DNA of 64,000 nucleotides from an uncultured Actinomycetota bacterium (GCA_963718235.1 CAVQYR010000002.1:640001-704000); one strand, 5' to 3'. Shown: positions 1 to 64,000, counted from the stretch's first letter. The notes: generated by a model not told the origin, from the letters alone. Numbers and translations are program-made.

Positions 1-973
1 CGCGGCCCTGTCAGAGGGTGAGCGCCTCGAACGGATCGACAAGATCGGCGTGGTCGGTCGAGTGTCACCCGAACACAAGGTGCTCATGGTCCAGACCCTG
101 CTCAAGACGGGCGACGTCGTCGCGATGACTGGCGACGGGGTCAACGACGCACCGGCGATCAAGACCGCCGACATCGGCATCGCCATGGGCACGGGCACCC
201 AGGTCGCCAAGAACGCCGGAAAGATGATCCTCACCGACGACAACTTCGCCACGATCGTGCGTGCCGTGTTCGTGGGACGCAAGGTCTACGACAACATGCT
301 GAAGTACATCCGCTTCATGCTCGTCGCCCTGGTCACCTACGTGGTCACGTTCCTGATGGCCAGCATCCTCAACATCGCCGGCGGACAGCCCTTCACCGCC
401 GTCCAGATCCTGTGGATCAACTTCCTGATCACCGCACCGGTCGGCATCGCGTTGGGCCTGGACAAGGCCACCCCCGGGCTGATGAAGCGCCAGCCCCGCC
501 CACGCTCGGCCCCGATCATGTCTCCGGCTGTGATCATCACCGTCGCCCTGGCCGGGCTGTTCATGTCGGTGGCGATCAACCTGCTCATCGTGTTCGGGGA
601 GAACGAGTACGACAAGACCTCGATCGGCAGCACGATGGGTCTGGTCGCCTTCTCGCTGATGCTCGTGGTCGCCGCCTTCGAGAGCCGCGACGACAAGATG
701 TCGATCCTGCGCCAGGAGACCTTCGACAACCGCACGGTGAACATGACCGCCGTCGTGGAGGTCGCCCTGGCCATCCTGATCGCGAAGGGCGTCTTCCTGC
801 CGTCCCTGCTCAGCACGACCGAGCTCACCGGCGAGCAATGGCTGCTCGGCGCCGTCCCTGCGCTGCTGCTCTTCATCGGGTGGGAGCTCGGGAAGTGGGT
901 GGCGCGACTCAGGACGAGCGATGCCGAAGCCGCAGAGCCGGTAGGGGCGCTCGCGGCCACGGCTTCCGCGTGA
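1..973 (+). CDS. Cation-transporting P-type ATPase, C-terminal part (gene starts before the window)
   Basis: Frame is open from the window edge; contains RVSPEHK and the P-type hinge MTGDGVNDAPAIKTADIGIAMG, then QILWINFL and several TM helices typical of P2-type ATPases. Confidence 0.92.
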   Translation, partial: AALSEGERLERIDKIGVVGRVSPEHKVLMVQTLLKTGDVVAMTGDGVNDAPAIKTADIGIAMGTGTQVAKNAGKMILTDDNFATIVRAVFVGRKVYDNMLKYIRFMLVALVTYVVTFLMASILNIAGGQPFTAVQILWINFLITAPVGIALGLDKATPGLMKRQPRPRSAPIMSPAVIITVALAGLFMSVAINLLIVFGENEYDKTSIGSTMGLVAFSLMLVVAAFESRDDKMSILRQETFDNRTVNMTAVVEVALAILIAKGVFLPSLLSTTELTGEQWLLGAVPALLLFIGWELGKWVARLRTSDAEAAEPVGALAATASA

Positions 974-983
974 GCGCAATGGG

Positions 984-1055
984 TGCCCCCGGCAGGATTC
1001 GAACCTGCGCGCATGCCTCCGGAGGGCACCGCTCTATCCCCTGAGCTACGGGGGC
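984..1055 (-). tRNA. tRNA-Arg (anticodon CCG)
   Basis: Reverse complement GCCCCCGTAGCTCAGGGGATAGAGCGGTGCCCTCCGGAGGCATGCGCGCAGGTTCGAATCCTGCCGGGGGCA: acceptor stem GCCCCCG/CGGGGGC, anticodon loop CTCCGGA, T-loop TTCGAAT. Confidence 0.97.
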
Positions 1056-1120
1056 CAGGGACGGCGCCGAGGCTAGCAGCCGCTGGATCCGGGTTCCGAA
1101 TCGAGCCGGCCGGTCGCCGG

Positions 1121-1522
1121 TCAGTCGGCTTGCAGCGCCTGACGCGTGGCCTTGGAGACCTTGGCAGCGCCCGACTCCAGCGCCTTGCGGTGCCAAGGGA
1201 CGACCCCGTCGATCTCGATGTCCAGGGAGATGCTGAGCACGGTCCGAATCAGCACGATGACCCCGAGGACGAGCACGTTGTCCAGCGTCGGGTCCACCGT
1301 CACCGTCCGGGTGAGATCGGCGGCGATCAGGATCTCCAGGGCCAGCAGCAGGGCCCCGCCGAACACGGTGCGAAAGGTCCTCACGCTTGCGTGCATGCCG
1401 CGGCGGCGCTGCAGCGAGATCGCCGACACGAGGGCCGACCAGACCAGCCCCAGGAACAGGACCAGGACTCCGGTGACCTCGAAGACGACGGTGACCCGCT
1501 CGAAGAACTCAGTGGCGGTCAC
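1121..1522 (-). CDS. DUF1622 family small membrane protein
   Basis: Motifs LLLALEILIAADLTRTV..PTLDNVLVLGVIVLIRTVLS.SL..EIDG..PW characteristic of DUF1622. Confidence 0.8.
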   Translation of the reverse strand: MTATEFFERVTVVFEVTGVLVLFLGLVWSALVSAISLQRRRGMHASVRTFRTVFGGALLLALEILIAADLTRTVTVDPTLDNVLVLGVIVLIRTVLSISLDIEIDGVVPWHRKALESGAAKVSKATRQALQAD

Positions 1523-1526
1523 TGGG

Positions 1527-3017
1527 CTAGCGTACGACGACCCGCAGCAGGCTCATGTCACGTGCGATCGCGCCCCGGACGTGCCCGAACGGGGCAGCCG
1601 CGGTCGCCTGGAGGAACTCGACGACCTCGGCGGACACCACCTCGCCCGGGAGCAGGTTCGGGATCCCGGGCGGGTAGGCGGCGACGGTGTCGGCGGAGAC
1701 CCGACCGACCGCATCCCGGGCGTCGACGACCTCGGTGGGCGCGAAGTAGGCGTCGCGGACGCTGGTGGCGCGCTCACCGCAGGCCGGCAGCTCGATGTGC
1801 CGGGCACTGGTCGCGCCGGTCGCAGGCAGCCGGTGCAGCGCGTCGGTGAACCGGTCGACGTCTGGGGTGGCTCCGGCCCCGATCACGGCGACGACGACCG
1901 CGTCGGTCGACATCTCCAGGTGGATCTGCTCGTGCTCGAACAACAGGTGTCGGGCCTCGTGCCCGCTGATGTCCCCGGCCCGGGTGTCGATGACCACACG
2001 CAGCGGGTCGAGACGCAGCACGTCGTCGAAGGCGAGGATGCGCTCGTCGGCCAGTCTGAAACGTCCCTCGCGCTCCACCGCGTGGCGCATCTTGGCTGCG
2101 GCCTCGACGCTCGCGGTGATCGTGTCGTGACCGTTGACCGCGAGCTGGCGCCGGGCCAGGTCCAGGGAGGCCATGAGGAGGGCGCTGGCCGACGTCGACT
2201 GCATCGAGCGAAACGCTCGGTCGATGAGGGGCTCGAGGCGGTCGGCGAACTCGCCGTGACCGAGGTGCAGCATGGCCGACTGGGTCAGGCTGCCGGCCAG
2301 CTTGTGCGTCGAGGAGATCACCAGATCTGCGCCGAGGCGCAGCGCATTGGTCGGGAGCTGCGGGTGGAACCCGAAGTGGGAGCCCCACGCCTCGTCGACG
2401 ACGAGTGGCACGCCATGGCGGTGCGCGACGTCCGCGAGTGCCTCGACGTCGGCCACCGCGCCGAAGTACGACGGTGTGACGACGTAGGCGGCGGTCGAAC
2501 CAGGGTGAGCGGTCAGCGCGAGCTCGAGGCCGTCGGGCGTGACGCCGTGGGCGATCCCGAGCTCGGTGTCGATCGACGGGTGGACGAACTGAGCGTCGAG
2601 GCCGGCGAGGGCCAGGCCGTCGACGACGCTGGAGTGGACCGACCGCTGGACGAGCAGCTGGGTGCCCATGCCGCGCAGGGCGAGGCACGCCACCAGGTTG
2701 CCCTTGGAGGCCCCGTTGGTGAGGAACCAGGTGCGGCGGGCTCCCCACGCCTGGGCGGCGAGGTAGGCAGCCTGCCCGAGCGGGGTCGGGTGGTCGCCGT
2801 AGTCGATCCCGTCGGTGAGCGGGGGGATGTCCAGCTCGAGCGCCCGCATCCCGAGGAACTCGGCCAGCCCCGGCTGGGCGGTGGCCGACGCCTGGTGCCC
2901 CGGGACGTCCAGGCGCAGGGGTGCGGTGGCGGCGTAGGCCTGGAGGGCCTGCGCGTAGGGGGCAGCGGTCTGGTCGAGGCCGGGCAGGGTCGCGGCGAGG
3001 GAGTCGAAGGGAGTCAC
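1527..3017 (-). CDS. Orn/Lys/Arg decarboxylase (fold-type I PLP enzyme)
   Basis: VPGH, FLTNGAS, RSVHSS, VDEAWG, PLP-lysine motif SSTHKLAGSLTQSA and C-terminal YPPGIP; GTG at 3017 chosen as start. Confidence 0.88.
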   Translation of the reverse strand: MTPFDSLAATLPGLDQTAAPYAQALQAYAATAPLRLDVPGHQASATAQPGLAEFLGMRALELDIPPLTDGIDYGDHPTPLGQAAYLAAQAWGARRTWFLTNGASKGNLVACLALRGMGTQLLVQRSVHSSVVDGLALAGLDAQFVHPSIDTELGIAHGVTPDGLELALTAHPGSTAAYVVTPSYFGAVADVEALADVAHRHGVPLVVDEAWGSHFGFHPQLPTNALRLGADLVISSTHKLAGSLTQSAMLHLGHGEFADRLEPLIDRAFRSMQSTSASALLMASLDLARRQLAVNGHDTITASVEAAAKMRHAVEREGRFRLADERILAFDDVLRLDPLRVVIDTRAGDISGHEARHLLFEHEQIHLEMSTDAVVVAVIGAGATPDVDRFTDALHRLPATGATSARHIELPACGERATSVRDAYFAPTEVVDARDAVGRVSADTVAAYPPGIPNLLPGEVVSAEVVEFLQATAAAPFGHVRGAIARDMSLLRVVVR

Positions 3018-3113
3018 GGTGCCAGCATGCCCGGGTTCAGTGCCCAAGAGAAGTGGGCATCTGTCTTGCTCTGCTCCAGAGTCAGTATGGTGCTCACGCT
3101 AGGCTGCTGTGCT

Positions 3114-4013
3114 GTGCTGGACCTTCGACAGCTGACCGTGCTGCAGGCCGTGGCCCGGACGGGCTCCCTGGCTGCCGCCGCCCGCGAGCTGCACTACAGC
3201 CAGCCCACCGTCGCCCACCATCTGCAGGCGCTCGAGTCCCACCTCGGCGCCACCCTGGTGGAGCGCTCGGCCCGGGGGAGCGCCCTGACCGACCTCGGGC
3301 TGCTGTTCCTCGACCACGTCGAGGCCGTGGTCGACCGGCTCGCCTCGGCCGAGTCGGAGGTGAGAGCCCTCGCCCGGCACGGGGTGGTGACCCTGCGGAT
3401 CGGGACGTTCCCCACGGCGGGTGCACACGTGCTGCCCCGAGCCGTGGCAGCGGTGCAGCGGCGCACCGGCGTCCGGGTCGAGCTCGTCGAGGCCGAGCCG
3501 CCCCGGCTGCTGGCCCGCCTGGCGGGGCGCGAGCTGCATGCCGCGCTGATCTACGACCACCCCGACCACCCGGTGCACCTCGTGGAGGAGCTCGTCGTCA
3601 CGACCCTGTTCGACGACCCGTTCCTGGTGGTCCTGCCCGAGAGCCACCCGATGGCTCGTCGTCGCCACGTGCCGCTGCCCGCGCTGGCCGACGACGGATG
3701 GATCCTGTCCCACGACATCTCCGAGCCCGGTGACCAGGCCCTGCGGGCGGCCTGTGCGGCCGAGGGCTTCCTGCCCCGGCCGATCCTGCGCACCGACGAC
3801 TACGACGTCATCTTCGGCTTCGTGGCGGCCGGCGTCGGGATCGCACTGGTGCCGCAGATGGCCCTCGCGGAACGGGCCGGCGTCGTCGTCCGGCCCCTGG
3901 CCGACGTCTCGCTGGCCCGGTCGGTCCGGTTCGCCACCCATCGCGAAGGCGCACCTCCGGCGGTCGCGCCCCTGCTCCAGGCCCTGCGCCACGAGGCCCG
4001 TCAGCGGCGCTGA
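3114..4013 (+). CDS. LysR family transcriptional regulator, divergent from the decarboxylase
   Basis: HTH LDLRQLTVLQAVARTGSLAAAARELHYSQPTVAHHLQALE and C-terminal VAAGVGIALVP; the 955-aa ORF call is over-extended upstream. Confidence 0.92.
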   Translation: MLDLRQLTVLQAVARTGSLAAAARELHYSQPTVAHHLQALESHLGATLVERSARGSALTDLGLLFLDHVEAVVDRLASAESEVRALARHGVVTLRIGTFPTAGAHVLPRAVAAVQRRTGVRVELVEAEPPRLLARLAGRELHAALIYDHPDHPVHLVEELVVTTLFDDPFLVVLPESHPMARRRHVPLPALADDGWILSHDISEPGDQALRAACAAEGFLPRPILRTDDYDVIFGFVAAGVGIALVPQMALAERAGVVVRPLADVSLARSVRFATHREGAPPAVAPLLQALRHEARQRR

Positions 4014-4055
4014 TGCCGAGATCGGCCGGCCCGATGAGCTCTCTGGGCTCCAGGG

Positions 4056-4877
4056 CTACAGGGTCTGCACGCCGCTGCTCGTGACCGTGATCCTGCGGTC
4101 CCGACGGATCATGATGATGGCGGCGACGAGCGCGCTGATGAAGACCAGCACCTGCACCGCGAGGTCCGCGACGGCAAGGGTTCCGGTCGGGGCAGGCACG
4201 AACACCGACATGTCCCAGAGGCCGTGGGCGATCATGCCGACCACGAGGAGCCCCCGCACGCGGCGGAACAGGTACAGCACGACGCCGGCAGCGGAGGCCT
4301 GGAGGCACTGGTTGACCACGGTGGCGGGCGGAGAGCCGTTGAGGATGTTGGTGAGGTGGAAGAACCCGAACCACAGCGACGAGATCAGCATCACCCACGC
4401 CTCCGGGCGGAGGTTGGTGCGCAGGCTGCGCAGGATGATGCCGCGGAAGAGCGTCTCCTCGGCGAAGCCCACCAGGACGCCGGCCGCCAGGATCGCCAGG
4501 ATCAGGTCGGTGGGGGCCTCGCTCCAGTCAGCGACGGCGAGATGGACGACGATACCCACCGCGAACAGCGCGAGGGGTACCCAGAGGAACCCGTACACGG
4601 GAAGCCGCTGGGGGTCCTTGAAGACCCAGTCCCACCGCGCCCAGAGCACGAACACGATCAGCACGAGGGAACCACCGACCAGCGGGATCACCGCCGTCCG
4701 GAAGGCGTTCGCGCCGCTGTCGAACCACTCGTCGTAGGCGATTCCCGACGTGGAGGAGAGCCCGATGAACACGACGACGTAAGCGATGAACACTCCGACC
4801 GCCACCGGCACTGAGGGTGCGACCCGCCAGTTCGGCGATGTCGTGGTCGAGGTCGGCTGGGCGGCGTCCGCGCTCAT
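4056..4877 (-). CDS. CPBP (CAAX/Abi) family intramembrane glutamic endopeptidase
   Basis: EETLFRG, FGFFH and HGLWD motifs with multiple TM segments. Confidence 0.88.
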   Translation of the reverse strand: MSADAAQPTSTTTSPNWRVAPSVPVAVGVFIAYVVVFIGLSSTSGIAYDEWFDSGANAFRTAVIPLVGGSLVLIVFVLWARWDWVFKDPQRLPVYGFLWVPLALFAVGIVVHLAVADWSEAPTDLILAILAAGVLVGFAEETLFRGIILRSLRTNLRPEAWVMLISSLWFGFFHLTNILNGSPPATVVNQCLQASAAGVVLYLFRRVRGLLVVGMIAHGLWDMSVFVPAPTGTLAVADLAVQVLVFISALVAAIIMIRRDRRITVTSSGVQTL

Positions 4878-5004
4878 CGGTGGAACTCCGTTCGTGGTCG
4901 GGTCGGACCGAATCCAAGCGCAAACGACCGCGGTTCGCACCTCCGCGCACGGCGCCCACGGCGAGCCACCGAGGTCTCGCCTCGGTGGTGCCTACAGTGG
5001 GCTC

Positions 5005-5787
5005 GTGAGCGCAGGTGCAGCCCGAGACCCCGAGCGTCACGTGCTCGTCGACCGCTCCGGACGGGCCGTGCTCTCGTTCGTGCCCTACGGCGGGACACCC
5101 GGAGCCGACGCCGCCACCGCGCTGGCTCCGGTCGACGACGTCGTCCCGGTCGTCCTGGAGCAGCTGGCCGGGGCGCCCCTGGCCTCCGCGGACGACGCTC
5201 TCGTGGACGCGCTCGTAGCCGCGGGTGCCACGCCGCTGCGCTTCGCGCACCTGTTCAGCCGCGACCTGGTCGAGGACCCACCCGACCCGGCGTGGAAGGC
5301 GCCTCGGCTCCCGCCCGGGGTGCGGCTGGAGACCGACCCGCAGTCCGGCGGGGTGGAGCTGATCGACCAAGGGCGGTTGTCGATCCGGGCGTACCCGCAC
5401 GGGCACGCCGACCACGAGGGTGACGACGCCGAGCATGCGGCGAGCCAGCTGGCCCGGCTGTACGGCGGTGACTACATCGGCGAGGTGCTCACCGGATCGG
5501 TGCTGGCCGTCGACGGCGACCGGCTCGTCGCCGTGCTGATCGTCAACCGGATGCCCGGGACCGCGCCGCTCGGGGGCCCGTGGGTCAGCGAGGTCTTCCG
5601 CGAGCCGCACCCCCACTACGTGGGCCTCGGTACGACGTTGCTGCACCGGGCGATGGCGGTCCTCGCCGAGGCAGGGGAGGCCACCCTCTCCCTGGTGGTG
5701 ACCGACGGCAACCCCGCCCGGACGGTGTACGAGCGCGCGGGCTTCCGGTACTGCGGCAGCTCGCGAAAGGTGCGCCTACCTGGGTGA
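5005..5787 (+). CDS. GNAT family acetyltransferase
   Basis: C-terminal GLGTTLL...SLVVTDGNPARTVYERAGF acetyl-CoA motif; start chosen from TACAGT-6nt-GTG. Confidence 0.78.
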   Translation: MSAGAARDPERHVLVDRSGRAVLSFVPYGGTPGADAATALAPVDDVVPVVLEQLAGAPLASADDALVDALVAAGATPLRFAHLFSRDLVEDPPDPAWKAPRLPPGVRLETDPQSGGVELIDQGRLSIRAYPHGHADHEGDDAEHAASQLARLYGGDYIGEVLTGSVLAVDGDRLVAVLIVNRMPGTAPLGGPWVSEVFREPHPHYVGLGTTLLHRAMAVLAEAGEATLSLVVTDGNPARTVYERAGFRYCGSSRKVRLPG

Positions 5788-6780
5788 GGCGAGCCCCTCG
5801 CCGGCCCCGGTCGTCGTCACGGCGGCAGCGATCTCGGAGCGATCGGCCTCGGTGAGCTCCAGCGAACCGGCTCCGACCCAGCCCTCGACCTGCTCCGGGC
5901 GCCGCGCACCGACGATCGCCCCGGTGACCCCCGTCCAGGCCAGCGTCCACGCCACGGCGACCTCCGCCAGGGAGGCACCGTGCCGCTGGGCGACCGGGCG
6001 CAGGGCGTCGACGAGTGCCAGGTTGGCGTCGAGTGAGGTGGTGAAGTCGTCGTCGGACGAGCGCCAGTCATCGTCCGGGAGCGCCGCCACCCGCTCTTTG
6101 GAGAATGCGCCCGTGAGCAGACCCGACTGCATCGGGGAGTAGACGATCACGGCCGTGCCGTTCGTCGCGCACCACGGGATCACGTCGGCCGCGGCCCGAC
6201 GGTCGATCAGCGAGAAGGGCGGCTGCAGCGAGTCGACATGCCCGACCGCCTCGGCCCGGTCGAGCTCGTCGACGTCGAAGTTGCTCAGCCCCACCGCCTC
6301 GAAGAGCCCCTCCTGCTTCATGTCGAGCAGCGCCTGCCAGTACACCTCGAGCTCGACGCCGTCCTCGGCCGGCCAGTGCATCTGCATGAGGTCGACCTGG
6401 TCGACCCGAAGCCGCCGCAGCGACGCCTCTACCTGTCGGCGTAGGGCGGCGATGTCGCCGGTGGAGATCGGCTCGACCATGCGCTCCTGAGGTTCCACCG
6501 GGCCGCACTTGGTGAACACGTAGGGCCGATCGGCGTCGGAGTAGACGCTGAGGGCTTCGGCCACGATCTCCTCGCTGTGCCCGTAGCCGTAGACCCAGGC
6601 GGTGTCGATCCAGTTCACCCCGGCCTCGACCGCGCACCTGATCGCGGCCACCGACGTGTCGTCGTCCTGGGTTCCCCACCCGCCGGACCAGCCGGTTCCA
6701 CCGACGGCCCAGGCGCCGAACCCGACGCGGGTGATGTGCATGGCCGTTGTCCCGAGTGGAACCTGAGGAAGAGAGGTCAT
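5776..6780 (-). CDS. Aldo/keto reductase
   Basis: GFGAWAVGG, NWIDTAWVYG.GHSEE, TKCG, SLRRL..D.VDL.Q.HWP, GLSNF, YSPMQSGLLTG. Confidence 0.93.
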   Translation of the reverse strand: MTSLPQVPLGTTAMHITRVGFGAWAVGGTGWSGGWGTQDDDTSVAAIRCAVEAGVNWIDTAWVYGYGHSEEIVAEALSVYSDADRPYVFTKCGPVEPQERMVEPISTGDIAALRRQVEASLRRLRVDQVDLMQMHWPAEDGVELEVYWQALLDMKQEGLFEAVGLSNFDVDELDRAEAVGHVDSLQPPFSLIDRRAAADVIPWCATNGTAVIVYSPMQSGLLTGAFSKERVAALPDDDWRSSDDDFTTSLDANLALVDALRPVAQRHGASLAEVAVAWTLAWTGVTGAIVGARRPEQVEGWVGAGSLELTEADRSEIAAAVTTTGAGEGLASPR

Positions 6781-6881
6781 GGTGCGATCGTGCCACGGGG
6801 TCGTCCGGGTGGAGGATGCTGGAGCACTGGCTCTCGCGCGTCGGATGACTCCCGCGAGTCCTGTGCGGGAGACTCGCAGCC

Positions 6882-8555
6882 GTGAGTTCCTGCCCCGAAG
6901 GCAGCCGAAGGTCTCGCACCACGCTGCTCTCGCTGACCTACCCGGGGCTGGTCGGTGCCCTGCTCTTCTTCTTCTTGTCGCTCACGCCGTCACTGCTGCC
7001 GCGTCCGTGGGTGTACGAGGCGCTGGTGGCTGGTGTCGCCTCGTTGTTCGGCTACGCCCTCGGCACTTTCGTCTGGTGGGCGATCCGCAAGGTCTGGAGA
7101 CTGCCGGCGGCCCCCCGCGTCTCGCGCTGGGGCTGGATCGGGCTTGCCGTCGCGGGGCCCGTCGTGGTCGTCGGCTCCCTCTACGCCGGCTACCGCTGGC
7201 AGAACCAGGTCCGCGAGCTCGTCGGCGAGCCCGAGTCCCCGCGGGGCCACTTCATCCTGATCGCACTGGTCAGTGCTTTGGTCTTCGTCCTGTTCCTCGT
7301 GATCGCCAGGGGCGTGCGCTGGCTCACCCGGTCGGCCACTTCCCTGCTCGGTCGCGTGATTCCGCGGGCGATGGCGCAGACCGTCGCCGTCCTCTCCGTC
7401 GCCCTGGCGCTGTACTGGGTGGTGACCGGCGTCGCCTTCGAAGAGGCGGTGAGGTTCGCCGACAAGACCTACTCTGCTGAGAACGAGGGGACGCCGGTCG
7501 GAGTCACCCAGCCCACCTCGTCGCTGCGCTCGGGCAGCAACGACTCGCTGGCGCCGTGGGACACCCTCGGGTACCAGGGCCGCGGTTTCGTCGCGAGCGG
7601 ACCGACGGCGTCCGACATCACCGCGGTCACTGGCGAACCGGCCCTCGACCCGATCCGGGTCTACGCCGGGCTGGACAGCGCGGGCACGGCGCAGGAGCGG
7701 GCCGAGCTGATGGTGCGTGAGCTCGAGCGCACCGGTGCATTCGACCGCCGGGTACTCGTGGTGGCCGCAGCCACCGGAACCGGCTGGCTCGAACCGGCGG
7801 GGGTCAACTCGGTCGAGTACCTCTGGGGCGGCGACACGGCCATCGCCAGTATCCAGTACTCCTTCCTGCCGAGCTGGATCTCGTTCCTGGTCGACAAGGA
7901 GCGCGCGGCGGAAGCGGGGCAGGCGCTGTTCGACGCGGTGTACGGCCGGTGGTCCGAGCTTCCGGCCAGGCAGCGCCCGAAGCTGATCGCCTACGGCCTC
8001 AGCCTCGGGTCGTTCGCCGGGCAGGACGCCTTCTCCAGCGCGGTCGACATGGCCGCGCGCACCGACGGTGCGCTCTGGCTCGGGTCGCCGAGCTTCAGCG
8101 AGCCGCACGGCCAGATCGAGTCCGACCGCGACCCCGGCAGCCCGCAGTGGCGTCCGGTCTACCGGGACGGCGAGACCGTGCGCTTCGGTGCGATCTCCGC
8201 GGACTTCGTCGGAGCATCGAGCACGGAGTGGACGTTCCCCAGGGTGGCGTACCTGCAGCACGCCAACGACCCCGTGGTGTGGTGGGATCCTGCTCTGCTC
8301 CTCGAGCGACCGGACTGGCTGGACGAACCGCCGGGGACGGACCGCTCGCCGGCGATGCGCTGGATTCCGGTGGTGACCTTCCTGCAGGTGACCGTCGACC
8401 AGTTCTTCGGTACGTCGGTACCGGACCTGCAGGGCCACAACTACGGCGGCACCATGGTCGACGCGTGGCAGGCGGTCGTCCCGGCCGACGGGTGGACCGA
8501 GGCCGACCTCGTGGCGCTGCAGAAGAAGATCGACGACGAGCCGGACGACGACTGA
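6882..8555 (+). CDS. Membrane-anchored alpha/beta-hydrolase family protein (Abhydrolase_9-like)
   Basis: SLTPSLLPR, WDTLGYQGRGFV, PIRVYAGL, TGTGW, QYSFLPSW, GLSLG nucleophile, YLQHANDPV, GHNYG; N-terminal TM helices; start uncertain. Confidence 0.85.
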   Translation: MSSCPEGSRRSRTTLLSLTYPGLVGALLFFFLSLTPSLLPRPWVYEALVAGVASLFGYALGTFVWWAIRKVWRLPAAPRVSRWGWIGLAVAGPVVVVGSLYAGYRWQNQVRELVGEPESPRGHFILIALVSALVFVLFLVIARGVRWLTRSATSLLGRVIPRAMAQTVAVLSVALALYWVVTGVAFEEAVRFADKTYSAENEGTPVGVTQPTSSLRSGSNDSLAPWDTLGYQGRGFVASGPTASDITAVTGEPALDPIRVYAGLDSAGTAQERAELMVRELERTGAFDRRVLVVAAATGTGWLEPAGVNSVEYLWGGDTAIASIQYSFLPSWISFLVDKERAAEAGQALFDAVYGRWSELPARQRPKLIAYGLSLGSFAGQDAFSSAVDMAARTDGALWLGSPSFSEPHGQIESDRDPGSPQWRPVYRDGETVRFGAISADFVGASSTEWTFPRVAYLQHANDPVVWWDPALLLERPDWLDEPPGTDRSPAMRWIPVVTFLQVTVDQFFGTSVPDLQGHNYGGTMVDAWQAVVPADGWTEADLVALQKKIDDEPDDD

Positions 8556-8621
8556 GGTCATCCCCGGGCCAGGATCGACGACCTCTGGCCCCGGTCCTGA
8601 ACGGCGTGACAGGATCGGTCC

Positions 8622-11144
8622 ATGACTGATGCGACCTTCGTGAACCCTGCCGTGAACCGCGCCGTAGAGGCCGCCGAGACCGCAGCGACCTCCGACCTGC
8701 CGGCGCGAGCCCAGTACATCGTCGTCGGCGGTGGCGTGATCGGCACGTCGATCGCCTACCACCTGATGGTGCACGGGGCCAAGGACGTCCTGCTCCTGGA
8801 ACGCAAGCAGCTGACGTCGGGTACCACGTGGCACGCTGCGGGGCTGATCGCGTCCGGGGGCTCGATGGACGAGGACTCCGCCTGGATGATCCGCTACTCA
8901 CGCGACCTGTACGACGGCACCCTCGAGGCCGAGACCGGGTTGTCCACCGGGTTCAACCAGTGCGGTTACCTGCAGCTGGCCACGTCGAAGCGACGGTTCG
9001 ACGCCTACCGCCGTGAGACCGACTTCCTTCGCGCGTACGGGATCGACAAGCACATCCTGTCCGTTTCGGAGGTCGCCGACCTCGTGCCGCACGTGCGCAC
9101 CGACGACGTGTTCGGCGGCTTCTTCACGCCGGACGAGGGTCGGGCGAACCCGGTCGACGTCGCGATGTCGATGGCGCGGGGGGCTCGGATGCGCGGTGCC
9201 CGGGTGGTCGAGAACTGCGAGGTCACGGGATTCCTCACGGCCGACGGCGTGTGCACCGGGGTGATGACCGAGCGCGGGCCGGTGGAGGCGGAGAAGGTGG
9301 TGCTCGCGTCCGGTCTCTGGGGGCGCGAGCTGGCTGCGAAGGCGGGCGTGCTCGCCCCGCTGCAGGCCGCCGAGCACGAGTACCTGCTGACCGAGCCCAT
9401 CGACTGGGTCGGCCCCGACTTCCCGGTCGTGGAGGTGCCCGAGGAGTACGCGTACTTCAGGGAGGAGGTCGGAGGGCTGCTCGTGGGTCTGTTCGAGCCC
9501 ACCGCCAAGGCGTGGTCGCTGGACGGCACCCCCCAGGACTCCGCGTTCGCGGTGTTGCCTCCCGACTGGGACCGGCTCACCCCGTTCCTGGAGACCGCGT
9601 TCAGCCGGTTCGAGGGTCTCGCCGATGCGGGCATCCGCACGCTCTTCGCCGGGCCGGAGAGCTTCACCGACGACATCGTCCCCCTGATGGGGGAGTCGCC
9701 CGAGCTGGCGAACCTGTACCTCGCCTGCGGCCTGAACTCGGTCGGGATCCTGCTCGGTGGCGGCATGGGCAACATGTACGCCCAGTGGCTGATCGAGGGT
9801 GTGTGCCCGGTCGACCTGGCCCACGTCTCGGTCGACCGAGCCCATGACTTCCAGGCCACGAGGCGGTTCCGTGAGGAGCGCACCGTCGAGCGGCTCGGCA
9901 ACCTGCTCAACGACGGCGCGTGGCCCAACCTGCAACCGCGCACGGCGCGCAACGTGCGGCTCTCGCCGCTGCACGACCAGCACGTGGCAGACGGTGCGTA
10001 CTTCGGCGTGTCAGCGGGTTGGGAGTACGCCGACTTCTTCGCCGGCCCCGGGCAGTCGCCCACCGTCGACTTCGGGTTCGAGCGTGGCATCGCCTTCGAG
10101 CACTCCGGCCGTGAGGCGCTCAACATGCGCGCGAACGTCGGTCTCGTCGACATGACCCTCATGAGCAAGTTCGAGATCGTCGGCCCCGACGCCTGTGCGC
10201 TGCTCAACCGGGTGTGCACCAACGACGTCGACGTCGAGCCCGGACGCCTGGTGTACACCACCTGGGTCAACGAGGAGGGCGGGATCATGGCCGACGGGAC
10301 GGTCACTCGTCTCGCCGAGGACCGATACCTGCTCATGGTCTCCGACGTGATCCACCGTCGAATCCCGTCGTGGCTGCGGAGGCACACCCGAGACGACGAG
10401 TTTGTCGTGGTCACCGACGTGACGTCCGGGTACGCCCTGTTCTCCTTGCAGGGGCCGAAGTCCCGTGAGCTGCTGCAGCGGCTCACGCCCGACGATGTGT
10501 CGAACGAGGCGTTCCCCTACCTCACTGCCCAGCGGATCGAGGTCGGGTACACCCCTGTGATGGCTCTTCGGGTCACCTACGTCGGTGAGCTGGGCTGGGA
10601 CATCGCCGTTCCCACGGAGTTCGCCGCGACGTTGTACAGACAGGTCCGCGAAGCAGGAGAAGACCTCGGGTTCCTCCCCAGTGGCATGGGTGCGCTGTCC
10701 AGCATGAGGCTGGAGAAGGCCTACCGCGACATGGCCCACGACATCGACAGCAAGGACAACCCGATCGAGGTCGGGCTCGGGTTCACCGTCTCCTGGGACA
10801 AGCCGGGCGGTTTCGTCGGGCGCGACGCGTTGCTCAAGGCCAAGGAGGCCGGGGCGCCGAGTCGTCGGCTCGTCCAGTTCCTGCTGGAGGACCCGTCGCA
10901 GGATCTCCTGGGTGGGGAGCCGATCTACCAGGACGGCGAGCACGTCGGCTACATGCGCACCGGAGCGTACGGCCACACGCTGGGCGGCGCGGTCGGCCTG
11001 GGGATGGTCGAGCGCGAGGAGCCGATCCCGGCGTCGGCCATCGCCGAGGGGTCCTTCGAGGTGCAGATCTACGGTGACCTGTACCGCGCCAAGGCCTCGC
11101 TGCGGCCGATGTTCGACCCGGACCGCGAGCGCCCCCGCTCCTAG
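8622..11144 (+). CDS. GcvT-family FAD-dependent oxidoreductase (dimethylglycine/sarcosine dehydrogenase-like)
   Basis: Rossmann VVGGGVIG, SGTTWHAAG (covalent-FAD His region), GPESFTDD, and a GcvT-like folate domain (LQGPKSR, RVTYVGELG, SMRLEKAYR). Confidence 0.9.
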   Translation: MTDATFVNPAVNRAVEAAETAATSDLPARAQYIVVGGGVIGTSIAYHLMVHGAKDVLLLERKQLTSGTTWHAAGLIASGGSMDEDSAWMIRYSRDLYDGTLEAETGLSTGFNQCGYLQLATSKRRFDAYRRETDFLRAYGIDKHILSVSEVADLVPHVRTDDVFGGFFTPDEGRANPVDVAMSMARGARMRGARVVENCEVTGFLTADGVCTGVMTERGPVEAEKVVLASGLWGRELAAKAGVLAPLQAAEHEYLLTEPIDWVGPDFPVVEVPEEYAYFREEVGGLLVGLFEPTAKAWSLDGTPQDSAFAVLPPDWDRLTPFLETAFSRFEGLADAGIRTLFAGPESFTDDIVPLMGESPELANLYLACGLNSVGILLGGGMGNMYAQWLIEGVCPVDLAHVSVDRAHDFQATRRFREERTVERLGNLLNDGAWPNLQPRTARNVRLSPLHDQHVADGAYFGVSAGWEYADFFAGPGQSPTVDFGFERGIAFEHSGREALNMRANVGLVDMTLMSKFEIVGPDACALLNRVCTNDVDVEPGRLVYTTWVNEEGGIMADGTVTRLAEDRYLLMVSDVIHRRIPSWLRRHTRDDEFVVVTDVTSGYALFSLQGPKSRELLQRLTPDDVSNEAFPYLTAQRIEVGYTPVMALRVTYVGELGWDIAVPTEFAATLYRQVREAGEDLGFLPSGMGALSSMRLEKAYRDMAHDIDSKDNPIEVGLGFTVSWDKPGGFVGRDALLKAKEAGAPSRRLVQFLLEDPSQDLLGGEPIYQDGEHVGYMRTGAYGHTLGGAVGLGMVEREEPIPASAIAEGSFEVQIYGDLYRAKASLRPMFDPDRERPRS

Positions 11145-11153
11145 AGCCGGAGG

Positions 11154-12494
11154 TCAGGGGGCCCGGGGTTCGCTGAGGACCTGTTGTCCAGCAGGGCCGC
11201 GGAAGGACAGGTCGCCGTTGCTGCCGCGGCCCGGATCCATGGCGACGACCCGCCAACCGCCGCGGCGGGGCTCGCGGTGGACCCGGTTGTGGTGCCAGCG
11301 GCACAACAGCAGCGCATTCGCCAGGTCGGTGGCGCCACCGTGCTCCCAAGGGATGAGGTGGTGGGCGTCGGTGTACCGGGGTGGGCGGGTGCACCCGGGG
11401 AAGCGGCACCCGGCGTCGCGCACGACGAGCGCGCGTCGCTGCTCGGGGGTGAACAGACGGGCTCGTCGTCCGACGTCCAACGGAGCCGAGTCCGGTCCGA
11501 GGAGCACCCGGCCGACCCGGGCGTCGCACAGCAGGCGGTGCACGTCGTCCATGGGTAGTCCGAGTGGGCCACCGGGGGCGTCATGGACCACCGCGAGACG
11601 CGCTCGGTGCAGGGTCAGCGTGTCGGGCGTGCACCCGGACCGGACAGGCCGATTGGGCAGCAGCGCGGTCATGGGCAGGACGATGTCGACGGCAGCCACG
11701 CTTCCGGACAGCTGCGGCAGCTGTTCGCTGCGCAGCGCCACCGCGGCGACCTCGATGAGCGCGTCTGCGCGGCGCTGCCCGGCCGAGCGTAGATCGCTGC
11801 TGTCGACCGGCACCATCAGCGGCGCCAAGGCAGCCGTGAGGGTGGCGGTGCCTTCGGCGTCCAGCAGTCCGTCGACCGCGGTCATGCCGTCCAACAACGG
11901 GGAGAGGGAAAGGTGCCGTCGGGTGAACTGCCGGTCCCGCTCGCCCAGCTCACCGTCGGGGTCGACCACATCCAGCAGCCTGCGGCCGGCCCTGCGCACC
12001 GCAGCGGGGTCGCTGTGGGCAGCCAGCTCGTGCAGCAGCGGCACCGCCTGCTCCAGCTCACCGGGCGCGTGGCGCAGCGGTCGCAGCGCGGAGCTCATCG
12101 CTCGCACGTGCTCGAACCGCAGCTCCCCGCGCCGAGTCGCCCCCAACGAGTCGGACAGCGGCTGCCAGTCCCGCGCCACCCGCACTCGGGACCGGGCGTC
12201 CCCGACCGACAACCGAAGCTCGTGATGCAACCACGCCGTGGTGTCGCGCTGCCCGGACATGACCGGGGCGTCACCGAGGGCGTCGAACGTGGCCAACGTG
12301 CGGGTGAACATCACCTCGGCCGTGTCGACGAGCTGGCGCAGCCCGGCCAACCACCCGGCTCGCGCGGTGGGGGAGACCGCGTCGTCGACGCGCTCCTCCA
12401 GCAGCCGCAACCGCTCGACGACCTCGAGCAGCTCGCGGGGCGGGTCGAACGGGACGCTCGTCGACCGGCCGAGCGGACCGGGTCCGGGAACCAA
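11154..12494 (-). CDS. DUF222 (13E12 repeat family) HNH endonuclease, copy 1
   Basis: QRRADAL, LLCDA..GRVLLG..S.PLDVGR, RDAGCRFPGC, DAHHLIPWEHGGATDLANALLLCRWHHNRVH; start uncertain (TTG 12494). Confidence 0.9.
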   Translation of the reverse strand: MVPGPGPLGRSTSVPFDPPRELLEVVERLRLLEERVDDAVSPTARAGWLAGLRQLVDTAEVMFTRTLATFDALGDAPVMSGQRDTTAWLHHELRLSVGDARSRVRVARDWQPLSDSLGATRRGELRFEHVRAMSSALRPLRHAPGELEQAVPLLHELAAHSDPAAVRRAGRRLLDVVDPDGELGERDRQFTRRHLSLSPLLDGMTAVDGLLDAEGTATLTAALAPLMVPVDSSDLRSAGQRRADALIEVAAVALRSEQLPQLSGSVAAVDIVLPMTALLPNRPVRSGCTPDTLTLHRARLAVVHDAPGGPLGLPMDDVHRLLCDARVGRVLLGPDSAPLDVGRRARLFTPEQRRALVVRDAGCRFPGCTRPPRYTDAHHLIPWEHGGATDLANALLLCRWHHNRVHREPRRGGWRVVAMDPGRGSNGDLSFRGPAGQQVLSEPRAP

Positions 12495-12656
12495 AGGAAC
12501 ACATCCTTCGAGAGGCTGGAGACTGAGCCCTCGCGCAGGTCGGCGACGGCCTGGACGACCGACTGCTCATCAACGTCTTGACCCAAGGTGCGCTCTGCCC
12601 GGCGACCGAGGTGGTGCCTCGATCCCGCGACTCCCACATGCTCGTCCAGTACCGCA

Positions 12657-12678
12657 AACCTACGCGGCACCTCTGACA
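12657..12678 (-). promoter_or_regulatory. RecA-NDp-like (PafBC-type) DNA-damage promoter upstream of DUF222-HNH copy 1
   Basis: Minus strand reads TGTCAG-AGGTGCCGCG-TA-GGT-T, matching TGTCRG-N10-TA-N3-T. Confidence 0.65.
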
Positions 12679-12736
12679 GTTCGTGTGCCAACAGGATCAG
12701 ATCCACAACCGTCGTATCGCTCGGAGAAGCGAACTG

Positions 12737-14105
12737 CTAGCTCCGGACGGGGAAGCGTCCCACCACACGTTCTATGTCGCCGGCGACGGCGAGCGTCGTC
12801 AGGTCGCCGAGGTAGGGGCCGACGACCTGCAGCCCCACGGGAAGCCCCGCCGGTCCGCCGGGGGCCAGCCCCACCGGGGAGTGCGGTCGCCGGAAGGTGA
12901 AGCAGCGTCGCCAGGGCCGGCCAGAAGAGCGAGGTCGGGCTGTACGGCCGAGCGACGGCGTCGACGTCGAGGGTCCGGTGCTCGGCGGGGCGATGGTCGT
13001 GCGGGAACGCCGCGACCGGAAAGGTCGGGAGCAGCAGCGCGTCGTACCGGCCGAAGAACTCCTGCATGGACTGCTGAAGGCCGAGTCGGCGCTCGTTGGA
13101 GGCGAGCCACCGGGTGTGCGTGAGCCCGCGGTCCTCGTCGACCACCGGCCGGAGCATCGTGGTGTAGAGGTCGGCGACGTCGTGCAGGTCGACGGGGAGG
13201 ACGGGGCTGCGGTCGATCGTGCAGCCGGCTCGCGCGACGGTGTCCATGGCCTGGCCCAGGACCGACCGCACCGACGTGTCGACCGGGGTGGCCGGGTCGT
13301 CCATGACGGCGGCCAGACGCCACGAGCGAAGCCCCTGCTTGGCCGGTGGCGGAAGCTCGAGGCGCCACCCGGCGGACTGAGGAGGGATCGGACCGCAGAT
13401 CACGGTGAGCGCCAGCGGCAGGTCGCCCACGCTTCGGGCCATCGGACCGACCACCCCCAGGTCGGGTTGGCTCAGCGACCCGGGAGGTCCGGGGATGTGG
13501 CCGCGTTGGGGCACCACGCCGTGGGTCGGCTTGTGCCCGGCGACCCCGCAGAAGCCGGCCGGGACCCGGATGGACCCACCGATGTCGCTGCCGAGCTCCA
13601 GCGACGTCAGACCAGCGGCGAGGGCGGCAGCGGAGCCCCCCGACGAGCCGCCGCACGTGCGGGTGAGGTCCCAGGGGTTGTGCGTCGTCCCGAACAGCTC
13701 GTTGGTGGTCTGCCAGTCGCCGGCCAGCGCAGGGGTGTTCGTCTTGCCGACGATGATCGCCCCGGCGTCGCGCAGCCGGGCCACGGCGACCGCGTCGGCG
13801 GTCGGCCGGTGGTCGGTGAGGACCGGGCTCCCGGCGGTCGTGCGCAGCCCCACCGTCTCGAAGGTGTCCTTGACGGTGATCGGCAGGCCGTGCAGGGGGC
13901 CGAGGAACCGCCCGCGGGCGAGCGCCTCGTCGGCCAGCCGGGCGGAGACCCGGGCCCGGTCGGCGTCGATGCTGACGACCGCGCGGACGACGTCGTTGAC
14001 CGAAGCGATCCGCTCCAGGTGCTCGGCCAGCAGATCTCGGGCACTGACCTGCCTGCTGCGCAACGCGGCGAGCAGGTCGCGTGCGGTCGACGTCGCGAGG
14101 TCCAC
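12737..14105 (-). CDS. Amidase signature family protein (apparent +1 frameshift near 12876-12879)
   Basis: GPLHGLPITVKD, GKTNTP, GGSSGGSAAA, GSDIGGSIRVPA; removing one base from the G4 run restores the C-terminus LPVGL...GLPVGLQVVGPYLGD ending at TAG 12737. Confidence 0.87.
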
Positions 14106-14156
14106 CGGGCCAGCCTCCCACTGTCGGTGTGACGGCCGAGCGCCTACCGTCGTGCC

Positions 14157-14660
14157 GTGGGCACGGAGCTGCTGGGTGATGCGCCGACGACGCGCTCGGA
14201 CCGACGCGGTGTGCCGAGAGCGTTGGTCCTCGCCGGTCTCGCTGTGGTGCTGTTGTCGACCCTGGTCGGGGTCGCTGTCTCTCGCGCTGGCCGTGACGTC
14301 GGTGCCGCCACCCCGGTCCTCGGCGGGCCGCTGCTCCGCCCCGACCGTTCCCACGACGTTCCCGTCTCCTGGTATGCCGTGCACGGCGTCGAGGCGCGCG
14401 CCCTGACCGTCGGCTACTGGGTGGGGGCGTGCTCGGAGCCGGGCGAGGTCCAGGTGGTCAGGCAGTTGCCACGGGTGGTTCTCGTCACCGCCACGTCCGT
14501 CGCCCCCCGGGCGGGGACGACGTGCGCGGGCGCGAGGACCGAGGTCAGCGACACCGTCGTCCTCGCCCTCCCGCTCGGTGACCGGGCGGTTGTCGACGCC
14601 CGTTCGGCCCAGCCGTTGCCCCGCCAGCGGCTGGACCGACGTCCCGCCGACGGCCTCTGA
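14157..14660 (+). CDS. Hypothetical membrane-anchored protein with a small two-Cys extracellular domain
   Basis: N-terminal hydrophobic helix, Cys pair, C-terminal LALPLGDRAVVD; TACCGT-6nt-GTG leaderless signature. Confidence 0.55.
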   Translation: MGTELLGDAPTTRSDRRGVPRALVLAGLAVVLLSTLVGVAVSRAGRDVGAATPVLGGPLLRPDRSHDVPVSWYAVHGVEARALTVGYWVGACSEPGEVQVVRQLPRVVLVTATSVAPRAGTTCAGARTEVSDTVVLALPLGDRAVVDARSAQPLPRQRLDRRPADGL

Positions 14661-14674
14661 GTCGCTCGCTGGCG

Positions 14675-16105
14675 TCAGTGGCCGGTGAGCCGACGCATCA
14701 CGTGGTCGCGCAGCCTGGCCGGTCGTCCGGTGATCTGCTCGCTCGCATCGATCGACGCGGCCAGCCGGATGCCCGCGTTGATCCCGATCCAGCGCAGCGG
14801 CTCGGGCTCCCACGCGGGGGAGTGGTGGCCCACCCAGGGCAGCGAGAGAAGCTCGTCGTCGTCCACCGAGCGCTGCCCAGACTCCTCTACGTCGACGAGC
14901 GCTGCCACGGTCCGACCGGCCAGGTTGGTCAGAGCGACACCGTCACCGGAGTAGCCGCCCGCGGTGATCACGTCGGTCGTGGTGTCGTGCACGACCGAGG
15001 GCCACCAGTCACGGGGGATGCCCAGCACGCCTCCCCACCCATGGGTGATGGCGGAGCCCACGAGCTGAGGGAAGAACTCGAGCAGGCTGAGTCGAAGCGC
15101 GTCGTAGACCGCCGGCGCCCGGTCGAAGCGAGGCGAGATGGCCGACCCGTAGTGGTAGGGGACGCCTCGCCCACCGAGGACGACCCGGTCGTCAGCCGTG
15201 CGCTGCGCATAGACGATGAAGCGTCGCTCGTCGTTGAACGTGTCGCGGTGCTGCCACCCGACCTCGTCCCAGAAGGACGTCGGAAGCGGTTCGGTGGCGA
15301 TCACCATCGAGTACATGGGGAGCAGCCGTCGGCGCTGACCGTCGAGCGTGCGGGTGTAGCCCTCGGTGGCCCGAACCACGTACTTCGCCGTGACATCACC
15401 CGACGGCGTGCGCGCCACGCGCGGCCCGATGCTCGTGACCGGCGTCTGCTCGTACACCGTGACGCCCATGCGCTCGACGACCTCGGCCAGGCCGCGCGCC
15501 AGCCGGGCCGGATCGATCGCCGCGCAGTGAGGCGTCCACAGGGCCCCGAACACCCCGTCCGCCGCGAGTCGCTCGCGGGCCTGGTCCCGGTCGAGCCAGA
15601 CCACGTCGTGCTGCTCCCACGCGTGCTCGTGCCGCAGCACCTCCTGGAGGCGGTCGACCTGCAGGGGGCTTCGCGCGAACCGCAGGTACCCGCCCTTGGC
15701 GAACCGCGCATCGATCCCTTCGGCAGCCGCCACGTCGCCGACCTCGTCGACGCACTGGTGGGCGGCCCGCTGCATGGCCAGCGCCGACGCGCGGCTCGAC
15801 CGCGCGGCGATGGTGTCCAGGTCGAGGGGCAGCAGGCCCGAGCACCAGCCCCCGTTGCGTCCGGACGCACCGAACCCAGCGGTCTCGGCCTCGAGGACGG
15901 CAATGGAGAGGTCGGGACGGCGACGGGCCAGGTAGTAGGCCGACCACAGACCGGTGAACCCGGCCCCGACGATGACGACGTCGAAGTCGGCGGGACCGGC
16001 CAGCGCGGCGCGCGCGGCATGCGGCTCGTCGCCGGGCAGTGAGTCCCACCACAGGGACAGCGATCGGTAGTCGCCGTGAGACCTCGGCGCTGTGCTCCTG
16101 TTCAC
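14675..16105 (-). CDS. FAD-dependent oxidoreductase, DadA/PuuB (gamma-glutamylputrescine oxidase)-like
   Basis: SLWW, DVVIVGAGFTGLWSAYYL, GFGASGRNGG, ATEGYT, WGGVLG, GGYSGDGVA, WEPEPLRW. Confidence 0.87.
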   Translation of the reverse strand: MNRSTAPRSHGDYRSLSLWWDSLPGDEPHAARAALAGPADFDVVIVGAGFTGLWSAYYLARRRPDLSIAVLEAETAGFGASGRNGGWCSGLLPLDLDTIAARSSRASALAMQRAAHQCVDEVGDVAAAEGIDARFAKGGYLRFARSPLQVDRLQEVLRHEHAWEQHDVVWLDRDQARERLAADGVFGALWTPHCAAIDPARLARGLAEVVERMGVTVYEQTPVTSIGPRVARTPSGDVTAKYVVRATEGYTRTLDGQRRRLLPMYSMVIATEPLPTSFWDEVGWQHRDTFNDERRFIVYAQRTADDRVVLGGRGVPYHYGSAISPRFDRAPAVYDALRLSLLEFFPQLVGSAITHGWGGVLGIPRDWWPSVVHDTTTDVITAGGYSGDGVALTNLAGRTVAALVDVEESGQRSVDDDELLSLPWVGHHSPAWEPEPLRWIGINAGIRLAASIDASEQITGRPARLRDHVMRRLTGH

Positions 16106-16145
16106 GGTGCTGGCCACCTCACTGTTCGGTGTCTCGCATGAGCGC

Positions 16146-16646
16146 TCACTGTTCGATGACGCGCATGAGCTTGGTGATGACCGGGTGGTACCCACGCCGG
16201 CGGTAGAAGCGTTCGGCGTCGTCGTTGCCGACCATGACCGCGATGAACGAAGCCCCGACCCCCATCGCGTGGAGCTCGGCGTCGACGGCGTCCAGCAACG
16301 TGCTCCCCAGCCCCTGCCCGCGCAGCTCCGGGGCGACGACGAGGGTCTCGACCTCCGCGTAGCGGTCCCCGGTCGGCCAGGTGTCGTCCGCCCCCCGGTG
16401 CATCGCGACCATCGCATAGCCGACGAGTCGCGACCCGGCGCGGGCCAGGACTGCGAACGCGGCCGGGTCGGTCAGGACCTGCTCGTACACGACTCGACGC
16501 AACGCCCACGACTGGTCTCGCTCGATCACCGGGCCGGGCCCGACCTGCTCGTGGTGGTCGAACAGGGACAGCCACAGGTCCGAGAGCTCGTCCAGCGCTG
16601 CAGCACCGAGCAGCGCGTCACCTCGCACCACCGACACGTCGACCAC
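16146..16646 (-). CDS. GNAT family acetyltransferase
   Basis: LVVAPELRGQGLGSTLL...GNDDAERFYRRRGY. Confidence 0.88.
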   Translation of the reverse strand: MVDVSVVRGDALLGAAALDELSDLWLSLFDHHEQVGPGPVIERDQSWALRRVVYEQVLTDPAAFAVLARAGSRLVGYAMVAMHRGADDTWPTGDRYAEVETLVVAPELRGQGLGSTLLDAVDAELHAMGVGASFIAVMVGNDDAERFYRRRGYHPVITKLMRVIEQ

Positions 16647-16689
16647 GAGGGTCCCTCCTTCTGGGTCACGTCAGGCTAGCGTCGACGCC

Positions 16690-17097
16690 GTGACCACTCC
16701 CACGCCCTACCGGGTCATGGTCGTCGACGACTCCGCGACGATCCGCGACCTCATCGCGGTCAACCTCGAGCTCGAGGGCTACGACGTCGACACCGCCGAG
16801 GACTCCGACGCGTGTCTGGCGTACCTGGCGCTCGTGGTCGCAGGTGAGGTCCCCCTCCCGGACATCTTCCTGCTCGACGTGGTCATGCCGGGTGTCAACG
16901 GTGTCGAGCTGACCCGTCGGCTGAAGGCCGACCCGCTGACCGCCCACATCCCCGTCCTCATCGTCAGCGCCTCGGCCCAGCAGCGCGACTTCGAGGTCGC
17001 CCGGGCGGCCAAGGCCGACGGCTACCTCACCAAGCCGTTCGACCCCGACGAGCTCGTGGGCACCGTGGCGCGGCTCATCGCGGACGTGGCGTCGTGA
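16690..17097 (+). CDS. Single-domain response regulator (receiver only)
   Basis: VMVVDDS, LLDVVMPGVNG, SA, GYLTKPFD; no output domain. Confidence 0.92.
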   Translation: MTTPTPYRVMVVDDSATIRDLIAVNLELEGYDVDTAEDSDACLAYLALVVAGEVPLPDIFLLDVVMPGVNGVELTRRLKADPLTAHIPVLIVSASAQQRDFEVARAAKADGYLTKPFDPDELVGTVARLIADVAS

Positions 17098-17447
17098 CAG
17101 CGGTCCCCATCGCCGTCTCGGCACTCCTCGCGTTCGGCTTCGTGATGATCGGACTGGCCAAGGTCCAGCAGCTTCCGGCGTCCACAGCGGTACGGGACCG
17201 GTTGGGGATCGGGTCCTCGCTCTGGCGGACGCTCGGAGTGGTGGAGCTCGTGGCCGCCGTGGCGCTCGTCGTCGGGGTGGTCGCCCTGCCGGCCCTGGCC
17301 GTGACCGCACTCGTCGGCCTGGCCCTCCTCACTGCCGCGGCCGTGGTGGCCCACCTCCGGGTCTCCGACCATCCCGGCGCGGTCCCTGCGGCCGTGCTCC
17401 TGGTGACCTGCCTGGTCGACCTGTGGTTGGTCGCGCAGTTCCGGTGA
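17094..17447 (+). CDS. DoxX-like membrane protein
   Basis: GLAK, LGVVEL, AVVAHLRVSD pattern with four TM helices; GTGA coupling to the previous gene. Confidence 0.7.
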   Translation: MTAVPIAVSALLAFGFVMIGLAKVQQLPASTAVRDRLGIGSSLWRTLGVVELVAAVALVVGVVALPALAVTALVGLALLTAAAVVAHLRVSDHPGAVPAAVLLVTCLVDLWLVAQFR

Positions 17448-17470
17448 CGACCGACGACTACCCTTGACGG

Positions 17471-19139
17471 GTGACTCCCGCCGAACTCGCCCTCGCCGTA
17501 CGAGGTGCCCTCGAAGCCGCCTTGGCAGACGGTGATCTCGTCGTCACCGACCCCGTGTCGACGGTCGAGGTGCGGGTCGAGCGACCCCGACAGAAGGACC
17601 ACGGTGACTACGCGACGAACCTCGCGCTCACCCTGGCCAAGGGCGCTGGTCGTCCTCCGCGGGAGGTCGCCGAGGTCCTGGCCGCCCACCTGTCGAGGGT
17701 GCCCGGCGTGGCCCGGGTCGACGTGGCCGGTCCAGGCTTCCTGAACATCACGCTGGACGCCGCCGCCCAAGGTGAGCTGGCCCGGGTCATCGTCGGCGAG
17801 GGCGCCCGCTACGGCAGCAACGAGACCCTCTCGGGCAGGCACATCAACCTGGAGTTCGTCTCCGCCAACCCGACGGGTCCGATTCACCTGGGCGGCACGC
17901 GATGGGCGGCGGTCGGGGACTCGCTGGCTCGGATCCTCGCCGCCAGTGGGGCGAAGGTCGCCCGCGAGTACTACTTCAACGACCACGGGGCGCAGATCGA
18001 CCGCTTCGCGCGGTCACTTGCTGGCTCGCGCACAGGGTGCCGACGTCCCGGAAGACGGTTACGCGGGCCAGTACATCGACGACATCGCGGGGCGCGTCGT
18101 GGCCGCCGTCCCTGATGTGTTGGACCTGCCGACTGCCGAGGCTCAGGAAGTCTTTCGTGTGCAGGGCGTCTCGATGATGTTCGACGAGATCAAGGAAACC
18201 CTGGCCGACTTCGGCGTCCACTTCGACGTCTACTTCCACGAGAACTCCCTGCACGAGTCAGGAGCGGTCCAGCATGCTGTCGATCGGCTCCGTGAGCTCG
18301 GGCACATCTATGAGAGCGACGGTGCGGTCTGGCTGCGTACCAGCGCCTTCGGGGACGACAAGGACCGCGTCGTCATCAAGGGTGACGGAACGCCCGCCTA
18401 CATCTCCGGCGACCTCGCCTACTACCTCGACAAGCGCGAGCGCGGCTTCGACCAGGTGATCATCATGCTCGGCGCGGACCATCATGGGTACATCGGGCGA
18501 ATGATGGCCATGTGCCGGTGTTTCGGCGACACGCCCCACGAGAACCTCGAGATCCTGATCGGGCAGATGGTCAACCTCGTGCGCGACGGCAAGCCCCTTC
18601 GGATGAGCAAGCGGGCAGGCACGGTCGTGACGCTCGAAGACCTGGTCGACGCGGTCGGTGTCGACGCGGCGCGCTACGCGCTGACCCGGTCGTCGGCTGA
18701 CTCCTCGATCGACATCGACCTCGACCTGTTGGCGCGACAGACCAACGACAACCCGGTCTTCTACGTGCAGTACGCCCATGCGCGGATCTCGTCGTTGCTG
18801 CGCAACGCCGGCGACCTCGGGCTCACCGTCGACCTCGACGGCTTCCGGCCGGAGCTGCTGAGCACCGACCAGGAGGGCGCCCTGCTCGGAGCACTCGGGG
18901 AGTTCCCGCGGGTCGTGGCGTCGGCAGCAGAGCTCCGCGAGCCGCACCGGGTCGCTCGCTACCTGGAGGGGCTGGCCACCGCCTACCACCGCTTCTACGA
19001 CACCTGCCGGGTCCTGCCCCGTGGCGACGAGGTCGTCGACGACACGATGCGCGCTCGCCTCGTGCTCACCGCGGCGACCCGCCAGGTCCTGGCCAACGGG
19101 CTCGAGCTGCTCGGAGTCAGCGCTCCCGAGCGGATGTAG
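17471..19139 (+). CDS. argS: Arginine--tRNA ligase (apparent +1 frameshift at ~18017-18019)
   Basis: [29 protein letters not shown] in one frame; [33 protein letters not shown] in the next frame. Confidence 0.95.
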
Positions 19140-19172
19140 CCCGTCACGCGTCGTGCGGCCTAGGGTCACCCC

Positions 19173-19550
19173 ATGGCCGACTTCGAGCCGGTGTTCCAGA
19201 CGCTTCGCGCCATCCTCGAGCCGTACGCCGAGGAGATGGAAGTCAACGCCGACACCCCGACCGAGTACGGGCTGCAGACCCACTGGCGCCGGCCCGAGGA
19301 CGGCTACCCGGGGTACTTCGGGTCGGTCAGGAGGGGCAAGCGCTACGTGTCCTTCCACCTGATGCCCGTCTATGCGTTCCCAAACCTGCTCGAGGACGTC
19401 TCCCCGGATCTGCTCCGACGGATGCAGGGCAAGTCCTGCTTCAACTTCACCAGGACCGACGACGCGCTGTTCTCCGAGCTGAGGGCGCTCACCCAGCGAG
19501 GCTATGAGGCCTATGCATCAGCCGGACGGCTCGACGACGGGGGCCGCTGA
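19173..19550 (+). CDS. DUF1801/YdhG-like small protein
   Basis: FGSVRRGKRYVSFHLMPVY and RMQGKSCFNF motifs; TAGGGT-6nt-ATG. Confidence 0.65.
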   Translation: MADFEPVFQTLRAILEPYAEEMEVNADTPTEYGLQTHWRRPEDGYPGYFGSVRRGKRYVSFHLMPVYAFPNLLEDVSPDLLRRMQGKSCFNFTRTDDALFSELRALTQRGYEAYASAGRLDDGGR

Positions 19551-19562
19551 GAGACTGGGCGG

Positions 19563-21016
19563 ATGCGCGCCCACCCCGCCGGACCGTTGCACGCCGACCT
19601 CCTGAGCGAGCCGGGTCCGAGCAGCCCACCGGGCGACGTCAACGCACTGGGGGACGGGCTGTGGCCGGCCGCCACCGCGCGGTCGGACGCCGGTGAGCTG
19701 ACCCTGCACGGCCGCCCGGTCACGGACCTGGCGGGCACCTTCGGCTCCCCGGTCCTCCTCCTCGACGAGGCCGACTTCCGTCGTCGAGCACGGGAGTTCC
19801 ACGACGTGTTCGGGGCGAACGTCAACTACGCCGGCAAGGCCTTCCTGACCACCGACGTCGCGCGGTGGGTGGCCGAGTGCGGTCTGGGTCTCGATGTCGC
19901 CACCGGGGGAGAGCTGTCGGTAGCGCTTCGGGCCGGGTTCCCCCCGGACCGCTTGCTCATGCACGGCAACAACAAGTCGGTGGGTGAGCTGCGCAAGGCC
20001 CTGGAGGTGGGAGTCGGTCGGATCGTGGTCGACTCCTTCGAGGAGATCGACCGACTGACTGCGCTCGCCCGCGAGCACGGTGTCCGCCCCGCGTGCTGGT
20101 GCGAGTGACGGTCGGGGTCGAGGCCCACACCCACGAGTTCATCGCGACCGCCCATGAGGATCAGAAGTTCGGCTTCTCCCTCGTGGGTGGCGCGGCTGCC
20201 GAAGCCGTCGCTGCGGTCCTGGGGCAGCCGACGCTGCAGCTGGTGGGACTGCACTCACACATCGGGTCGCAGATCTTCGACACCTCCGGGTTCGAGGTGG
20301 CCGCCCATCGGGCGGTGGCGCTTCTGGCTTCGATCCGTGACCGGCACGGCGTCCAGCTTCCTGAGCTCAACCTCGGAGGCGGCCTGGGGATCGCCTACGT
20401 GGAGGGAGACGACCCGCTCGACCTGCGGCGGGTCGGGTCGCAGCTCGCGGACATCGTCGAACGCGAGTGCCGAGGGTTCGGGCTCGACGTCCCGACGCTC
20501 GTGGTCGAGCCGGGTCGGGCCATCGTCGGCCCGACCGCCCTGACCGTGTACGAGGTGGGCACGGTCAAGCCGGTCGAGCTCGATGGCGGGGTGGTGCGGC
20601 ACTACGTGAGTGTCGACGGCGGGATGAGTGACAACGTACGGACCGCTCTCTACGACGCGGAGTACACGACCGTGCTGGCGTCGCGACGTTCTTCGGCGGC
20701 ACCAGTGCTCTGCCGCGTCGTCGGCAAGCACTGTGAGACCGGAGACGTCGTGGTGCACCAGGCGTGGCTGCCGGGAGACATCGTCGCGGGTGACCTGCTC
20801 GCCGTGGCGGCTACCGGTGCCTACTGCCGGTCGATGGCGTCGACCTACAACTTCCTCGGCCGGCCTCCGGTCGTGGCCGTGGACGACAGCGGACGACCGC
20901 CGAGGCTGCTCCTGAGGCGTGAGACCGTCGACGACCTGCTGGCCCTCGACGTGGGAGCACAGGCGCCCATGGGAGGCTTGGCCCCTGACGAGTCCCACGT
21001 GGGAGGCAGAGCATGA
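19563..21016 (+). CDS. lysA: Diaminopimelate decarboxylase (apparent -1 frameshift at the C4 run 20087-20090)
   Basis: YAGKAF, HGNNKS, then [48 protein letters not shown] in the shifted frame. Confidence 0.95.
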
Positions 21017-22311
21017 GCGGCCGGGCCCTGACCGTTGCGCTGCTGGGCGCCGGAGTCGTCGGGTCGGAGGTCGCCCGACTGCTCGTCGAGCAGCGCGACG
21101 ACCTCACCGCCCGGGTCGGGGCCCCCCTGGACCTCGTGGGGATCGGCGTCCGGAGGCTCGACGTCGACCGCCGCCTGGACGTCGACCCCGGCCTGTTCAC
21201 CTCCGACCTGGTCGGGCTCATCCGTGACCGCCGCCCCGACATCGTGGTCGAGGTGCTCGGGGGCATCGAGCCGGCGCGGACGCTGATCCTCGAGGCGTTC
21301 GGGGTCGGCGCCGGTGTCGTGACCGCGAACAAAGCCCTCCTCGCCGAGGACGGCCCCGTGCTCTACGAGGCATCGGCCCGGGAACGACTCGACCTCTACT
21401 ACGAGGCGAGCGTGGCCGGGGCCATCCCCCTGCTGCGTCCGCTGCGCGAGTCGCTCGTGGGCGACCGGGTCCAGCGAGTGCTGGGCATCGTCAACGGGAC
21501 CACGAACTACATCCTGACCAGGATGGACGAGTCGGGCGCCGCCTTCGCCGATGCCCTGTCCGAGGCGCAGGCGCTCGGCTACGCCGAGGCCGACCCGACC
21601 GCCGACATCGAGGGGTACGACGCTGCCGCAAAGGCCGCGATCATCGCTGCGCTCGCGTTCCACTCACGGGTGGGGATCTCCGACGTCTACCGCGAGGGCA
21701 TCAGCGGCGTCACCGCGAACGACGTGGCCGCCGCCCGGGAGACCGGACACGTGATCAAGCTGCTGGCCATCGCCGAGCGCTCCCTCGACGGGCGGGGGAT
21801 CAGCGTGCGGGTCCACCCGGCGATGGTTCCGCGGACGCACCCGCTGGCCGGGGTACGCGACGCCTACAACGCCGTGTTCGTCGAGTCCGAGGCGGCTGGC
21901 CAGCTGATGTTCTACGGGCGCGGCGCCGGCGGTGCTCCAACGGCGTCGGCCGTGCTGGGTGACATCGTGGCCGTCGCACGCAACCGGATCAGCGGGGGCC
22001 ACGGGCCGCGTGAGTCCTCCTACGCGGCGCTCCCCGTGCTGGAGGTGGGAGCCTCGACGACCCGGTACTACGTGGCGGTCGACGTCGCAGACAAGACGGG
22101 AGTGCTGGCGGCCGTGGCCCATGCATTCGCTGAGCACAGCGTCAGCATCGAGACCCTGCGGCAGGACGGTCACGGTGACGAGGCCACCTTGCAGATCGTC
22201 ACGCACGAGGCCAGGGAGTCCGACCTCGCCGCCACCGTCGAGACGCTGCGCGGGCTCGACGTCGTCCGTTCGGTTGCGTCGGTCATGCGCGTGGTGGGTG
22301 AGCACCAGTGA
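21013..22311 (+). CDS. hom: Homoserine dehydrogenase with C-terminal ACT domain
   Basis: [56 protein letters not shown]. Confidence 0.97.
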
Positions 22312-23399
22312 GCTCCGCAGAGGTTCGGGCCATGGGACGCACCCACCAGTGGCGTGGGGTCATCGCCGAGTACCGCCAGCGACTCCCGGTCAGCGACTCG
22401 ACGCCGGTGGTCAGCCTGTGTGAGGGCGGCACTCCGCTCGTCCGGGCCAACGTCGTCAGTGAGCTCACCGCCTGTGAGGTGTGGCTCAAGGTCGAAGGGG
22501 CCAACCCGACCGGGTCGTTCAAGGACCGCGGCATGACCCTGGCGATCTCGAAGGCAGCCGAGCAGGGAGCCCAGGCGGTGATCTGCGCCTCGACGGGCAA
22601 CACCAGCGCGAGTGCGGCCGCCTACGCGGTCCGGGCCGGCATGGTGTGCGCCGTCCTGGTCCCATCCGGCAAGATCGCCCTCGGCAAGCTGTCCCAGGCC
22701 CTGGCCCACGGCGCCAAGCTGTTGCAGGTCGACGGCAACTTCGACGAGTGCCTGACCTTGGCCCGAGAGCTCTCCGAGCAGTACCCCGTTGCGCTGGTCA
22801 ACAGCGTGAACCCGGTCCGCATCGAGGGGCAGAAGACTGCAGCCTTCGAGATCGTCGACATGTTGGGTGATGCACCCGACATCCATGCCCTCCCGGTGGG
22901 CAACGCAGGCAACATCACCGCCTACTGGCGCGGCTACTGCGAGTACGCCGCCGACGCGGTCAGCAGCCGTCGACCCCGGATGTGGGGCTACCAGGCGGCC
23001 GGTGCCGCCCCGATCGTTCTCGGGGAGCCGGTCGCCCGTCCGTCGACCATTGCCACGGCGATCCGGATCGGCAACCCGGCCTCGTGGTCCTACGCGGTGG
23101 CCGCCCGCGACGAGTCCGAGGGCCACATCCACTCGGTCACCGACCGGGAGATCCTCAACGCCTACCGCCTGCTCGCCTCGCAGGAGGGCGTGTTCGTCGA
23201 ACCGGCGTCGGGGGCCAGCGTCGCAGGCATCCTCAAGTCGCACGCGGCGGGGCTCCTCGACCCCGGGCAGACGGTGGTCTGCACGGTGACCGGCCACGGC
23301 CTCAAGGACCCGGACTGGGCGATCTCGGGCGCCCCGCAGCCGGTGACCGTGGCCGCCGAGCCACGGGCCGCCGCCGCGGCGCTCGGGCTGGAGGGCTAG
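22308..23399 (+). CDS. thrC: Threonine synthase
   Basis: [47 protein letters not shown]. Confidence 0.97.
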
Positions 23400-23410
23400 T
23401 GGGGGCGCCG

Positions 23411-24310
23411 ATGTTCCGTGCCGCCACGTTGCGGGTGCGGGTTCCTGCGTCCAGCGCCAACCTGGGTCCCGGTTACGACACGTTCGGGCTGGCACTGGCT
23501 CTCCACGACGAGGTCGTCGTGCGGGTCGGTGAGGACGGCCTGGACGTCGACGTCGCAGGGGAGGGCGCGGAGAAGGTCCGCCGCGACCGTCGCAACCTGG
23601 TCGTGAAGTCCATGGACAAGGCGTTCGCCGCGCTGGGTGGTCGTCCCCGGGGCCTGGAGGTGCGGTGCCTGAACCGGATCCCGCACGGGCGGGGTCTTGG
23701 CTCCTCGGCCGCGGCCGTGGTCGCCGGCATCACGGCGGCGCGGGCACTGACCGTGGGTGGCGACGAGCGGCTGCCGGAGTCGGCCGTCCTGGCGCTGGCG
23801 GCTTCGATGGAGGGCCACCCGGACAACGTCGCCGCCACGCTCTCGGGAGGGTTCACCCTCGCATGGACGAGTGACTCCGAGGTGCGCAGCCTGTCGCTTC
23901 GTCCGTCGCCACACGTGGTGCCGGTGGCCTTCATCCCGGCCACGCAGGTGCCGACCACCAAGGCACGTAGGGCGCTTCCGGAGCTCGTGCCGCACCAGGA
24001 CGCCGCAACCAACAGCGCACGCGCGGCGCTGCTGGTCGAGGCCATCACCCATCGTCCGGACCTGCTCCTCACAGCGACCGAGGACCTGCTCCATCAGGAG
24101 TACCGGCGGTCGGTGATGCCGCGATCGCTCGCGCTGGTCGACCAGCTGCGGGCGGCCGGCCACCCCGCGGTGGTGTCCGGGGCGGGGCCGTCGGTGCTGG
24201 TCCTCGCTGCTGACGAAGCGGTCGACGCTCTGCTCACCAAGGCTCCCCGGGGGTGGCGGGTCGAGGTGCTCGGCGTCGACAACGACGGCGTCCAGGTCCT
24301 GCCGCTGTGA
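23411..24310 (+). CDS. thrB: Homoserine kinase
   Basis: VPASSANLGPGYD, IPHGRGLGSSAA (GHMP), EGHPDN, SGAGPS. Confidence 0.96.
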   Translation: MFRAATLRVRVPASSANLGPGYDTFGLALALHDEVVVRVGEDGLDVDVAGEGAEKVRRDRRNLVVKSMDKAFAALGGRPRGLEVRCLNRIPHGRGLGSSAAAVVAGITAARALTVGGDERLPESAVLALAASMEGHPDNVAATLSGGFTLAWTSDSEVRSLSLRPSPHVVPVAFIPATQVPTTKARRALPELVPHQDAATNSARAALLVEAITHRPDLLLTATEDLLHQEYRRSVMPRSLALVDQLRAAGHPAVVSGAGPSVLVLAADEAVDALLTKAPRGWRVEVLGVDNDGVQVLPL

Positions 24311-24405
24311 CCGGCGCCACGGCGTGCGGTCGACACCGCGCCACCCGTTCGGCCCACGACACGACACCGGTTCGGACCCGGGGGGAAGGTCTGGGGCGCT
24401 CGAGG

Positions 24406-24414
24406 TGTTACGGT
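24406..24414 (+). promoter_or_regulatory. Putative extended -10 promoter of rho
   Basis: TG-T-TACGGT about 170 nt upstream of the rho start. Confidence 0.4.
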
Positions 24415-24583
24415 AGGTGCGTATCCCGGCACGGTTGATTCCTGCTGGTGGTACTCCCCGCCGCGACGCGATCGTTCTCGCGCCTCGCGGCCCCTGAACC
24501 CCCCGCCGTGCGGCCTGTCCGGCGTACCCGAGGGGTGCTTCGAAGGCGAGCGCTTTCTCGCCGTCCGCTCGGAAGGACTCTGT

Positions 24584-26402
24584 GTGAGCGACACCCAGCT
24601 CGACACCACGGCTGCCGACGCAGCCCCCGCCACGACCCGTGCTTCCGGCACGCGCAAGACCTCGACCGGCTCCCGCGGCAACGGTCTGTCGACCATGCTG
24701 CTGCCTGAGCTGCAGGCCATGGCCTCCGGACTCGGCATCAGCGGCACCGGCCGGATGCGCAAGAGCCAGCTGGTCGACGCGATCTCCGCGCACCAGGCCT
24801 CCAGCCGGGCGGCCCGCCCGGCCACCGACGCCGCGGGCGGTTCGGCGACCGACGCCGCAGCCGGTGCTGCATCCGGCAAGGCCACTGGTGCTCGGCGCGA
24901 GACCCGGTCCGACACCCCGCCGGAGAACCGGCCGGACACCTCCGCTGAAGGGCGCAGGGAGACCGCGTCGACCTCGGCCGGGCAGTCCGGGACCACCCAG
25001 CGACCCCCGCGCGAGCGCGGAACAGAGCAGCCAGCAGCAGACCCAGCAGCAGACCCAGCAGCAGACCCAGCAGCAGACCCAGCAGCAGACCCAGCAGCAG
25101 GGCGCCCGGGACGACGACTACGACAGCGGCGGCAGCCGCAGCAGCCGTCGGCGCCGCCGGGGTCGAGACCGCTACCGCGACCGCGACCGCGACCGGCGTC
25201 CCGCATCGGGGCGCGACCGGTACGACGCCGCCGAGCCGCAGCTCAACGAGGGCGACGTCGTGGTGCCCGTGGCCGGGATCCTCGACGTCCTCGACAACTA
25301 CGCGTTCGTCCGCACGTCGGGGTACCTATCCGGGCCCAACGACGTCTACGTCTCGTTGGCCCAGGTCCGCAAGCACGGCCTGCGTCGCGGCGACGCGATC
25401 ACCGGCGCGGTGCGCCAACAGGCCGAGGGCGAGCGACGCGAGAAGTTCAACGCGCTCGTGCGGCTCGACACCGTCAACGGCCTGGAGCCCGATGCCGCCC
25501 GTCAGCGGGCCGACTTCTCCAAGCTCACCCCGCTGTACCCGCAGGAGCGACTGCGACTCGAGACCGAGCCCCAGCTGCTGACGACCCGGGTCATCGACCT
25601 GGTGGCGCCGATCGGCAAGGGCCAGCGCGGTCTGATCGTGTCTCCGCCCAAGGCCGGCAAGACCATGGTGCTCCAGTCGATCGCCAACGCGATCACGACG
25701 AACAACCCTGAGGTCCACCTCATGGTCGTCCTCGTCGACGAACGCCCCGAAGAGGTCACCGACATGCAGCGCACGGTGAAGGGTGAGGTCATCGCCTCCA
25801 CCTTCGACCGTCCGGCGGAGGACCACACGACCGTGGCCGAGCTCGCGATCGAGCGGGCGAAGCGGCTGGTCGAGATGGGCCACGACGTCGTCGTGCTGCT
25901 CGACTCGATCACCCGCCTCGGCCGGGCGTACAACCTGGCGGCGCCGGCATCGGGTCGCATCCTGTCCGGTGGTGTCGACTCCTCGGCGCTGTACCCGCCC
26001 AAGCGGTTCTTCGGTGCTGCGCGCAACATCGAGCACGGTGGTTCGTTGACCGTGCTCGCGACGGCGCTCGTGGAGACCGGGTCCAAGATGGACGAAGTCA
26101 TCTTCGAGGAGTTCAAGGGCACCGGAAACATGGAGCTCAAGCTCGACCGGAAGCTGGCGGACAAGCGCGTCTTCCCTGCGGTCGACGTCGACCCGTCCGG
26201 CACCCGCAAAGAGGAGCTGCTCCTCGGAGCTGACGAGCTCAAGGTGGTCTGGAAGCTTCGTCGGGTCCTGCACGCACTCGACGGCCAGCAGTCGATCGAG
26301 CTGCTGCTGAACAAGCTGCGTGAGACCAAGAGCAACGCCGAGTTCCTGATGCAGGTGCAGAAGACCACCCCCGGTGGCCTGGCAGCCAGCGACGACGACT
26401 GA
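24584..26402 (+). CDS. rho: Transcription termination factor Rho with long N-terminal insertion (apparent +1 frameshift near 25000-25032)
   Basis: N-terminal helical bundle [28 protein letters not shown] in one frame; [45 protein letters not shown] in the next. Confidence 0.97.
25032..25100 (+). repeat. 12-bp tandem repeat CAGCAGCAGACC x5.75 encoding (QQQT)5QQQ in Rho
   Basis: Directly visible perfect tandem array. Confidence 0.95.
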
Positions 26403-26454
26403 GCCGGTCAGCGCGGCATTTGGACCTGAGGTTCTCGGCTGGAATACTTGGCCG

Positions 26455-26505
26455 ACCGGCTCCGGTTCACGGTGTGGGCAGTCGGCCCCCATCGACCCGG
26501 CGGCT
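26455..26505 (+). ncRNA. Candidate L31 ribosomal-protein leader RNA (actinobacterial type)
   Basis: CCGGTTCAC...hairpin...GACCCGG immediately upstream of rpmE; resemblance recalled from known actinobacterial L31 leaders, not searched. Confidence 0.45.
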
Positions 26506-26525
26506 GTCATCGACGAGGAGATCCC

Positions 26526-26732
26526 GTGAAGCCCGACATTCACCCGACGTACGTGAACACCGAGGTCACCTGTACCTGTGGCAACACGTTCACGACCCGC
26601 AGCACCGCCAAGAACGGCGTGATCCACGCTGATGTCTGCAGCAGCTGCCACCCGTTCTACACGGGCAAGCAGAAGATCCTGGACACCGGCGGCCGGGTCG
26701 CCCGCTTCGAGAAGCGGTACGGCAAGAAGTAG
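26526..26732 (+). CDS. rpmE: 50S ribosomal protein L31 (Zn-binding type)
   Basis: [31 protein letters not shown]. Confidence 0.97.
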
Positions 26733-26807
26733 CGACGTCGACGGCGTCGGTCGGGCGAACCGCCCGCACCGGCGCCGTTCGCTTTGCCCGGATCGCGAGG
26801 AGGCCCC

Positions 26808-27881
26808 ATGTTCGAGCAGGTCGAGACGCTCGTCACCGAGCGCGCCGAGCTCGAACGGCGCCTGACCGACCCCGCGGTCCACGCCGACCAGGGGCTGGCC
26901 CGACGGCTGGGCCGACGCTATGCCGAGCTCGGTCCAGTGGTCTCCACCTACCTCGAGTGGCGCGAGGTCGGAGGCGATCTCCAGGCCGCCGAGGAGCTGG
27001 TCGGCGCCGATGCGTCGTTCCGCGACGAGGCCGACGCGTTGACCCGCCGTCAGGCCGAGCTCGGGGAACAGCTGCGACGCCTGCTCCTGCCCCGTGACCC
27101 GCACGACGCCAAGGACGTCATCGTGGAGGTCAAGGCCGGGGAGGGTGGCGAGGAGTCGGCGCTGTTCGCCGGCGACCTCCTGCGGATGTACCTGCGCTAC
27201 GCCGAGCGCCGTGGGTGGCAGTCGGAGGTCCTTTCGGCGACCGAGTCCGACCTCGGCGGCTACAAGGACGTCGCCGTCGCAGTGAAGTCCCGGGGGGTCC
27301 CCGAGGGCGGACACGGCGTGTGGTCCAGGCTGAAGTACGAGGGTGGGGTGCACCGGGTGCAGCGGGTGCCGGTCACCGAGAGCCAGGGTCGGATCCACAC
27401 CTCTGCCGCGGGCGTTCTCGTCCTGCCCGAGGCCGAGGACGTCGACGTCGAGATCGACCCGAACGACCTGCGGATCGACGTCTTCCGCAGCTCCGGACCC
27501 GGAGGGCAGAGCGTCAACACCACGGACTCCGCCGTTCGGATCACCCACGTGCCGAGCGGGATCGTGGTCAGCTGCCAGAACGAGAAGAGCCAGCTGCAGA
27601 ACAAGGAGCAGGCCATGCGCATCCTGCGGGCGCGGATGCTGGCCGTCGCCCAGGAGGAGGCCGACCGCGAGGCGGCCGACACCCGGCGGTCCCAGGTACG
27701 TACGGTCGACCGCTCCGAGCGCATCCGGACCTACAACTTCGCCGAGAACCGGATCGCCGACCACCGAGTCGGGTACAAGGCGTACAACCTCGACGCCGTG
27801 CTCGACGGCGACCTCGATGCGGTCATCGACGCCTGTGTCGATGCCGACGAGCAGGCGAAGCTGACCGAGGGCGGACCGTGA
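26808..27881 (+). CDS. prfA: Peptide chain release factor 1
   Basis: [20 protein letters not shown] (PVT), [18 protein letters not shown]. Confidence 0.97.
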
Positions 27882-27907
27882 CGTCGCGCCCCGTGACGTC
27901 GCGCCCT
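27878..27907 (+). repeat. 15-bp tandem duplication GTGACGTCGCGCCCY x2 at the prmC start
   Basis: gtgacgtcgcgcccc gtgacgtcgcgccct; encodes VTSRP twice. Confidence 0.8.
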
Positions 27908-28795
27908 GTGGCGGCCCGGGTCGGGGCGGCCGCGACCCTGCGCGCGGCCCTCGCCGAGGCCGACCAAGCGTTGGCCACAGCTGGGGTCGCGTCACCGCGG
28001 CCCGATGCCGAGGAGCTCGCGTCGCACCTGCTGGGAGTGGGCCGCGCCGAGCTGTGGCGGCACCTCGACGCCGCACCGCCGGCTGGGTTCGGCGACCTCG
28101 TCCAGCGGCGGGCCCTCAGGGTGCCGCTGCAGCACATCACCGGAACGGCGTACTTCCGCCACCTCACCCTCCATGTCGGTCCCGGGGTGTTCGTGCCGCG
28201 ACCGGAGACCGAGGTGGTGGTCGAGCACGCGATCGGGCTGGTGCGGTCGATGGCCGCCGTCCTGCGCGTCGGCCGTCCACTGGTCGCGGTCGACCTGGGC
28301 GCCGGGTCCGGGGCGATCGCCTTGTCCCTCGCCCACGAGGTGCCCGACCTGGAGGTCCATGCCGTGGAGGTCGACCCGGGGGTGATCCCGTGGCTGCGGC
28401 ACAACGCGATGGACACCCGCGTGCAGGTGCACGAGGAGGACCTGGCCGAGACGTTGCCCGGGGTCGACGGGCAGGTGGACCTCGTCGTCTCCAACCCCCC
28501 GTACATCCCGCGGGACGCCATCCCGCGCGACCCGGAGGTCGCTCGATTCGACCCCCCACAGGCCCTCTACTCCGGCATCGACGGGCTGGACCACCTGCGC
28601 GCCGTCGAGCGGGTGGCGCACCGGCTGCTCCGGCCCGGCGGGTACGTCGTCGCCGAGCACGCCGACCAGCAGGGACGCAGCGCCCCTCAGGTGTTCGCTT
28701 CCAGGCCCGGCTGGTCGGACGTCGAGGACCACCCGGACCTCCTGGGCCGGCCGCGCTACGTCGTCGCGCGCCGTGAGCGCTCCAGGGGAGACTGA
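27878..28795 (+). CDS. prmC: Release factor glutamine N5-methyltransferase
   Basis: [27 protein letters not shown]. Confidence 0.95.
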
Positions 28796-28799
28796 CATC

Positions 28800-29486
28800 A
28801 TGCGCCGGCTCGACTGCTCCACCCTCGACGGCCGTGACTCCGTGCTGGCTCTGGCCGCCGGTGCGCTGCGCCGGCACCAGCTGGTGGTGTTCCCGACCGA
28901 CACGATGTACGCGGTGGCGTGCGACGCCTTCTCCGAGACCGGTGTCGAGGCGCTGAACGAGGCCAAGGGGCGTCTGTCGTCCGTGCCGCTGCCGGTGATG
29001 ATCGGGTCGATGCGCGCGCTCGACGGGATCGTGACCGGCCTGAGCCCGAACGCCCGCGACCTGCTCCGTGGGTTCTGGCCAGGACCCCTGACGGCCGTGT
29101 GCCGCGCCCAGCCCAGCCTGAGGTGGGACCTCGGAGGAGACGACCCCGTGGGGGCGCAGCGGGTGGCGGTCCGGATGCCGCTCCACCCCTTGGCCCTGGG
29201 CCTGCTGGGCGACGTCGGCCCACTGGCCGTGATCGGGGCCAACCGGGTGGGCGAGCCGATCCCGGTCGACTGCGACGCGGCGGTCGACCAGCTCGGTGAC
29301 GCCGTGTCGGTCTACCTCGACGCCGGTGCGTGTCCAGCGGGGGCGTCGTCGAGCGTCGTCGACCTCACTGGCACGCCTCCCACCCTGCTTCGCGCCGGTG
29401 CCCTGACGCTCGAGGTGCTCCACGAGGTCATGCCGGACCTCGTCGACCCTTCCGCCGAACCGGGGCAGGCGGCAGGCGGCCCGTGA
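28800..29486 (+). CDS. tsaC: L-threonylcarbamoyladenylate synthase (Sua5/YrdC family)
   Basis: FPTDTMYA, AKGR, FWPGPLT, VAVRMP, SSVVDL; position after prmC. Confidence 0.87.
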   Translation: MRRLDCSTLDGRDSVLALAAGALRRHQLVVFPTDTMYAVACDAFSETGVEALNEAKGRLSSVPLPVMIGSMRALDGIVTGLSPNARDLLRGFWPGPLTAVCRAQPSLRWDLGGDDPVGAQRVAVRMPLHPLALGLLGDVGPLAVIGANRVGEPIPVDCDAAVDQLGDAVSVYLDAGACPAGASSSVVDLTGTPPTLLRAGALTLEVLHEVMPDLVDPSAEPGQAAGGP

Positions 29487-30049
29487 GCACCTTCTCCCTG
29501 CTGTACGTCTGCACGGGCAACATCTGCCGCTCACCGATGGCCGAGCGGGTCACCAGGCAGCGGCTGCGCAAACAGCTCGACCCGATCGTGGTCGCCAGCT
29601 CCGGGACCTGGGCGCAAGCCGGCTCGCCGATGACGCCGTTCGCGGCCGCGGCGCTGCGCGAGCACGGAGCCGACCCGGAGGGGTTCACCGCCCGAGCGCT
29701 CACGGCCGACCAGGTCGCCGCGGCCGACCTGGTCCTGACGGCGACCGTCGAGCACCGCGCGGCGGTGGTCGGCCTCGTCCCCTCCGCAGTGCGGCGGACC
29801 TTCACCCTGCTGGAGTTCGCCCGGCTCGTCTCGCCCGGCCCTCGAGGTGATGTGGCTACGGATACGGTCGAACGGGCGCGGGCGCTGGTTGCGGAGACAC
29901 TCGTTCGGCGAGGAGTGGACCCGCACGGCGCGCCGGGCGCCGACGACCTCGATGACCCCTACGGCGCCCCGATCCGGGTCTACCGTGAGAGGCTGCGAGA
30001 GATCGCCGCAGCGGTCGACCAGGTCGTGGCCGCGCTTGTCCCGTCGTGA
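29483..30049 (+). CDS. Low molecular weight protein phosphatase
   Basis: [14 protein letters not shown]-loop and DDPYG general acid. Confidence 0.9.
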
Positions 30050-30072
30050 CGCCTTCCTCCAAGGAGATCGCC

Positions 30073-31380
30073 GTGCCAAACCCGACGCCCATGCCCTACT
30101 GGGGTCCCGACTTCGGGGCCCTGCAGTCGGAGGACCCCGAGATCGCCGCTGTGCTCCTCGACGAGCTCGACCGGCTCCGGGGCGGACTCCAGCTCATTGC
30201 CAGCGAGAACTTCACGTCCCCTGCGGTCCTGGCGGCCACCGGCTCGACGCTGTCGAACAAGTACGCGGAGGGCTACGCGGGACGCCGCTACTACGGCGGG
30301 TGTGCTGAGGTCGACATCGCCGAGGAGATCGGGATCGCCCGGGCCAAGGAGCTGTTCGGGGCGGAGCACGCCAACCTCCAGCCGCACTCCGGGGCCTCGG
30401 CGAACCTCGCGGTGTATGCCGCCCTGCTCGAGCCCGGCGACACGGTGCTGGCCATGGACCTCAAGCACGGAGGTCACCTCACCCACGGTTCGCCGGTGAA
30501 CTTCTCGGGCAAGTGGTTCAAGCCGGTGTCGTACGGCGTGGACGCGGAGACCGAGCTCATCGACTACGACCACCTGCGTGACCAGGCTCGGGAGCACCGG
30601 CCGAAGATGATCATCGCGGGGGCCACGGCCTACCCACGACTCATCGACTTCGCGGCCTTCCGCGAGATCGCTGACGAGGTCGGCGCCTGGCTGATGGTCG
30701 ATGCCGCCCACTTCATCGGGCTGGTGGCGGGCAAGGCGATCCCGTCGCCGGTCCCCTACGCGGACGTCGTGTCGTTCACCACGCACAAGGTGCTCCGCGG
30801 ACCGCGTGGTGGCATGGTCCTGTGCCGCGAGGAGCTGGCCCAGCGGATCGACAAGGCGGTGTTCCCGTTCCTGCAGGGCGGGCCCCTCATGCATGTGGTC
30901 GCGGCCAAGGCGGTGGCCCTGAAGGAGGCGGCGTCGCCGGCCTACCAGACCTACGCACGCCAGGTGATCGCCAACGCCCAGTCGTTGGTCCAGGGCCTGG
31001 CGGCCGAGGGCATGCGACCGGTGTCGGGCGGCACCGACACCCACCTGGCCCTGATCGACCTCCGCGGTGTCGGCGTCACGGGGCGCGACGCGGAGCTGCG
31101 CTGCGACGCTGCCCGGATCACCTTGAACAAGAACGCGATCCCGTTCGACCCCGAGAAGCCCATGGTGGCGTCGGGGGTGCGGGTCGGGACGCCGTCGGTC
31201 ACCACCCAGGGCATGGTCGAGCCGCAGATGAAGGAGGTGGCCGGGCTGATCGGGCGCGCCGTCACCGCCGACCTGGACACCGAGGTCGGCCGAGCCACGG
31301 TTCGCGAGGTGGCCACGGCGGTGACCTCGCTGGTCGAGCAGTACCCGGCCTACCCGACGCCCGCCGGCTGGCCCGGCTGA
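30073..31380 (+). CDS. glyA: Serine hydroxymethyltransferase
   Basis: [48 protein letters not shown]. Confidence 0.97.
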
Positions 31381-31399
31381 CCAGGCTGACCCAAGCCTC

Positions 31400-32485
31400 G
31401 TGCGCGAGTACCTCCTCGTCCTCCTCACCGCCGCCGCACTGACCTACGTGTCCGTGCCGGTGGTGCGGTGGTGGGCGGTCCGGCACAACGTGATGGCCGA
31501 CATCCGCGACCGTGACGTCCACGACAGCCCGATCCCGCGCCTCGGGGGCCTGGCCATGTTCGTCGGGTTCGCCGGCGGCCTGCTGCTGGCCAGCAAGCTG
31601 CCCCTGCTGAGTGGGGTCTTCGCCGAGTCTCGCGACGCGGTGGCGGTGCTCAGTGGTGCCACCCTGATCGTGCTGCTCGGCGCGGCCGATGACATCTGGG
31701 GTCTCGACGCGCTCACCAAGCTCGCCGGGCAGGTGCTGGCAGCGGGGGTCATGGTCGTGCAAGGGGTCCAGCTGCTCTGGCTCCCCTTCGGTGGGGTCAC
31801 CGTGCTCGACTTCCAGACGAGCGTCATCGTCACCGTGCTGGTGGTGGTCGTCACGGTCAACGCGATCAACTTCATCGACGGCCTGGACGGGCTGGCCGCC
31901 GGAATCGTGGGAATCGGCTCGCTGGCCTTCTTCGCCTTCTCGTACTTCCTGTCGGTCACCAATGGCATCGACCGCGCCACGACGGCCGCCCTGCTGACCG
32001 CGATCCTGGCCGGGCTGTGCCTTGGGTTCCTCCCGCACAACTTCAACCCGGCCCGGATCTTCATGGGTGACTCCGGGTCGATGCTGAGCGGGCTTCTCCT
32101 CTCGGCGGCGGTCATCACGCTGACCGGAAAGGTCGACCCCTACGCCATCGGTGAGGCCGCGCTGCTCCCCGCCCTGATGCCTCTTCTGCTGCCCTTCGCC
32201 GTCCTGGCCATCCCCTTCGTCGACCTCTTGCTCGCCGTCCTGCGGCGCACCCGGGCCGGGCGGTCCCCCTTCGCACCGGACAAGCAGCACCTGCACCACC
32301 GCCTGCTGGAGATCGGGCACAGCCAGCGGCAGGCGGTCCTCGTGATGTACCTCTGGGCGACCGCACTGGCCCTCGGTTCGGCGATCGCTGCCTTCGCCGG
32401 GATCCGGGTCGGTGTGATGGTCGGGCTCGCGGTGGCGATGGTGGCGGTCATCGTCACGCGTAACCCGCGAGGCGCGGTGCGGTGA
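31400..32485 (+). CDS. wecA: Undecaprenyl/decaprenyl-phosphate GlcNAc-1-phosphate transferase (MraY/WecA family)
   Basis: PRLGGLA, ADD, NAINFIDGLDGL, HNFNPARIFMGDSG, DKQHLHHRL. Confidence 0.88.
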   Translation: MREYLLVLLTAAALTYVSVPVVRWWAVRHNVMADIRDRDVHDSPIPRLGGLAMFVGFAGGLLLASKLPLLSGVFAESRDAVAVLSGATLIVLLGAADDIWGLDALTKLAGQVLAAGVMVVQGVQLLWLPFGGVTVLDFQTSVIVTVLVVVVTVNAINFIDGLDGLAAGIVGIGSLAFFAFSYFLSVTNGIDRATTAALLTAILAGLCLGFLPHNFNPARIFMGDSGSMLSGLLLSAAVITLTGKVDPYAIGEAALLPALMPLLLPFAVLAIPFVDLLLAVLRRTRAGRSPFAPDKQHLHHRLLEIGHSQRQAVLVMYLWATALALGSAIAAFAGIRVGVMVGLAVAMVAVIVTRNPRGAVR

Positions 32486-32952
32486 TGGCCCCCGAGTCGC
32501 TGCCACCCCAGGCAGCCGACCTCTACGGGATCATGCTGCGGCGCGCAGCGCGCTGGCCCGTCGGCGCGGGCGTGCTCTGCGTCGGTTTCGTCGCGATCGC
32601 CGACGGCCGCGATGCTCTCGTGGGCGCTGTTCTCGGCATGGTCATCGTCGTGGGGTTCTTCGCGATCGACGTACTCGTGGTGTCGGTCATGCGCCGAGCG
32701 GCACCGGAGCTCACGGTCTTCGCCGTTCTCGTCGAGTACGGCGTCAAGGTGGTGGCGCTGGCGGTGTTCCTGTGGGCGTTGCACGACGACCCCGGGATCG
32801 ACCTGCATGCCCTGGCGGTGACGGTCGTCGTCATGACGGTCTCCTGGGTCGTTGCCCTGACGGTCGAGGCGTTGCGGTCACGGTCGTACGTCCTGGACCC
32901 CATCCCTAGAGACCGGGAGCCGGGTTCGCACAGCCCTCGACAGGAGTCGTGA
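32482..32952 (+). CDS. AtpI-like four-TM membrane protein
   Basis: Hydrophobic four-TM protein with YGVK, upstream of the atp operon. Confidence 0.65.
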   Translation: MMAPESLPPQAADLYGIMLRRAARWPVGAGVLCVGFVAIADGRDALVGAVLGMVIVVGFFAIDVLVVSVMRRAAPELTVFAVLVEYGVKVVALAVFLWALHDDPGIDLHALAVTVVVMTVSWVVALTVEALRSRSYVLDPIPRDREPGSHSPRQES

Positions 32953-33022
32953 GAGTTGTCACATCGGCGTCGCCCGACACCCGGTGGAGGGGCCGTTGGT
33001 GCGCTGATATAGTCCTCGAACC

Positions 33023-33307
33023 ATGGTCCAGGGACGCCTTCCCGACAAGGCAAGCGGCTCTGGATCGTCTCCATCTCAGATCGAGGGAGTTGCCGGTTAC
33101 CTCGTTGCCGGGGTGTGCCTCTTCGGTGGTCTCGGGCTCGTCCTCGACCGCTGGCTCGGACTCTCCTTCCTGACGCCGGTCGGACTGGCACTGGGTGGGA
33201 TTGCCGGTGGTTACCTCGTCTACGTGAGGGCCGTGCGGCAGCCACAGGAACCAGCAGTGGACAATGAGAGCGGTTCGAGAACGGCGAGCGAAGGGGAGGG
33301 CCGGTGA
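33023..33307 (+). CDS. AtpZ/AtpI family two-TM protein
   Basis: YLVAG...GGLGLVLDRWLG..FL.PVGL..G pattern directly before atpB. Confidence 0.75.
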   Translation: MVQGRLPDKASGSGSSPSQIEGVAGYLVAGVCLFGGLGLVLDRWLGLSFLTPVGLALGGIAGGYLVYVRAVRQPQEPAVDNESGSRTASEGEGR

Positions 33308-34092
33308 CCGGTCAGATCATGGCCGACAATGGCTACGTTCCTCCGACCAGCCACGAGGTCTTCCCCCCGGAGATCTTCGACTCGGTCGCCTGGTTCACCA
33401 AGCCGGTGCTCCTGGTCAGCCTCAGCGTCGTCCTGATCGTCGGCGCGTTCATGATGATGACGCGCAGGAAGGCCCTGGTCCCGTCGCGTGGGCAGTTCGC
33501 CGGTGAGCTCGTCTACGACTTCGTGCGCAACGGGATCGGCCGGGACCTGATCGGGTCCAAGGACTTCCGTCCGTTCGTCCCTCTGCTGTTCGCCCTGTTC
33601 ACCTTCATCCTGGTGAACAACCTGTACGGCGTCACCCCGCTGGTCAGCTTCCCGCCGATGGCGCACATCGCGTTCCCGATGGTGCTGGCCCTGATCGTGC
33701 TCGTCGTCTACAACACGGTCGGAATCCGCCGGGTCGGGTTCGTCCCGTACTTCCGGGACATCATGTTCATCCCCGGCGTCCCCAAGTTCGTGTACCCGAT
33801 CCTCGCGCCGATCGAGCTGCTCACCGTGCTCTTCATCCGCCCGTTCACGCTCACCCTGCGTCTGTTCGCCAACATGTTTGCCGGACACATGCTCCTGCTG
33901 GTCTTCGTGACCGGTGCCGAGTACCTCCTGATCGAGGTGGCCAACCCCCTGCTGAAGGGCGCGGGGCTGCTGACGGGCGTCGTTGCGCTCGTGATGACCT
34001 TCTTCGAGCTGTTCGTCGAGATCTTCCAGGCCTACATCTTCGCCCTCCTCACGGCCCTCTACATCGGTGGCGCCGTGAGTGAGGGTCACTAA
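33304..34092 (+). CDS. atpB: ATP synthase F0 subunit a
   Basis: RPFTLTLRLFANMFAGH, FQAYIFALL. Confidence 0.96.
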   Translation: MTGQIMADNGYVPPTSHEVFPPEIFDSVAWFTKPVLLVSLSVVLIVGAFMMMTRRKALVPSRGQFAGELVYDFVRNGIGRDLIGSKDFRPFVPLLFALFTFILVNNLYGVTPLVSFPPMAHIAFPMVLALIVLVVYNTVGIRRVGFVPYFRDIMFIPGVPKFVYPILAPIELLTVLFIRPFTLTLRLFANMFAGHMLLLVFVTGAEYLLIEVANPLLKGAGLLTGVVALVMTFFELFVEIFQAYIFALLTALYIGGAVSEGH

Positions 34093-34138
34093 GACCGATG
34101 ACGCTGCCCGGGCGTCACGTACCGAAAGGGAAACCCGC

Positions 34139-34351
34139 ATGGACCTGTCAGGCAACCTCACTCCGGTCACCTTCGGCCTTGCCGCGATCGGTTCAGGTAT
34201 CGGCGCGGGTCTGATCTTCGCCGCTTTCATCACTGGCGTCGCTCGCCAGCCGGAAGCACTGTCGGTCCTGCGTACCTGGGCGTTCACCGCGTTCGCCCTG
34301 GTCGAGGCCCTCGCGCTGATCGGTCTGGTCGCTCCGTTCTTCCTGAAGTAG
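34139..34351 (+). CDS. atpE: ATP synthase F0 subunit c
   Basis: GLAAIGSGIGAG, ARQPE loop, ALVEAL proton-binding Glu; RBS GAAAGGGA. Confidence 0.95.
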   Translation: MDLSGNLTPVTFGLAAIGSGIGAGLIFAAFITGVARQPEALSVLRTWAFTAFALVEALALIGLVAPFFLK

Positions 34352-34385
34352 CAGCCATCACTCGACAGACCACGAGGACTGACAC

Positions 34386-34919
34386 ATGTACGTGATCGCC
34401 GCCGAGACCGAGATCAACCCTCTGGTGCCGCAGACTGCCGAGATCGTGGTCGCCCTGATCGCGTTCGCCATCCTGTACTGGTTCGTCGCGAAGTACATCG
34501 CTCCGAGGTTCGAGCAGGTGTACCAGGAGCGCACGGCGGCGATCGAGGGCGGGCTGTCGAAGGCGGAGGACGCCCAGCGTGAGGCGGCCGCCGCGCTCGA
34601 GCAGTACCAGGCGCAGCTCGCCGACGCGCGCGGCGAGGCCTCGCGGATCCGCGAGGAGGCCCGCGAGCAGGGGGTGCAGATCCTGGCCGAGATGCGCGAG
34701 CAGGCCCAGGCCGAGGCCAACCGGGTCACTGCGGCCGCCCAGGCCCAGATCGAGGCCGAGCGGCAGTCAGCCATCGCCTCGTTGCGCACCGAGGTCGGGA
34801 CGCTGGCGGTCGGGCTGGCGGGCAAGCTCGTCGGGGCGCAGATGACCGACGAGGCGGCCCAGTCCGAGGTCATCGACCGCTTCATCGCCGACCTCGAGAC
34901 CTCCGGCCAGGACGCCTGA
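34386..34919 (+). CDS. atpF: ATP synthase F0 subunit b
   Basis: NPLVP + TM helix followed by a coiled coil (ERTAAIEGG). Confidence 0.95.
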   Translation: MYVIAAETEINPLVPQTAEIVVALIAFAILYWFVAKYIAPRFEQVYQERTAAIEGGLSKAEDAQREAAAALEQYQAQLADARGEASRIREEAREQGVQILAEMREQAQAEANRVTAAAQAQIEAERQSAIASLRTEVGTLAVGLAGKLVGAQMTDEAAQSEVIDRFIADLETSGQDA

Positions 34920-35749
34920 TGCCTGCACCGATGCAGGGCTCGAGTCGAGCGTCGCTGGCGGCCGCGCGCGGTCGGCTCGACGTCCTGCTCTCCTCCGGTG
35001 TTGCCACGGACCCGCTGTCCTTGGGTGAGCAGGTGTTCTCCGTGGTCGACCTGCTCGACGCCCAGCCGGCGGTGCGGGCCGCGCTGACCGACCCCGCCCG
35101 TGCGGGTGAGGACAAGGCCCAGCTCGTCTCGTCGCTGTTCGCCGGCAAGGTCGAGGGCCCGACCCTCGACCTCGTCAGCGGGATGGTGCGCGACCGCTGG
35201 GCCCAGCCTCGCGACCTCGCCGAGGCGCTGGCCGACCTCGGCGTGCAGTCGCTGGCCACCGCCGCAGAGCGCAGGAACGCCCTGGACACCGTCGAGGACG
35301 ACCTGTTCCGCTTCGGTCAGATCGTCGCCGGCGCACCGGAGCTTCGCTCGGCCCTGACCGACCGGGCCGTGCCGGCCGGACCCAAGCAGCGGCTCGTCGA
35401 CACCCTGCTGACCGACAAGACCTCGCCCGAGGCGCACCTCCTGCTGGGCCGGGCGGTCGTCCACCCCCGAGGCCGGTCGCTCGAGGCGGGTGTGGCCGAC
35501 CTCATCCGCGACGTGGCCGAGCGTCGCCGACGGATCACTGCGACCGTCGTCGCGGCCGTCCCGCTCACCGAGCAGCAGCGGTCCCGTCTCGCGGCGGTGC
35601 TGTCCGCCCAACGCGGCGCGCAGGTGCACCTCAACGTCGTCGTCGACCCCGAGGTCGTCGGTGGGGTCAAGGTGACCATCGGGGACGAGGTCGTCGACGG
35701 CACCTTGTCGACCCGCCTGGACGAGGCCCACCGGCGTCTCGCTGGGTAA
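34919..35749 (+). CDS. atpH: ATP synthase F1 subunit delta (long actinobacterial form)
   Basis: [33 protein letters not shown]. Confidence 0.95.
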
Positions 35750-35868
35750 CCACTGCTCGAGCTGCTCAACAACTGCACACCCACGACTGCCGGAGCCACA
35801 CCGACCGGCACCCACGACCCAAGGGGCGCGACAGCACCCCGACGAAACAAGGAGAGCAGGGACTTCAG

Positions 35869-39922
<4,054 letters not shown>

Positions 39923-39923
39923 C

Positions 39924-40328
39924 GTGGGTGAGCTCAACGTCGACCTCGTCGCCGCGGACCGGGCCATCTGGTCGGGCAAGGCCCGGCTGGTGATCGCCCG
40001 GACCATGGTGGGCGACATCGGGGTGATGCCCGGCCACGAGCCCGTGCTCGCCACCCTCGCCGACAGCGTGGTGGTGGTGCGCGCCGACGACGGTGACCAG
40101 GTGTTCGCCGTTCACGGTGGCTTCCTGTCCGTGAGCAACGACGTGGTGTCGGTGCTCGCCGAGACGGCCGAGTTCGCCGAGGAGATCGACGTGGAGCGAG
40201 CGCGGGCGGCCCTCCTTCGAGCCCAGGAGAAGTCCGCGGGGGTCGAGGAGCCGGACGAGAGCCTGCTGGAGAGCGAGCGCCGCGCCGAGATCCGCCTACG
40301 GGCGGCCGAGGCCCACCTCAGCCACTGA
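39924..40328 (+). CDS. atpC: ATP synthase F1 subunit epsilon
   Basis: GDIGVMPGHEP, VHGGFLSV, AEEIDVERA. Confidence 0.95.
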   Translation: MGELNVDLVAADRAIWSGKARLVIARTMVGDIGVMPGHEPVLATLADSVVVVRADDGDQVFAVHGGFLSVSNDVVSVLAETAEFAEEIDVERARAALLRAQEKSAGVEEPDESLLESERRAEIRLRAAEAHLSH

Positions 40329-40360
40329 CCGGTCCAGCGATGAGCCGGTCGACGGCCGGT

Positions 40361-40948
40361 TCAGGACCGGTCGCCCCCCGGCACCCAGAGCACGTCACCG
40401 GTGCCACCGCTGGAAGGCAGGTTGGCGACCCGGCTGAGGATGAACAGCAGGTCGCTGAGTCGGTTCAGGTAGTGGGCCGTCAGCGGGTTCATCGACTCCG
40501 CGTGCTCGGCAAGTGCCGCCCAGGTCGACCGCTCGGCCCGACGCACGACGGTGCGAGCGACGTGCAGGTGCGCGGCAGCGGCGGTTCCACCCGGTAGGAC
40601 GAAGGACCGCAGGGACTCGACCTGGTCGTTGTAGTGGTCACAGGCTGCCTCCAGGCGCTCGACGTACTCCGGCAGAACCCGCAGCGGCGGGAACTCCGGG
40701 TTCTCGACCACCGGGGTGCACAGGTCGGCCCCGACGTCGAACAGGTCGTTCTGGATGCGGGTGAGCAGGGTGCGGACGTCCTGCGTCAAGGTGCCGGTAG
40801 CCAGAACGACCCCGAGCTGGGAGTTCGCCTCGTCGACGTCGGCGTAGGCCACCAGCCGCGGGTCGGTCTTGCTCACCCGGCTCAGGTCGCCCAGCGCAGA
40901 CGTGCCGTCGTCACCGGTTCGGGTGTAGATGCGTGTGAGGTTGACCAT
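40361..40948 (-). CDS. pduO: ATP:cob(I)alamin adenosyltransferase (PduO type)
   Basis: [47 protein letters not shown]. Confidence 0.93.
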
Positions 40949-40986
40949 GCGCCCGAGCCTACGGTCAGGGCGCCTACGATGCCCAC
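40949..40986. promoter_or_regulatory. Back-to-back leaderless promoters for pduO and murA
   Basis: TACGAT (40975-40980) 6 nt before murA GTG; minus-strand TAGGCT (40961-40956) 7 nt before pduO ATG; no SD sequences. Confidence 0.6.
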
Positions 40987-42303
40987 GTGGAGAGGTTTCG
41001 AGTGAGGGGTGGTGCGCGCCTGGTCGGTGAGGTGCGCGTGACCGGCGCCAAGAACAGCGTGCTCAAGCTGATGGCAGCATCGCTGCTGGCCCCCGGTCGC
41101 ACCACGATCGCGGACGTCCCCGACATCCTGGACGTCGAGATCATGGCGGAGCTGCTGCGGCGACTCGGCTGTGACGTGGCCCACGACCACCCGTCCGCCA
41201 CCGTCGTGGTGGACGTCCCCGAACGGATCGAGCACCGGGCCGACTACGACCTCGTACGGTTGATGCGCGCGTCGATCGCGGTGCTCGGTCCGCTGGTGGC
41301 CCGCGTCGGCGAGGCCGACGTCGCGATGCCCGGGGGTGACGCGATCGGTTCCCGCCCCCTCGACCTTCATGTCGCCGGGCTCGTCAAGATGGGGGCCACG
41401 GTCGAGAGCGAGCACGGCTTCATCGTGGCCAAGGCCAAGCGACTGCACGGCGCCTCGGTGTGGCTGGACTTCCCCAGCGTCGGAGCCACCGAGAACCTTC
41501 TGATGGCGGCGGTCCTCGCCGACGGGCGGACCGTGATCGACAACGCCGCCCGAGAGCCGGAGATCGTCGACCTCGTGGCCATGCTCCGGGCCATGGGTGC
41601 TGTGGTCCGGGGCGAAGGCACGTCGACGCTGGAGATCGACGGGGTCGAGGGTCTCACCCCGACCCTTCACACCACGGTCCCCGACCGGATCGTGGCCGGC
41701 ACGTGGGCGATGGCCTCGGCGATGACCCTGGGCGACGTGACGGTCCGAAACGCCGTGCCCGAGCACCTGGAGATCGCTCTGGACAAGCTGGACACCGCGG
41801 GTGCAGAGGTCGACCGGGTCGACGGTGGCTTCCGCGTGCGGGCCGAGCGCCGACCGGCGGCGGTGGACGCGGTCACCCTGCCGTACCCGGGTTTCCCCAC
41901 CGACCTCCTGCCCATGGCGCTGGCCCTGAACGCGATCGCCGAGGGCACGGCCATGGTGACCGAGAACGTGTACGAGTCACGCTTCATGTTCGTCAACGAG
42001 CTGAACCGGCTGGGCGCCGACATCAGGACCGACGGGCACCACGCGGTGGTCCGAGGGCGGCCCATCCTGTCCGGGGCACCGGTGCGCGCGCCGGACATCC
42101 GCGCGGGAGCCGGGCTGGTCATCGCCGGTCTGGTCGCCGAGGGTGAGACGACGGTTTCCGGCGTCATGCACGTCGACCGTGGCTACCCGGACTTCGACTC
42201 CCAGCTGCGCAGCCTCGGTGCGCACGTGGTCCGCGAACCCGACCCCGAGGCGTTCGACCCGGCCCAGCTGACCGACGGTGCGTCCGGCCAGGCCCCGACC
42301 TAG
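40987..42303 (+). CDS. murA: UDP-N-acetylglucosamine 1-carboxyvinyltransferase
   Basis: [48 protein letters not shown]. Confidence 0.97.
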
Positions 42304-42827
42304 CCTGACCCCGGCGCAGGACCGGACCGGGTTACGTGTGCGGTCAGCGCAGGCGCTGATCGCAGCGTCTGGAGTACTACGCAGTAGCGCTCGGTGAGGC
42401 GCAGCAGCGTGTCGAGCTGGTCATCTTCGGCGTCGGTGTCGACGTCGAAGATGACGCGGATCGCGGTGAAGCCGACCGGTGCCTGCTTGTCGACCCCGAG
42501 TGTGCCCCTGAAGTCGAGGTCGCCTTCGGCTCGTACGGTGCCGCCGCGGACGGTGATCCCGATCGACGTCGCGACCGCGAGGAGGGTCACACCGGCGCAG
42601 GCGACGAGAGCCTGGAGCAGCATGTCGCCGGAGCAGGCCGAGGCCCCGCTGCCCCCGGTCGCGGGGTGGAGCCCGGCAGCGACGAGGGCTTGCCCCGTCT
42701 GCACCGAGCAGGTGACCCCGTCACCCAGTGCGCCGGTGGCGGACAAGGTCACGGCTGCGGCTGCGGCGTCCGCGCGGTACCGCTCCTTGAGGGGGTCCTG
42801 AGCCATCTTCAGCGTTGCACGGTCCAC
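42300..42827 (-). CDS. OsmC family protein
   Basis: [38 protein letters not shown]. Confidence 0.88.
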
Positions 42828-42891
42828 GGGGTCTCCGTCCTGGCAGGGGCGGGTGCCGCGTCACGTGGCTGCCCTCGGTCGTGCGGCGAGC

Positions 42892-43221
42892 CTAGAGCCG
42901 GCGTTGGGCGAGGACGGTGCGGGCGCGGTCCAGGTCGCTCGGCCACACCATCACGCGGGGTCCGTCGTTGGTCTGCGCGAGCGTCGCCCTGACCGACGCC
43001 GCCTCGAGGGCCTGGCGCACCATCTCTCCCTCGACGTACGTGGCAGGCGCCGCCACCGGGGTCAGCAGGCCGTAGTCGGTGGGCTGCCCGGGGACGGCAG
43101 GTCGCTCGACGACCGACCCCCCGCGACCGAAGGCCCATCGCAGCAGCAGGCAGAACACGACCATGCCGCCGACGGCCATCAGTGGGCCGTAGACGTAGGA
43201 GAAGCTGCCCCACGATGCCAC
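42892..43221 (-). CDS. Conserved actinobacterial small membrane protein
   Basis: N-terminal TM ending LLRWAF, DYGLL.PVA, VMVWP.D..RAR; occupies the usual slot beside the 3-hydroxyacyl-CoA dehydrogenase. Confidence 0.6.
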   Translation of the reverse strand: MASWGSFSYVYGPLMAVGGMVVFCLLLRWAFGRGGSVVERPAVPGQPTDYGLLTPVAAPATYVEGEMVRQALEAASVRATLAQTNDGPRVMVWPSDLDRARTVLAQRRL

Positions 43222-43318
43222 GCGCCCAGTGTGCGCCTCTCCGGCTGCCGCCGCCACCGGGGTAGCCTTCCCCGGGCCGCCGGGTGCCGCTCGCCCGGCA
43301 ACCCCGGAGGGAGACAGG

Positions 43319-44173
43319 ATGACCGAGACCACCGTCGCTGTGGTGGGGGCCGGACTCATGGGGTCGGGCATCGCCCAGGTGGCAGCCCGCTCCGGTGCGC
43401 GGGTGATCCTGCAGGACGTCGGGCAGGAGCAGCTCGCTCGTGGCCTGACCGCGATCGCTGCGTCCCTGGACAAGCTCGTCGAGAAGGACCGCCTGACCCG
43501 GGCCGAGGCCGACGAGACGCGGGCCAGGATCGAGGTGACGACCGAGCTGGCAGACCTGGGCGGTGCATCCTTCGTGGTGGAGGCCGCCTTCGAGCGGCTG
43601 GACGTCAAGACCGAGCTGTTCGCCGTCCTGGACCAGGTGGTCGGGCCCGACACGATCCTCGCGACGAACACCTCCGCCCTGCCCATCACCCAGATCGCTG
43701 CCGCGACGGCACGTCCAGAGCGTGTGGTCGGCACCCACTTCTTCTCGCCGGTGCCACTCATGCAGCTGTGCGAGGTGGTGCGCGGTTACCGCACCTCCGA
43801 CGACACGATGACCCGCGCCGTGGCCTTCGCGGAGCAGGTGGGCAAGACCGTGGTGGTCGTCAACCGTGACGTCGCCGGCTTCGTGACCACCCGGCTGATC
43901 TCGGCGCTGGCGCTGGAGGCGGCCCGGCTCGTGGAGTCGGGCGTGGCTTCGGCCGACGACGTCGACACCGCCTGTCGCCTGGGTTTCGGGCATGCGATGG
44001 GGCCGCTGCAGACGATGGACCTGACCGGCGTGGACATCATGGTCAACGCTGCGGACAACGTCGCGGCGGAGACCCCCGGAGACACCTTCGCGGTCCCTGG
44101 GCTGCTGCGGCGGATGGTCGCCGCCGGCTCGCTGGGTCGCAAGACCGGGCAGGGCTTCTACGCCTACCCGTGA
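43319..44173 (+). CDS. 3-hydroxybutyryl-CoA dehydrogenase
   Basis: VVGAGLMGSGIAQ, ATNTSAL, GTHFFSP, GFVTTRL, GHAMGP, LGRKTGQGFY. Confidence 0.93.
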   Translation: MTETTVAVVGAGLMGSGIAQVAARSGARVILQDVGQEQLARGLTAIAASLDKLVEKDRLTRAEADETRARIEVTTELADLGGASFVVEAAFERLDVKTELFAVLDQVVGPDTILATNTSALPITQIAAATARPERVVGTHFFSPVPLMQLCEVVRGYRTSDDTMTRAVAFAEQVGKTVVVVNRDVAGFVTTRLISALALEAARLVESGVASADDVDTACRLGFGHAMGPLQTMDLTGVDIMVNAADNVAAETPGDTFAVPGLLRRMVAAGSLGRKTGQGFYAYP

Positions 44174-44341
44174 CACCGTGGTGTGGTCGGCACCCAAGGT
44201 CACGACTTGAGGTGACCGGGCGTGTCGTCCGACGTCACGCTTCGTCGGCGGCTACGGTTCCCGGACCCGGTCACCCGGCCCGCGGCTTCCCCTCCGCGCC
44301 GCCGGCGTGAGACGCGGCGGGAGCCGGGCACCGGAGGAACC

Positions 44342-44692
44342 ATGCGCGCAGCAGACGTGGCGCTACCGGCTCGGGTCGACGTCACCACCTCAGGCGACGT
44401 CCGGTACGCGCTTCAGGTAGCGATCGACGCAGCCCTCGGCCCCGACGTCGTCGTCGACTGCTCCCAGCTGGACGTCGTCGATGTCGCGGGGCTCGGGGTG
44501 CTGGTCAGTGCCCATCGACGCGCGCGCTCGTCGGGGCATCGGCTCGTCTTCGCCGATCCGCCTCAGCGGATCATCCGGCTGTTCGCCGTCACCCGGCTGC
44601 ACCGGATCCTTCATCTCGACCGGCACCAGGGGCAGTCGGTGTCGCGGTCGGTGTCACGGTCGGTCGGGCATCCCGTGGGCTGGGCCGGCTGA
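44342..44692 (+). CDS. STAS domain protein (anti-sigma factor antagonist-like)
   Basis: VVVDCSQLDVVDVAGLGVLVSAHRRA...VTRL; RBS GGAGG. Confidence 0.8.
   Translation: MRAADVALPARVDVTTSGDVRYALQVAIDAALGPDVVVDCSQLDVVDVAGLGVLVSAHRRARSSGHRLVFADPPQRIIRLFAVTRLHRILHLDRHQGQSVSRSVSRSVGHPVGWAG
44635..44664 (+). repeat. 12-bp tandem repeat GTCGGTGTCRCG x2.5 in the STAS gene tail
   Basis: Directly visible; encodes SVSRSVSRSV. Confidence 0.7.
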
Positions 44693-44740
44693 GTCCACGA
44701 CCGCGCACCGGCCTGATCGGACCCACCGGTACGCTGAACG

Positions 44741-46795
44741 GTGAACCACCGGGACCTCATGGAGGCTTGGATGGAACGCCCTGACGGCGCCCCACCGCGC
44801 GACCGACCGTGGGTCATGCGGACCTACGCCGGCCACTCGTCGGCTGCTGCGTCGAACGCCCTGTTCCGCACCAACCTGGCCAAGGGCCAGACCGGGCTCT
44901 CCGTGGCCTTCGACCTGCCCACCCAGACCGGCTACGACCCGGACGACCCCCTGGCGCGGGGGGAGGTGGGCAAGGTCGGCGTCCCCGTCGCGCACCTGGG
45001 CGACATGCGGGCCCTGTTCGACGGGATCCCGCTGGAGCAGATGAACACGTCGATGACGATCAACGCGACCGCGATGTGGCTGCTGGCGCTGTACGTCGTG
45101 GTGGCCGAGGAGGAGGCCGACGCCGCAGGCCGCGATCGCGCGGAGGTGGTCGCTGCGCTCCAGGGGACCACGCAGAACGACATCATCAAGGAGTACCTGT
45201 CGCGTGGCACCTATGTGTTCGGCCCGGAACCCTCGCTGCGGCTGATCACCGACATGGTCGCCTACACGGTGGGTCACCTCCCGAAGTGGAATCCCACCAA
45301 CATCTGCAGCTACCACCTCCAGGAGGCCGGAGCGACTCCGGTCCAGGAGCTGGCCTACGCGATGTGCACGGCGATCGCCGTGCTCGACGCCGTGCGAGAC
45401 ACGGGGCAGGTCGCACAGGAGGACTTCGGCGAAGTCGTCGCCCGGATCTCCTTCTTCGTCAACGCCGGTGTGCGCTTCGTCGACGAGATGTGCAAGATGC
45501 GCGCCTTCGTCCGGTTGTGGGACGACCTCACCGAGCACCGCTACGGCGTGACCGATCCCAAGCAACGACGTTTCCGCTACGGCGTCCAGGTCAACTCGCT
45601 CGGGCTGACCGAGGCCCAGCCGGAGAACAACGTCGCCCGGATCGTGCTCGAGATGCTCGGCGTCACCTTGAGCAGAGACGCCAGGGCTCGGGCGATCCAG
45701 CTTCCCGCGTGGAACGAGGCGCTGGGGCTGCCACGACCGTGGGACCAGCAGTGGTCTCTGCGGATGCAGCAGGTGCTGGCCTTCGAGTCCGACCTGCTGG
45801 AGCACGACGACCTCTTCGCCGGTTCGGCTGTGGTCGAGCAACGGGTCGAGACGCTGCTGGCCGACGCCCGGGCCGAGATCGACAAGGTCCTGGCCATGGG
45901 TGGTGCCGTCGCCGCGGTGGAGAGCGGCTACATGAAGACCCAGCTCGTCACCGCTCACGCCGAGCGACGTCGTCGGGTCGAGAGCGGCACCGAGACGGTG
46001 GTCGGGGTCAACGCGTTCACCACCACCGAGCCGAACCCCCTGCTGCGTGACACCGAGACCTCGATCCAGACCGTCGACCCCGCCGCCGAGCAGGAGGCCG
46101 TCGACCGCATCGTCGCTTGGCGTGCGGCCCGCGACCAGGCTGCGGTCTCGGAGGCGCTGACCCAGCTGCGGTCCGATGCGGCGTCCGCGACCAACCTGAT
46201 GCCGTCGACGCTTGCGTGCGCAAGGGCCGGTGTCACCACCGGTGAGTGGACCGGCGTGCTGCGTGAGGTGTTCGGCGAGTACCGCGCTCCTACCGGTGTC
46301 AGCGGACAGGTCGGACCCCCCGACGTGACCGAAGACCTGCTGGACCTGCGCGCACGGGTCAGCGAGACCGGTCGGCAGCTGGGTGCGCGCCTGCGCTTCC
46401 TGGTCGGCAAGCCGGGCCTGGACGGTCACTCCAACGGTGCGGAGCAGATCGCGGTGAGAGCCAGGGACGCCGGCTTCGAGGTGATCTACCAGGGGATCCG
46501 GCTCACCCCCGAGCAGATCGTCGCTGCTGCGGTCGAGGAGGACGTCGACGTCGTGGGCCTGTCGATCCTGTCCGGCTCGCACCTGTCGCTCGTCCCCGCC
46601 GTGCTGGAGGGCCTGCGCACGGCAGGGCTCAGCGACGTCCCGGTGGTCGTCGGAGGGATCATCCCCGACGTCGACGTCGAGCCGCTGGAGGCAGCCGGTG
46701 TGGCTGCGGTGTTCACGCCGAAGGACTACGCCATCAACGAGATCATGGGTCGCGTGGTCGACGAGATCCGGCGGGCCCGCCACCTCGACTCCTGA
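44741..46795 (+). CDS. meaA: Ethylmalonyl-CoA mutase (MeaA/Ecm), AdoCbl-dependent
   Basis: RPWVMRTYAGHS, GQTGLSVAFDLPTQTGYD, RYGVQVNSLGLTEAQPENN, B12 motif LDGHSNGAEQ. Confidence 0.93.
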   Translation: MNHRDLMEAWMERPDGAPPRDRPWVMRTYAGHSSAAASNALFRTNLAKGQTGLSVAFDLPTQTGYDPDDPLARGEVGKVGVPVAHLGDMRALFDGIPLEQMNTSMTINATAMWLLALYVVVAEEEADAAGRDRAEVVAALQGTTQNDIIKEYLSRGTYVFGPEPSLRLITDMVAYTVGHLPKWNPTNICSYHLQEAGATPVQELAYAMCTAIAVLDAVRDTGQVAQEDFGEVVARISFFVNAGVRFVDEMCKMRAFVRLWDDLTEHRYGVTDPKQRRFRYGVQVNSLGLTEAQPENNVARIVLEMLGVTLSRDARARAIQLPAWNEALGLPRPWDQQWSLRMQQVLAFESDLLEHDDLFAGSAVVEQRVETLLADARAEIDKVLAMGGAVAAVESGYMKTQLVTAHAERRRRVESGTETVVGVNAFTTTEPNPLLRDTETSIQTVDPAAEQEAVDRIVAWRAARDQAAVSEALTQLRSDAASATNLMPSTLACARAGVTTGEWTGVLREVFGEYRAPTGVSGQVGPPDVTEDLLDLRARVSETGRQLGARLRFLVGKPGLDGHSNGAEQIAVRARDAGFEVIYQGIRLTPEQIVAAAVEEDVDVVGLSILSGSHLSLVPAVLEGLRTAGLSDVPVVVGGIIPDVDVEPLEAAGVAAVFTPKDYAINEIMGRVVDEIRRARHLDS

Positions 46796-46897
46796 CACCA
46801 CCTGTCCTGAGGTACTACGACCACCGGACAATGGTGGACTGCCCGTCAAGTACCGCAGTGTTCTCCCAAGAGATCGACCACTTCATCGGAGGACACC

Positions 46898-47284
46898 ATG
46901 AACCGCACCCTCACCACTGGAATCCTGGCTCTCTCGGGAGCGCTGGTCCTGACCCTCGCAACCCCAGCACTGGCCAACGACGCCGACGTGATCAAGCGGG
47001 GCTCGTGCTCGGGGACGAGCGACTGGAAGCTCAAGGCGAGCCCGCAGGACGGCCGGATCGAGGTCGAGGCGGAGGTCGACAGCAACGTGATCGGTCAGAC
47101 CTGGTCGTGGCGCCTGACGCACGACGGCTCGGTCTCGGCCAGGGGCACCGCGACGACCAAGGGGCGAAGCGGCTCGTTCAGCGTCCGGCGACTCATGGTC
47201 GACGCAGCGGGCAAGGACAGCATCGGCCTGCGCGCTCGCAACACCAAGTCCGGTGAGGTCTGCACCGGTAGCCTCACGTTCTGA
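46898..47284 (+). CDS. Secreted hypothetical protein with a Cys pair
   Basis: Sec signal peptide (…ATPALA), RBS GGAGG, beta-rich mature part with CSG…C; precedes the two-component genes. Confidence 0.75.
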   Translation: MNRTLTTGILALSGALVLTLATPALANDADVIKRGSCSGTSDWKLKASPQDGRIEVEAEVDSNVIGQTWSWRLTHDGSVSARGTATTKGRSGSFSVRRLMVDAAGKDSIGLRARNTKSGEVCTGSLTF

Positions 47285-47289
47285 GGAGC

Positions 47290-48633
47290 ATGCGACCCAC
47301 TCACGCGACGACGACTGCACGACCGGGCTGGAGACGCCCGGTCGTGCAGTTCGTCGCGGCCGGCCTGGTGACGGCTGCACTGCTCGCCCTCCTCACCGGG
47401 TGGTTCAGTCAGCGGGCCGCGAGGGCGGAGGCGATCCAGGACGCCCGGACGACGACCGAGCTGCTCGCGCGCGCGGTCGTCCAGCCCGCCCTGGGCACCG
47501 GCGTCCTCGAGGCCGAGGCGGCCGAGGTCGACCGGTTCGACCGGCTCGTGCGCCAGCGGGTGCACGACGGTGAGGTGCTGCGGGTCAAGGTGTGGGACGC
47601 CCGGGGGAACATCGTCTACTCCGACGAGCCCCGACTCATCGGCGAGCAGTTCGTACTGGGGGACGAGGAGCGCGCGGTGCTCGCGTCCGGTGGGACCGAC
47701 GCCGAGGTCTCCGACCTCGCCAAGTCGGAGAACCAGTACGAGAAGCCGTTGGGCCGCGTGCTCGAGGTGTACACACGGGTGACGGCACCCGACGGGGAGC
47801 CCTTGCTGTTCGAGCTGTACTTCCCGTACGACGACGTCGCCCGTCGCACCGACCAGGTGCTCGCCGCCTTCCGCCCGATCACGGTCGGCGGGATCCTGCT
47901 CTTCCTGGCGCTGACGGTCCCGATGGTCTGGTTGCTCGCCCGGCGCCTCGACGACGCGGCGCGGGAACGCGAGCGACTGCTCGTGGCGGCCGCCCGGGCC
48001 TCCGACGCCGAGCGCGGTCGGATCGCCCGGGACCTGCACGACGGGGTGGTGCAGGACCTGGCCGGGACTTCGTTCGCGTTGTCCGCAACAGCGCGGGAGG
48101 TCGCCACCGGCTCACCGCCTGACCCGGGCGCGCTGCGGGAGGGGCTGGAGTCGCTGGCGGGCGGCGTGCGTCGGTCGTTGAGGTCGCTGCGCTCCCTTCT
48201 GGTCGAGATCTACCCGCCCGACCTCAGCGGTGCGAGCCTGCCCTCCGCCCTGGACGACCTGCTGGCGCCGGCGGTGGCGGGTGGTGTGTCGGTGACCCTC
48301 GACCTACCGGACACCCATGGGTGGCCGGAGTCGGTGGTGGCCCTGGTCTGGCGCACGGCACAGGAGTGTGTCCGCAACGCGGCGAGGCACGCAGACCCGC
48401 ACACGCTGGTCGTGCGACTGTCCCGCGACGGCGGTGAGGGCGACGGTCCTGGACGGGTGAGGCTCGAGGTGACCGACGACGGTCGCGGATTCGACCCGGA
48501 CCAGCCGATCGAGGGGGACCACCTCGGACTGCGCGGTCTTCGGGACCTGGCCGCAGAGGCAGGGGGGACCCTGCGGGTCACGTCCGGCCCGGGACACGGG
48601 ACGAGCGTGCTGCTCGAGGTGCCCCTGCCATGA
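47290..48633 (+). CDS. Sensor histidine kinase (HisKA_3/NarX-like)
   Basis: Two TM helices, ERGRIARDLHDGVVQ H-box, QECVRNAARHA, DDGRGF, HLGL, G.GT. Confidence 0.93.
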   Translation: MRPTHATTTARPGWRRPVVQFVAAGLVTAALLALLTGWFSQRAARAEAIQDARTTTELLARAVVQPALGTGVLEAEAAEVDRFDRLVRQRVHDGEVLRVKVWDARGNIVYSDEPRLIGEQFVLGDEERAVLASGGTDAEVSDLAKSENQYEKPLGRVLEVYTRVTAPDGEPLLFELYFPYDDVARRTDQVLAAFRPITVGGILLFLALTVPMVWLLARRLDDAARERERLLVAAARASDAERGRIARDLHDGVVQDLAGTSFALSATAREVATGSPPDPGALREGLESLAGGVRRSLRSLRSLLVEIYPPDLSGASLPSALDDLLAPAVAGGVSVTLDLPDTHGWPESVVALVWRTAQECVRNAARHADPHTLVVRLSRDGGEGDGPGRVRLEVTDDGRGFDPDQPIEGDHLGLRGLRDLAAEAGGTLRVTSGPGHGTSVLLEVPLP

Positions 48634-49283
48634 TCCGCGTCGTCCTGGTCGATGACCACGCCATGGTCCGGGCGGGGCTCCAACAGCTGCTCGACGGAGA
48701 CCCCGAGATCGAGGTCGTGGGCACGGCCGCCGACGGCGAGACCGCAGTCGTCGTGGTCCGGGCGGAGCGGCCGGATGTCGTCTTGATGGACCTCCAGATG
48801 CCCGGGACCGACGGGGTGGCGGCGACCCGCCAGATCGGAGAAGTCGTCCCTGAGGTGAGGGTGGTCATCGTCACCTCGTTCTCCGACCGGGAGCGGATCG
48901 TGGGCGCCCTGGACGCCGGGGCCATCGGCTACCTGCTGAAGGATGCCGAGCCGGAGGAGATCCTGGCCGGGGTGAAGGCGGCTGCTCGAGGAGAGTCGCC
49001 GCTGCACCCGCGAGCGGCTCGCGAGCTGCTGGCCTCCCGGGTCGAGCCGGGAGGCCGTCGAGGCCTCGGGAGCGTCGACCTGACCCCGCGCGAGGTCGAG
49101 GTGCTCGTGCTGGTGCGTCGGGGGCTGGCGAACAAGCAGATCGCCCGCCGGCTCGGGATCAGCGAGCGCACGGTGAAGGCGCACCTCACGTCGTGCTTCC
49201 AGCGGATCGGTGTCGCCGACCGCACGCAAGCGGCCCTGTGGGCCGAGCGCAACGGGGTGGGCGACCCCGAGCCGGACGCCTAG
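48630..49283 (+). CDS. NarL/LuxR family response regulator
   Basis: VDDH, MDLQMP, GYLLKD, LTPREVEVL…NKQIARRLGISERTVKAH. Confidence 0.95.
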   Translation: MIRVVLVDDHAMVRAGLQQLLDGDPEIEVVGTAADGETAVVVVRAERPDVVLMDLQMPGTDGVAATRQIGEVVPEVRVVIVTSFSDRERIVGALDAGAIGYLLKDAEPEEILAGVKAAARGESPLHPRAARELLASRVEPGGRRGLGSVDLTPREVEVLVLVRRGLANKQIARRLGISERTVKAHLTSCFQRIGVADRTQAALWAERNGVGDPEPDA

Positions 49284-49627
49284 CCGGGAGGTGGACTCGT
49301 CGGGGGCGGCGGTGGTGGCGGCGGCACCGGGGAGTCCGGAGGTGCGGCGGGCGCAGCGGCCGAGCCACCGTCACCGGGGAAGCCGGACCAGCCGTGCTCG
49401 GCAACATGCGCGTCCACGGCGTTGAGGGCGGCGTTCACCGCCTCGCGGTCGCCACCGCGCCGCTGCTCGGTGTAGAAGGCGGCGCCGAGGGTGGCGAGCA
49501 GCTTGTCTGCCTCTCGCTTCGCCGCCGCCTCGTCGAGCTTGGCCTGACCTGAGTCGATGCCCTTCTTGGCCTCGTCGAGTGCCTGCTGGGCCGCGGCCCG
49601 GGCCTTGTCCATGAAGCTGGGTGCCAT
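49280..49627 (-). CDS. Hypothetical helical protein with Pro-rich tail
   Basis: SFMDKA…LLATLGAAFY helical pattern; TACGGT-6nt-ATG. Confidence 0.6.
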   Translation of the reverse strand: MAPSFMDKARAAAQQALDEAKKGIDSGQAKLDEAAAKREADKLLATLGAAFYTEQRRGGDREAVNAALNAVDAHVAEHGWSGFPGDGGSAAAPAAPPDSPVPPPPPPPPTSPPPG

Positions 49628-49655
49628 TGCTCCACCGTAGGGCAGGCTGAGGGGA

Positions 49656-50423
49656 ATGGACGACCCGACGCTGGCGCAACGGTGCGCGCTCGCCCGACCC
49701 GCTGTGCTCGAGCGCTTCGGACAGGGCGCTCCCTGGCGTCGGACCGCGCGCCTTGCCGGTCAGCGGGTCGCGATCCTGGGCTCGTTCGACGAGCCATGGG
49801 CTGCGCAGGCCACCTTCACCGAGGGGTTTCCGGGCACCGCCGAGGTGGCGATGATCGTCGGCTGGCTGGAGTCGAACGGGCCAGGGCCGTTCATGCTGAC
49901 CGTTCGGGAGCGCTTCGCCGCCGACGACCGGTGGTCGGGTGCGGGTCTGGTGTCGGCGAGCCGCGAGCCGGTCTTCGCCGTCGAGGCTCGGTCCGCGCGG
50001 CTGTGGCCGGTCACCGAGCCCGAACGGCTGGTCCGGCCTGCCCACGACGTCGAGGAGTTCGTCGGCGCCTACAACGCGTGGGTGGGTCATGAGTCGGCCG
50101 TGCGCCAGCTGGTCGTGGCCGATGACCTGCGAGACCCGGACAAGGCCTTCCTCGTGCTCGACGTCGACGGGTCGGCCGTGGGCACGGCCATCGTCAGCTT
50201 CGCCGCCGGGACGGGCTACGTCTCCGGCATAGGGGTCGCCCCCGAGCACCGTCGGAAGGGCTTCGGCGGGGCCCTGACCCGCTCCGCGGTACGGGTGGCC
50301 GGCCGCGGCGGCGACCCGGTCTGGCTCCATGCCAGCGAGGACGGCTCCCCGCTGTACCGGCGGCTGGGGTTCCGGCAGGTCGACACCCAGGTGACGCTGG
50401 TGCGCCCGGTCAGGACCGGGTGA
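49656..50423 (+). CDS. GNAT family acetyltransferase
   Basis: IGVAPEHRRKGFGGAL…WLHASEDGSPLYRRLGF. Confidence 0.85.
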   Translation: MDDPTLAQRCALARPAVLERFGQGAPWRRTARLAGQRVAILGSFDEPWAAQATFTEGFPGTAEVAMIVGWLESNGPGPFMLTVRERFAADDRWSGAGLVSASREPVFAVEARSARLWPVTEPERLVRPAHDVEEFVGAYNAWVGHESAVRQLVVADDLRDPDKAFLVLDVDGSAVGTAIVSFAAGTGYVSGIGVAPEHRRKGFGGALTRSAVRVAGRGGDPVWLHASEDGSPLYRRLGFRQVDTQVTLVRPVRTG

Positions 50424-50482
50424 ATCCGACCTCACGCTGGTGTCCATGGCCAGAGCTCCCGCCACCTCGTCGGCGCGGGTCC

Positions 50483-51160
50483 TCAGAAGAGCTTGAGACC
50501 GACGTCGTCTCGGCCGCGCAGGGCGTCGTAGTCGAGCGTCACGCAGCGGATGCCGCGGTCCTGGGCCAGCACCCGCGCCTGCGGCTTGATCTCCTGTGCG
50601 GCGAGGACGCCGACCACGGGCTGAAGGTGCGGATCACGGTTGAGCAGCTCCAGGTAGCGGGTCAGCTGCTCGACCCCGTCGATGTCGCCGCGGCGCTTGA
50701 TCTCGACCGCCACCGCGCCGCCGAGGGCGTCCCGGGCCAGGATGTCCACCGGGCCGATCGCGGTCGGGTACTCCCGACGGACCAACCGCCAGCCCTCGCC
50801 CAGGGTCTGGATGTGCTCGGCCAGCAGAACCTGCAGATGGGCCTCGACGCCGTCCTTCTGCAGGCCGGGGTCGACCCCGAGCTCGTGCTGGGAGTCGTGG
50901 AGGACCTCCTCGACGGTGATCACGAGGCGGTCCCCGGACTTGGCGTGGGCGACCGTCCAGGTTCCAACCCCCGACGCGTCGAGGACGATCTCGCTGCGGC
51001 AGGGCGGGCTCATCCAGTTCAGCGGCTTGTACGCCCGGTCGTCGGCGTGGACGGAGACCGAGCCGTCGGCCTTCAGCAGGATCAGTCTGGTCGCCATGGG
51101 CAGATGGGCGGTCAGTCTGCCCTCGTAGTCGACGCTGCAACGAGCGATCACCAGGCGCAC
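50483..51160 (-). CDS. nucS: Mismatch-specific endonuclease NucS/EndoMS
   Basis: [59 protein letters not shown]. Confidence 0.97.
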
Positions 51161-51207
51161 GGGGGGAGCGTAGCGGCCCTCTGGCCATGGTCTGGGAGAC
51201 TTCCTCC

Positions 51208-52983
51208 ATGGCTCGCGAATTCACCACTGTCGGCGTCGTCGGTCTGGGCACCATGGGTGCGGGGATCTGTGAGGTGTTCGCCCGCCACGGTCTCGATGTC
51301 GTGGCCGTCGAGCGCAGCGACGAAGCCCTCCGGCACGGCATCGGTCACGTCGAGTCGTCGACCTCGCGCGCGGTCAAGCGCGGCAAGCTGGACGAGGAGG
51401 AGAAGCAGGCCATCTTCGACCGGATCACGTTCACGACCGACCTGGACGACGTGTCCGTGTGTCACCTCGTGGTCGAGGCGGTGCCGGAGAAGCTCGAGCT
51501 CAAGCAGCAGATCTTCGCCGAGCTCGATCGGATCACCGCTCCGGACGCGATCCTTGCGACCAACACCTCGTCGTTGTCGGTGACCGAGATCTCGGTCGCC
51601 ACCCACCGACCGGCGCAGGTGGTCGGGATGCACTTCTTCAACCCGGCGCCGGTCCTGAAGCTCGTCGAGGTGATCCGCACCGTGGTCACCGATGCCCAGG
51701 TGATCGACGACATCAAGGCGCTGGCGGAACGGCTCGGCAAGGTTCCGGTGGTGGTCGGCGACAAGGCCGGCTTCATTGCCAACGCCCTGCTGTTCGGCTA
51801 CCTCAACCACGCCGTGTCCATGTACGACCAGCGCTACGCCACCCGCGAGGACATCGACGCGGCCATGAAGCTGGGCTGCGGGCTGCCGATGGGACCGTTG
51901 GCGCTGCTCGACCTGATCGGTCTGGACACGGCCTACGAGATCCTCGACACCATGTACAAGCAGACCCGAGACCGCTTGCACGCACCCAGTCCGTTGATCA
52001 AGCAGATGGTCACCGCAGGGCTTAAGGGCCGCAAGACCGGCGGTGGCTTCTACACCTACGAGACGGCTGACTCACCCGTCGTGGTCGCCGACTCCCAGTC
52101 CACGGACACCGAGCCGGAGAGCGCCCCGGGTCGCGACGTCCAGCGCGTCGGCATCATCGGCTCGGGGACGATGGCGGTCGGCATCGCGGAGGTGTTCGCC
52201 AAGTCCGGGTACGACGTCGTCGTCCGGGCTCGCGGGACCGAGCAGATGGCGCGCGCCCGGCAGGCGATCGAACGGTCGCTGGAGAAGGCTGTGGTGCGCG
52301 GCAAGCTCACCGAGACCGAGCGCGACGAGACTCTGCGTCGCGTGATCGGGAGCACGTCGTTCGAGGACCTGGCTGACTGCGACCTGATCGTCGAGGCGAC
52401 GGTTGAGGAGCTCACCGTCAAGCAGGCGATCTTCGAGACTCTCGACGAGATCGCCAAGCCCGGAACCGTGCTGGCCACCACCACGTCGAGCCTGCCCGTG
52501 GTGGAGATAGCGGCAGCCACCCGTCGCATGCGCGACGTGGTCGGGATGCACTTCTTCAACCCGGCTCCGGTCATGAAACTGGTGGAGGTCGTGCGCACCG
52601 TCAACACGAGCGACTCGACGGTCGCGACGGTCCGCTCGGTCTGCGAGCGGCTCGGCAAGCATCCGGTGACGTGCGGTGACCGCGCGGGGTTCATCGTGAA
52701 CGCCCTGCTCTTCCCCTACCTGAACGACGCCGTGCGGATGCTCGAGGCCCACTACGCGACGTCGGACGACATCGACAACGCGATGAAGGTCGGGTGCGGG
52801 TACCCGATGGGACCGTTCGAGCTGCTCGACGTCGTCGGGCTCGATGTCGCCCTGGCGATCCAGCAGACCCTGTACCGGGAGTTCCGCGAGCCCGGGTTCG
52901 CCCCGACCCCCCTGCTCGAGCACCTGGTCACCGCCGGGTACCTCGGCCGCAAGAGCGGCCGCGGCTTCCGGGTGTACGCCTGA
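51208..52983 (+). CDS. Tandem-duplicated 3-hydroxyacyl(butyryl)-CoA dehydrogenase
   Basis: Two full modules: GLGTMG…GMHFFNPAP…GFIANALL and GSGTMA…GMHFFNPAP…GFIVNALL. Confidence 0.92.
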
Positions 52984-52988
52984 GCGAC

Positions 52989-53282
52989 GTGAGCCCTCGC
53001 CGCAACCGGAGCAGGCGCGACGATGCCGCGCTGGACCTCGGCCGGGTCGGTGCTGCGGAGACCGTCGAGGAATGGGACGGTCTGGACTGGGTCGTCCGGT
53101 CGTTGCGCGGCTCGTCGTCGACGAAGACCTACCGCTGCCCCGGCTGCGACCAGGAGATCGTTCCGGCCACTCCGCACGTCGTGGTCTGGCGGGCCGAGCC
53201 GCTGGTGGGGGCGGGACCGGAGGACCGCCGGCACTGGCACACCAGCTGCTGGCGGGCCCGGTCACGGCGACGACCACGGTGA
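52989..53282 (+). CDS. Small conserved actinobacterial Cys/His (putative Zn-binding) protein
   Basis: KTYRCPGCDQEI…HVVVW…RRHWHTSCW. Confidence 0.8.
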   Translation: MSPRRNRSRRDDAALDLGRVGAAETVEEWDGLDWVVRSLRGSSSTKTYRCPGCDQEIVPATPHVVVWRAEPLVGAGPEDRRHWHTSCWRARSRRRPR

Positions 53283-54022
53283 GTCACCTGATCCGGGCGA
53301 ACACCGTCCTGCCGGCAGTACGGGAGCCGATCACACTGAGCACCGTTGACGGGCTGACCCTGGTGGGCGAGCTGGCCACCCCAGTGGACCGGCCACCGAC
53401 CGCGACGCTGATCACGCTGCACCCGCTGCCCACCCACGGCGGGATGATGGACAGCCATGTCCTGCGCAAGGCGTCCTTCCGCCTCCCCGCCCTCGCCGAC
53501 GTCGCCGTCCTGCGGTTCAACACCAGGGGGACCGCATCGGCTGCGGGTCGAAGCGAAGGGACGTTCGACCACGGCGTGGGCGAGCTGAACGACGTCGAGG
53601 CGGCCGTTCGGTTCGCGACCGAGCGAGGGCTTGCCGGCCGTTGGCTGCTGGGCTGGTCGTTCGGCACCGACCTGGTGCTCGGCCACGGCCCTGACCGCAG
53701 GGTCGAGGGCGCGATCCTGCTGTCCCCACCGCTGCGCCAGGCCACCGACTCCCAGCTCGACCGTTGGGGGCGGTCGGGGCAGCCCCTCGTGGCCCTCGTC
53801 CCCGAGCTCGACGACTACCTGCGCCCACCAGAGGCGCGGGAGCGGTTCGCAGCCGTGCCCCAGGCCGTGGTCCGCGGGTTCGCCGACACCAAGCACCTGT
53901 GGGTGGGTGAGCGGGCGGTCCAACAGGTGCTGGACGCGGTCGTCGAGGTCGTCGCACCCGGCGCATCCCCTCTGCCCCGTGACTGGGACGGGCCCTACGA
54001 GGTCGCTACGGTCAGCACATGA
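53279..54022 (+). CDS. Alpha/beta hydrolase
   Basis: HPLPTHGGMMDS, RFNTRG, GWSFG nucleophile, DDYL, KHLWVG. Confidence 0.85.
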   Translation: MSHLIRANTVLPAVREPITLSTVDGLTLVGELATPVDRPPTATLITLHPLPTHGGMMDSHVLRKASFRLPALADVAVLRFNTRGTASAAGRSEGTFDHGVGELNDVEAAVRFATERGLAGRWLLGWSFGTDLVLGHGPDRRVEGAILLSPPLRQATDSQLDRWGRSGQPLVALVPELDDYLRPPEARERFAAVPQAVVRGFADTKHLWVGERAVQQVLDAVVEVVAPGASPLPRDWDGPYEVATVST

Positions 54023-54780
54023 CCACGTTCGTGCTCCTGCACGCGTTCCCTCTCGACTCCTCCATGTACGACGAGCTCCGCGACCCCCTGGGGGGAGTCT
54101 GCGACCTGGTGACCCCGGACTTCCCGGGATTCGGTGGACGGCCGCTGCCTGATGCCGCACCGTCGTTGGACGTCCTGGCCGACGCTGTGGCGTCGGAGCT
54201 CGACGAGCGTGGGCTGGACCGTGTGGTCCTCGGCGGTACGTCCATGGGCGGCTACACGACGATGGCGTTCCTGCGCAGGTACCCGCAGCGCGTCAGCGCC
54301 GTGGTGCTCATCGACACCAAAGCGACCGCGGACACGGGACAGGGCGCGGCAGGGCGTCGGGCGATGGCCGACCTCCTTGAGCGGGAGAACTCCACCAACG
54401 CCCTGCTCGAGGGCGTCTACCCCAAGCTGGTCGGACCGACCACGGTGGCCGAGCGTGCTGCCGTTGCCACCCGGATCCGGGATCTGGTCGAGGCCGCCCC
54501 CCCGCGGTCTGCAGCGTGGGCCCAGCGGGCCATGGCCGTCCGACCGGACTCGATCGGCACGCTGCGTGGCACCGAGGTGCCCACCTTGGTCGTGGTGGGG
54601 GAGGAGGACCAGCTGTCACCACCCGACGACGCGGAGGCGATGGTGAAGGCCCTGCCCTGGGGCAGGTTGTCAGTGATCCCACGCGCCGGGCACCTGTCCC
54701 CACTGGAGTCCCCCGGTGAGGTCGCGGGAGTGATCGGTGGGTTCCTGCGCTCCCTTGATGGTGCTGCGCTGAACGAGTGA
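54019..54780 (+). CDS. Alpha/beta fold hydrolase (enol-lactone hydrolase-like)
   Basis: LLHAFP, PDFPGFG, GTSMGG, GEED, AGHLSPLE. Confidence 0.88.
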   Translation: MTTFVLLHAFPLDSSMYDELRDPLGGVCDLVTPDFPGFGGRPLPDAAPSLDVLADAVASELDERGLDRVVLGGTSMGGYTTMAFLRRYPQRVSAVVLIDTKATADTGQGAAGRRAMADLLERENSTNALLEGVYPKLVGPTTVAERAAVATRIRDLVEAAPPRSAAWAQRAMAVRPDSIGTLRGTEVPTLVVVGEEDQLSPPDDAEAMVKALPWGRLSVIPRAGHLSPLESPGEVAGVIGGFLRSLDGAALNE

Positions 54781-54866
54781 GCCCGTTCGTGCTATCGCCG
54801 TCCGTCTCGCGTCAGCACTAGCCTCAGGTTCGGGGCCACCGGCTGGTGGCGGGGTGAGGATGGGCG

Positions 54867-56291
54867 TTGACCGGGGACTCCGTTCGGGTGCGCTGGCTGG
54901 CAGCGCCACCGCCGCTTGCCCTCGTGTCGGTGCTGCGCAGCAAGAACATCGAGCTCGTTGCCCATGATGCGCCGTTCGACCTCGTGGTCGTGGACGCCGC
55001 ATCGTGGCCGCTCGGCGCGGGGAGCTCGTCGTCGATGGCGCCTTCGGTGCTGTTGATCGACCAGGACGACCAGAGCGACCTCGATCGCCTCCTGGCGAGA
55101 CTGCCGGAGACGCTGGCGGTCGAGTCACTCACGACCCATCCGGCGTTGCTGGCCCGGCGGCTCCGACAACACGCGTCCGCGCCCGAGTTCGAGACCGACC
55201 CGCTCACCGGCGTGGGCAACCGTCGGGGTCTCCAACGGTGGCTGCACCGACACGACGGCCGGGAGATCGTCCTGATCGAGTTCGACATCGACCACATCAA
55301 GCACATCAACGACAAGTGGGGTTTCGAGGTCGGTGACCAGGCGCTGGCCCGGGTCGGGGCGTTGCTGGAGCAGCACGTGCCCCGTGACGCGTACGTCGCC
55401 CGGCTCGGCGACGACGAGTTCATCGTCGCAGCTCCCAGGGGCGAGACGTCGCCTGCCCTGTTGGCCGAGTTCTTGAGGCGTGGCGCGGCGCTGGACGCGG
55501 TTCCAGCCGATGCGCGCGCACCGGGAGAGAGTCAGGCAGTGGTGATGTGTGCGGGTGTCAGCAGTGGTGACGACCCTGACGTCCTGCTGCAACAGGCCCA
55601 CCTCGCCGTGGTGGCGGCGAAGGCACGCGGCCGCGACCGTGCCGTCGACTTCGAGGCGATGCGCCTGGCTGCGTCGGACTCCTTCGAGGAGCGCGCGTTC
55701 GAGGACATGACGGTCCTTGCGGCGCAGCGTGCTGCCGAGCTGATCACCAGTGGCGGTCGTCGGGTCTTCTCGTTGCTGCGCGACGAGGCCGAGACCGACC
55801 CGCTCACCAGCCTGCCCAACCGTCGCTACTTCAACAAGAAGCTCGAGTGGGAGGCGCACGCCGCGGCCGAGGCGGGTATCCCGCTGTCGGTGATCTGGGT
55901 CGACGTCGACCACTTCGGCCTGTTCAACAAGCGGTTCAGCTACGTGGTCGGAGACTCCGTGCTGCGTCACGTCGCCCAGACGGTGCGAGAGATCGTCGGC
56001 GAAGCGGGGTGGGTGGCCCGCTGGGGCGGTGAGGAGTTCGCGGTCGTCCTCGGCGACTGCCGGCTCGACGAGGCGCTGGTCGTGGCCGAGCGGCTGCGCG
56101 CCGGCGTCGAGGTGGAGGACTTCGTGCCCGAGGACCGTCGGCGCGTCGGCGTCACCGTGAGCGCAGGGGTGGCCCAGTGGTCACCGGACGAGTCGATCCG
56201 TGACCTGATCACCCGGGTGTCGGTCGGGGTCGCACTGGCCAAGGAGAAGCGCAACGACGTCCGAGCCGCTCCGGACCCGCTCGTCGGCTAG
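54867..56291 (+). CDS. Diguanylate cyclase-like protein with two tandem GGDEF domains
   Basis: Domain 1: TDPLTG..NRR, DIDH.K.IND, RLGDDEF; domain 2: TDPLT.LPNRR, DVDHF, RWGGEEF, VTVSAGVA; start uncertain. Confidence 0.85.
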   Translation: MTGDSVRVRWLAAPPPLALVSVLRSKNIELVAHDAPFDLVVVDAASWPLGAGSSSSMAPSVLLIDQDDQSDLDRLLARLPETLAVESLTTHPALLARRLRQHASAPEFETDPLTGVGNRRGLQRWLHRHDGREIVLIEFDIDHIKHINDKWGFEVGDQALARVGALLEQHVPRDAYVARLGDDEFIVAAPRGETSPALLAEFLRRGAALDAVPADARAPGESQAVVMCAGVSSGDDPDVLLQQAHLAVVAAKARGRDRAVDFEAMRLAASDSFEERAFEDMTVLAAQRAAELITSGGRRVFSLLRDEAETDPLTSLPNRRYFNKKLEWEAHAAAEAGIPLSVIWVDVDHFGLFNKRFSYVVGDSVLRHVAQTVREIVGEAGWVARWGGEEFAVVLGDCRLDEALVVAERLRAGVEVEDFVPEDRRRVGVTVSAGVAQWSPDESIRDLITRVSVGVALAKEKRNDVRAAPDPLVG

Positions 56292-56373
56292 GTCGGCTGC
56301 ATCCACAGGCTGGCCGGGTCGCTCGGTCGTCCACAGCTGCGCGGAGCCGGGGCCGATGAGCCGGTCCCCACCC

Positions 56374-56394
56374 TAGAGTCGAACACATGTTCGA
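56374..56394 (+). promoter_or_regulatory. LexA (SOS) box overlapping the -10 element and start codon of DUF222-HNH copy 2
   Basis: TCGAACACATGTTCGA (56379-56394) matches the actinobacterial consensus TCGAAC-N4-GTTCGA; -10 TAGAGT at 56374-56379. Confidence 0.88.
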
Positions 56395-57898
56395 TGACGG
56401 TGGCACGGGTGCGAGAGGCGGCCTCGCCGGCAGTGGGTGCGTGCCGTCGTCCGACCCGTGGCCGATGCGGGGTGAGGTCGTCGACGAGGTCGTCCGTGAA
56501 CCCGCCGTCTCGCATGCGGTGGCCGAGGTCCTGGCTGCGGTGCGCGGGCTGCGCTCTCGAGCCGGCGACGCCGTGACCGCCGAGGAACGAGCAGGCTGGT
56601 TGCGCGGTCTGCGTCAGGTGGCCGATGCCGCAGAAGTCGGGTTCACCGAGGTGCTCGGCGCGTTCGATGCCCACGCGGACGGTCAGACGCTGGCCGCGTC
56701 GCCGAGCACGGCGGCGTGGTGTCGCCGTCACCTCCGGATGGCCCACGGTGACGCAGCCGGCCGGCTGCGGCTGGCCCGGTTGGCGGCCACGGAACCGGCG
56801 ATGGGTGAGGCACTCGAGCAAGTTGCCGCAGGTGCGCTGCGCTATGAGCAGACACGGCAGATCGCGCGCAGCGTGCGCTGCCTCGACAGCCCGCTCGCGA
56901 CTCCGGAGGAGCAACGGCAGCGAGCCGAAGCCGTCGAGCTGCTGGCCACGCTCGCCACCACGGCCGACCCGGCGGTCCTCGCGGCTGCCGGCCGCCGCAT
57001 CGCCAACGTCGTGAACCCAGACGGCGTCCTGACCGTCCGTGAACGGCAGCTGGCTCGCCGGTACCTGCAGCTCTCGCCGTTGCTCGACGGGATGACGGCG
57101 TTGGACGGTCTGCTCGACGCGGAGGGGGCGGCGACCTTGTCTGCGGCGCTGGCGCCGCTGCTCGTGCCGGCCGGACCCGACGACTCGCGCAGCTCGGCCC
57201 AGCGTCGTGCGGACGCACTGGTCGAGGTCGCCACCCTGGCCCTGGACACCGGGCAGCTCCCGCAGCTGTCTGGGAGCGCAGCAGCCGTCGACGTCGTCGT
57301 GACGGCGGAGACGCTGGCCCGTTACGCCGAGCTGCAGCGCGGTACCGGAGACGAGCCGCCGCCGGTCGTTATCGACGCTCCCGAGGCGCCGCCGACCTCG
57401 GCCGTCGGGCACTGGCTGGCATCCGCCTGGGTCGGGCTGGTCGGCCCCAACGCCGGAGGTGTCGCCCCCGGAGTCCCGGGTGGCCCAGCGATGCTGCCGG
57501 TCGATGTCGTGGCCAAGTGGCTGTGCAACGGCAGCGTCGGAAGGATGGTGCTCGGTCCTGACTCCGTGCCGCTCGACCTGGGCCGAAGACAACGGTTGTT
57601 CACCGCGGAACAACGACGTGCACTTCTCCTGCGTGACGCCGGGTGTCGCTTCCCGGGGTGTGACCGACCGCCGAGGTACACCGACGCGCACCACGTGGTG
57701 CCGTGGACGTCCGGCGGAGCGACGGATCTGGACAACGCCCTGCTGCTGTGCCGCTTCCACCACAACCGGCTGCACGTCTCACCGGCCCGCGGTGGTTGGC
57801 TGCTCGAAGCTGTCGACCCGCACCGTGGCAGCAACGGGCCGCTGACCTTCACCAGTCCGGACGGCGTGACGCTGAGCAGTCCTCCTCGCGGACCCTGA
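56387..57898 (+). CDS. DUF222 (13E12 repeat family) HNH endonuclease, copy 2
   Basis: QRRADAL, PLDLGR, RDAGCRFPGC, DAHHVVPWTSGGATDLDNALLLCRFHHNRLH. Confidence 0.92.
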   Translation: MFDDGGTGARGGLAGSGCVPSSDPWPMRGEVVDEVVREPAVSHAVAEVLAAVRGLRSRAGDAVTAEERAGWLRGLRQVADAAEVGFTEVLGAFDAHADGQTLAASPSTAAWCRRHLRMAHGDAAGRLRLARLAATEPAMGEALEQVAAGALRYEQTRQIARSVRCLDSPLATPEEQRQRAEAVELLATLATTADPAVLAAAGRRIANVVNPDGVLTVRERQLARRYLQLSPLLDGMTALDGLLDAEGAATLSAALAPLLVPAGPDDSRSSAQRRADALVEVATLALDTGQLPQLSGSAAAVDVVVTAETLARYAELQRGTGDEPPPVVIDAPEAPPTSAVGHWLASAWVGLVGPNAGGVAPGVPGGPAMLPVDVVAKWLCNGSVGRMVLGPDSVPLDLGRRQRLFTAEQRRALLLRDAGCRFPGCDRPPRYTDAHHVVPWTSGGATDLDNALLLCRFHHNRLHVSPARGGWLLEAVDPHRGSNGPLTFTSPDGVTLSSPPRGP

Positions 57899-57913
57899 CC
57901 GCCAGCGTGAGGC

Positions 57914-59251
57914 TCAGATGTCGCGGAACCGGTTGATCTCGGTGAGGTGACGCGCCCGCATGTCGGGGTCCCGAACACCGAGGCCCTCCTCAGGCGCGAG
58001 GCACAGGACGCCGACCTTGCCCTGGTGCATGTTGCGCTGCACCTCGTACGCCGCGAGACCAGTGTCGGACAAGGGGTAGGCCTTGGACAGCGTCGGATGG
58101 ATCTTGCCGCGCTGGATGAGCCGGTTGGCCTCCCAGGCCTCGCGGTAGTTCGCGAAGTGGGAGCCCACGATCCGCTTGAGGTTCATCCACAGGAATCGGT
58201 TGTCGTACTCGTGCATGAAGCCACTCGTCGATGCGCAGGTCACGATCGTGCCACCCTTGCGTGCGACGTAGACCGAGGCGCCGAAGGTCTCCCGGCCCGG
58301 GTGCTCGAACACGATGTCGACGTCGTCGCCGCCGGTGAGCTCGCGGATCTTCTTCCCGAGCCGCTTCCACTCCTTGGGGTCCTGCGTGACGTCGTCCTTC
58401 CAGAACCGGTAGCCCTCGGCGTTGCGGTCGATGATCAGCTCGGCCCCCATCCGCCGCACGATCTCGGCCTTCTCGGGGCTCGAGACGACGCAGACCGGGG
58501 TCGCGCCACCGTTGAGGGCCATCTGCGTGGCGTAGGAGCCGAGGCCCCCGCTCGCCCCCCAGATCAGCACGATGTCGCCCTGCTTCATGCCCGCGCCATG
58601 GTGGCTCACCAGCTGCCGGTAGGCGGTGGAGTTCACCAGTCCTGGGCAGGCGGCCTCCTCCCAGGTGAGGTGCCGGGGCTTCTCCAGCAGCTGGTTGGAC
58701 TTCACCAGGGCGAGCTGGGCCAGGCCGCCGAAGTTGGTCTCGTAGCCCCAGATCCGCTGCTCGGGGTCGAGCATCGTGTCGTCGTGGCCGAGGGGGCTCT
58801 CCAGCTCGACGCTGAGGCAGTGCGCAACCACCTCGTCACCGGGATGCCACGTGTGCACGCCCGGCCCGGTCCGCAGCACGACACCGGCGAGGTCGGAGCC
58901 GATCACGTGGTAGGGCAGGTCGTGCCGCTTGGCCAGCGGCGAGGTACGTCCGTAGCGCTCGAGGAAGCCGAACGTCGAGACCGGCTCGAACATGGCGGAC
59001 CACACGGTGTTGTAGTTGACCGACGACGCCATCACGGCGATCAGCGCCTCGCCGGGGCCGAGCTCGGGCGTCGGGACGTCGCCGATCCGGATCGCCTGGC
59101 GGGGGTCCTTGTCGCGGGTCGGAACTGCGTCGAACATCGTGGCGTCCTCCTTGCGGAGGTAGGCCGCGGTGTAGTGCGTGGGCACCTCGAGTGCGGCGAA
59201 GACCTCACGGGTGGCGTCGCCGTCGAGGATGGTCTCCAGGATCTTCTTCAC
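57914..59251 (-). CDS. ccrA: Crotonyl-CoA carboxylase/reductase
   Basis: VMASSVNYNTVW, HVIGSD, IWGYETNFG, WGASGGLG, IVFEHPGRETF, LWMNLKRIVGSHFAN. Confidence 0.96.
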   Translation of the reverse strand: MKKILETILDGDATREVFAALEVPTHYTAAYLRKEDATMFDAVPTRDKDPRQAIRIGDVPTPELGPGEALIAVMASSVNYNTVWSAMFEPVSTFGFLERYGRTSPLAKRHDLPYHVIGSDLAGVVLRTGPGVHTWHPGDEVVAHCLSVELESPLGHDDTMLDPEQRIWGYETNFGGLAQLALVKSNQLLEKPRHLTWEEAACPGLVNSTAYRQLVSHHGAGMKQGDIVLIWGASGGLGSYATQMALNGGATPVCVVSSPEKAEIVRRMGAELIIDRNAEGYRFWKDDVTQDPKEWKRLGKKIRELTGGDDVDIVFEHPGRETFGASVYVARKGGTIVTCASTSGFMHEYDNRFLWMNLKRIVGSHFANYREAWEANRLIQRGKIHPTLSKAYPLSDTGLAAYEVQRNMHQGKVGVLCLAPEEGLGVRDPDMRARHLTEINRFRDI

Positions 59252-59487
59252 GTCGGCCTCACTCGTGATGGTCGCGGTCCGACGACACTAGCGGGACGCC
59301 GTCGCTGACTGCCTCCCGGGTGGTTGTCCTCGCACGGTGGCGTTGCGTGGTGCGTCGCTCACCAACCGTGGTGGCGTTGGTCGGTTCGGTCACAGTCGTC
59401 GGGTGGCTCAGCCAAAGCGTCAACGCAGTCGCGGGGCCGACGTACGCTGAGCCGACGTTCGGGTGGGTCTGGCTGCGGGGGGCAGGG

Positions 59488-62265
59488 GTGGGTTTCGCGG
59501 GGCGGCCGTTCACCGCCACGCTGTCGCTGATGGCAGGCGCAGCGCTGGCTGCCTCGCTGCTGGCTGTACCTGCGGCCACGGCCGCCCCAGTGGGCACGAA
59601 CGCCGACCGGCAGACCTGGCAGGTCGACGGGCGCGTGAACGCGTTGGCGTACAGCCCCGACGGCTCAGTCGCGTACATCGCCGGCACCTTCCACCACATC
59701 TGTCCTCCCGGCGTCGCCCCCTGCGACGCGGCGACACCGGGCGCCCTGTCGATCGACAACCTGGCGGCGGTCGATGTCCAGTCCGGGGCGCCCATCCCGG
59801 GCTGGCGTCCACAGCCCGACGAGGAGGTCTCCGCACTGGCGGTCGCGGACAACGGCACCCTCTACATCGGTGGGTTCTTCCACCTGGTCGGAACCGAGGT
59901 TCACCACCGGCTCGCTGCTCTGTCCGCCGACACGGGGGAGCCAATCGCCTCGTGGTCCCCGGACGTGGGCGCCCAGGTGAAGGCCATCGCGCTCTCGCCG
60001 ACGCAGGACATCGTGTACATCGGCGGCAGCTTCAAGACGGTGAACCAGGTCTCGCGGCCGTTGCTGGCGGCCGTGACGGCGTACTCGAACCGTTCGATGA
60101 CGGCCTCGCTGCTGCCATGGAGGCCCGCACCCACCGGCAGCGACACGTACGACCACGGATCGCTCATGCCCGCCATCGTGAACGCGTTGGTCGTACGCAG
60201 CGGTGACGGACAGGTCTTCGTGGGAGGCGTCTTCACGTCCATCGGGGGCCTGGCGCGCAGTGACATCGCGGCGATCGGTCCCGCCTCGGGCGGTGGGACC
60301 GGGTCAGCGGATGCAGGATTCGACCCGAATCCGTCGCTGCACTACGTGACCTTGAACGTGATGCTGACCCGGGACGGAAGCACCCTGTTCGCCGACGGCC
60401 GGGGGCCCGGTGGGTTTCTGCGCGCCTACAACAGCCGCACGGGTGCCCAGTTGTGGGCGCGCCGGTTCGATGGGGACGTGCAGGCTGCAGTGGCCACCGA
60501 CTCGGTGGTGTACGTCGGCGGGCACTTCAACAACGTGGCTATCAGCGGAAGCGCGCTGAAGGACGAGCGCCAACACCTCGCGGCTTTCGACATCGCGACC
60601 GGTGCCACGGACCCATGGAACCCGATCGCCAACAGCGCGTTCGGCGTCTACGCGATGGCCTGGTCGCCCGGCCACGTGATGGTGGGTGGCGACTTCACGA
60701 AGGTCAACTACCTGCCGCACGAGGGGTTCGCCCAGTTCTCGGGAGGGACGACCAGCCCTCCCACCCCCGTGTCCGACGCGGAGGCGACGAGCACGCTGAA
60801 GGGCCGGGTCGACCTGTCCTGGTCGCCGGTCACGGACGCGGACTCACCGACGGTGACCTACCGGGTCTACCGACGTCTCGTCGGCCGGTCGTTCGACCTC
60901 ATCGCGTCCTTCGTGGGTCCTACCGGTGCCGCCACCCCGGTCACCTACACCGACCAGGGGCTGCCGGTCGGGTCGTCCTTCCAGTACCAGGTCCGGGCGG
61001 CGGACTCGGTGTTCGTGTCCGGACCGGGCAACATCACCGCACCGGTGGTCGTGCACGGGAACAGCTTCGGTCCGGATTCCCCTGCCGAGGTCGTGGCGTC
61101 CTCGTCGGTCCCGGGGGTCGTGCAGGTCCGGTGGCGAGGCTCCCGCGACCTCGACGACGCAACCCTCACGTACACGCTCGTGCGCCACCGGGACGGCAAG
61201 GCGACGAGGGTCGCCAGGATCGTCGGGGCGACGGGCGGCACGCTGCGTGCGACCGACACGTTCGCGATGGGGGGCCTGGTGAGCTACTCGGTCACCGCGA
61301 GCGATGGTGCGTCGACCAGCCCCCCGAGCGACCGATCGACGCGGGTGAGGGTCGCGAGAGACGAAGCGGCACCTGCAACGCCCCAGCAGCTGAAGGTGGA
61401 GAGTCGCAGCGCCAACACGGTGTCGCTGACCTGGGCGGCCAGCACCGATGCGGACACCCCTCGGTCGGCCCTGATGTACCGGGTCTATCGCAAGGCGCGT
61501 GCTGACGCGGGAATGGGCCGCCTGATCGCCACGACCGCAGCGGGCCGACGGTCCTTCACCGACACCTCATCGGCCGCGAACGGTGTGACACCGGACCGCG
61601 CCTACACCTACTACGTGGCGGCGAGCGACGGTCCGAAGTCCAGCGCGAAGTCCCGTGGGCGGACGACGAGGGTGTCGAGCGTGGTGTTCGGCTCGGCCTT
61701 CCAGTCCCTCGACGGGTGGAAGAGGCCACACGCGCCCGCGGGAGTCGAGCTCGACCCGGTTCGGGGCCACCTCGCGCCCGGGGCGGTCCGCCTCACCTCC
61801 TCGACGACACCGGTCGTCAACGGCTACCTGCACCGCAGGTTCGAGGACGCATACGCCCGAGTGTGCGTGCTCGAGTGGGTGTCGGTGTCCAGCTACGACA
61901 CCACGGTGAACGGGCAGACCACTCTGGTGCGCGTCTACAGCACGTCCGGTCAGTCGATCGCCCGGCTCTTCCTCGATGACAACGGCCGCCTGTGGGTGCG
62001 CAGCGACTGGGGGAGCAACCCCTCGGTCACCTCAGTGACCGTCCCCCGCGACGCCAGCTGGCACTCCACGCAGCTGTGCGTCACTACGTCACCTGACTCC
62101 CTGAGCGGAACGCTCACGGCGTGGTGGGACGGGGTGAACCTGGGAACCACCAAGGACGTCGACAACTCCCCGAACCTGCTCGCCTCGATGGACATCGGTG
62201 ACGCCACGCCCGGCAGCTACTCGGTCACCATTGACGACGTGCGCGTCGGGACGACGAGGCGCTAG
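59488..62265 (+). CDS. Large secreted protein: beta-propeller repeats + three FN3 domains + C-terminal beta-sandwich
   Basis: Signal peptide (…AVPAATA), repeated YIGG.F/YVGG.F blades with WxP, FN3 motifs (LSWSP…YRVYR…YQVRA); start uncertain. Confidence 0.75.
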   Translation: MGFAGRPFTATLSLMAGAALAASLLAVPAATAAPVGTNADRQTWQVDGRVNALAYSPDGSVAYIAGTFHHICPPGVAPCDAATPGALSIDNLAAVDVQSGAPIPGWRPQPDEEVSALAVADNGTLYIGGFFHLVGTEVHHRLAALSADTGEPIASWSPDVGAQVKAIALSPTQDIVYIGGSFKTVNQVSRPLLAAVTAYSNRSMTASLLPWRPAPTGSDTYDHGSLMPAIVNALVVRSGDGQVFVGGVFTSIGGLARSDIAAIGPASGGGTGSADAGFDPNPSLHYVTLNVMLTRDGSTLFADGRGPGGFLRAYNSRTGAQLWARRFDGDVQAAVATDSVVYVGGHFNNVAISGSALKDERQHLAAFDIATGATDPWNPIANSAFGVYAMAWSPGHVMVGGDFTKVNYLPHEGFAQFSGGTTSPPTPVSDAEATSTLKGRVDLSWSPVTDADSPTVTYRVYRRLVGRSFDLIASFVGPTGAATPVTYTDQGLPVGSSFQYQVRAADSVFVSGPGNITAPVVVHGNSFGPDSPAEVVASSSVPGVVQVRWRGSRDLDDATLTYTLVRHRDGKATRVARIVGATGGTLRATDTFAMGGLVSYSVTASDGASTSPPSDRSTRVRVARDEAAPATPQQLKVESRSANTVSLTWAASTDADTPRSALMYRVYRKARADAGMGRLIATTAAGRRSFTDTSSAANGVTPDRAYTYYVAASDGPKSSAKSRGRTTRVSSVVFGSAFQSLDGWKRPHAPAGVELDPVRGHLAPGAVRLTSSTTPVVNGYLHRRFEDAYARVCVLEWVSVSSYDTTVNGQTTLVRVYSTSGQSIARLFLDDNGRLWVRSDWGSNPSVTSVTVPRDASWHSTQLCVTTSPDSLSGTLTAWWDGVNLGTTKDVDNSPNLLASMDIGDATPGSYSVTIDDVRVGTTRR

Positions 62266-62729
62266 GCGGGCTCGACCAGCTCGATGAGCACCCCGCCGGC
62301 ATCCTTGGGGTGGACGAAGTTGATCCTGGACCCCGCGGTGCCGCTCCGCGGCTCCTCGTAGAGCAGGCGGACACCACGTCCGCGGAGGGTGGCGCAGACG
62401 GCGTCGAGGTCGGCGACCCGGTACGCGAGCTGCTGGAGACCGGGTCCGCTTCGCTCCAGGAACCGGGCGATCGCGGAGTCCGGACGCAGAGGGGCCAGCA
62501 GCTGGATCTGGGTCTGCCCCTCGCCGACCGCGAGCATCGCCTCGCGGACCCCTTGTTCCTCGTTGGCCTCCTCGTGCACCACCTGCAGGCCGAAGGTCGC
62601 CGCGTAGAAGGCCACAGCGGAGTCGAAGTCGGCCACCGCGATGCCCACGTGGTCGATCGCGGTGAACAGCGATCCGCCCAGCGCTGCGACTGGCTCGGCT
62701 GGGGGCGCGGAATCAGGCGGGGTCGCCAT
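62262..62729 (-). CDS. mce: Methylmalonyl/ethylmalonyl-CoA epimerase
   Basis: [54 protein letters not shown]. Confidence 0.93.
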
Positions 62730-62814
62730 GGGTATCCCCTCCGGTTTCTGGGCGAGCTGGATCCCGCAGGTATCGTGGCAGGTGTTCACTCGCCGCTTCG
62801 ATGGGAGGGTCCCC

Positions 62815-63999
62815 TTGACCACGTCCGTGATCGTTGCCGGGGCGCGTACGCCCATGGGTCGACTGCTCGGCAGTCTCAAGGGATTCAGCGCGGCGCAGCT
62901 GGGCGGCCTGGCGATCGAGGCAGCCCTCAGCCGGGCCGGCGTCAGCCCGGACCAGGTCGAGTACGTCGTGATGGGCCACGTCCTGCAGGCCGGGGCAGGT
63001 CAGATCACGGCGCGGCAGGCTGCCGTCAACGCGGGAATCCCCATGTCCGTCCCGTCGATCACGATCAACAAGGTCTGCCTGTCCGGGCTCGATGCGATCG
63101 CCCTGGCCGACCAGCTGATCCGGGCGGGAGAGTTCGAGATCGTCGTGGCCGGTGGCATGGAGTCGATGACCAACGCTCCGCACCTCCTCCCGGGTTCACG
63201 CGAAGGCGTCAAGTACGGCAACGCCACCCTGGTCGACTCGATGGCCTTCGACGCGCTCACGTGTGCCTTCGACGGTCTGCCGATGGGCGAGGCCACCGAG
63301 GGGTACAACGCCCGGTACTCGTTGACCCGCGAGGAGCAGGACGCCTTCTCGGCACGGTCCCACCAGCGTGCGGCGGTCGCGGCGAAGAACGGCGTGTTCG
63401 CCGAGGAGATCGTTCCCGTGGAGATCCCGCAGCGTCGCGGCGACCCGATCGTGTTCGCCGAGGACGAGGGGATCCGGGCGGACACCACCGCCGAGACGCT
63501 GGCCAAGCTGCGACCCGCCTTCGCCAAGGACGGCACCATCACGGCCGGCTCGGCGTCGCAGATCAGCGACGGCGCTGCGGCAGTGGTCGTGATGAGCAAG
63601 GAGAAGGCCGAGTCGTTGGGTCTCACCTGGCTCGCCGAGATCGGGAAGCACGGCAACGTGGCCGGACCCGACGCGTCGCTGCACGAGCAGCCGGCGAACG
63701 CGATCAAGCACGCGCTGGACCGCGAGGGGCTCACCCCTGCCGACCTCGACGTCGTCGAGATCAACGAGGCCTTCGCGGCAGTCGGGGTCGTCTCGGCCCG
63801 AGCCCTCGGCCTCAGCGACGAGGTGGTCAACCCGAACGGGGGAGCGATCGCCCTCGGACACCCGGTGGGCATGAGTGGTGCGCGGCTGGTCCTGACCCTG
63901 GCCCTCGAGCTCAGGCGCCGTGGTGGGGGAGTCGGAGCTGCCGCCCTGTGCGGGGGCGGCGGACAGGGCGACGCGCTCATCATCCGCGTCCCACGCTGA
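62815..63999 (+). CDS. Acetyl-CoA C-acetyltransferase (thiolase)
   Basis: [44 protein letters not shown]; TTG start. Confidence 0.95.
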
Positions 64000-64000
64000 G

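Follow-up and report, generated by a model that had tools for sequence, protein, structure and literature searches.

The two DUF222-HNH genes and their neighbours

The window analysed here, a stretch of 64,000 nucleotides from an uncultured Actinomycetota bacterium, contains two DUF222-HNH genes. Copy 1, on the minus strand (11154-12494), is an intact ORF of 446 amino acids, with a TTG start as called and with the Cys and His residues of the HNH domain present. Copy 2, on the plus strand (56387-57898), is an intact ORF of 503 amino acids. Both match the DUF222 model of Pfam (118.1 and 115.3 bits for copies 1 and 2, respectively; gathering cut-off, 24.4) and, above the cut-off, the HNH model (PF01844). 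In BLASTP, the two share 233 of 464 residues (50%; E 1e-132), and the conserved blocks pointed out in an earlier sequence-only reading of the window, which had regarded the genes as paralogues, were recovered. From their Pfam domains, their HNH residues and their multicopy nature, the two genes belong to the known DUF222-HNH (13E12-type) family. The nearest of 5.8 billion proteins to copy 2 showed 62% identity by BLASTP (64% in the homologue alignment). The GC3 value of copy 2 was 0.81, and the genome mean was 0.90.

Each copy lies in a convergent gene pair, with the neighbours that had been described. Copy 1 faces a DAO+GCV_T gene (FAD oxidase and aminomethyltransferase; 8622-11144, plus strand), an orthologue of which was present in 18 of the 18 same-family genomes searched. 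Upstream of copy 1 is an amidase gene (12737-14150, minus strand), assigned by Pfam. This gene is frameshifted near 12860 in the assembly, and comparison of its C-terminus with that of a same-genus relative (G001, 99% complete) placed the stop codon of the ancestral frame at 12737-12739, not at 12660. Copy 2 is preceded by a GGDEF diguanylate cyclase gene (54867-56291, plus strand) and converges with a ccr-like gene of the zinc-ADH family (57914-59251, minus strand); these two genes and the DAO+GCV_T gene were assigned by ORF and Pfam.

The distances between the stop codons, 9 bp for copy 1 and 15 bp for copy 2 (spacer at 57899-57913, assigned to neither strand), are also as stated before. They carry no signal of their own: according to our GC3-based gene caller, from which all junction gaps and types are taken, 209 of the 491 convergent junctions of this genome are no wider than 20 bp, and the median gap is 28 bp. 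The CCC-TGA-CC sequence, with which both copies had been noted to end, was rejected as an element end. Its CCC encodes a homologous proline at the C-terminus, and TGA-CC surrounds the stop codon of many genes (698 of 2879, 24%).

Nuclease domain and overall fold

The C-terminal HNH motif has the zinc-binding Cys and His and the catalytic His and Asn residues of such nucleases: Cys420, Cys425, His435, His436, Cys455 and His459 are invariant in 47 homologues, and Asn450 is conserved in at least 90% of them. The structure model of copy 2 has a pLDDT of 82. Its HNH fold resembles those of TagI, McrA and IscB, with Z-scores of 6.8-8 (5.9-6.8 for IscB). For the DUF222 domain, Foldseek gave no match at an E-value of 0.001 or better, and VIA-align gave weak ParB/Spo0J/KorB-like matches with Z-scores of 5-6.5, a range that is common for helical folds.

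Among the PADLOC defence-system models, copy 1 matched no family, and copy 2 matched mREase_IV over 36 residues (E 1e-4), which cover the HNH core only. No meaningful model was found for the copies in NCBIfam. In Pfam, DUF222 and HNH were the only domains found, and RuvC was absent. An Rfam search of both loci gave no RNA family, the single match being unrelated and below threshold.

Putative DNA-damage switch at the start codons

The region of 95 bp that arrived with copy 2 on its 5' side (56292-56386, plus strand) contains two xTCCACAGx motifs (56301-56309 and 56329-56337) and a putative -10 hexamer, TAGAGT (56374-56379). The hexamer shares one base with a perfect LexA (SOS) box, TCGAACACATGTTCGA (TCGAAC-N4-GTTCGA; 56379-56394, plus strand), and the ATG at 56387 lies inside this box. 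Because of this overlap of hexamer, box and start codon, the mRNA of copy 2 is probably leaderless. It should be mentioned that this combination of LexA box and promoter at the start codon, overlooked in the sequence-only reading, is the most informative functional feature of the locus.

In copy 1, the corresponding box is decayed (TCGAAG-N5-GTTCCT, with an out-of-frame ATG inside; 12495-12511, minus strand). No LexA box with one mismatch or fewer was found for this copy, nor a -10 hexamer upstream of the decayed box. The decay of both the box and the original ATG suggests that copy 1 is the more eroded copy. Further upstream, a RecA-NDp-like promoter motif is observed (12657-12678, minus strand; TGTCAGAG-8 nt-TAGGTT). 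It has one mismatch to the consensus, tTGTCRgtg-8nt-TAnnnT (PMC5656591), and 14 matches as good as this one occur genome-wide on both strands.

The perfect TCGAAC-N4-GTTCGA sequence occurs nine times in the genome, six times on start codons of DUF222-HNH genes and once before lexA, and the recA gene has a LexA box with one mismatch. When 69 family loci were compared, a LexA box (one mismatch or fewer) was present at 29, the RecA-NDp motif at 19, both at nine and neither at 30. From these motifs and the published data for Mycobacterium tuberculosis, we infer that the genes would be controlled by DNA damage through a LexA box or a RecA-NDp-type promoter.

Empty sites and the insertion of copy 2

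In G001 and in a relative from another genus (G003), the GGDEF and ccr genes are directly adjacent. Their stop codons are separated by 34 and 42 bp, respectively, with no gene between, as compared with 1622 bp in the present genome (G000). Copy 2 is thus a real insertion of about 1.6 kb, and the empty sites proposed as a check of mobility exist in this case. For copy 1, no clean empty site was found: the slot is occupied by an unrelated alpha/beta-hydrolase gene in G001. No close DNA match to either copy was found anywhere in G001. In four metagenome runs, near-identical short contigs span both junctions of copy 2; no contig joining GGDEF to ccr, and hence no empty allele, was found in these runs, whose contigs are of low depth and have no bearing on absence.

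The inserted segment contains one ORF, with DUF222 and HNH domains, and units of this kind behave as if gained and lost without a transposase, as had been suggested. No integrase, transposase, tRNA or terminal repeat flanks copy 1 or 2, and no terminal inverted repeats were found at the boundaries of these copies or of five other loci. The alignment envisaged earlier defined no exact ends for copies 1 and 2, nor a target duplication or target motif, because the relatives' spacers have diverged beyond alignment. Sliding identity among G000, G001 and G003, which are highly diverged genomes, showed no divergence step that would mark an imported flanking tract around copy 2.

Turnover across relatives

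All of the 12 family genomes contain DUF222 matches (8-19 per genome; nine loci in G000), and 78 of the 121 genomes that were sampled across the class carry DUF222-HNH genes. The 69 loci correspond to 49 sites, 38 of which are occupied in a single genome only and 11 of which are shared. At a convergent site of another family member, in genus g4, four of 14 genomes are occupied and ten are empty. The c7 and c8 sites are common to G000 and G001. Copy 2, missing from two relatives, is not syntenically fixed. Several copies at the c3 and c5 sites, by contrast, keep their position in four genera, and their boxes are conserved; these copies agree equally with a retained host function and with a selfish element.

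Near-identical copies in G008 (97% and 98.5% identity) were considered as proof of fresh transposition, and this was rejected. Gene conversion between resident copies fits better, since one member of the pair (L098) lies at a site that in G012 holds a far more diverged copy and since the tract of identity stops at the stop codon. The 3' fragment of an SDR gene at the ends of some G008 copies was likewise rejected as a common target gene, as the 3' neighbours are diverse; it is better read as a flank carried by conversion.

Preference for convergent junctions

Lineage-specific (singleton) sites of the family are convergent in 17 of 37 cases, against 17% expected (p=5e-5). In a replication set of 58 loci from nine genomes of other families, 22 loci lie at convergent junctions; in the background, 69 of 397 junctions are of this type (p=1.6e-4). 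The loci in these statistics are not phylogenetically independent, and our gene calls conflict within some orthologous clusters; for four of the 11 shared sites the calls were tied. Convergent enrichment of other copies is seen in both samples, with an excess of about 2- to 2.7-fold. Nevertheless, tandem or divergent junctions account for the remaining 20 of 37 and 36 of 58 sites. The claimed targeting of convergent junctions stands as an excess and fails as a rule: the preference is real but partial, and strict targeting is not supported.

The same convergent excess has been published for insertion sequences and credited to selection rather than to targeting (Plague 2010, PMC2942039), which weakens the targeting proposed in the sequence-only reading. 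DUF222-HNH copies resemble insertion sequences as intergenic mobile DNA over-represented at convergent junctions, but have neither a transposase nor inverted ends. Moreover, in contrast to the selection pattern published for insertion sequences, divergent junctions are not clearly depleted (9/68 and 9/58, against about 17%).

Proposed mode of spread and alternative explanations

The observations are best explained, with a probability of roughly 0.6, if these genes are single-gene, transposase-free nuclease elements of the 13E12 type, switched by DNA damage and gained at intergenic sites, the convergent excess being due to survival. The unit would be about 1.5-1.6 kb, in which a short promoter region is followed by one ORF and nearly no 3' tail. 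Repression by LexA, or a RecA-independent damage promoter, would restrict the nuclease to the time after DNA damage. Over evolutionary time, units would be gained at intergenic sites, persist, undergo gene conversion among copies and decay. Copy 2 would have been gained in this lineage, into a convergent GGDEF-ccr spacer of 34-42 bp, together with a -10 hexamer, a LexA box and a leaderless start of its own. The convergent excess finds its simplest explanation in the survival of insertions that leave promoters and operons intact, to which some real target choice, for example of palindromes at gene 3' ends, might be added. As for the insertion chemistry, we infer cleavage by the HNH domain followed by recombinational repair.

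An element that recognises gene 3' ends or convergent junctions, through terminator- or REP-like palindromes, would make the bias mechanistic. Besides the excess in two independent samples and the lack of a clear depletion of divergent junctions, such as pure selection would predict, the youngest clear family points in this direction: in G051, seven of 11 copies (88-93% identity) are convergent, four or five of the 11 have a REP-like palindrome 10-25 bp past the stop codon, and one arm of this palindrome occurs 105 times as compared with three for the reversed control. Such palindromes concentrate at gene 3' ends anyway, so that this association may be indirect, and no palindrome is present in the 9- and 15-bp spacers of copies 1 and 2. 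In addition, one and the same convergent junction, flanked by a 5'-3' exonuclease gene and a helY-like gene, has been filled in three different ways. In G000 and G001 it carries a c7-type element, in G008 a c1/c2-like one and in G005, in the opposite orientation, a 38%-identical element; in G003 it is empty. Against this, chance predicts about one shared junction, by our rough estimate for 21 genome pairs with about 10 copies in each genome and about 2900 junctions. Furthermore, the 3' neighbours have no gene family or C-terminal sequence in common, the empty spacers show no common motif, and most sites in both samples are not convergent. Active targeting thus seems unlikely. One form of it, in which the SOS-induced HNH nuclease cuts palindromic, terminator- or REP-like DNA past genes and an autonomous element is copied in by recombinational repair, is equally doubtful; if true, it would give a mechanistic account of the 2- to 2.7-fold excess and of the repeated, independent occupation of the same junction across genera.

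The genes might instead be vertically inherited nucleases of the SOS regulon, their patchiness reflecting differential loss. The c3 and c5 sites, with their conserved LexA boxes, and the sharing of c7 and c8 with G001 agree with this. For copy 2, such resident host genes would require two independent clean deletions, because the site is empty in both the same-genus and the other-genus genome, with only the short spacer left. The four-occupied, ten-empty pattern in g4, the 8-19 diverged copies per genome, the predominance of single-genome sites (38/49) and the atypical GC3 of copy 2 also speak against residence, which we consider improbable, more so than active targeting. Less probable still is a reading in which the genes, not being autonomous, are carried as passengers of prophages, integrative elements or insertion sequences. 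The inserted segment consists of the ORF and 95 and 15 bp only, copies 1 and 2 lack the flanking integrase, transposase, tRNA or terminal repeats of such carriers, and the repeat units in G008 and G051 run from no more than about 90 bp before the ATG to the stop codon.

Comparison with known systems

The damage-switched, single-gene elements preferred here are most similar to the REP13E12/13E12 genes of M. tuberculosis, a family of DUF222 proteins that includes Rv0336, Rv0515, Rv1702c and Rv2100 (PMC3381160). Both are multicopy DUF222 families (here with HNH), both have the LexA operator sequence TCGAAC-N4-GTTCGA at gene starts, and in both some members have a RecA-NDp promoter motif instead of, or in addition to, the LexA box. 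The wiring itself is therefore not new, having been published for the M. tuberculosis family. The present host differs in belonging to another actinobacterial family, with a genome of 3.2 Mb and 70% GC, and the copies are far more diverged (about 25-50% identity to each other). The present data document alleles with an empty site as well as a bias in junction type; our literature search found no report of either for 13E12.

Free-standing HNH homing endonuclease genes of phages are also lone intergenic HNH genes without a transposase, present or absent at an otherwise conserved junction, as copy 2 is. In contrast to these, the DUF222-HNH genes are found at many chromosomal sites that are unrelated to each other, and not at a single cognate site; they have, at the N-terminus, a large helical DUF222 domain without a clear counterpart among solved structures, and show no co-converted flanks around copy 2 as far as such highly diverged genomes reveal them. 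The HNH domains of IscB/OMEGA and Cas9 have a similar fold, but the DUF222-HNH genes lack RuvC and an associated RNA family, and the 95 and 15 bp are their only non-coding DNA.

In actinobacteria, DUF222-HNH (13E12) genes rank among the most common multicopy genes, and our literature search found no paper on their spread or function. The present analysis adds a clean insertion, the site of which is empty in two relatives, and puts numbers on a preference for convergent junctions that is partial but was replicated. This preference alone establishes no new mechanism; it provides a testable hypothesis, target choice versus selection. In addition, judging from the motifs, the LexA and RecA-NDp wiring of M. 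tuberculosis seems to extend to a distant lineage with small genomes.

Genes and Their Neighbors

Copies 1 and 2, the two putative 13E12-type nuclease genes, are ORFs of 446 aa (11154-12494, minus strand) and 503 aa (56387-57898, plus strand, 1512 bp), respectively. These positions were given correctly in the sequence-only reading, and the conserved blocks it listed are present in the alignment of the two proteins, which is full-length at 50% identity (233/464, E 1e-132). Both show Pfam DUF222 followed by HNH, with DUF222 scores of 118 and 115 bits (cut-off 24.4). Copy 1 is flanked by a DAO+GCV_T gene (8622-11144, plus strand) and an amidase gene on the minus strand, whereas copy 2 is flanked by a GGDEF gene (54867-56291, plus strand) and a ccr-like zinc-ADH gene (57914-59251, minus strand). 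These neighbors, and the stop-to-stop spacers of 9 and 15 bp to the convergent one, are borne out by the ORFs and Pfam.

Neither the 9- and 15-bp distances nor the common CCC-TGA-CC ending carries weight as a signal. The window corresponds to G000:C2:640001-704000. In G000, the genome carrying both copies (3.17 Mb, 70% GC, two contigs), 209 of 491 convergent gaps are 20 bp or shorter and the median is 28 bp, by our own GC3-based calls (2879 genes). The proposed shared ending resolves into a common stop context, TGA-CC (698/2879 genes), preceded by a homologous proline codon, CCC.

The amidase gene is frameshifted near 12860 in the assembly (positions 12737-12900 of the window): its final 44 residues are in another frame, with the stop at 12737-12739, and are 84% identical to the orthologue in the same-genus relative G001. 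Either the gene has become a pseudogene or the assembly contains an indel. The GGDEF gene is lineage-restricted; in relatives of genus g4 it is missing from this place, and the alpha/beta-hydrolase gene (54019-54780) is the direct neighbor of ccr.

In an AlphaFold model from 47 homologues (pLDDT 82), the C-terminal part matches the HNH nucleases TagI (Z 8.0), IscB, and McrA (both Z 6.8). For the long, helical N-terminal region, the only matches were weak ones to ParB/Spo0J/KorB DNA-binding domains at Z 5-6.5, a range common for helical folds. Pfam detected no RuvC domain or transposase in either copy, no terminal inverted repeats were found at the copies, Rfam gave no RNA at either locus, and PADLOC and NCBIfam gave nothing past the HNH core.

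Insertion Status of the Two Copies

A DNA search of 30 relatives showed the GGDEF and ccr genes directly adjacent in G001 and in G003, which is of another genus in the same family. The distance between their stop codons is 34 bp in G001, 42 bp in G003, and 1622 bp in G000 (95 bp, the 1512-bp ORF, and 15 bp). The three spacers are too diverged for alignment, so that the exact ends and any target duplication are unreadable. At 0.81, the GC3 of copy 2 is below the genome mean of 0.90. A search of 5.8 billion proteins gave a closest homologue with 62% identity by BLASTP (64% in the homologue alignment), and its best paralogue in G000 is copy 1, at 50-51%. The empty sites, the low GC3, and the remoteness of homologue and paralogue together show that copy 2 was gained in the G000 lineage, and not by a recent internal duplication.

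The insertion picture is less clean for copy 1, which appears to be the more decayed copy. The predicted empty site is seen for copy 2 only: the amidase/GCV_T slot of G001 is filled by an unrelated 310-aa alpha/beta-hydrolase gene, and the amidase-GCV_T adjacency is not kept in other relatives. No close DNA match to either copy was found across G001 (99% complete).

Distribution and Turnover of the Family

PF02720 has matches in 78 of 121 genomes of a class-wide sample and 8-19 matches per genome in 12 family genomes; tblastn gives nine DUF222/HNH loci in G000. These nine and 60 of the 62 loci from six well-assembled family genomes make a set of 69, which leaves out two G012 loci and the fragmented assemblies G001, G004, G007, G011, and G014. 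None of the conclusions depends on the unpublished genome G024. Grouping by flank similarity gave 49 sites. Thirty-eight are in a single genome, both window copies among them, and 11 are shared: those of copies c3 and c5 are common to four genera, and c7 and c8 are also common to G000 and G001. The family is therefore a mix of old syntenic and lineage-specific copies.

A copy in G008 (genus g4) at a convergent SDR/ABC-like junction is present in four genomes of that genus (G008, G007, G013, and G014) and absent in ten. The ten empty junctions have spacers of 0-49 bp, and the G008 element lies 14 and 5 bp from the two stops: the look of being wedged between stop codons arises because convergent spacers are themselves short. 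Near-identical copies in G008 (97% and 98.5%) are better read as gene conversion of resident copies, because a far more diverged copy occupies, in G012, the site of one of the 97% pair and because the identity tract stops at the stop codon. In a G008 subfamily (loci L101, L098, L104, L096, and L097), the 5' end consists of 2-4 tandem units of ~33 bp (core GTCGAGTGCACATCAGGTTGACG), ~90-200 bp upstream of the ORFs; a RecA-NDp-like promoter then follows.

Preference for Convergent Junctions

G000 has 491 convergent, 491 divergent, and 1895 tandem junctions; that is, 17% are convergent, and convergent spacers make up 17% of intergenic bases. The background in the fetched loci was 111/644 flanking genes with convergent flanks. 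Among 68 evaluable family loci, 23 were at convergent, 9 at divergent, 15 at tandem co-oriented, and 21 at anti-oriented positions (p=7e-4 for convergent). The corresponding numbers were 17, 3, 10, and 7 for 37 evaluable singleton sites (p=5e-5), and 18, 4, 11, and 11 with one count per site (p=1.8e-4; 44 sites, as four shared sites were tied in calls and one was at a contig edge). A replication set, 60 of the matches listed from nine closed or nearly closed genomes of other families, gave 22, 9, 16, and 11 for 58 evaluable copies (p=1.6e-4; background 69/397 junctions). All these counts rest on our own gene calls and mutually related loci, and the replication set includes some near-duplicates.

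The convergent preference is real and replicated, about 2- to 2.7-fold, but partial: the predicted excess is present (17/37 and 22/58 against ~17%), but most sites are not convergent. The downstream neighbor is convergent in 44/68 family copies, which looks stronger than it is, because a random junction with random orientation gives ~50% and not the 29-34% of ordinary genes. In the replication set the value was 33/58, not significant against 50%.

Targeting or Tolerance

According to PMC2942039, all kinds of insertion sequences are over-represented at convergent junctions in 68 of 116 genomes, 46 of which also have a divergent-junction deficit, and the author ascribes the pattern to selection. 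Since insertion sequences show the same convergent excess as DUF222-HNH genes, selection on tolerated insertions is the default explanation here. The deficit differs: divergent junctions are not clearly depleted of DUF222-HNH genes (9/68 in the family, 9/58 in the replication set), which leaves room for an element that itself chooses 3'-3' junctions. Repeated occupancy of a 5'-3' exonuclease/helY-like convergent junction does so too. Its occupant is of the c7 type in G000 and G001, is 38% identical and reversed in G005, and is c1/c2-like in G008, while G003 has nothing there; by our rough estimate, chance alone would give about one junction shared among these genomes. The c5 site likewise holds an element whose orientation in G008 is opposite to that in four other genomes.

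In G051, from another family, 7 of 11 copies (88-93% identity) are at convergent junctions. In all 11, the left boundary is sharp and falls 90 bp before the ATG, and the unit ends at the stop codon; the order of features is a CTGACG-N3-CGTCAG hairpin, a -35 hexamer, an SOS-like box, and a -10 hexamer. A REP-like palindrome lies 10-25 bp after the stop in 4-5 of the 11; it is ~40 bp long at L178, L182, L184, and L185, and G051 has 105 occurrences of one of its arms but 3 of the reversed control. Against targeting, most DUF222-HNH sites are not convergent, the 3' neighbors belong to no common family, and the empty spacers have no common motif. Thus, of the proposal of a transposase-free element inserting at 3'-3' junctions, the preference stands, in partial form, and targeting is not shown to be its mechanism.

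At the exonuclease/helY-like junction of G000, a questin-oxidase-like gene (L145:4230-5300; G000:C1:1771729-1772799) separates the c7 element from the helY-like gene. It is absent there in G001, where the c7-type element abuts helY.

Predicted Damage Switch at the Start Codons

A feature overlooked in the sequence-only reading is a predicted switch at the start codon. The ATG of copy 2 (56387) is enclosed by the perfect palindrome TCGAACACATGTTCGA (56379-56394), which shares one base with a -10 hexamer, TAGAGT (56374-56379). TCGAAC-N4-GTTCGA is the published mycobacterial LexA consensus. The start of copy 2 is thus predicted to be leaderless, with a putative LexA box. A whole-genome scan of G000 gave nine perfect TCGAAC-N4-GTTCGA sites: six on DUF222-HNH start codons, one upstream of lexA and next to a further site with 1 mismatch, one intergenic, and one intragenic. 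The recA gene has a 1-mismatch LexA-type site.

The sole box of copy 1, TCGAAG-N5-GTTCCT (12511-12495), is decayed and has no -10 hexamer; the ATG inside it is out of frame because of the extra base. Copy 1 also has a one-mismatch match (12678-12657) to the RecA-independent damage promoter tTGTCRgtg-8nt-TAnnnT, a consensus taken from PMC5656591; only 14 such matches occur at that stringency on both strands of G000. Among the 69 family loci, 20 have the LexA box only (at most one mismatch), 10 the RecA-NDp motif only, 9 both, and 30 neither.

Several further features were observed around these boxes. Two xTCCACAGx motifs precede the copy 2 box (56301-56309 and 56329-56337), and the 7-mer GTCCACA is in 12/69 upstream regions against 0/69 in-ORF control regions. 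The c3 element has three tandem copies of TCACTCGCCCGGG ~170 bp upstream of its LexA box (G000:C2 ~152916-152960). The perfect box at G000:C1:1568109-1568124 is in a divergent intergenic region, and its ATG opens an uncalled reading frame (MFETS...). The recA gene (G000:C1:2229993-2232125), with the 1-mismatch box upstream, encodes a 710-aa product containing an insertion which, by eye, we take to be intein-like.

Standing of the Two Copies

A literature search covering a minority of subscription journals gave no paper on how DUF222/13E12 genes spread or which targets they prefer. Copies 1 and 2 are ordinary members of the DUF222-HNH/13E12 family, and copy 2, as judged from the comparison with relatives, is a documented lineage-specific insertion.
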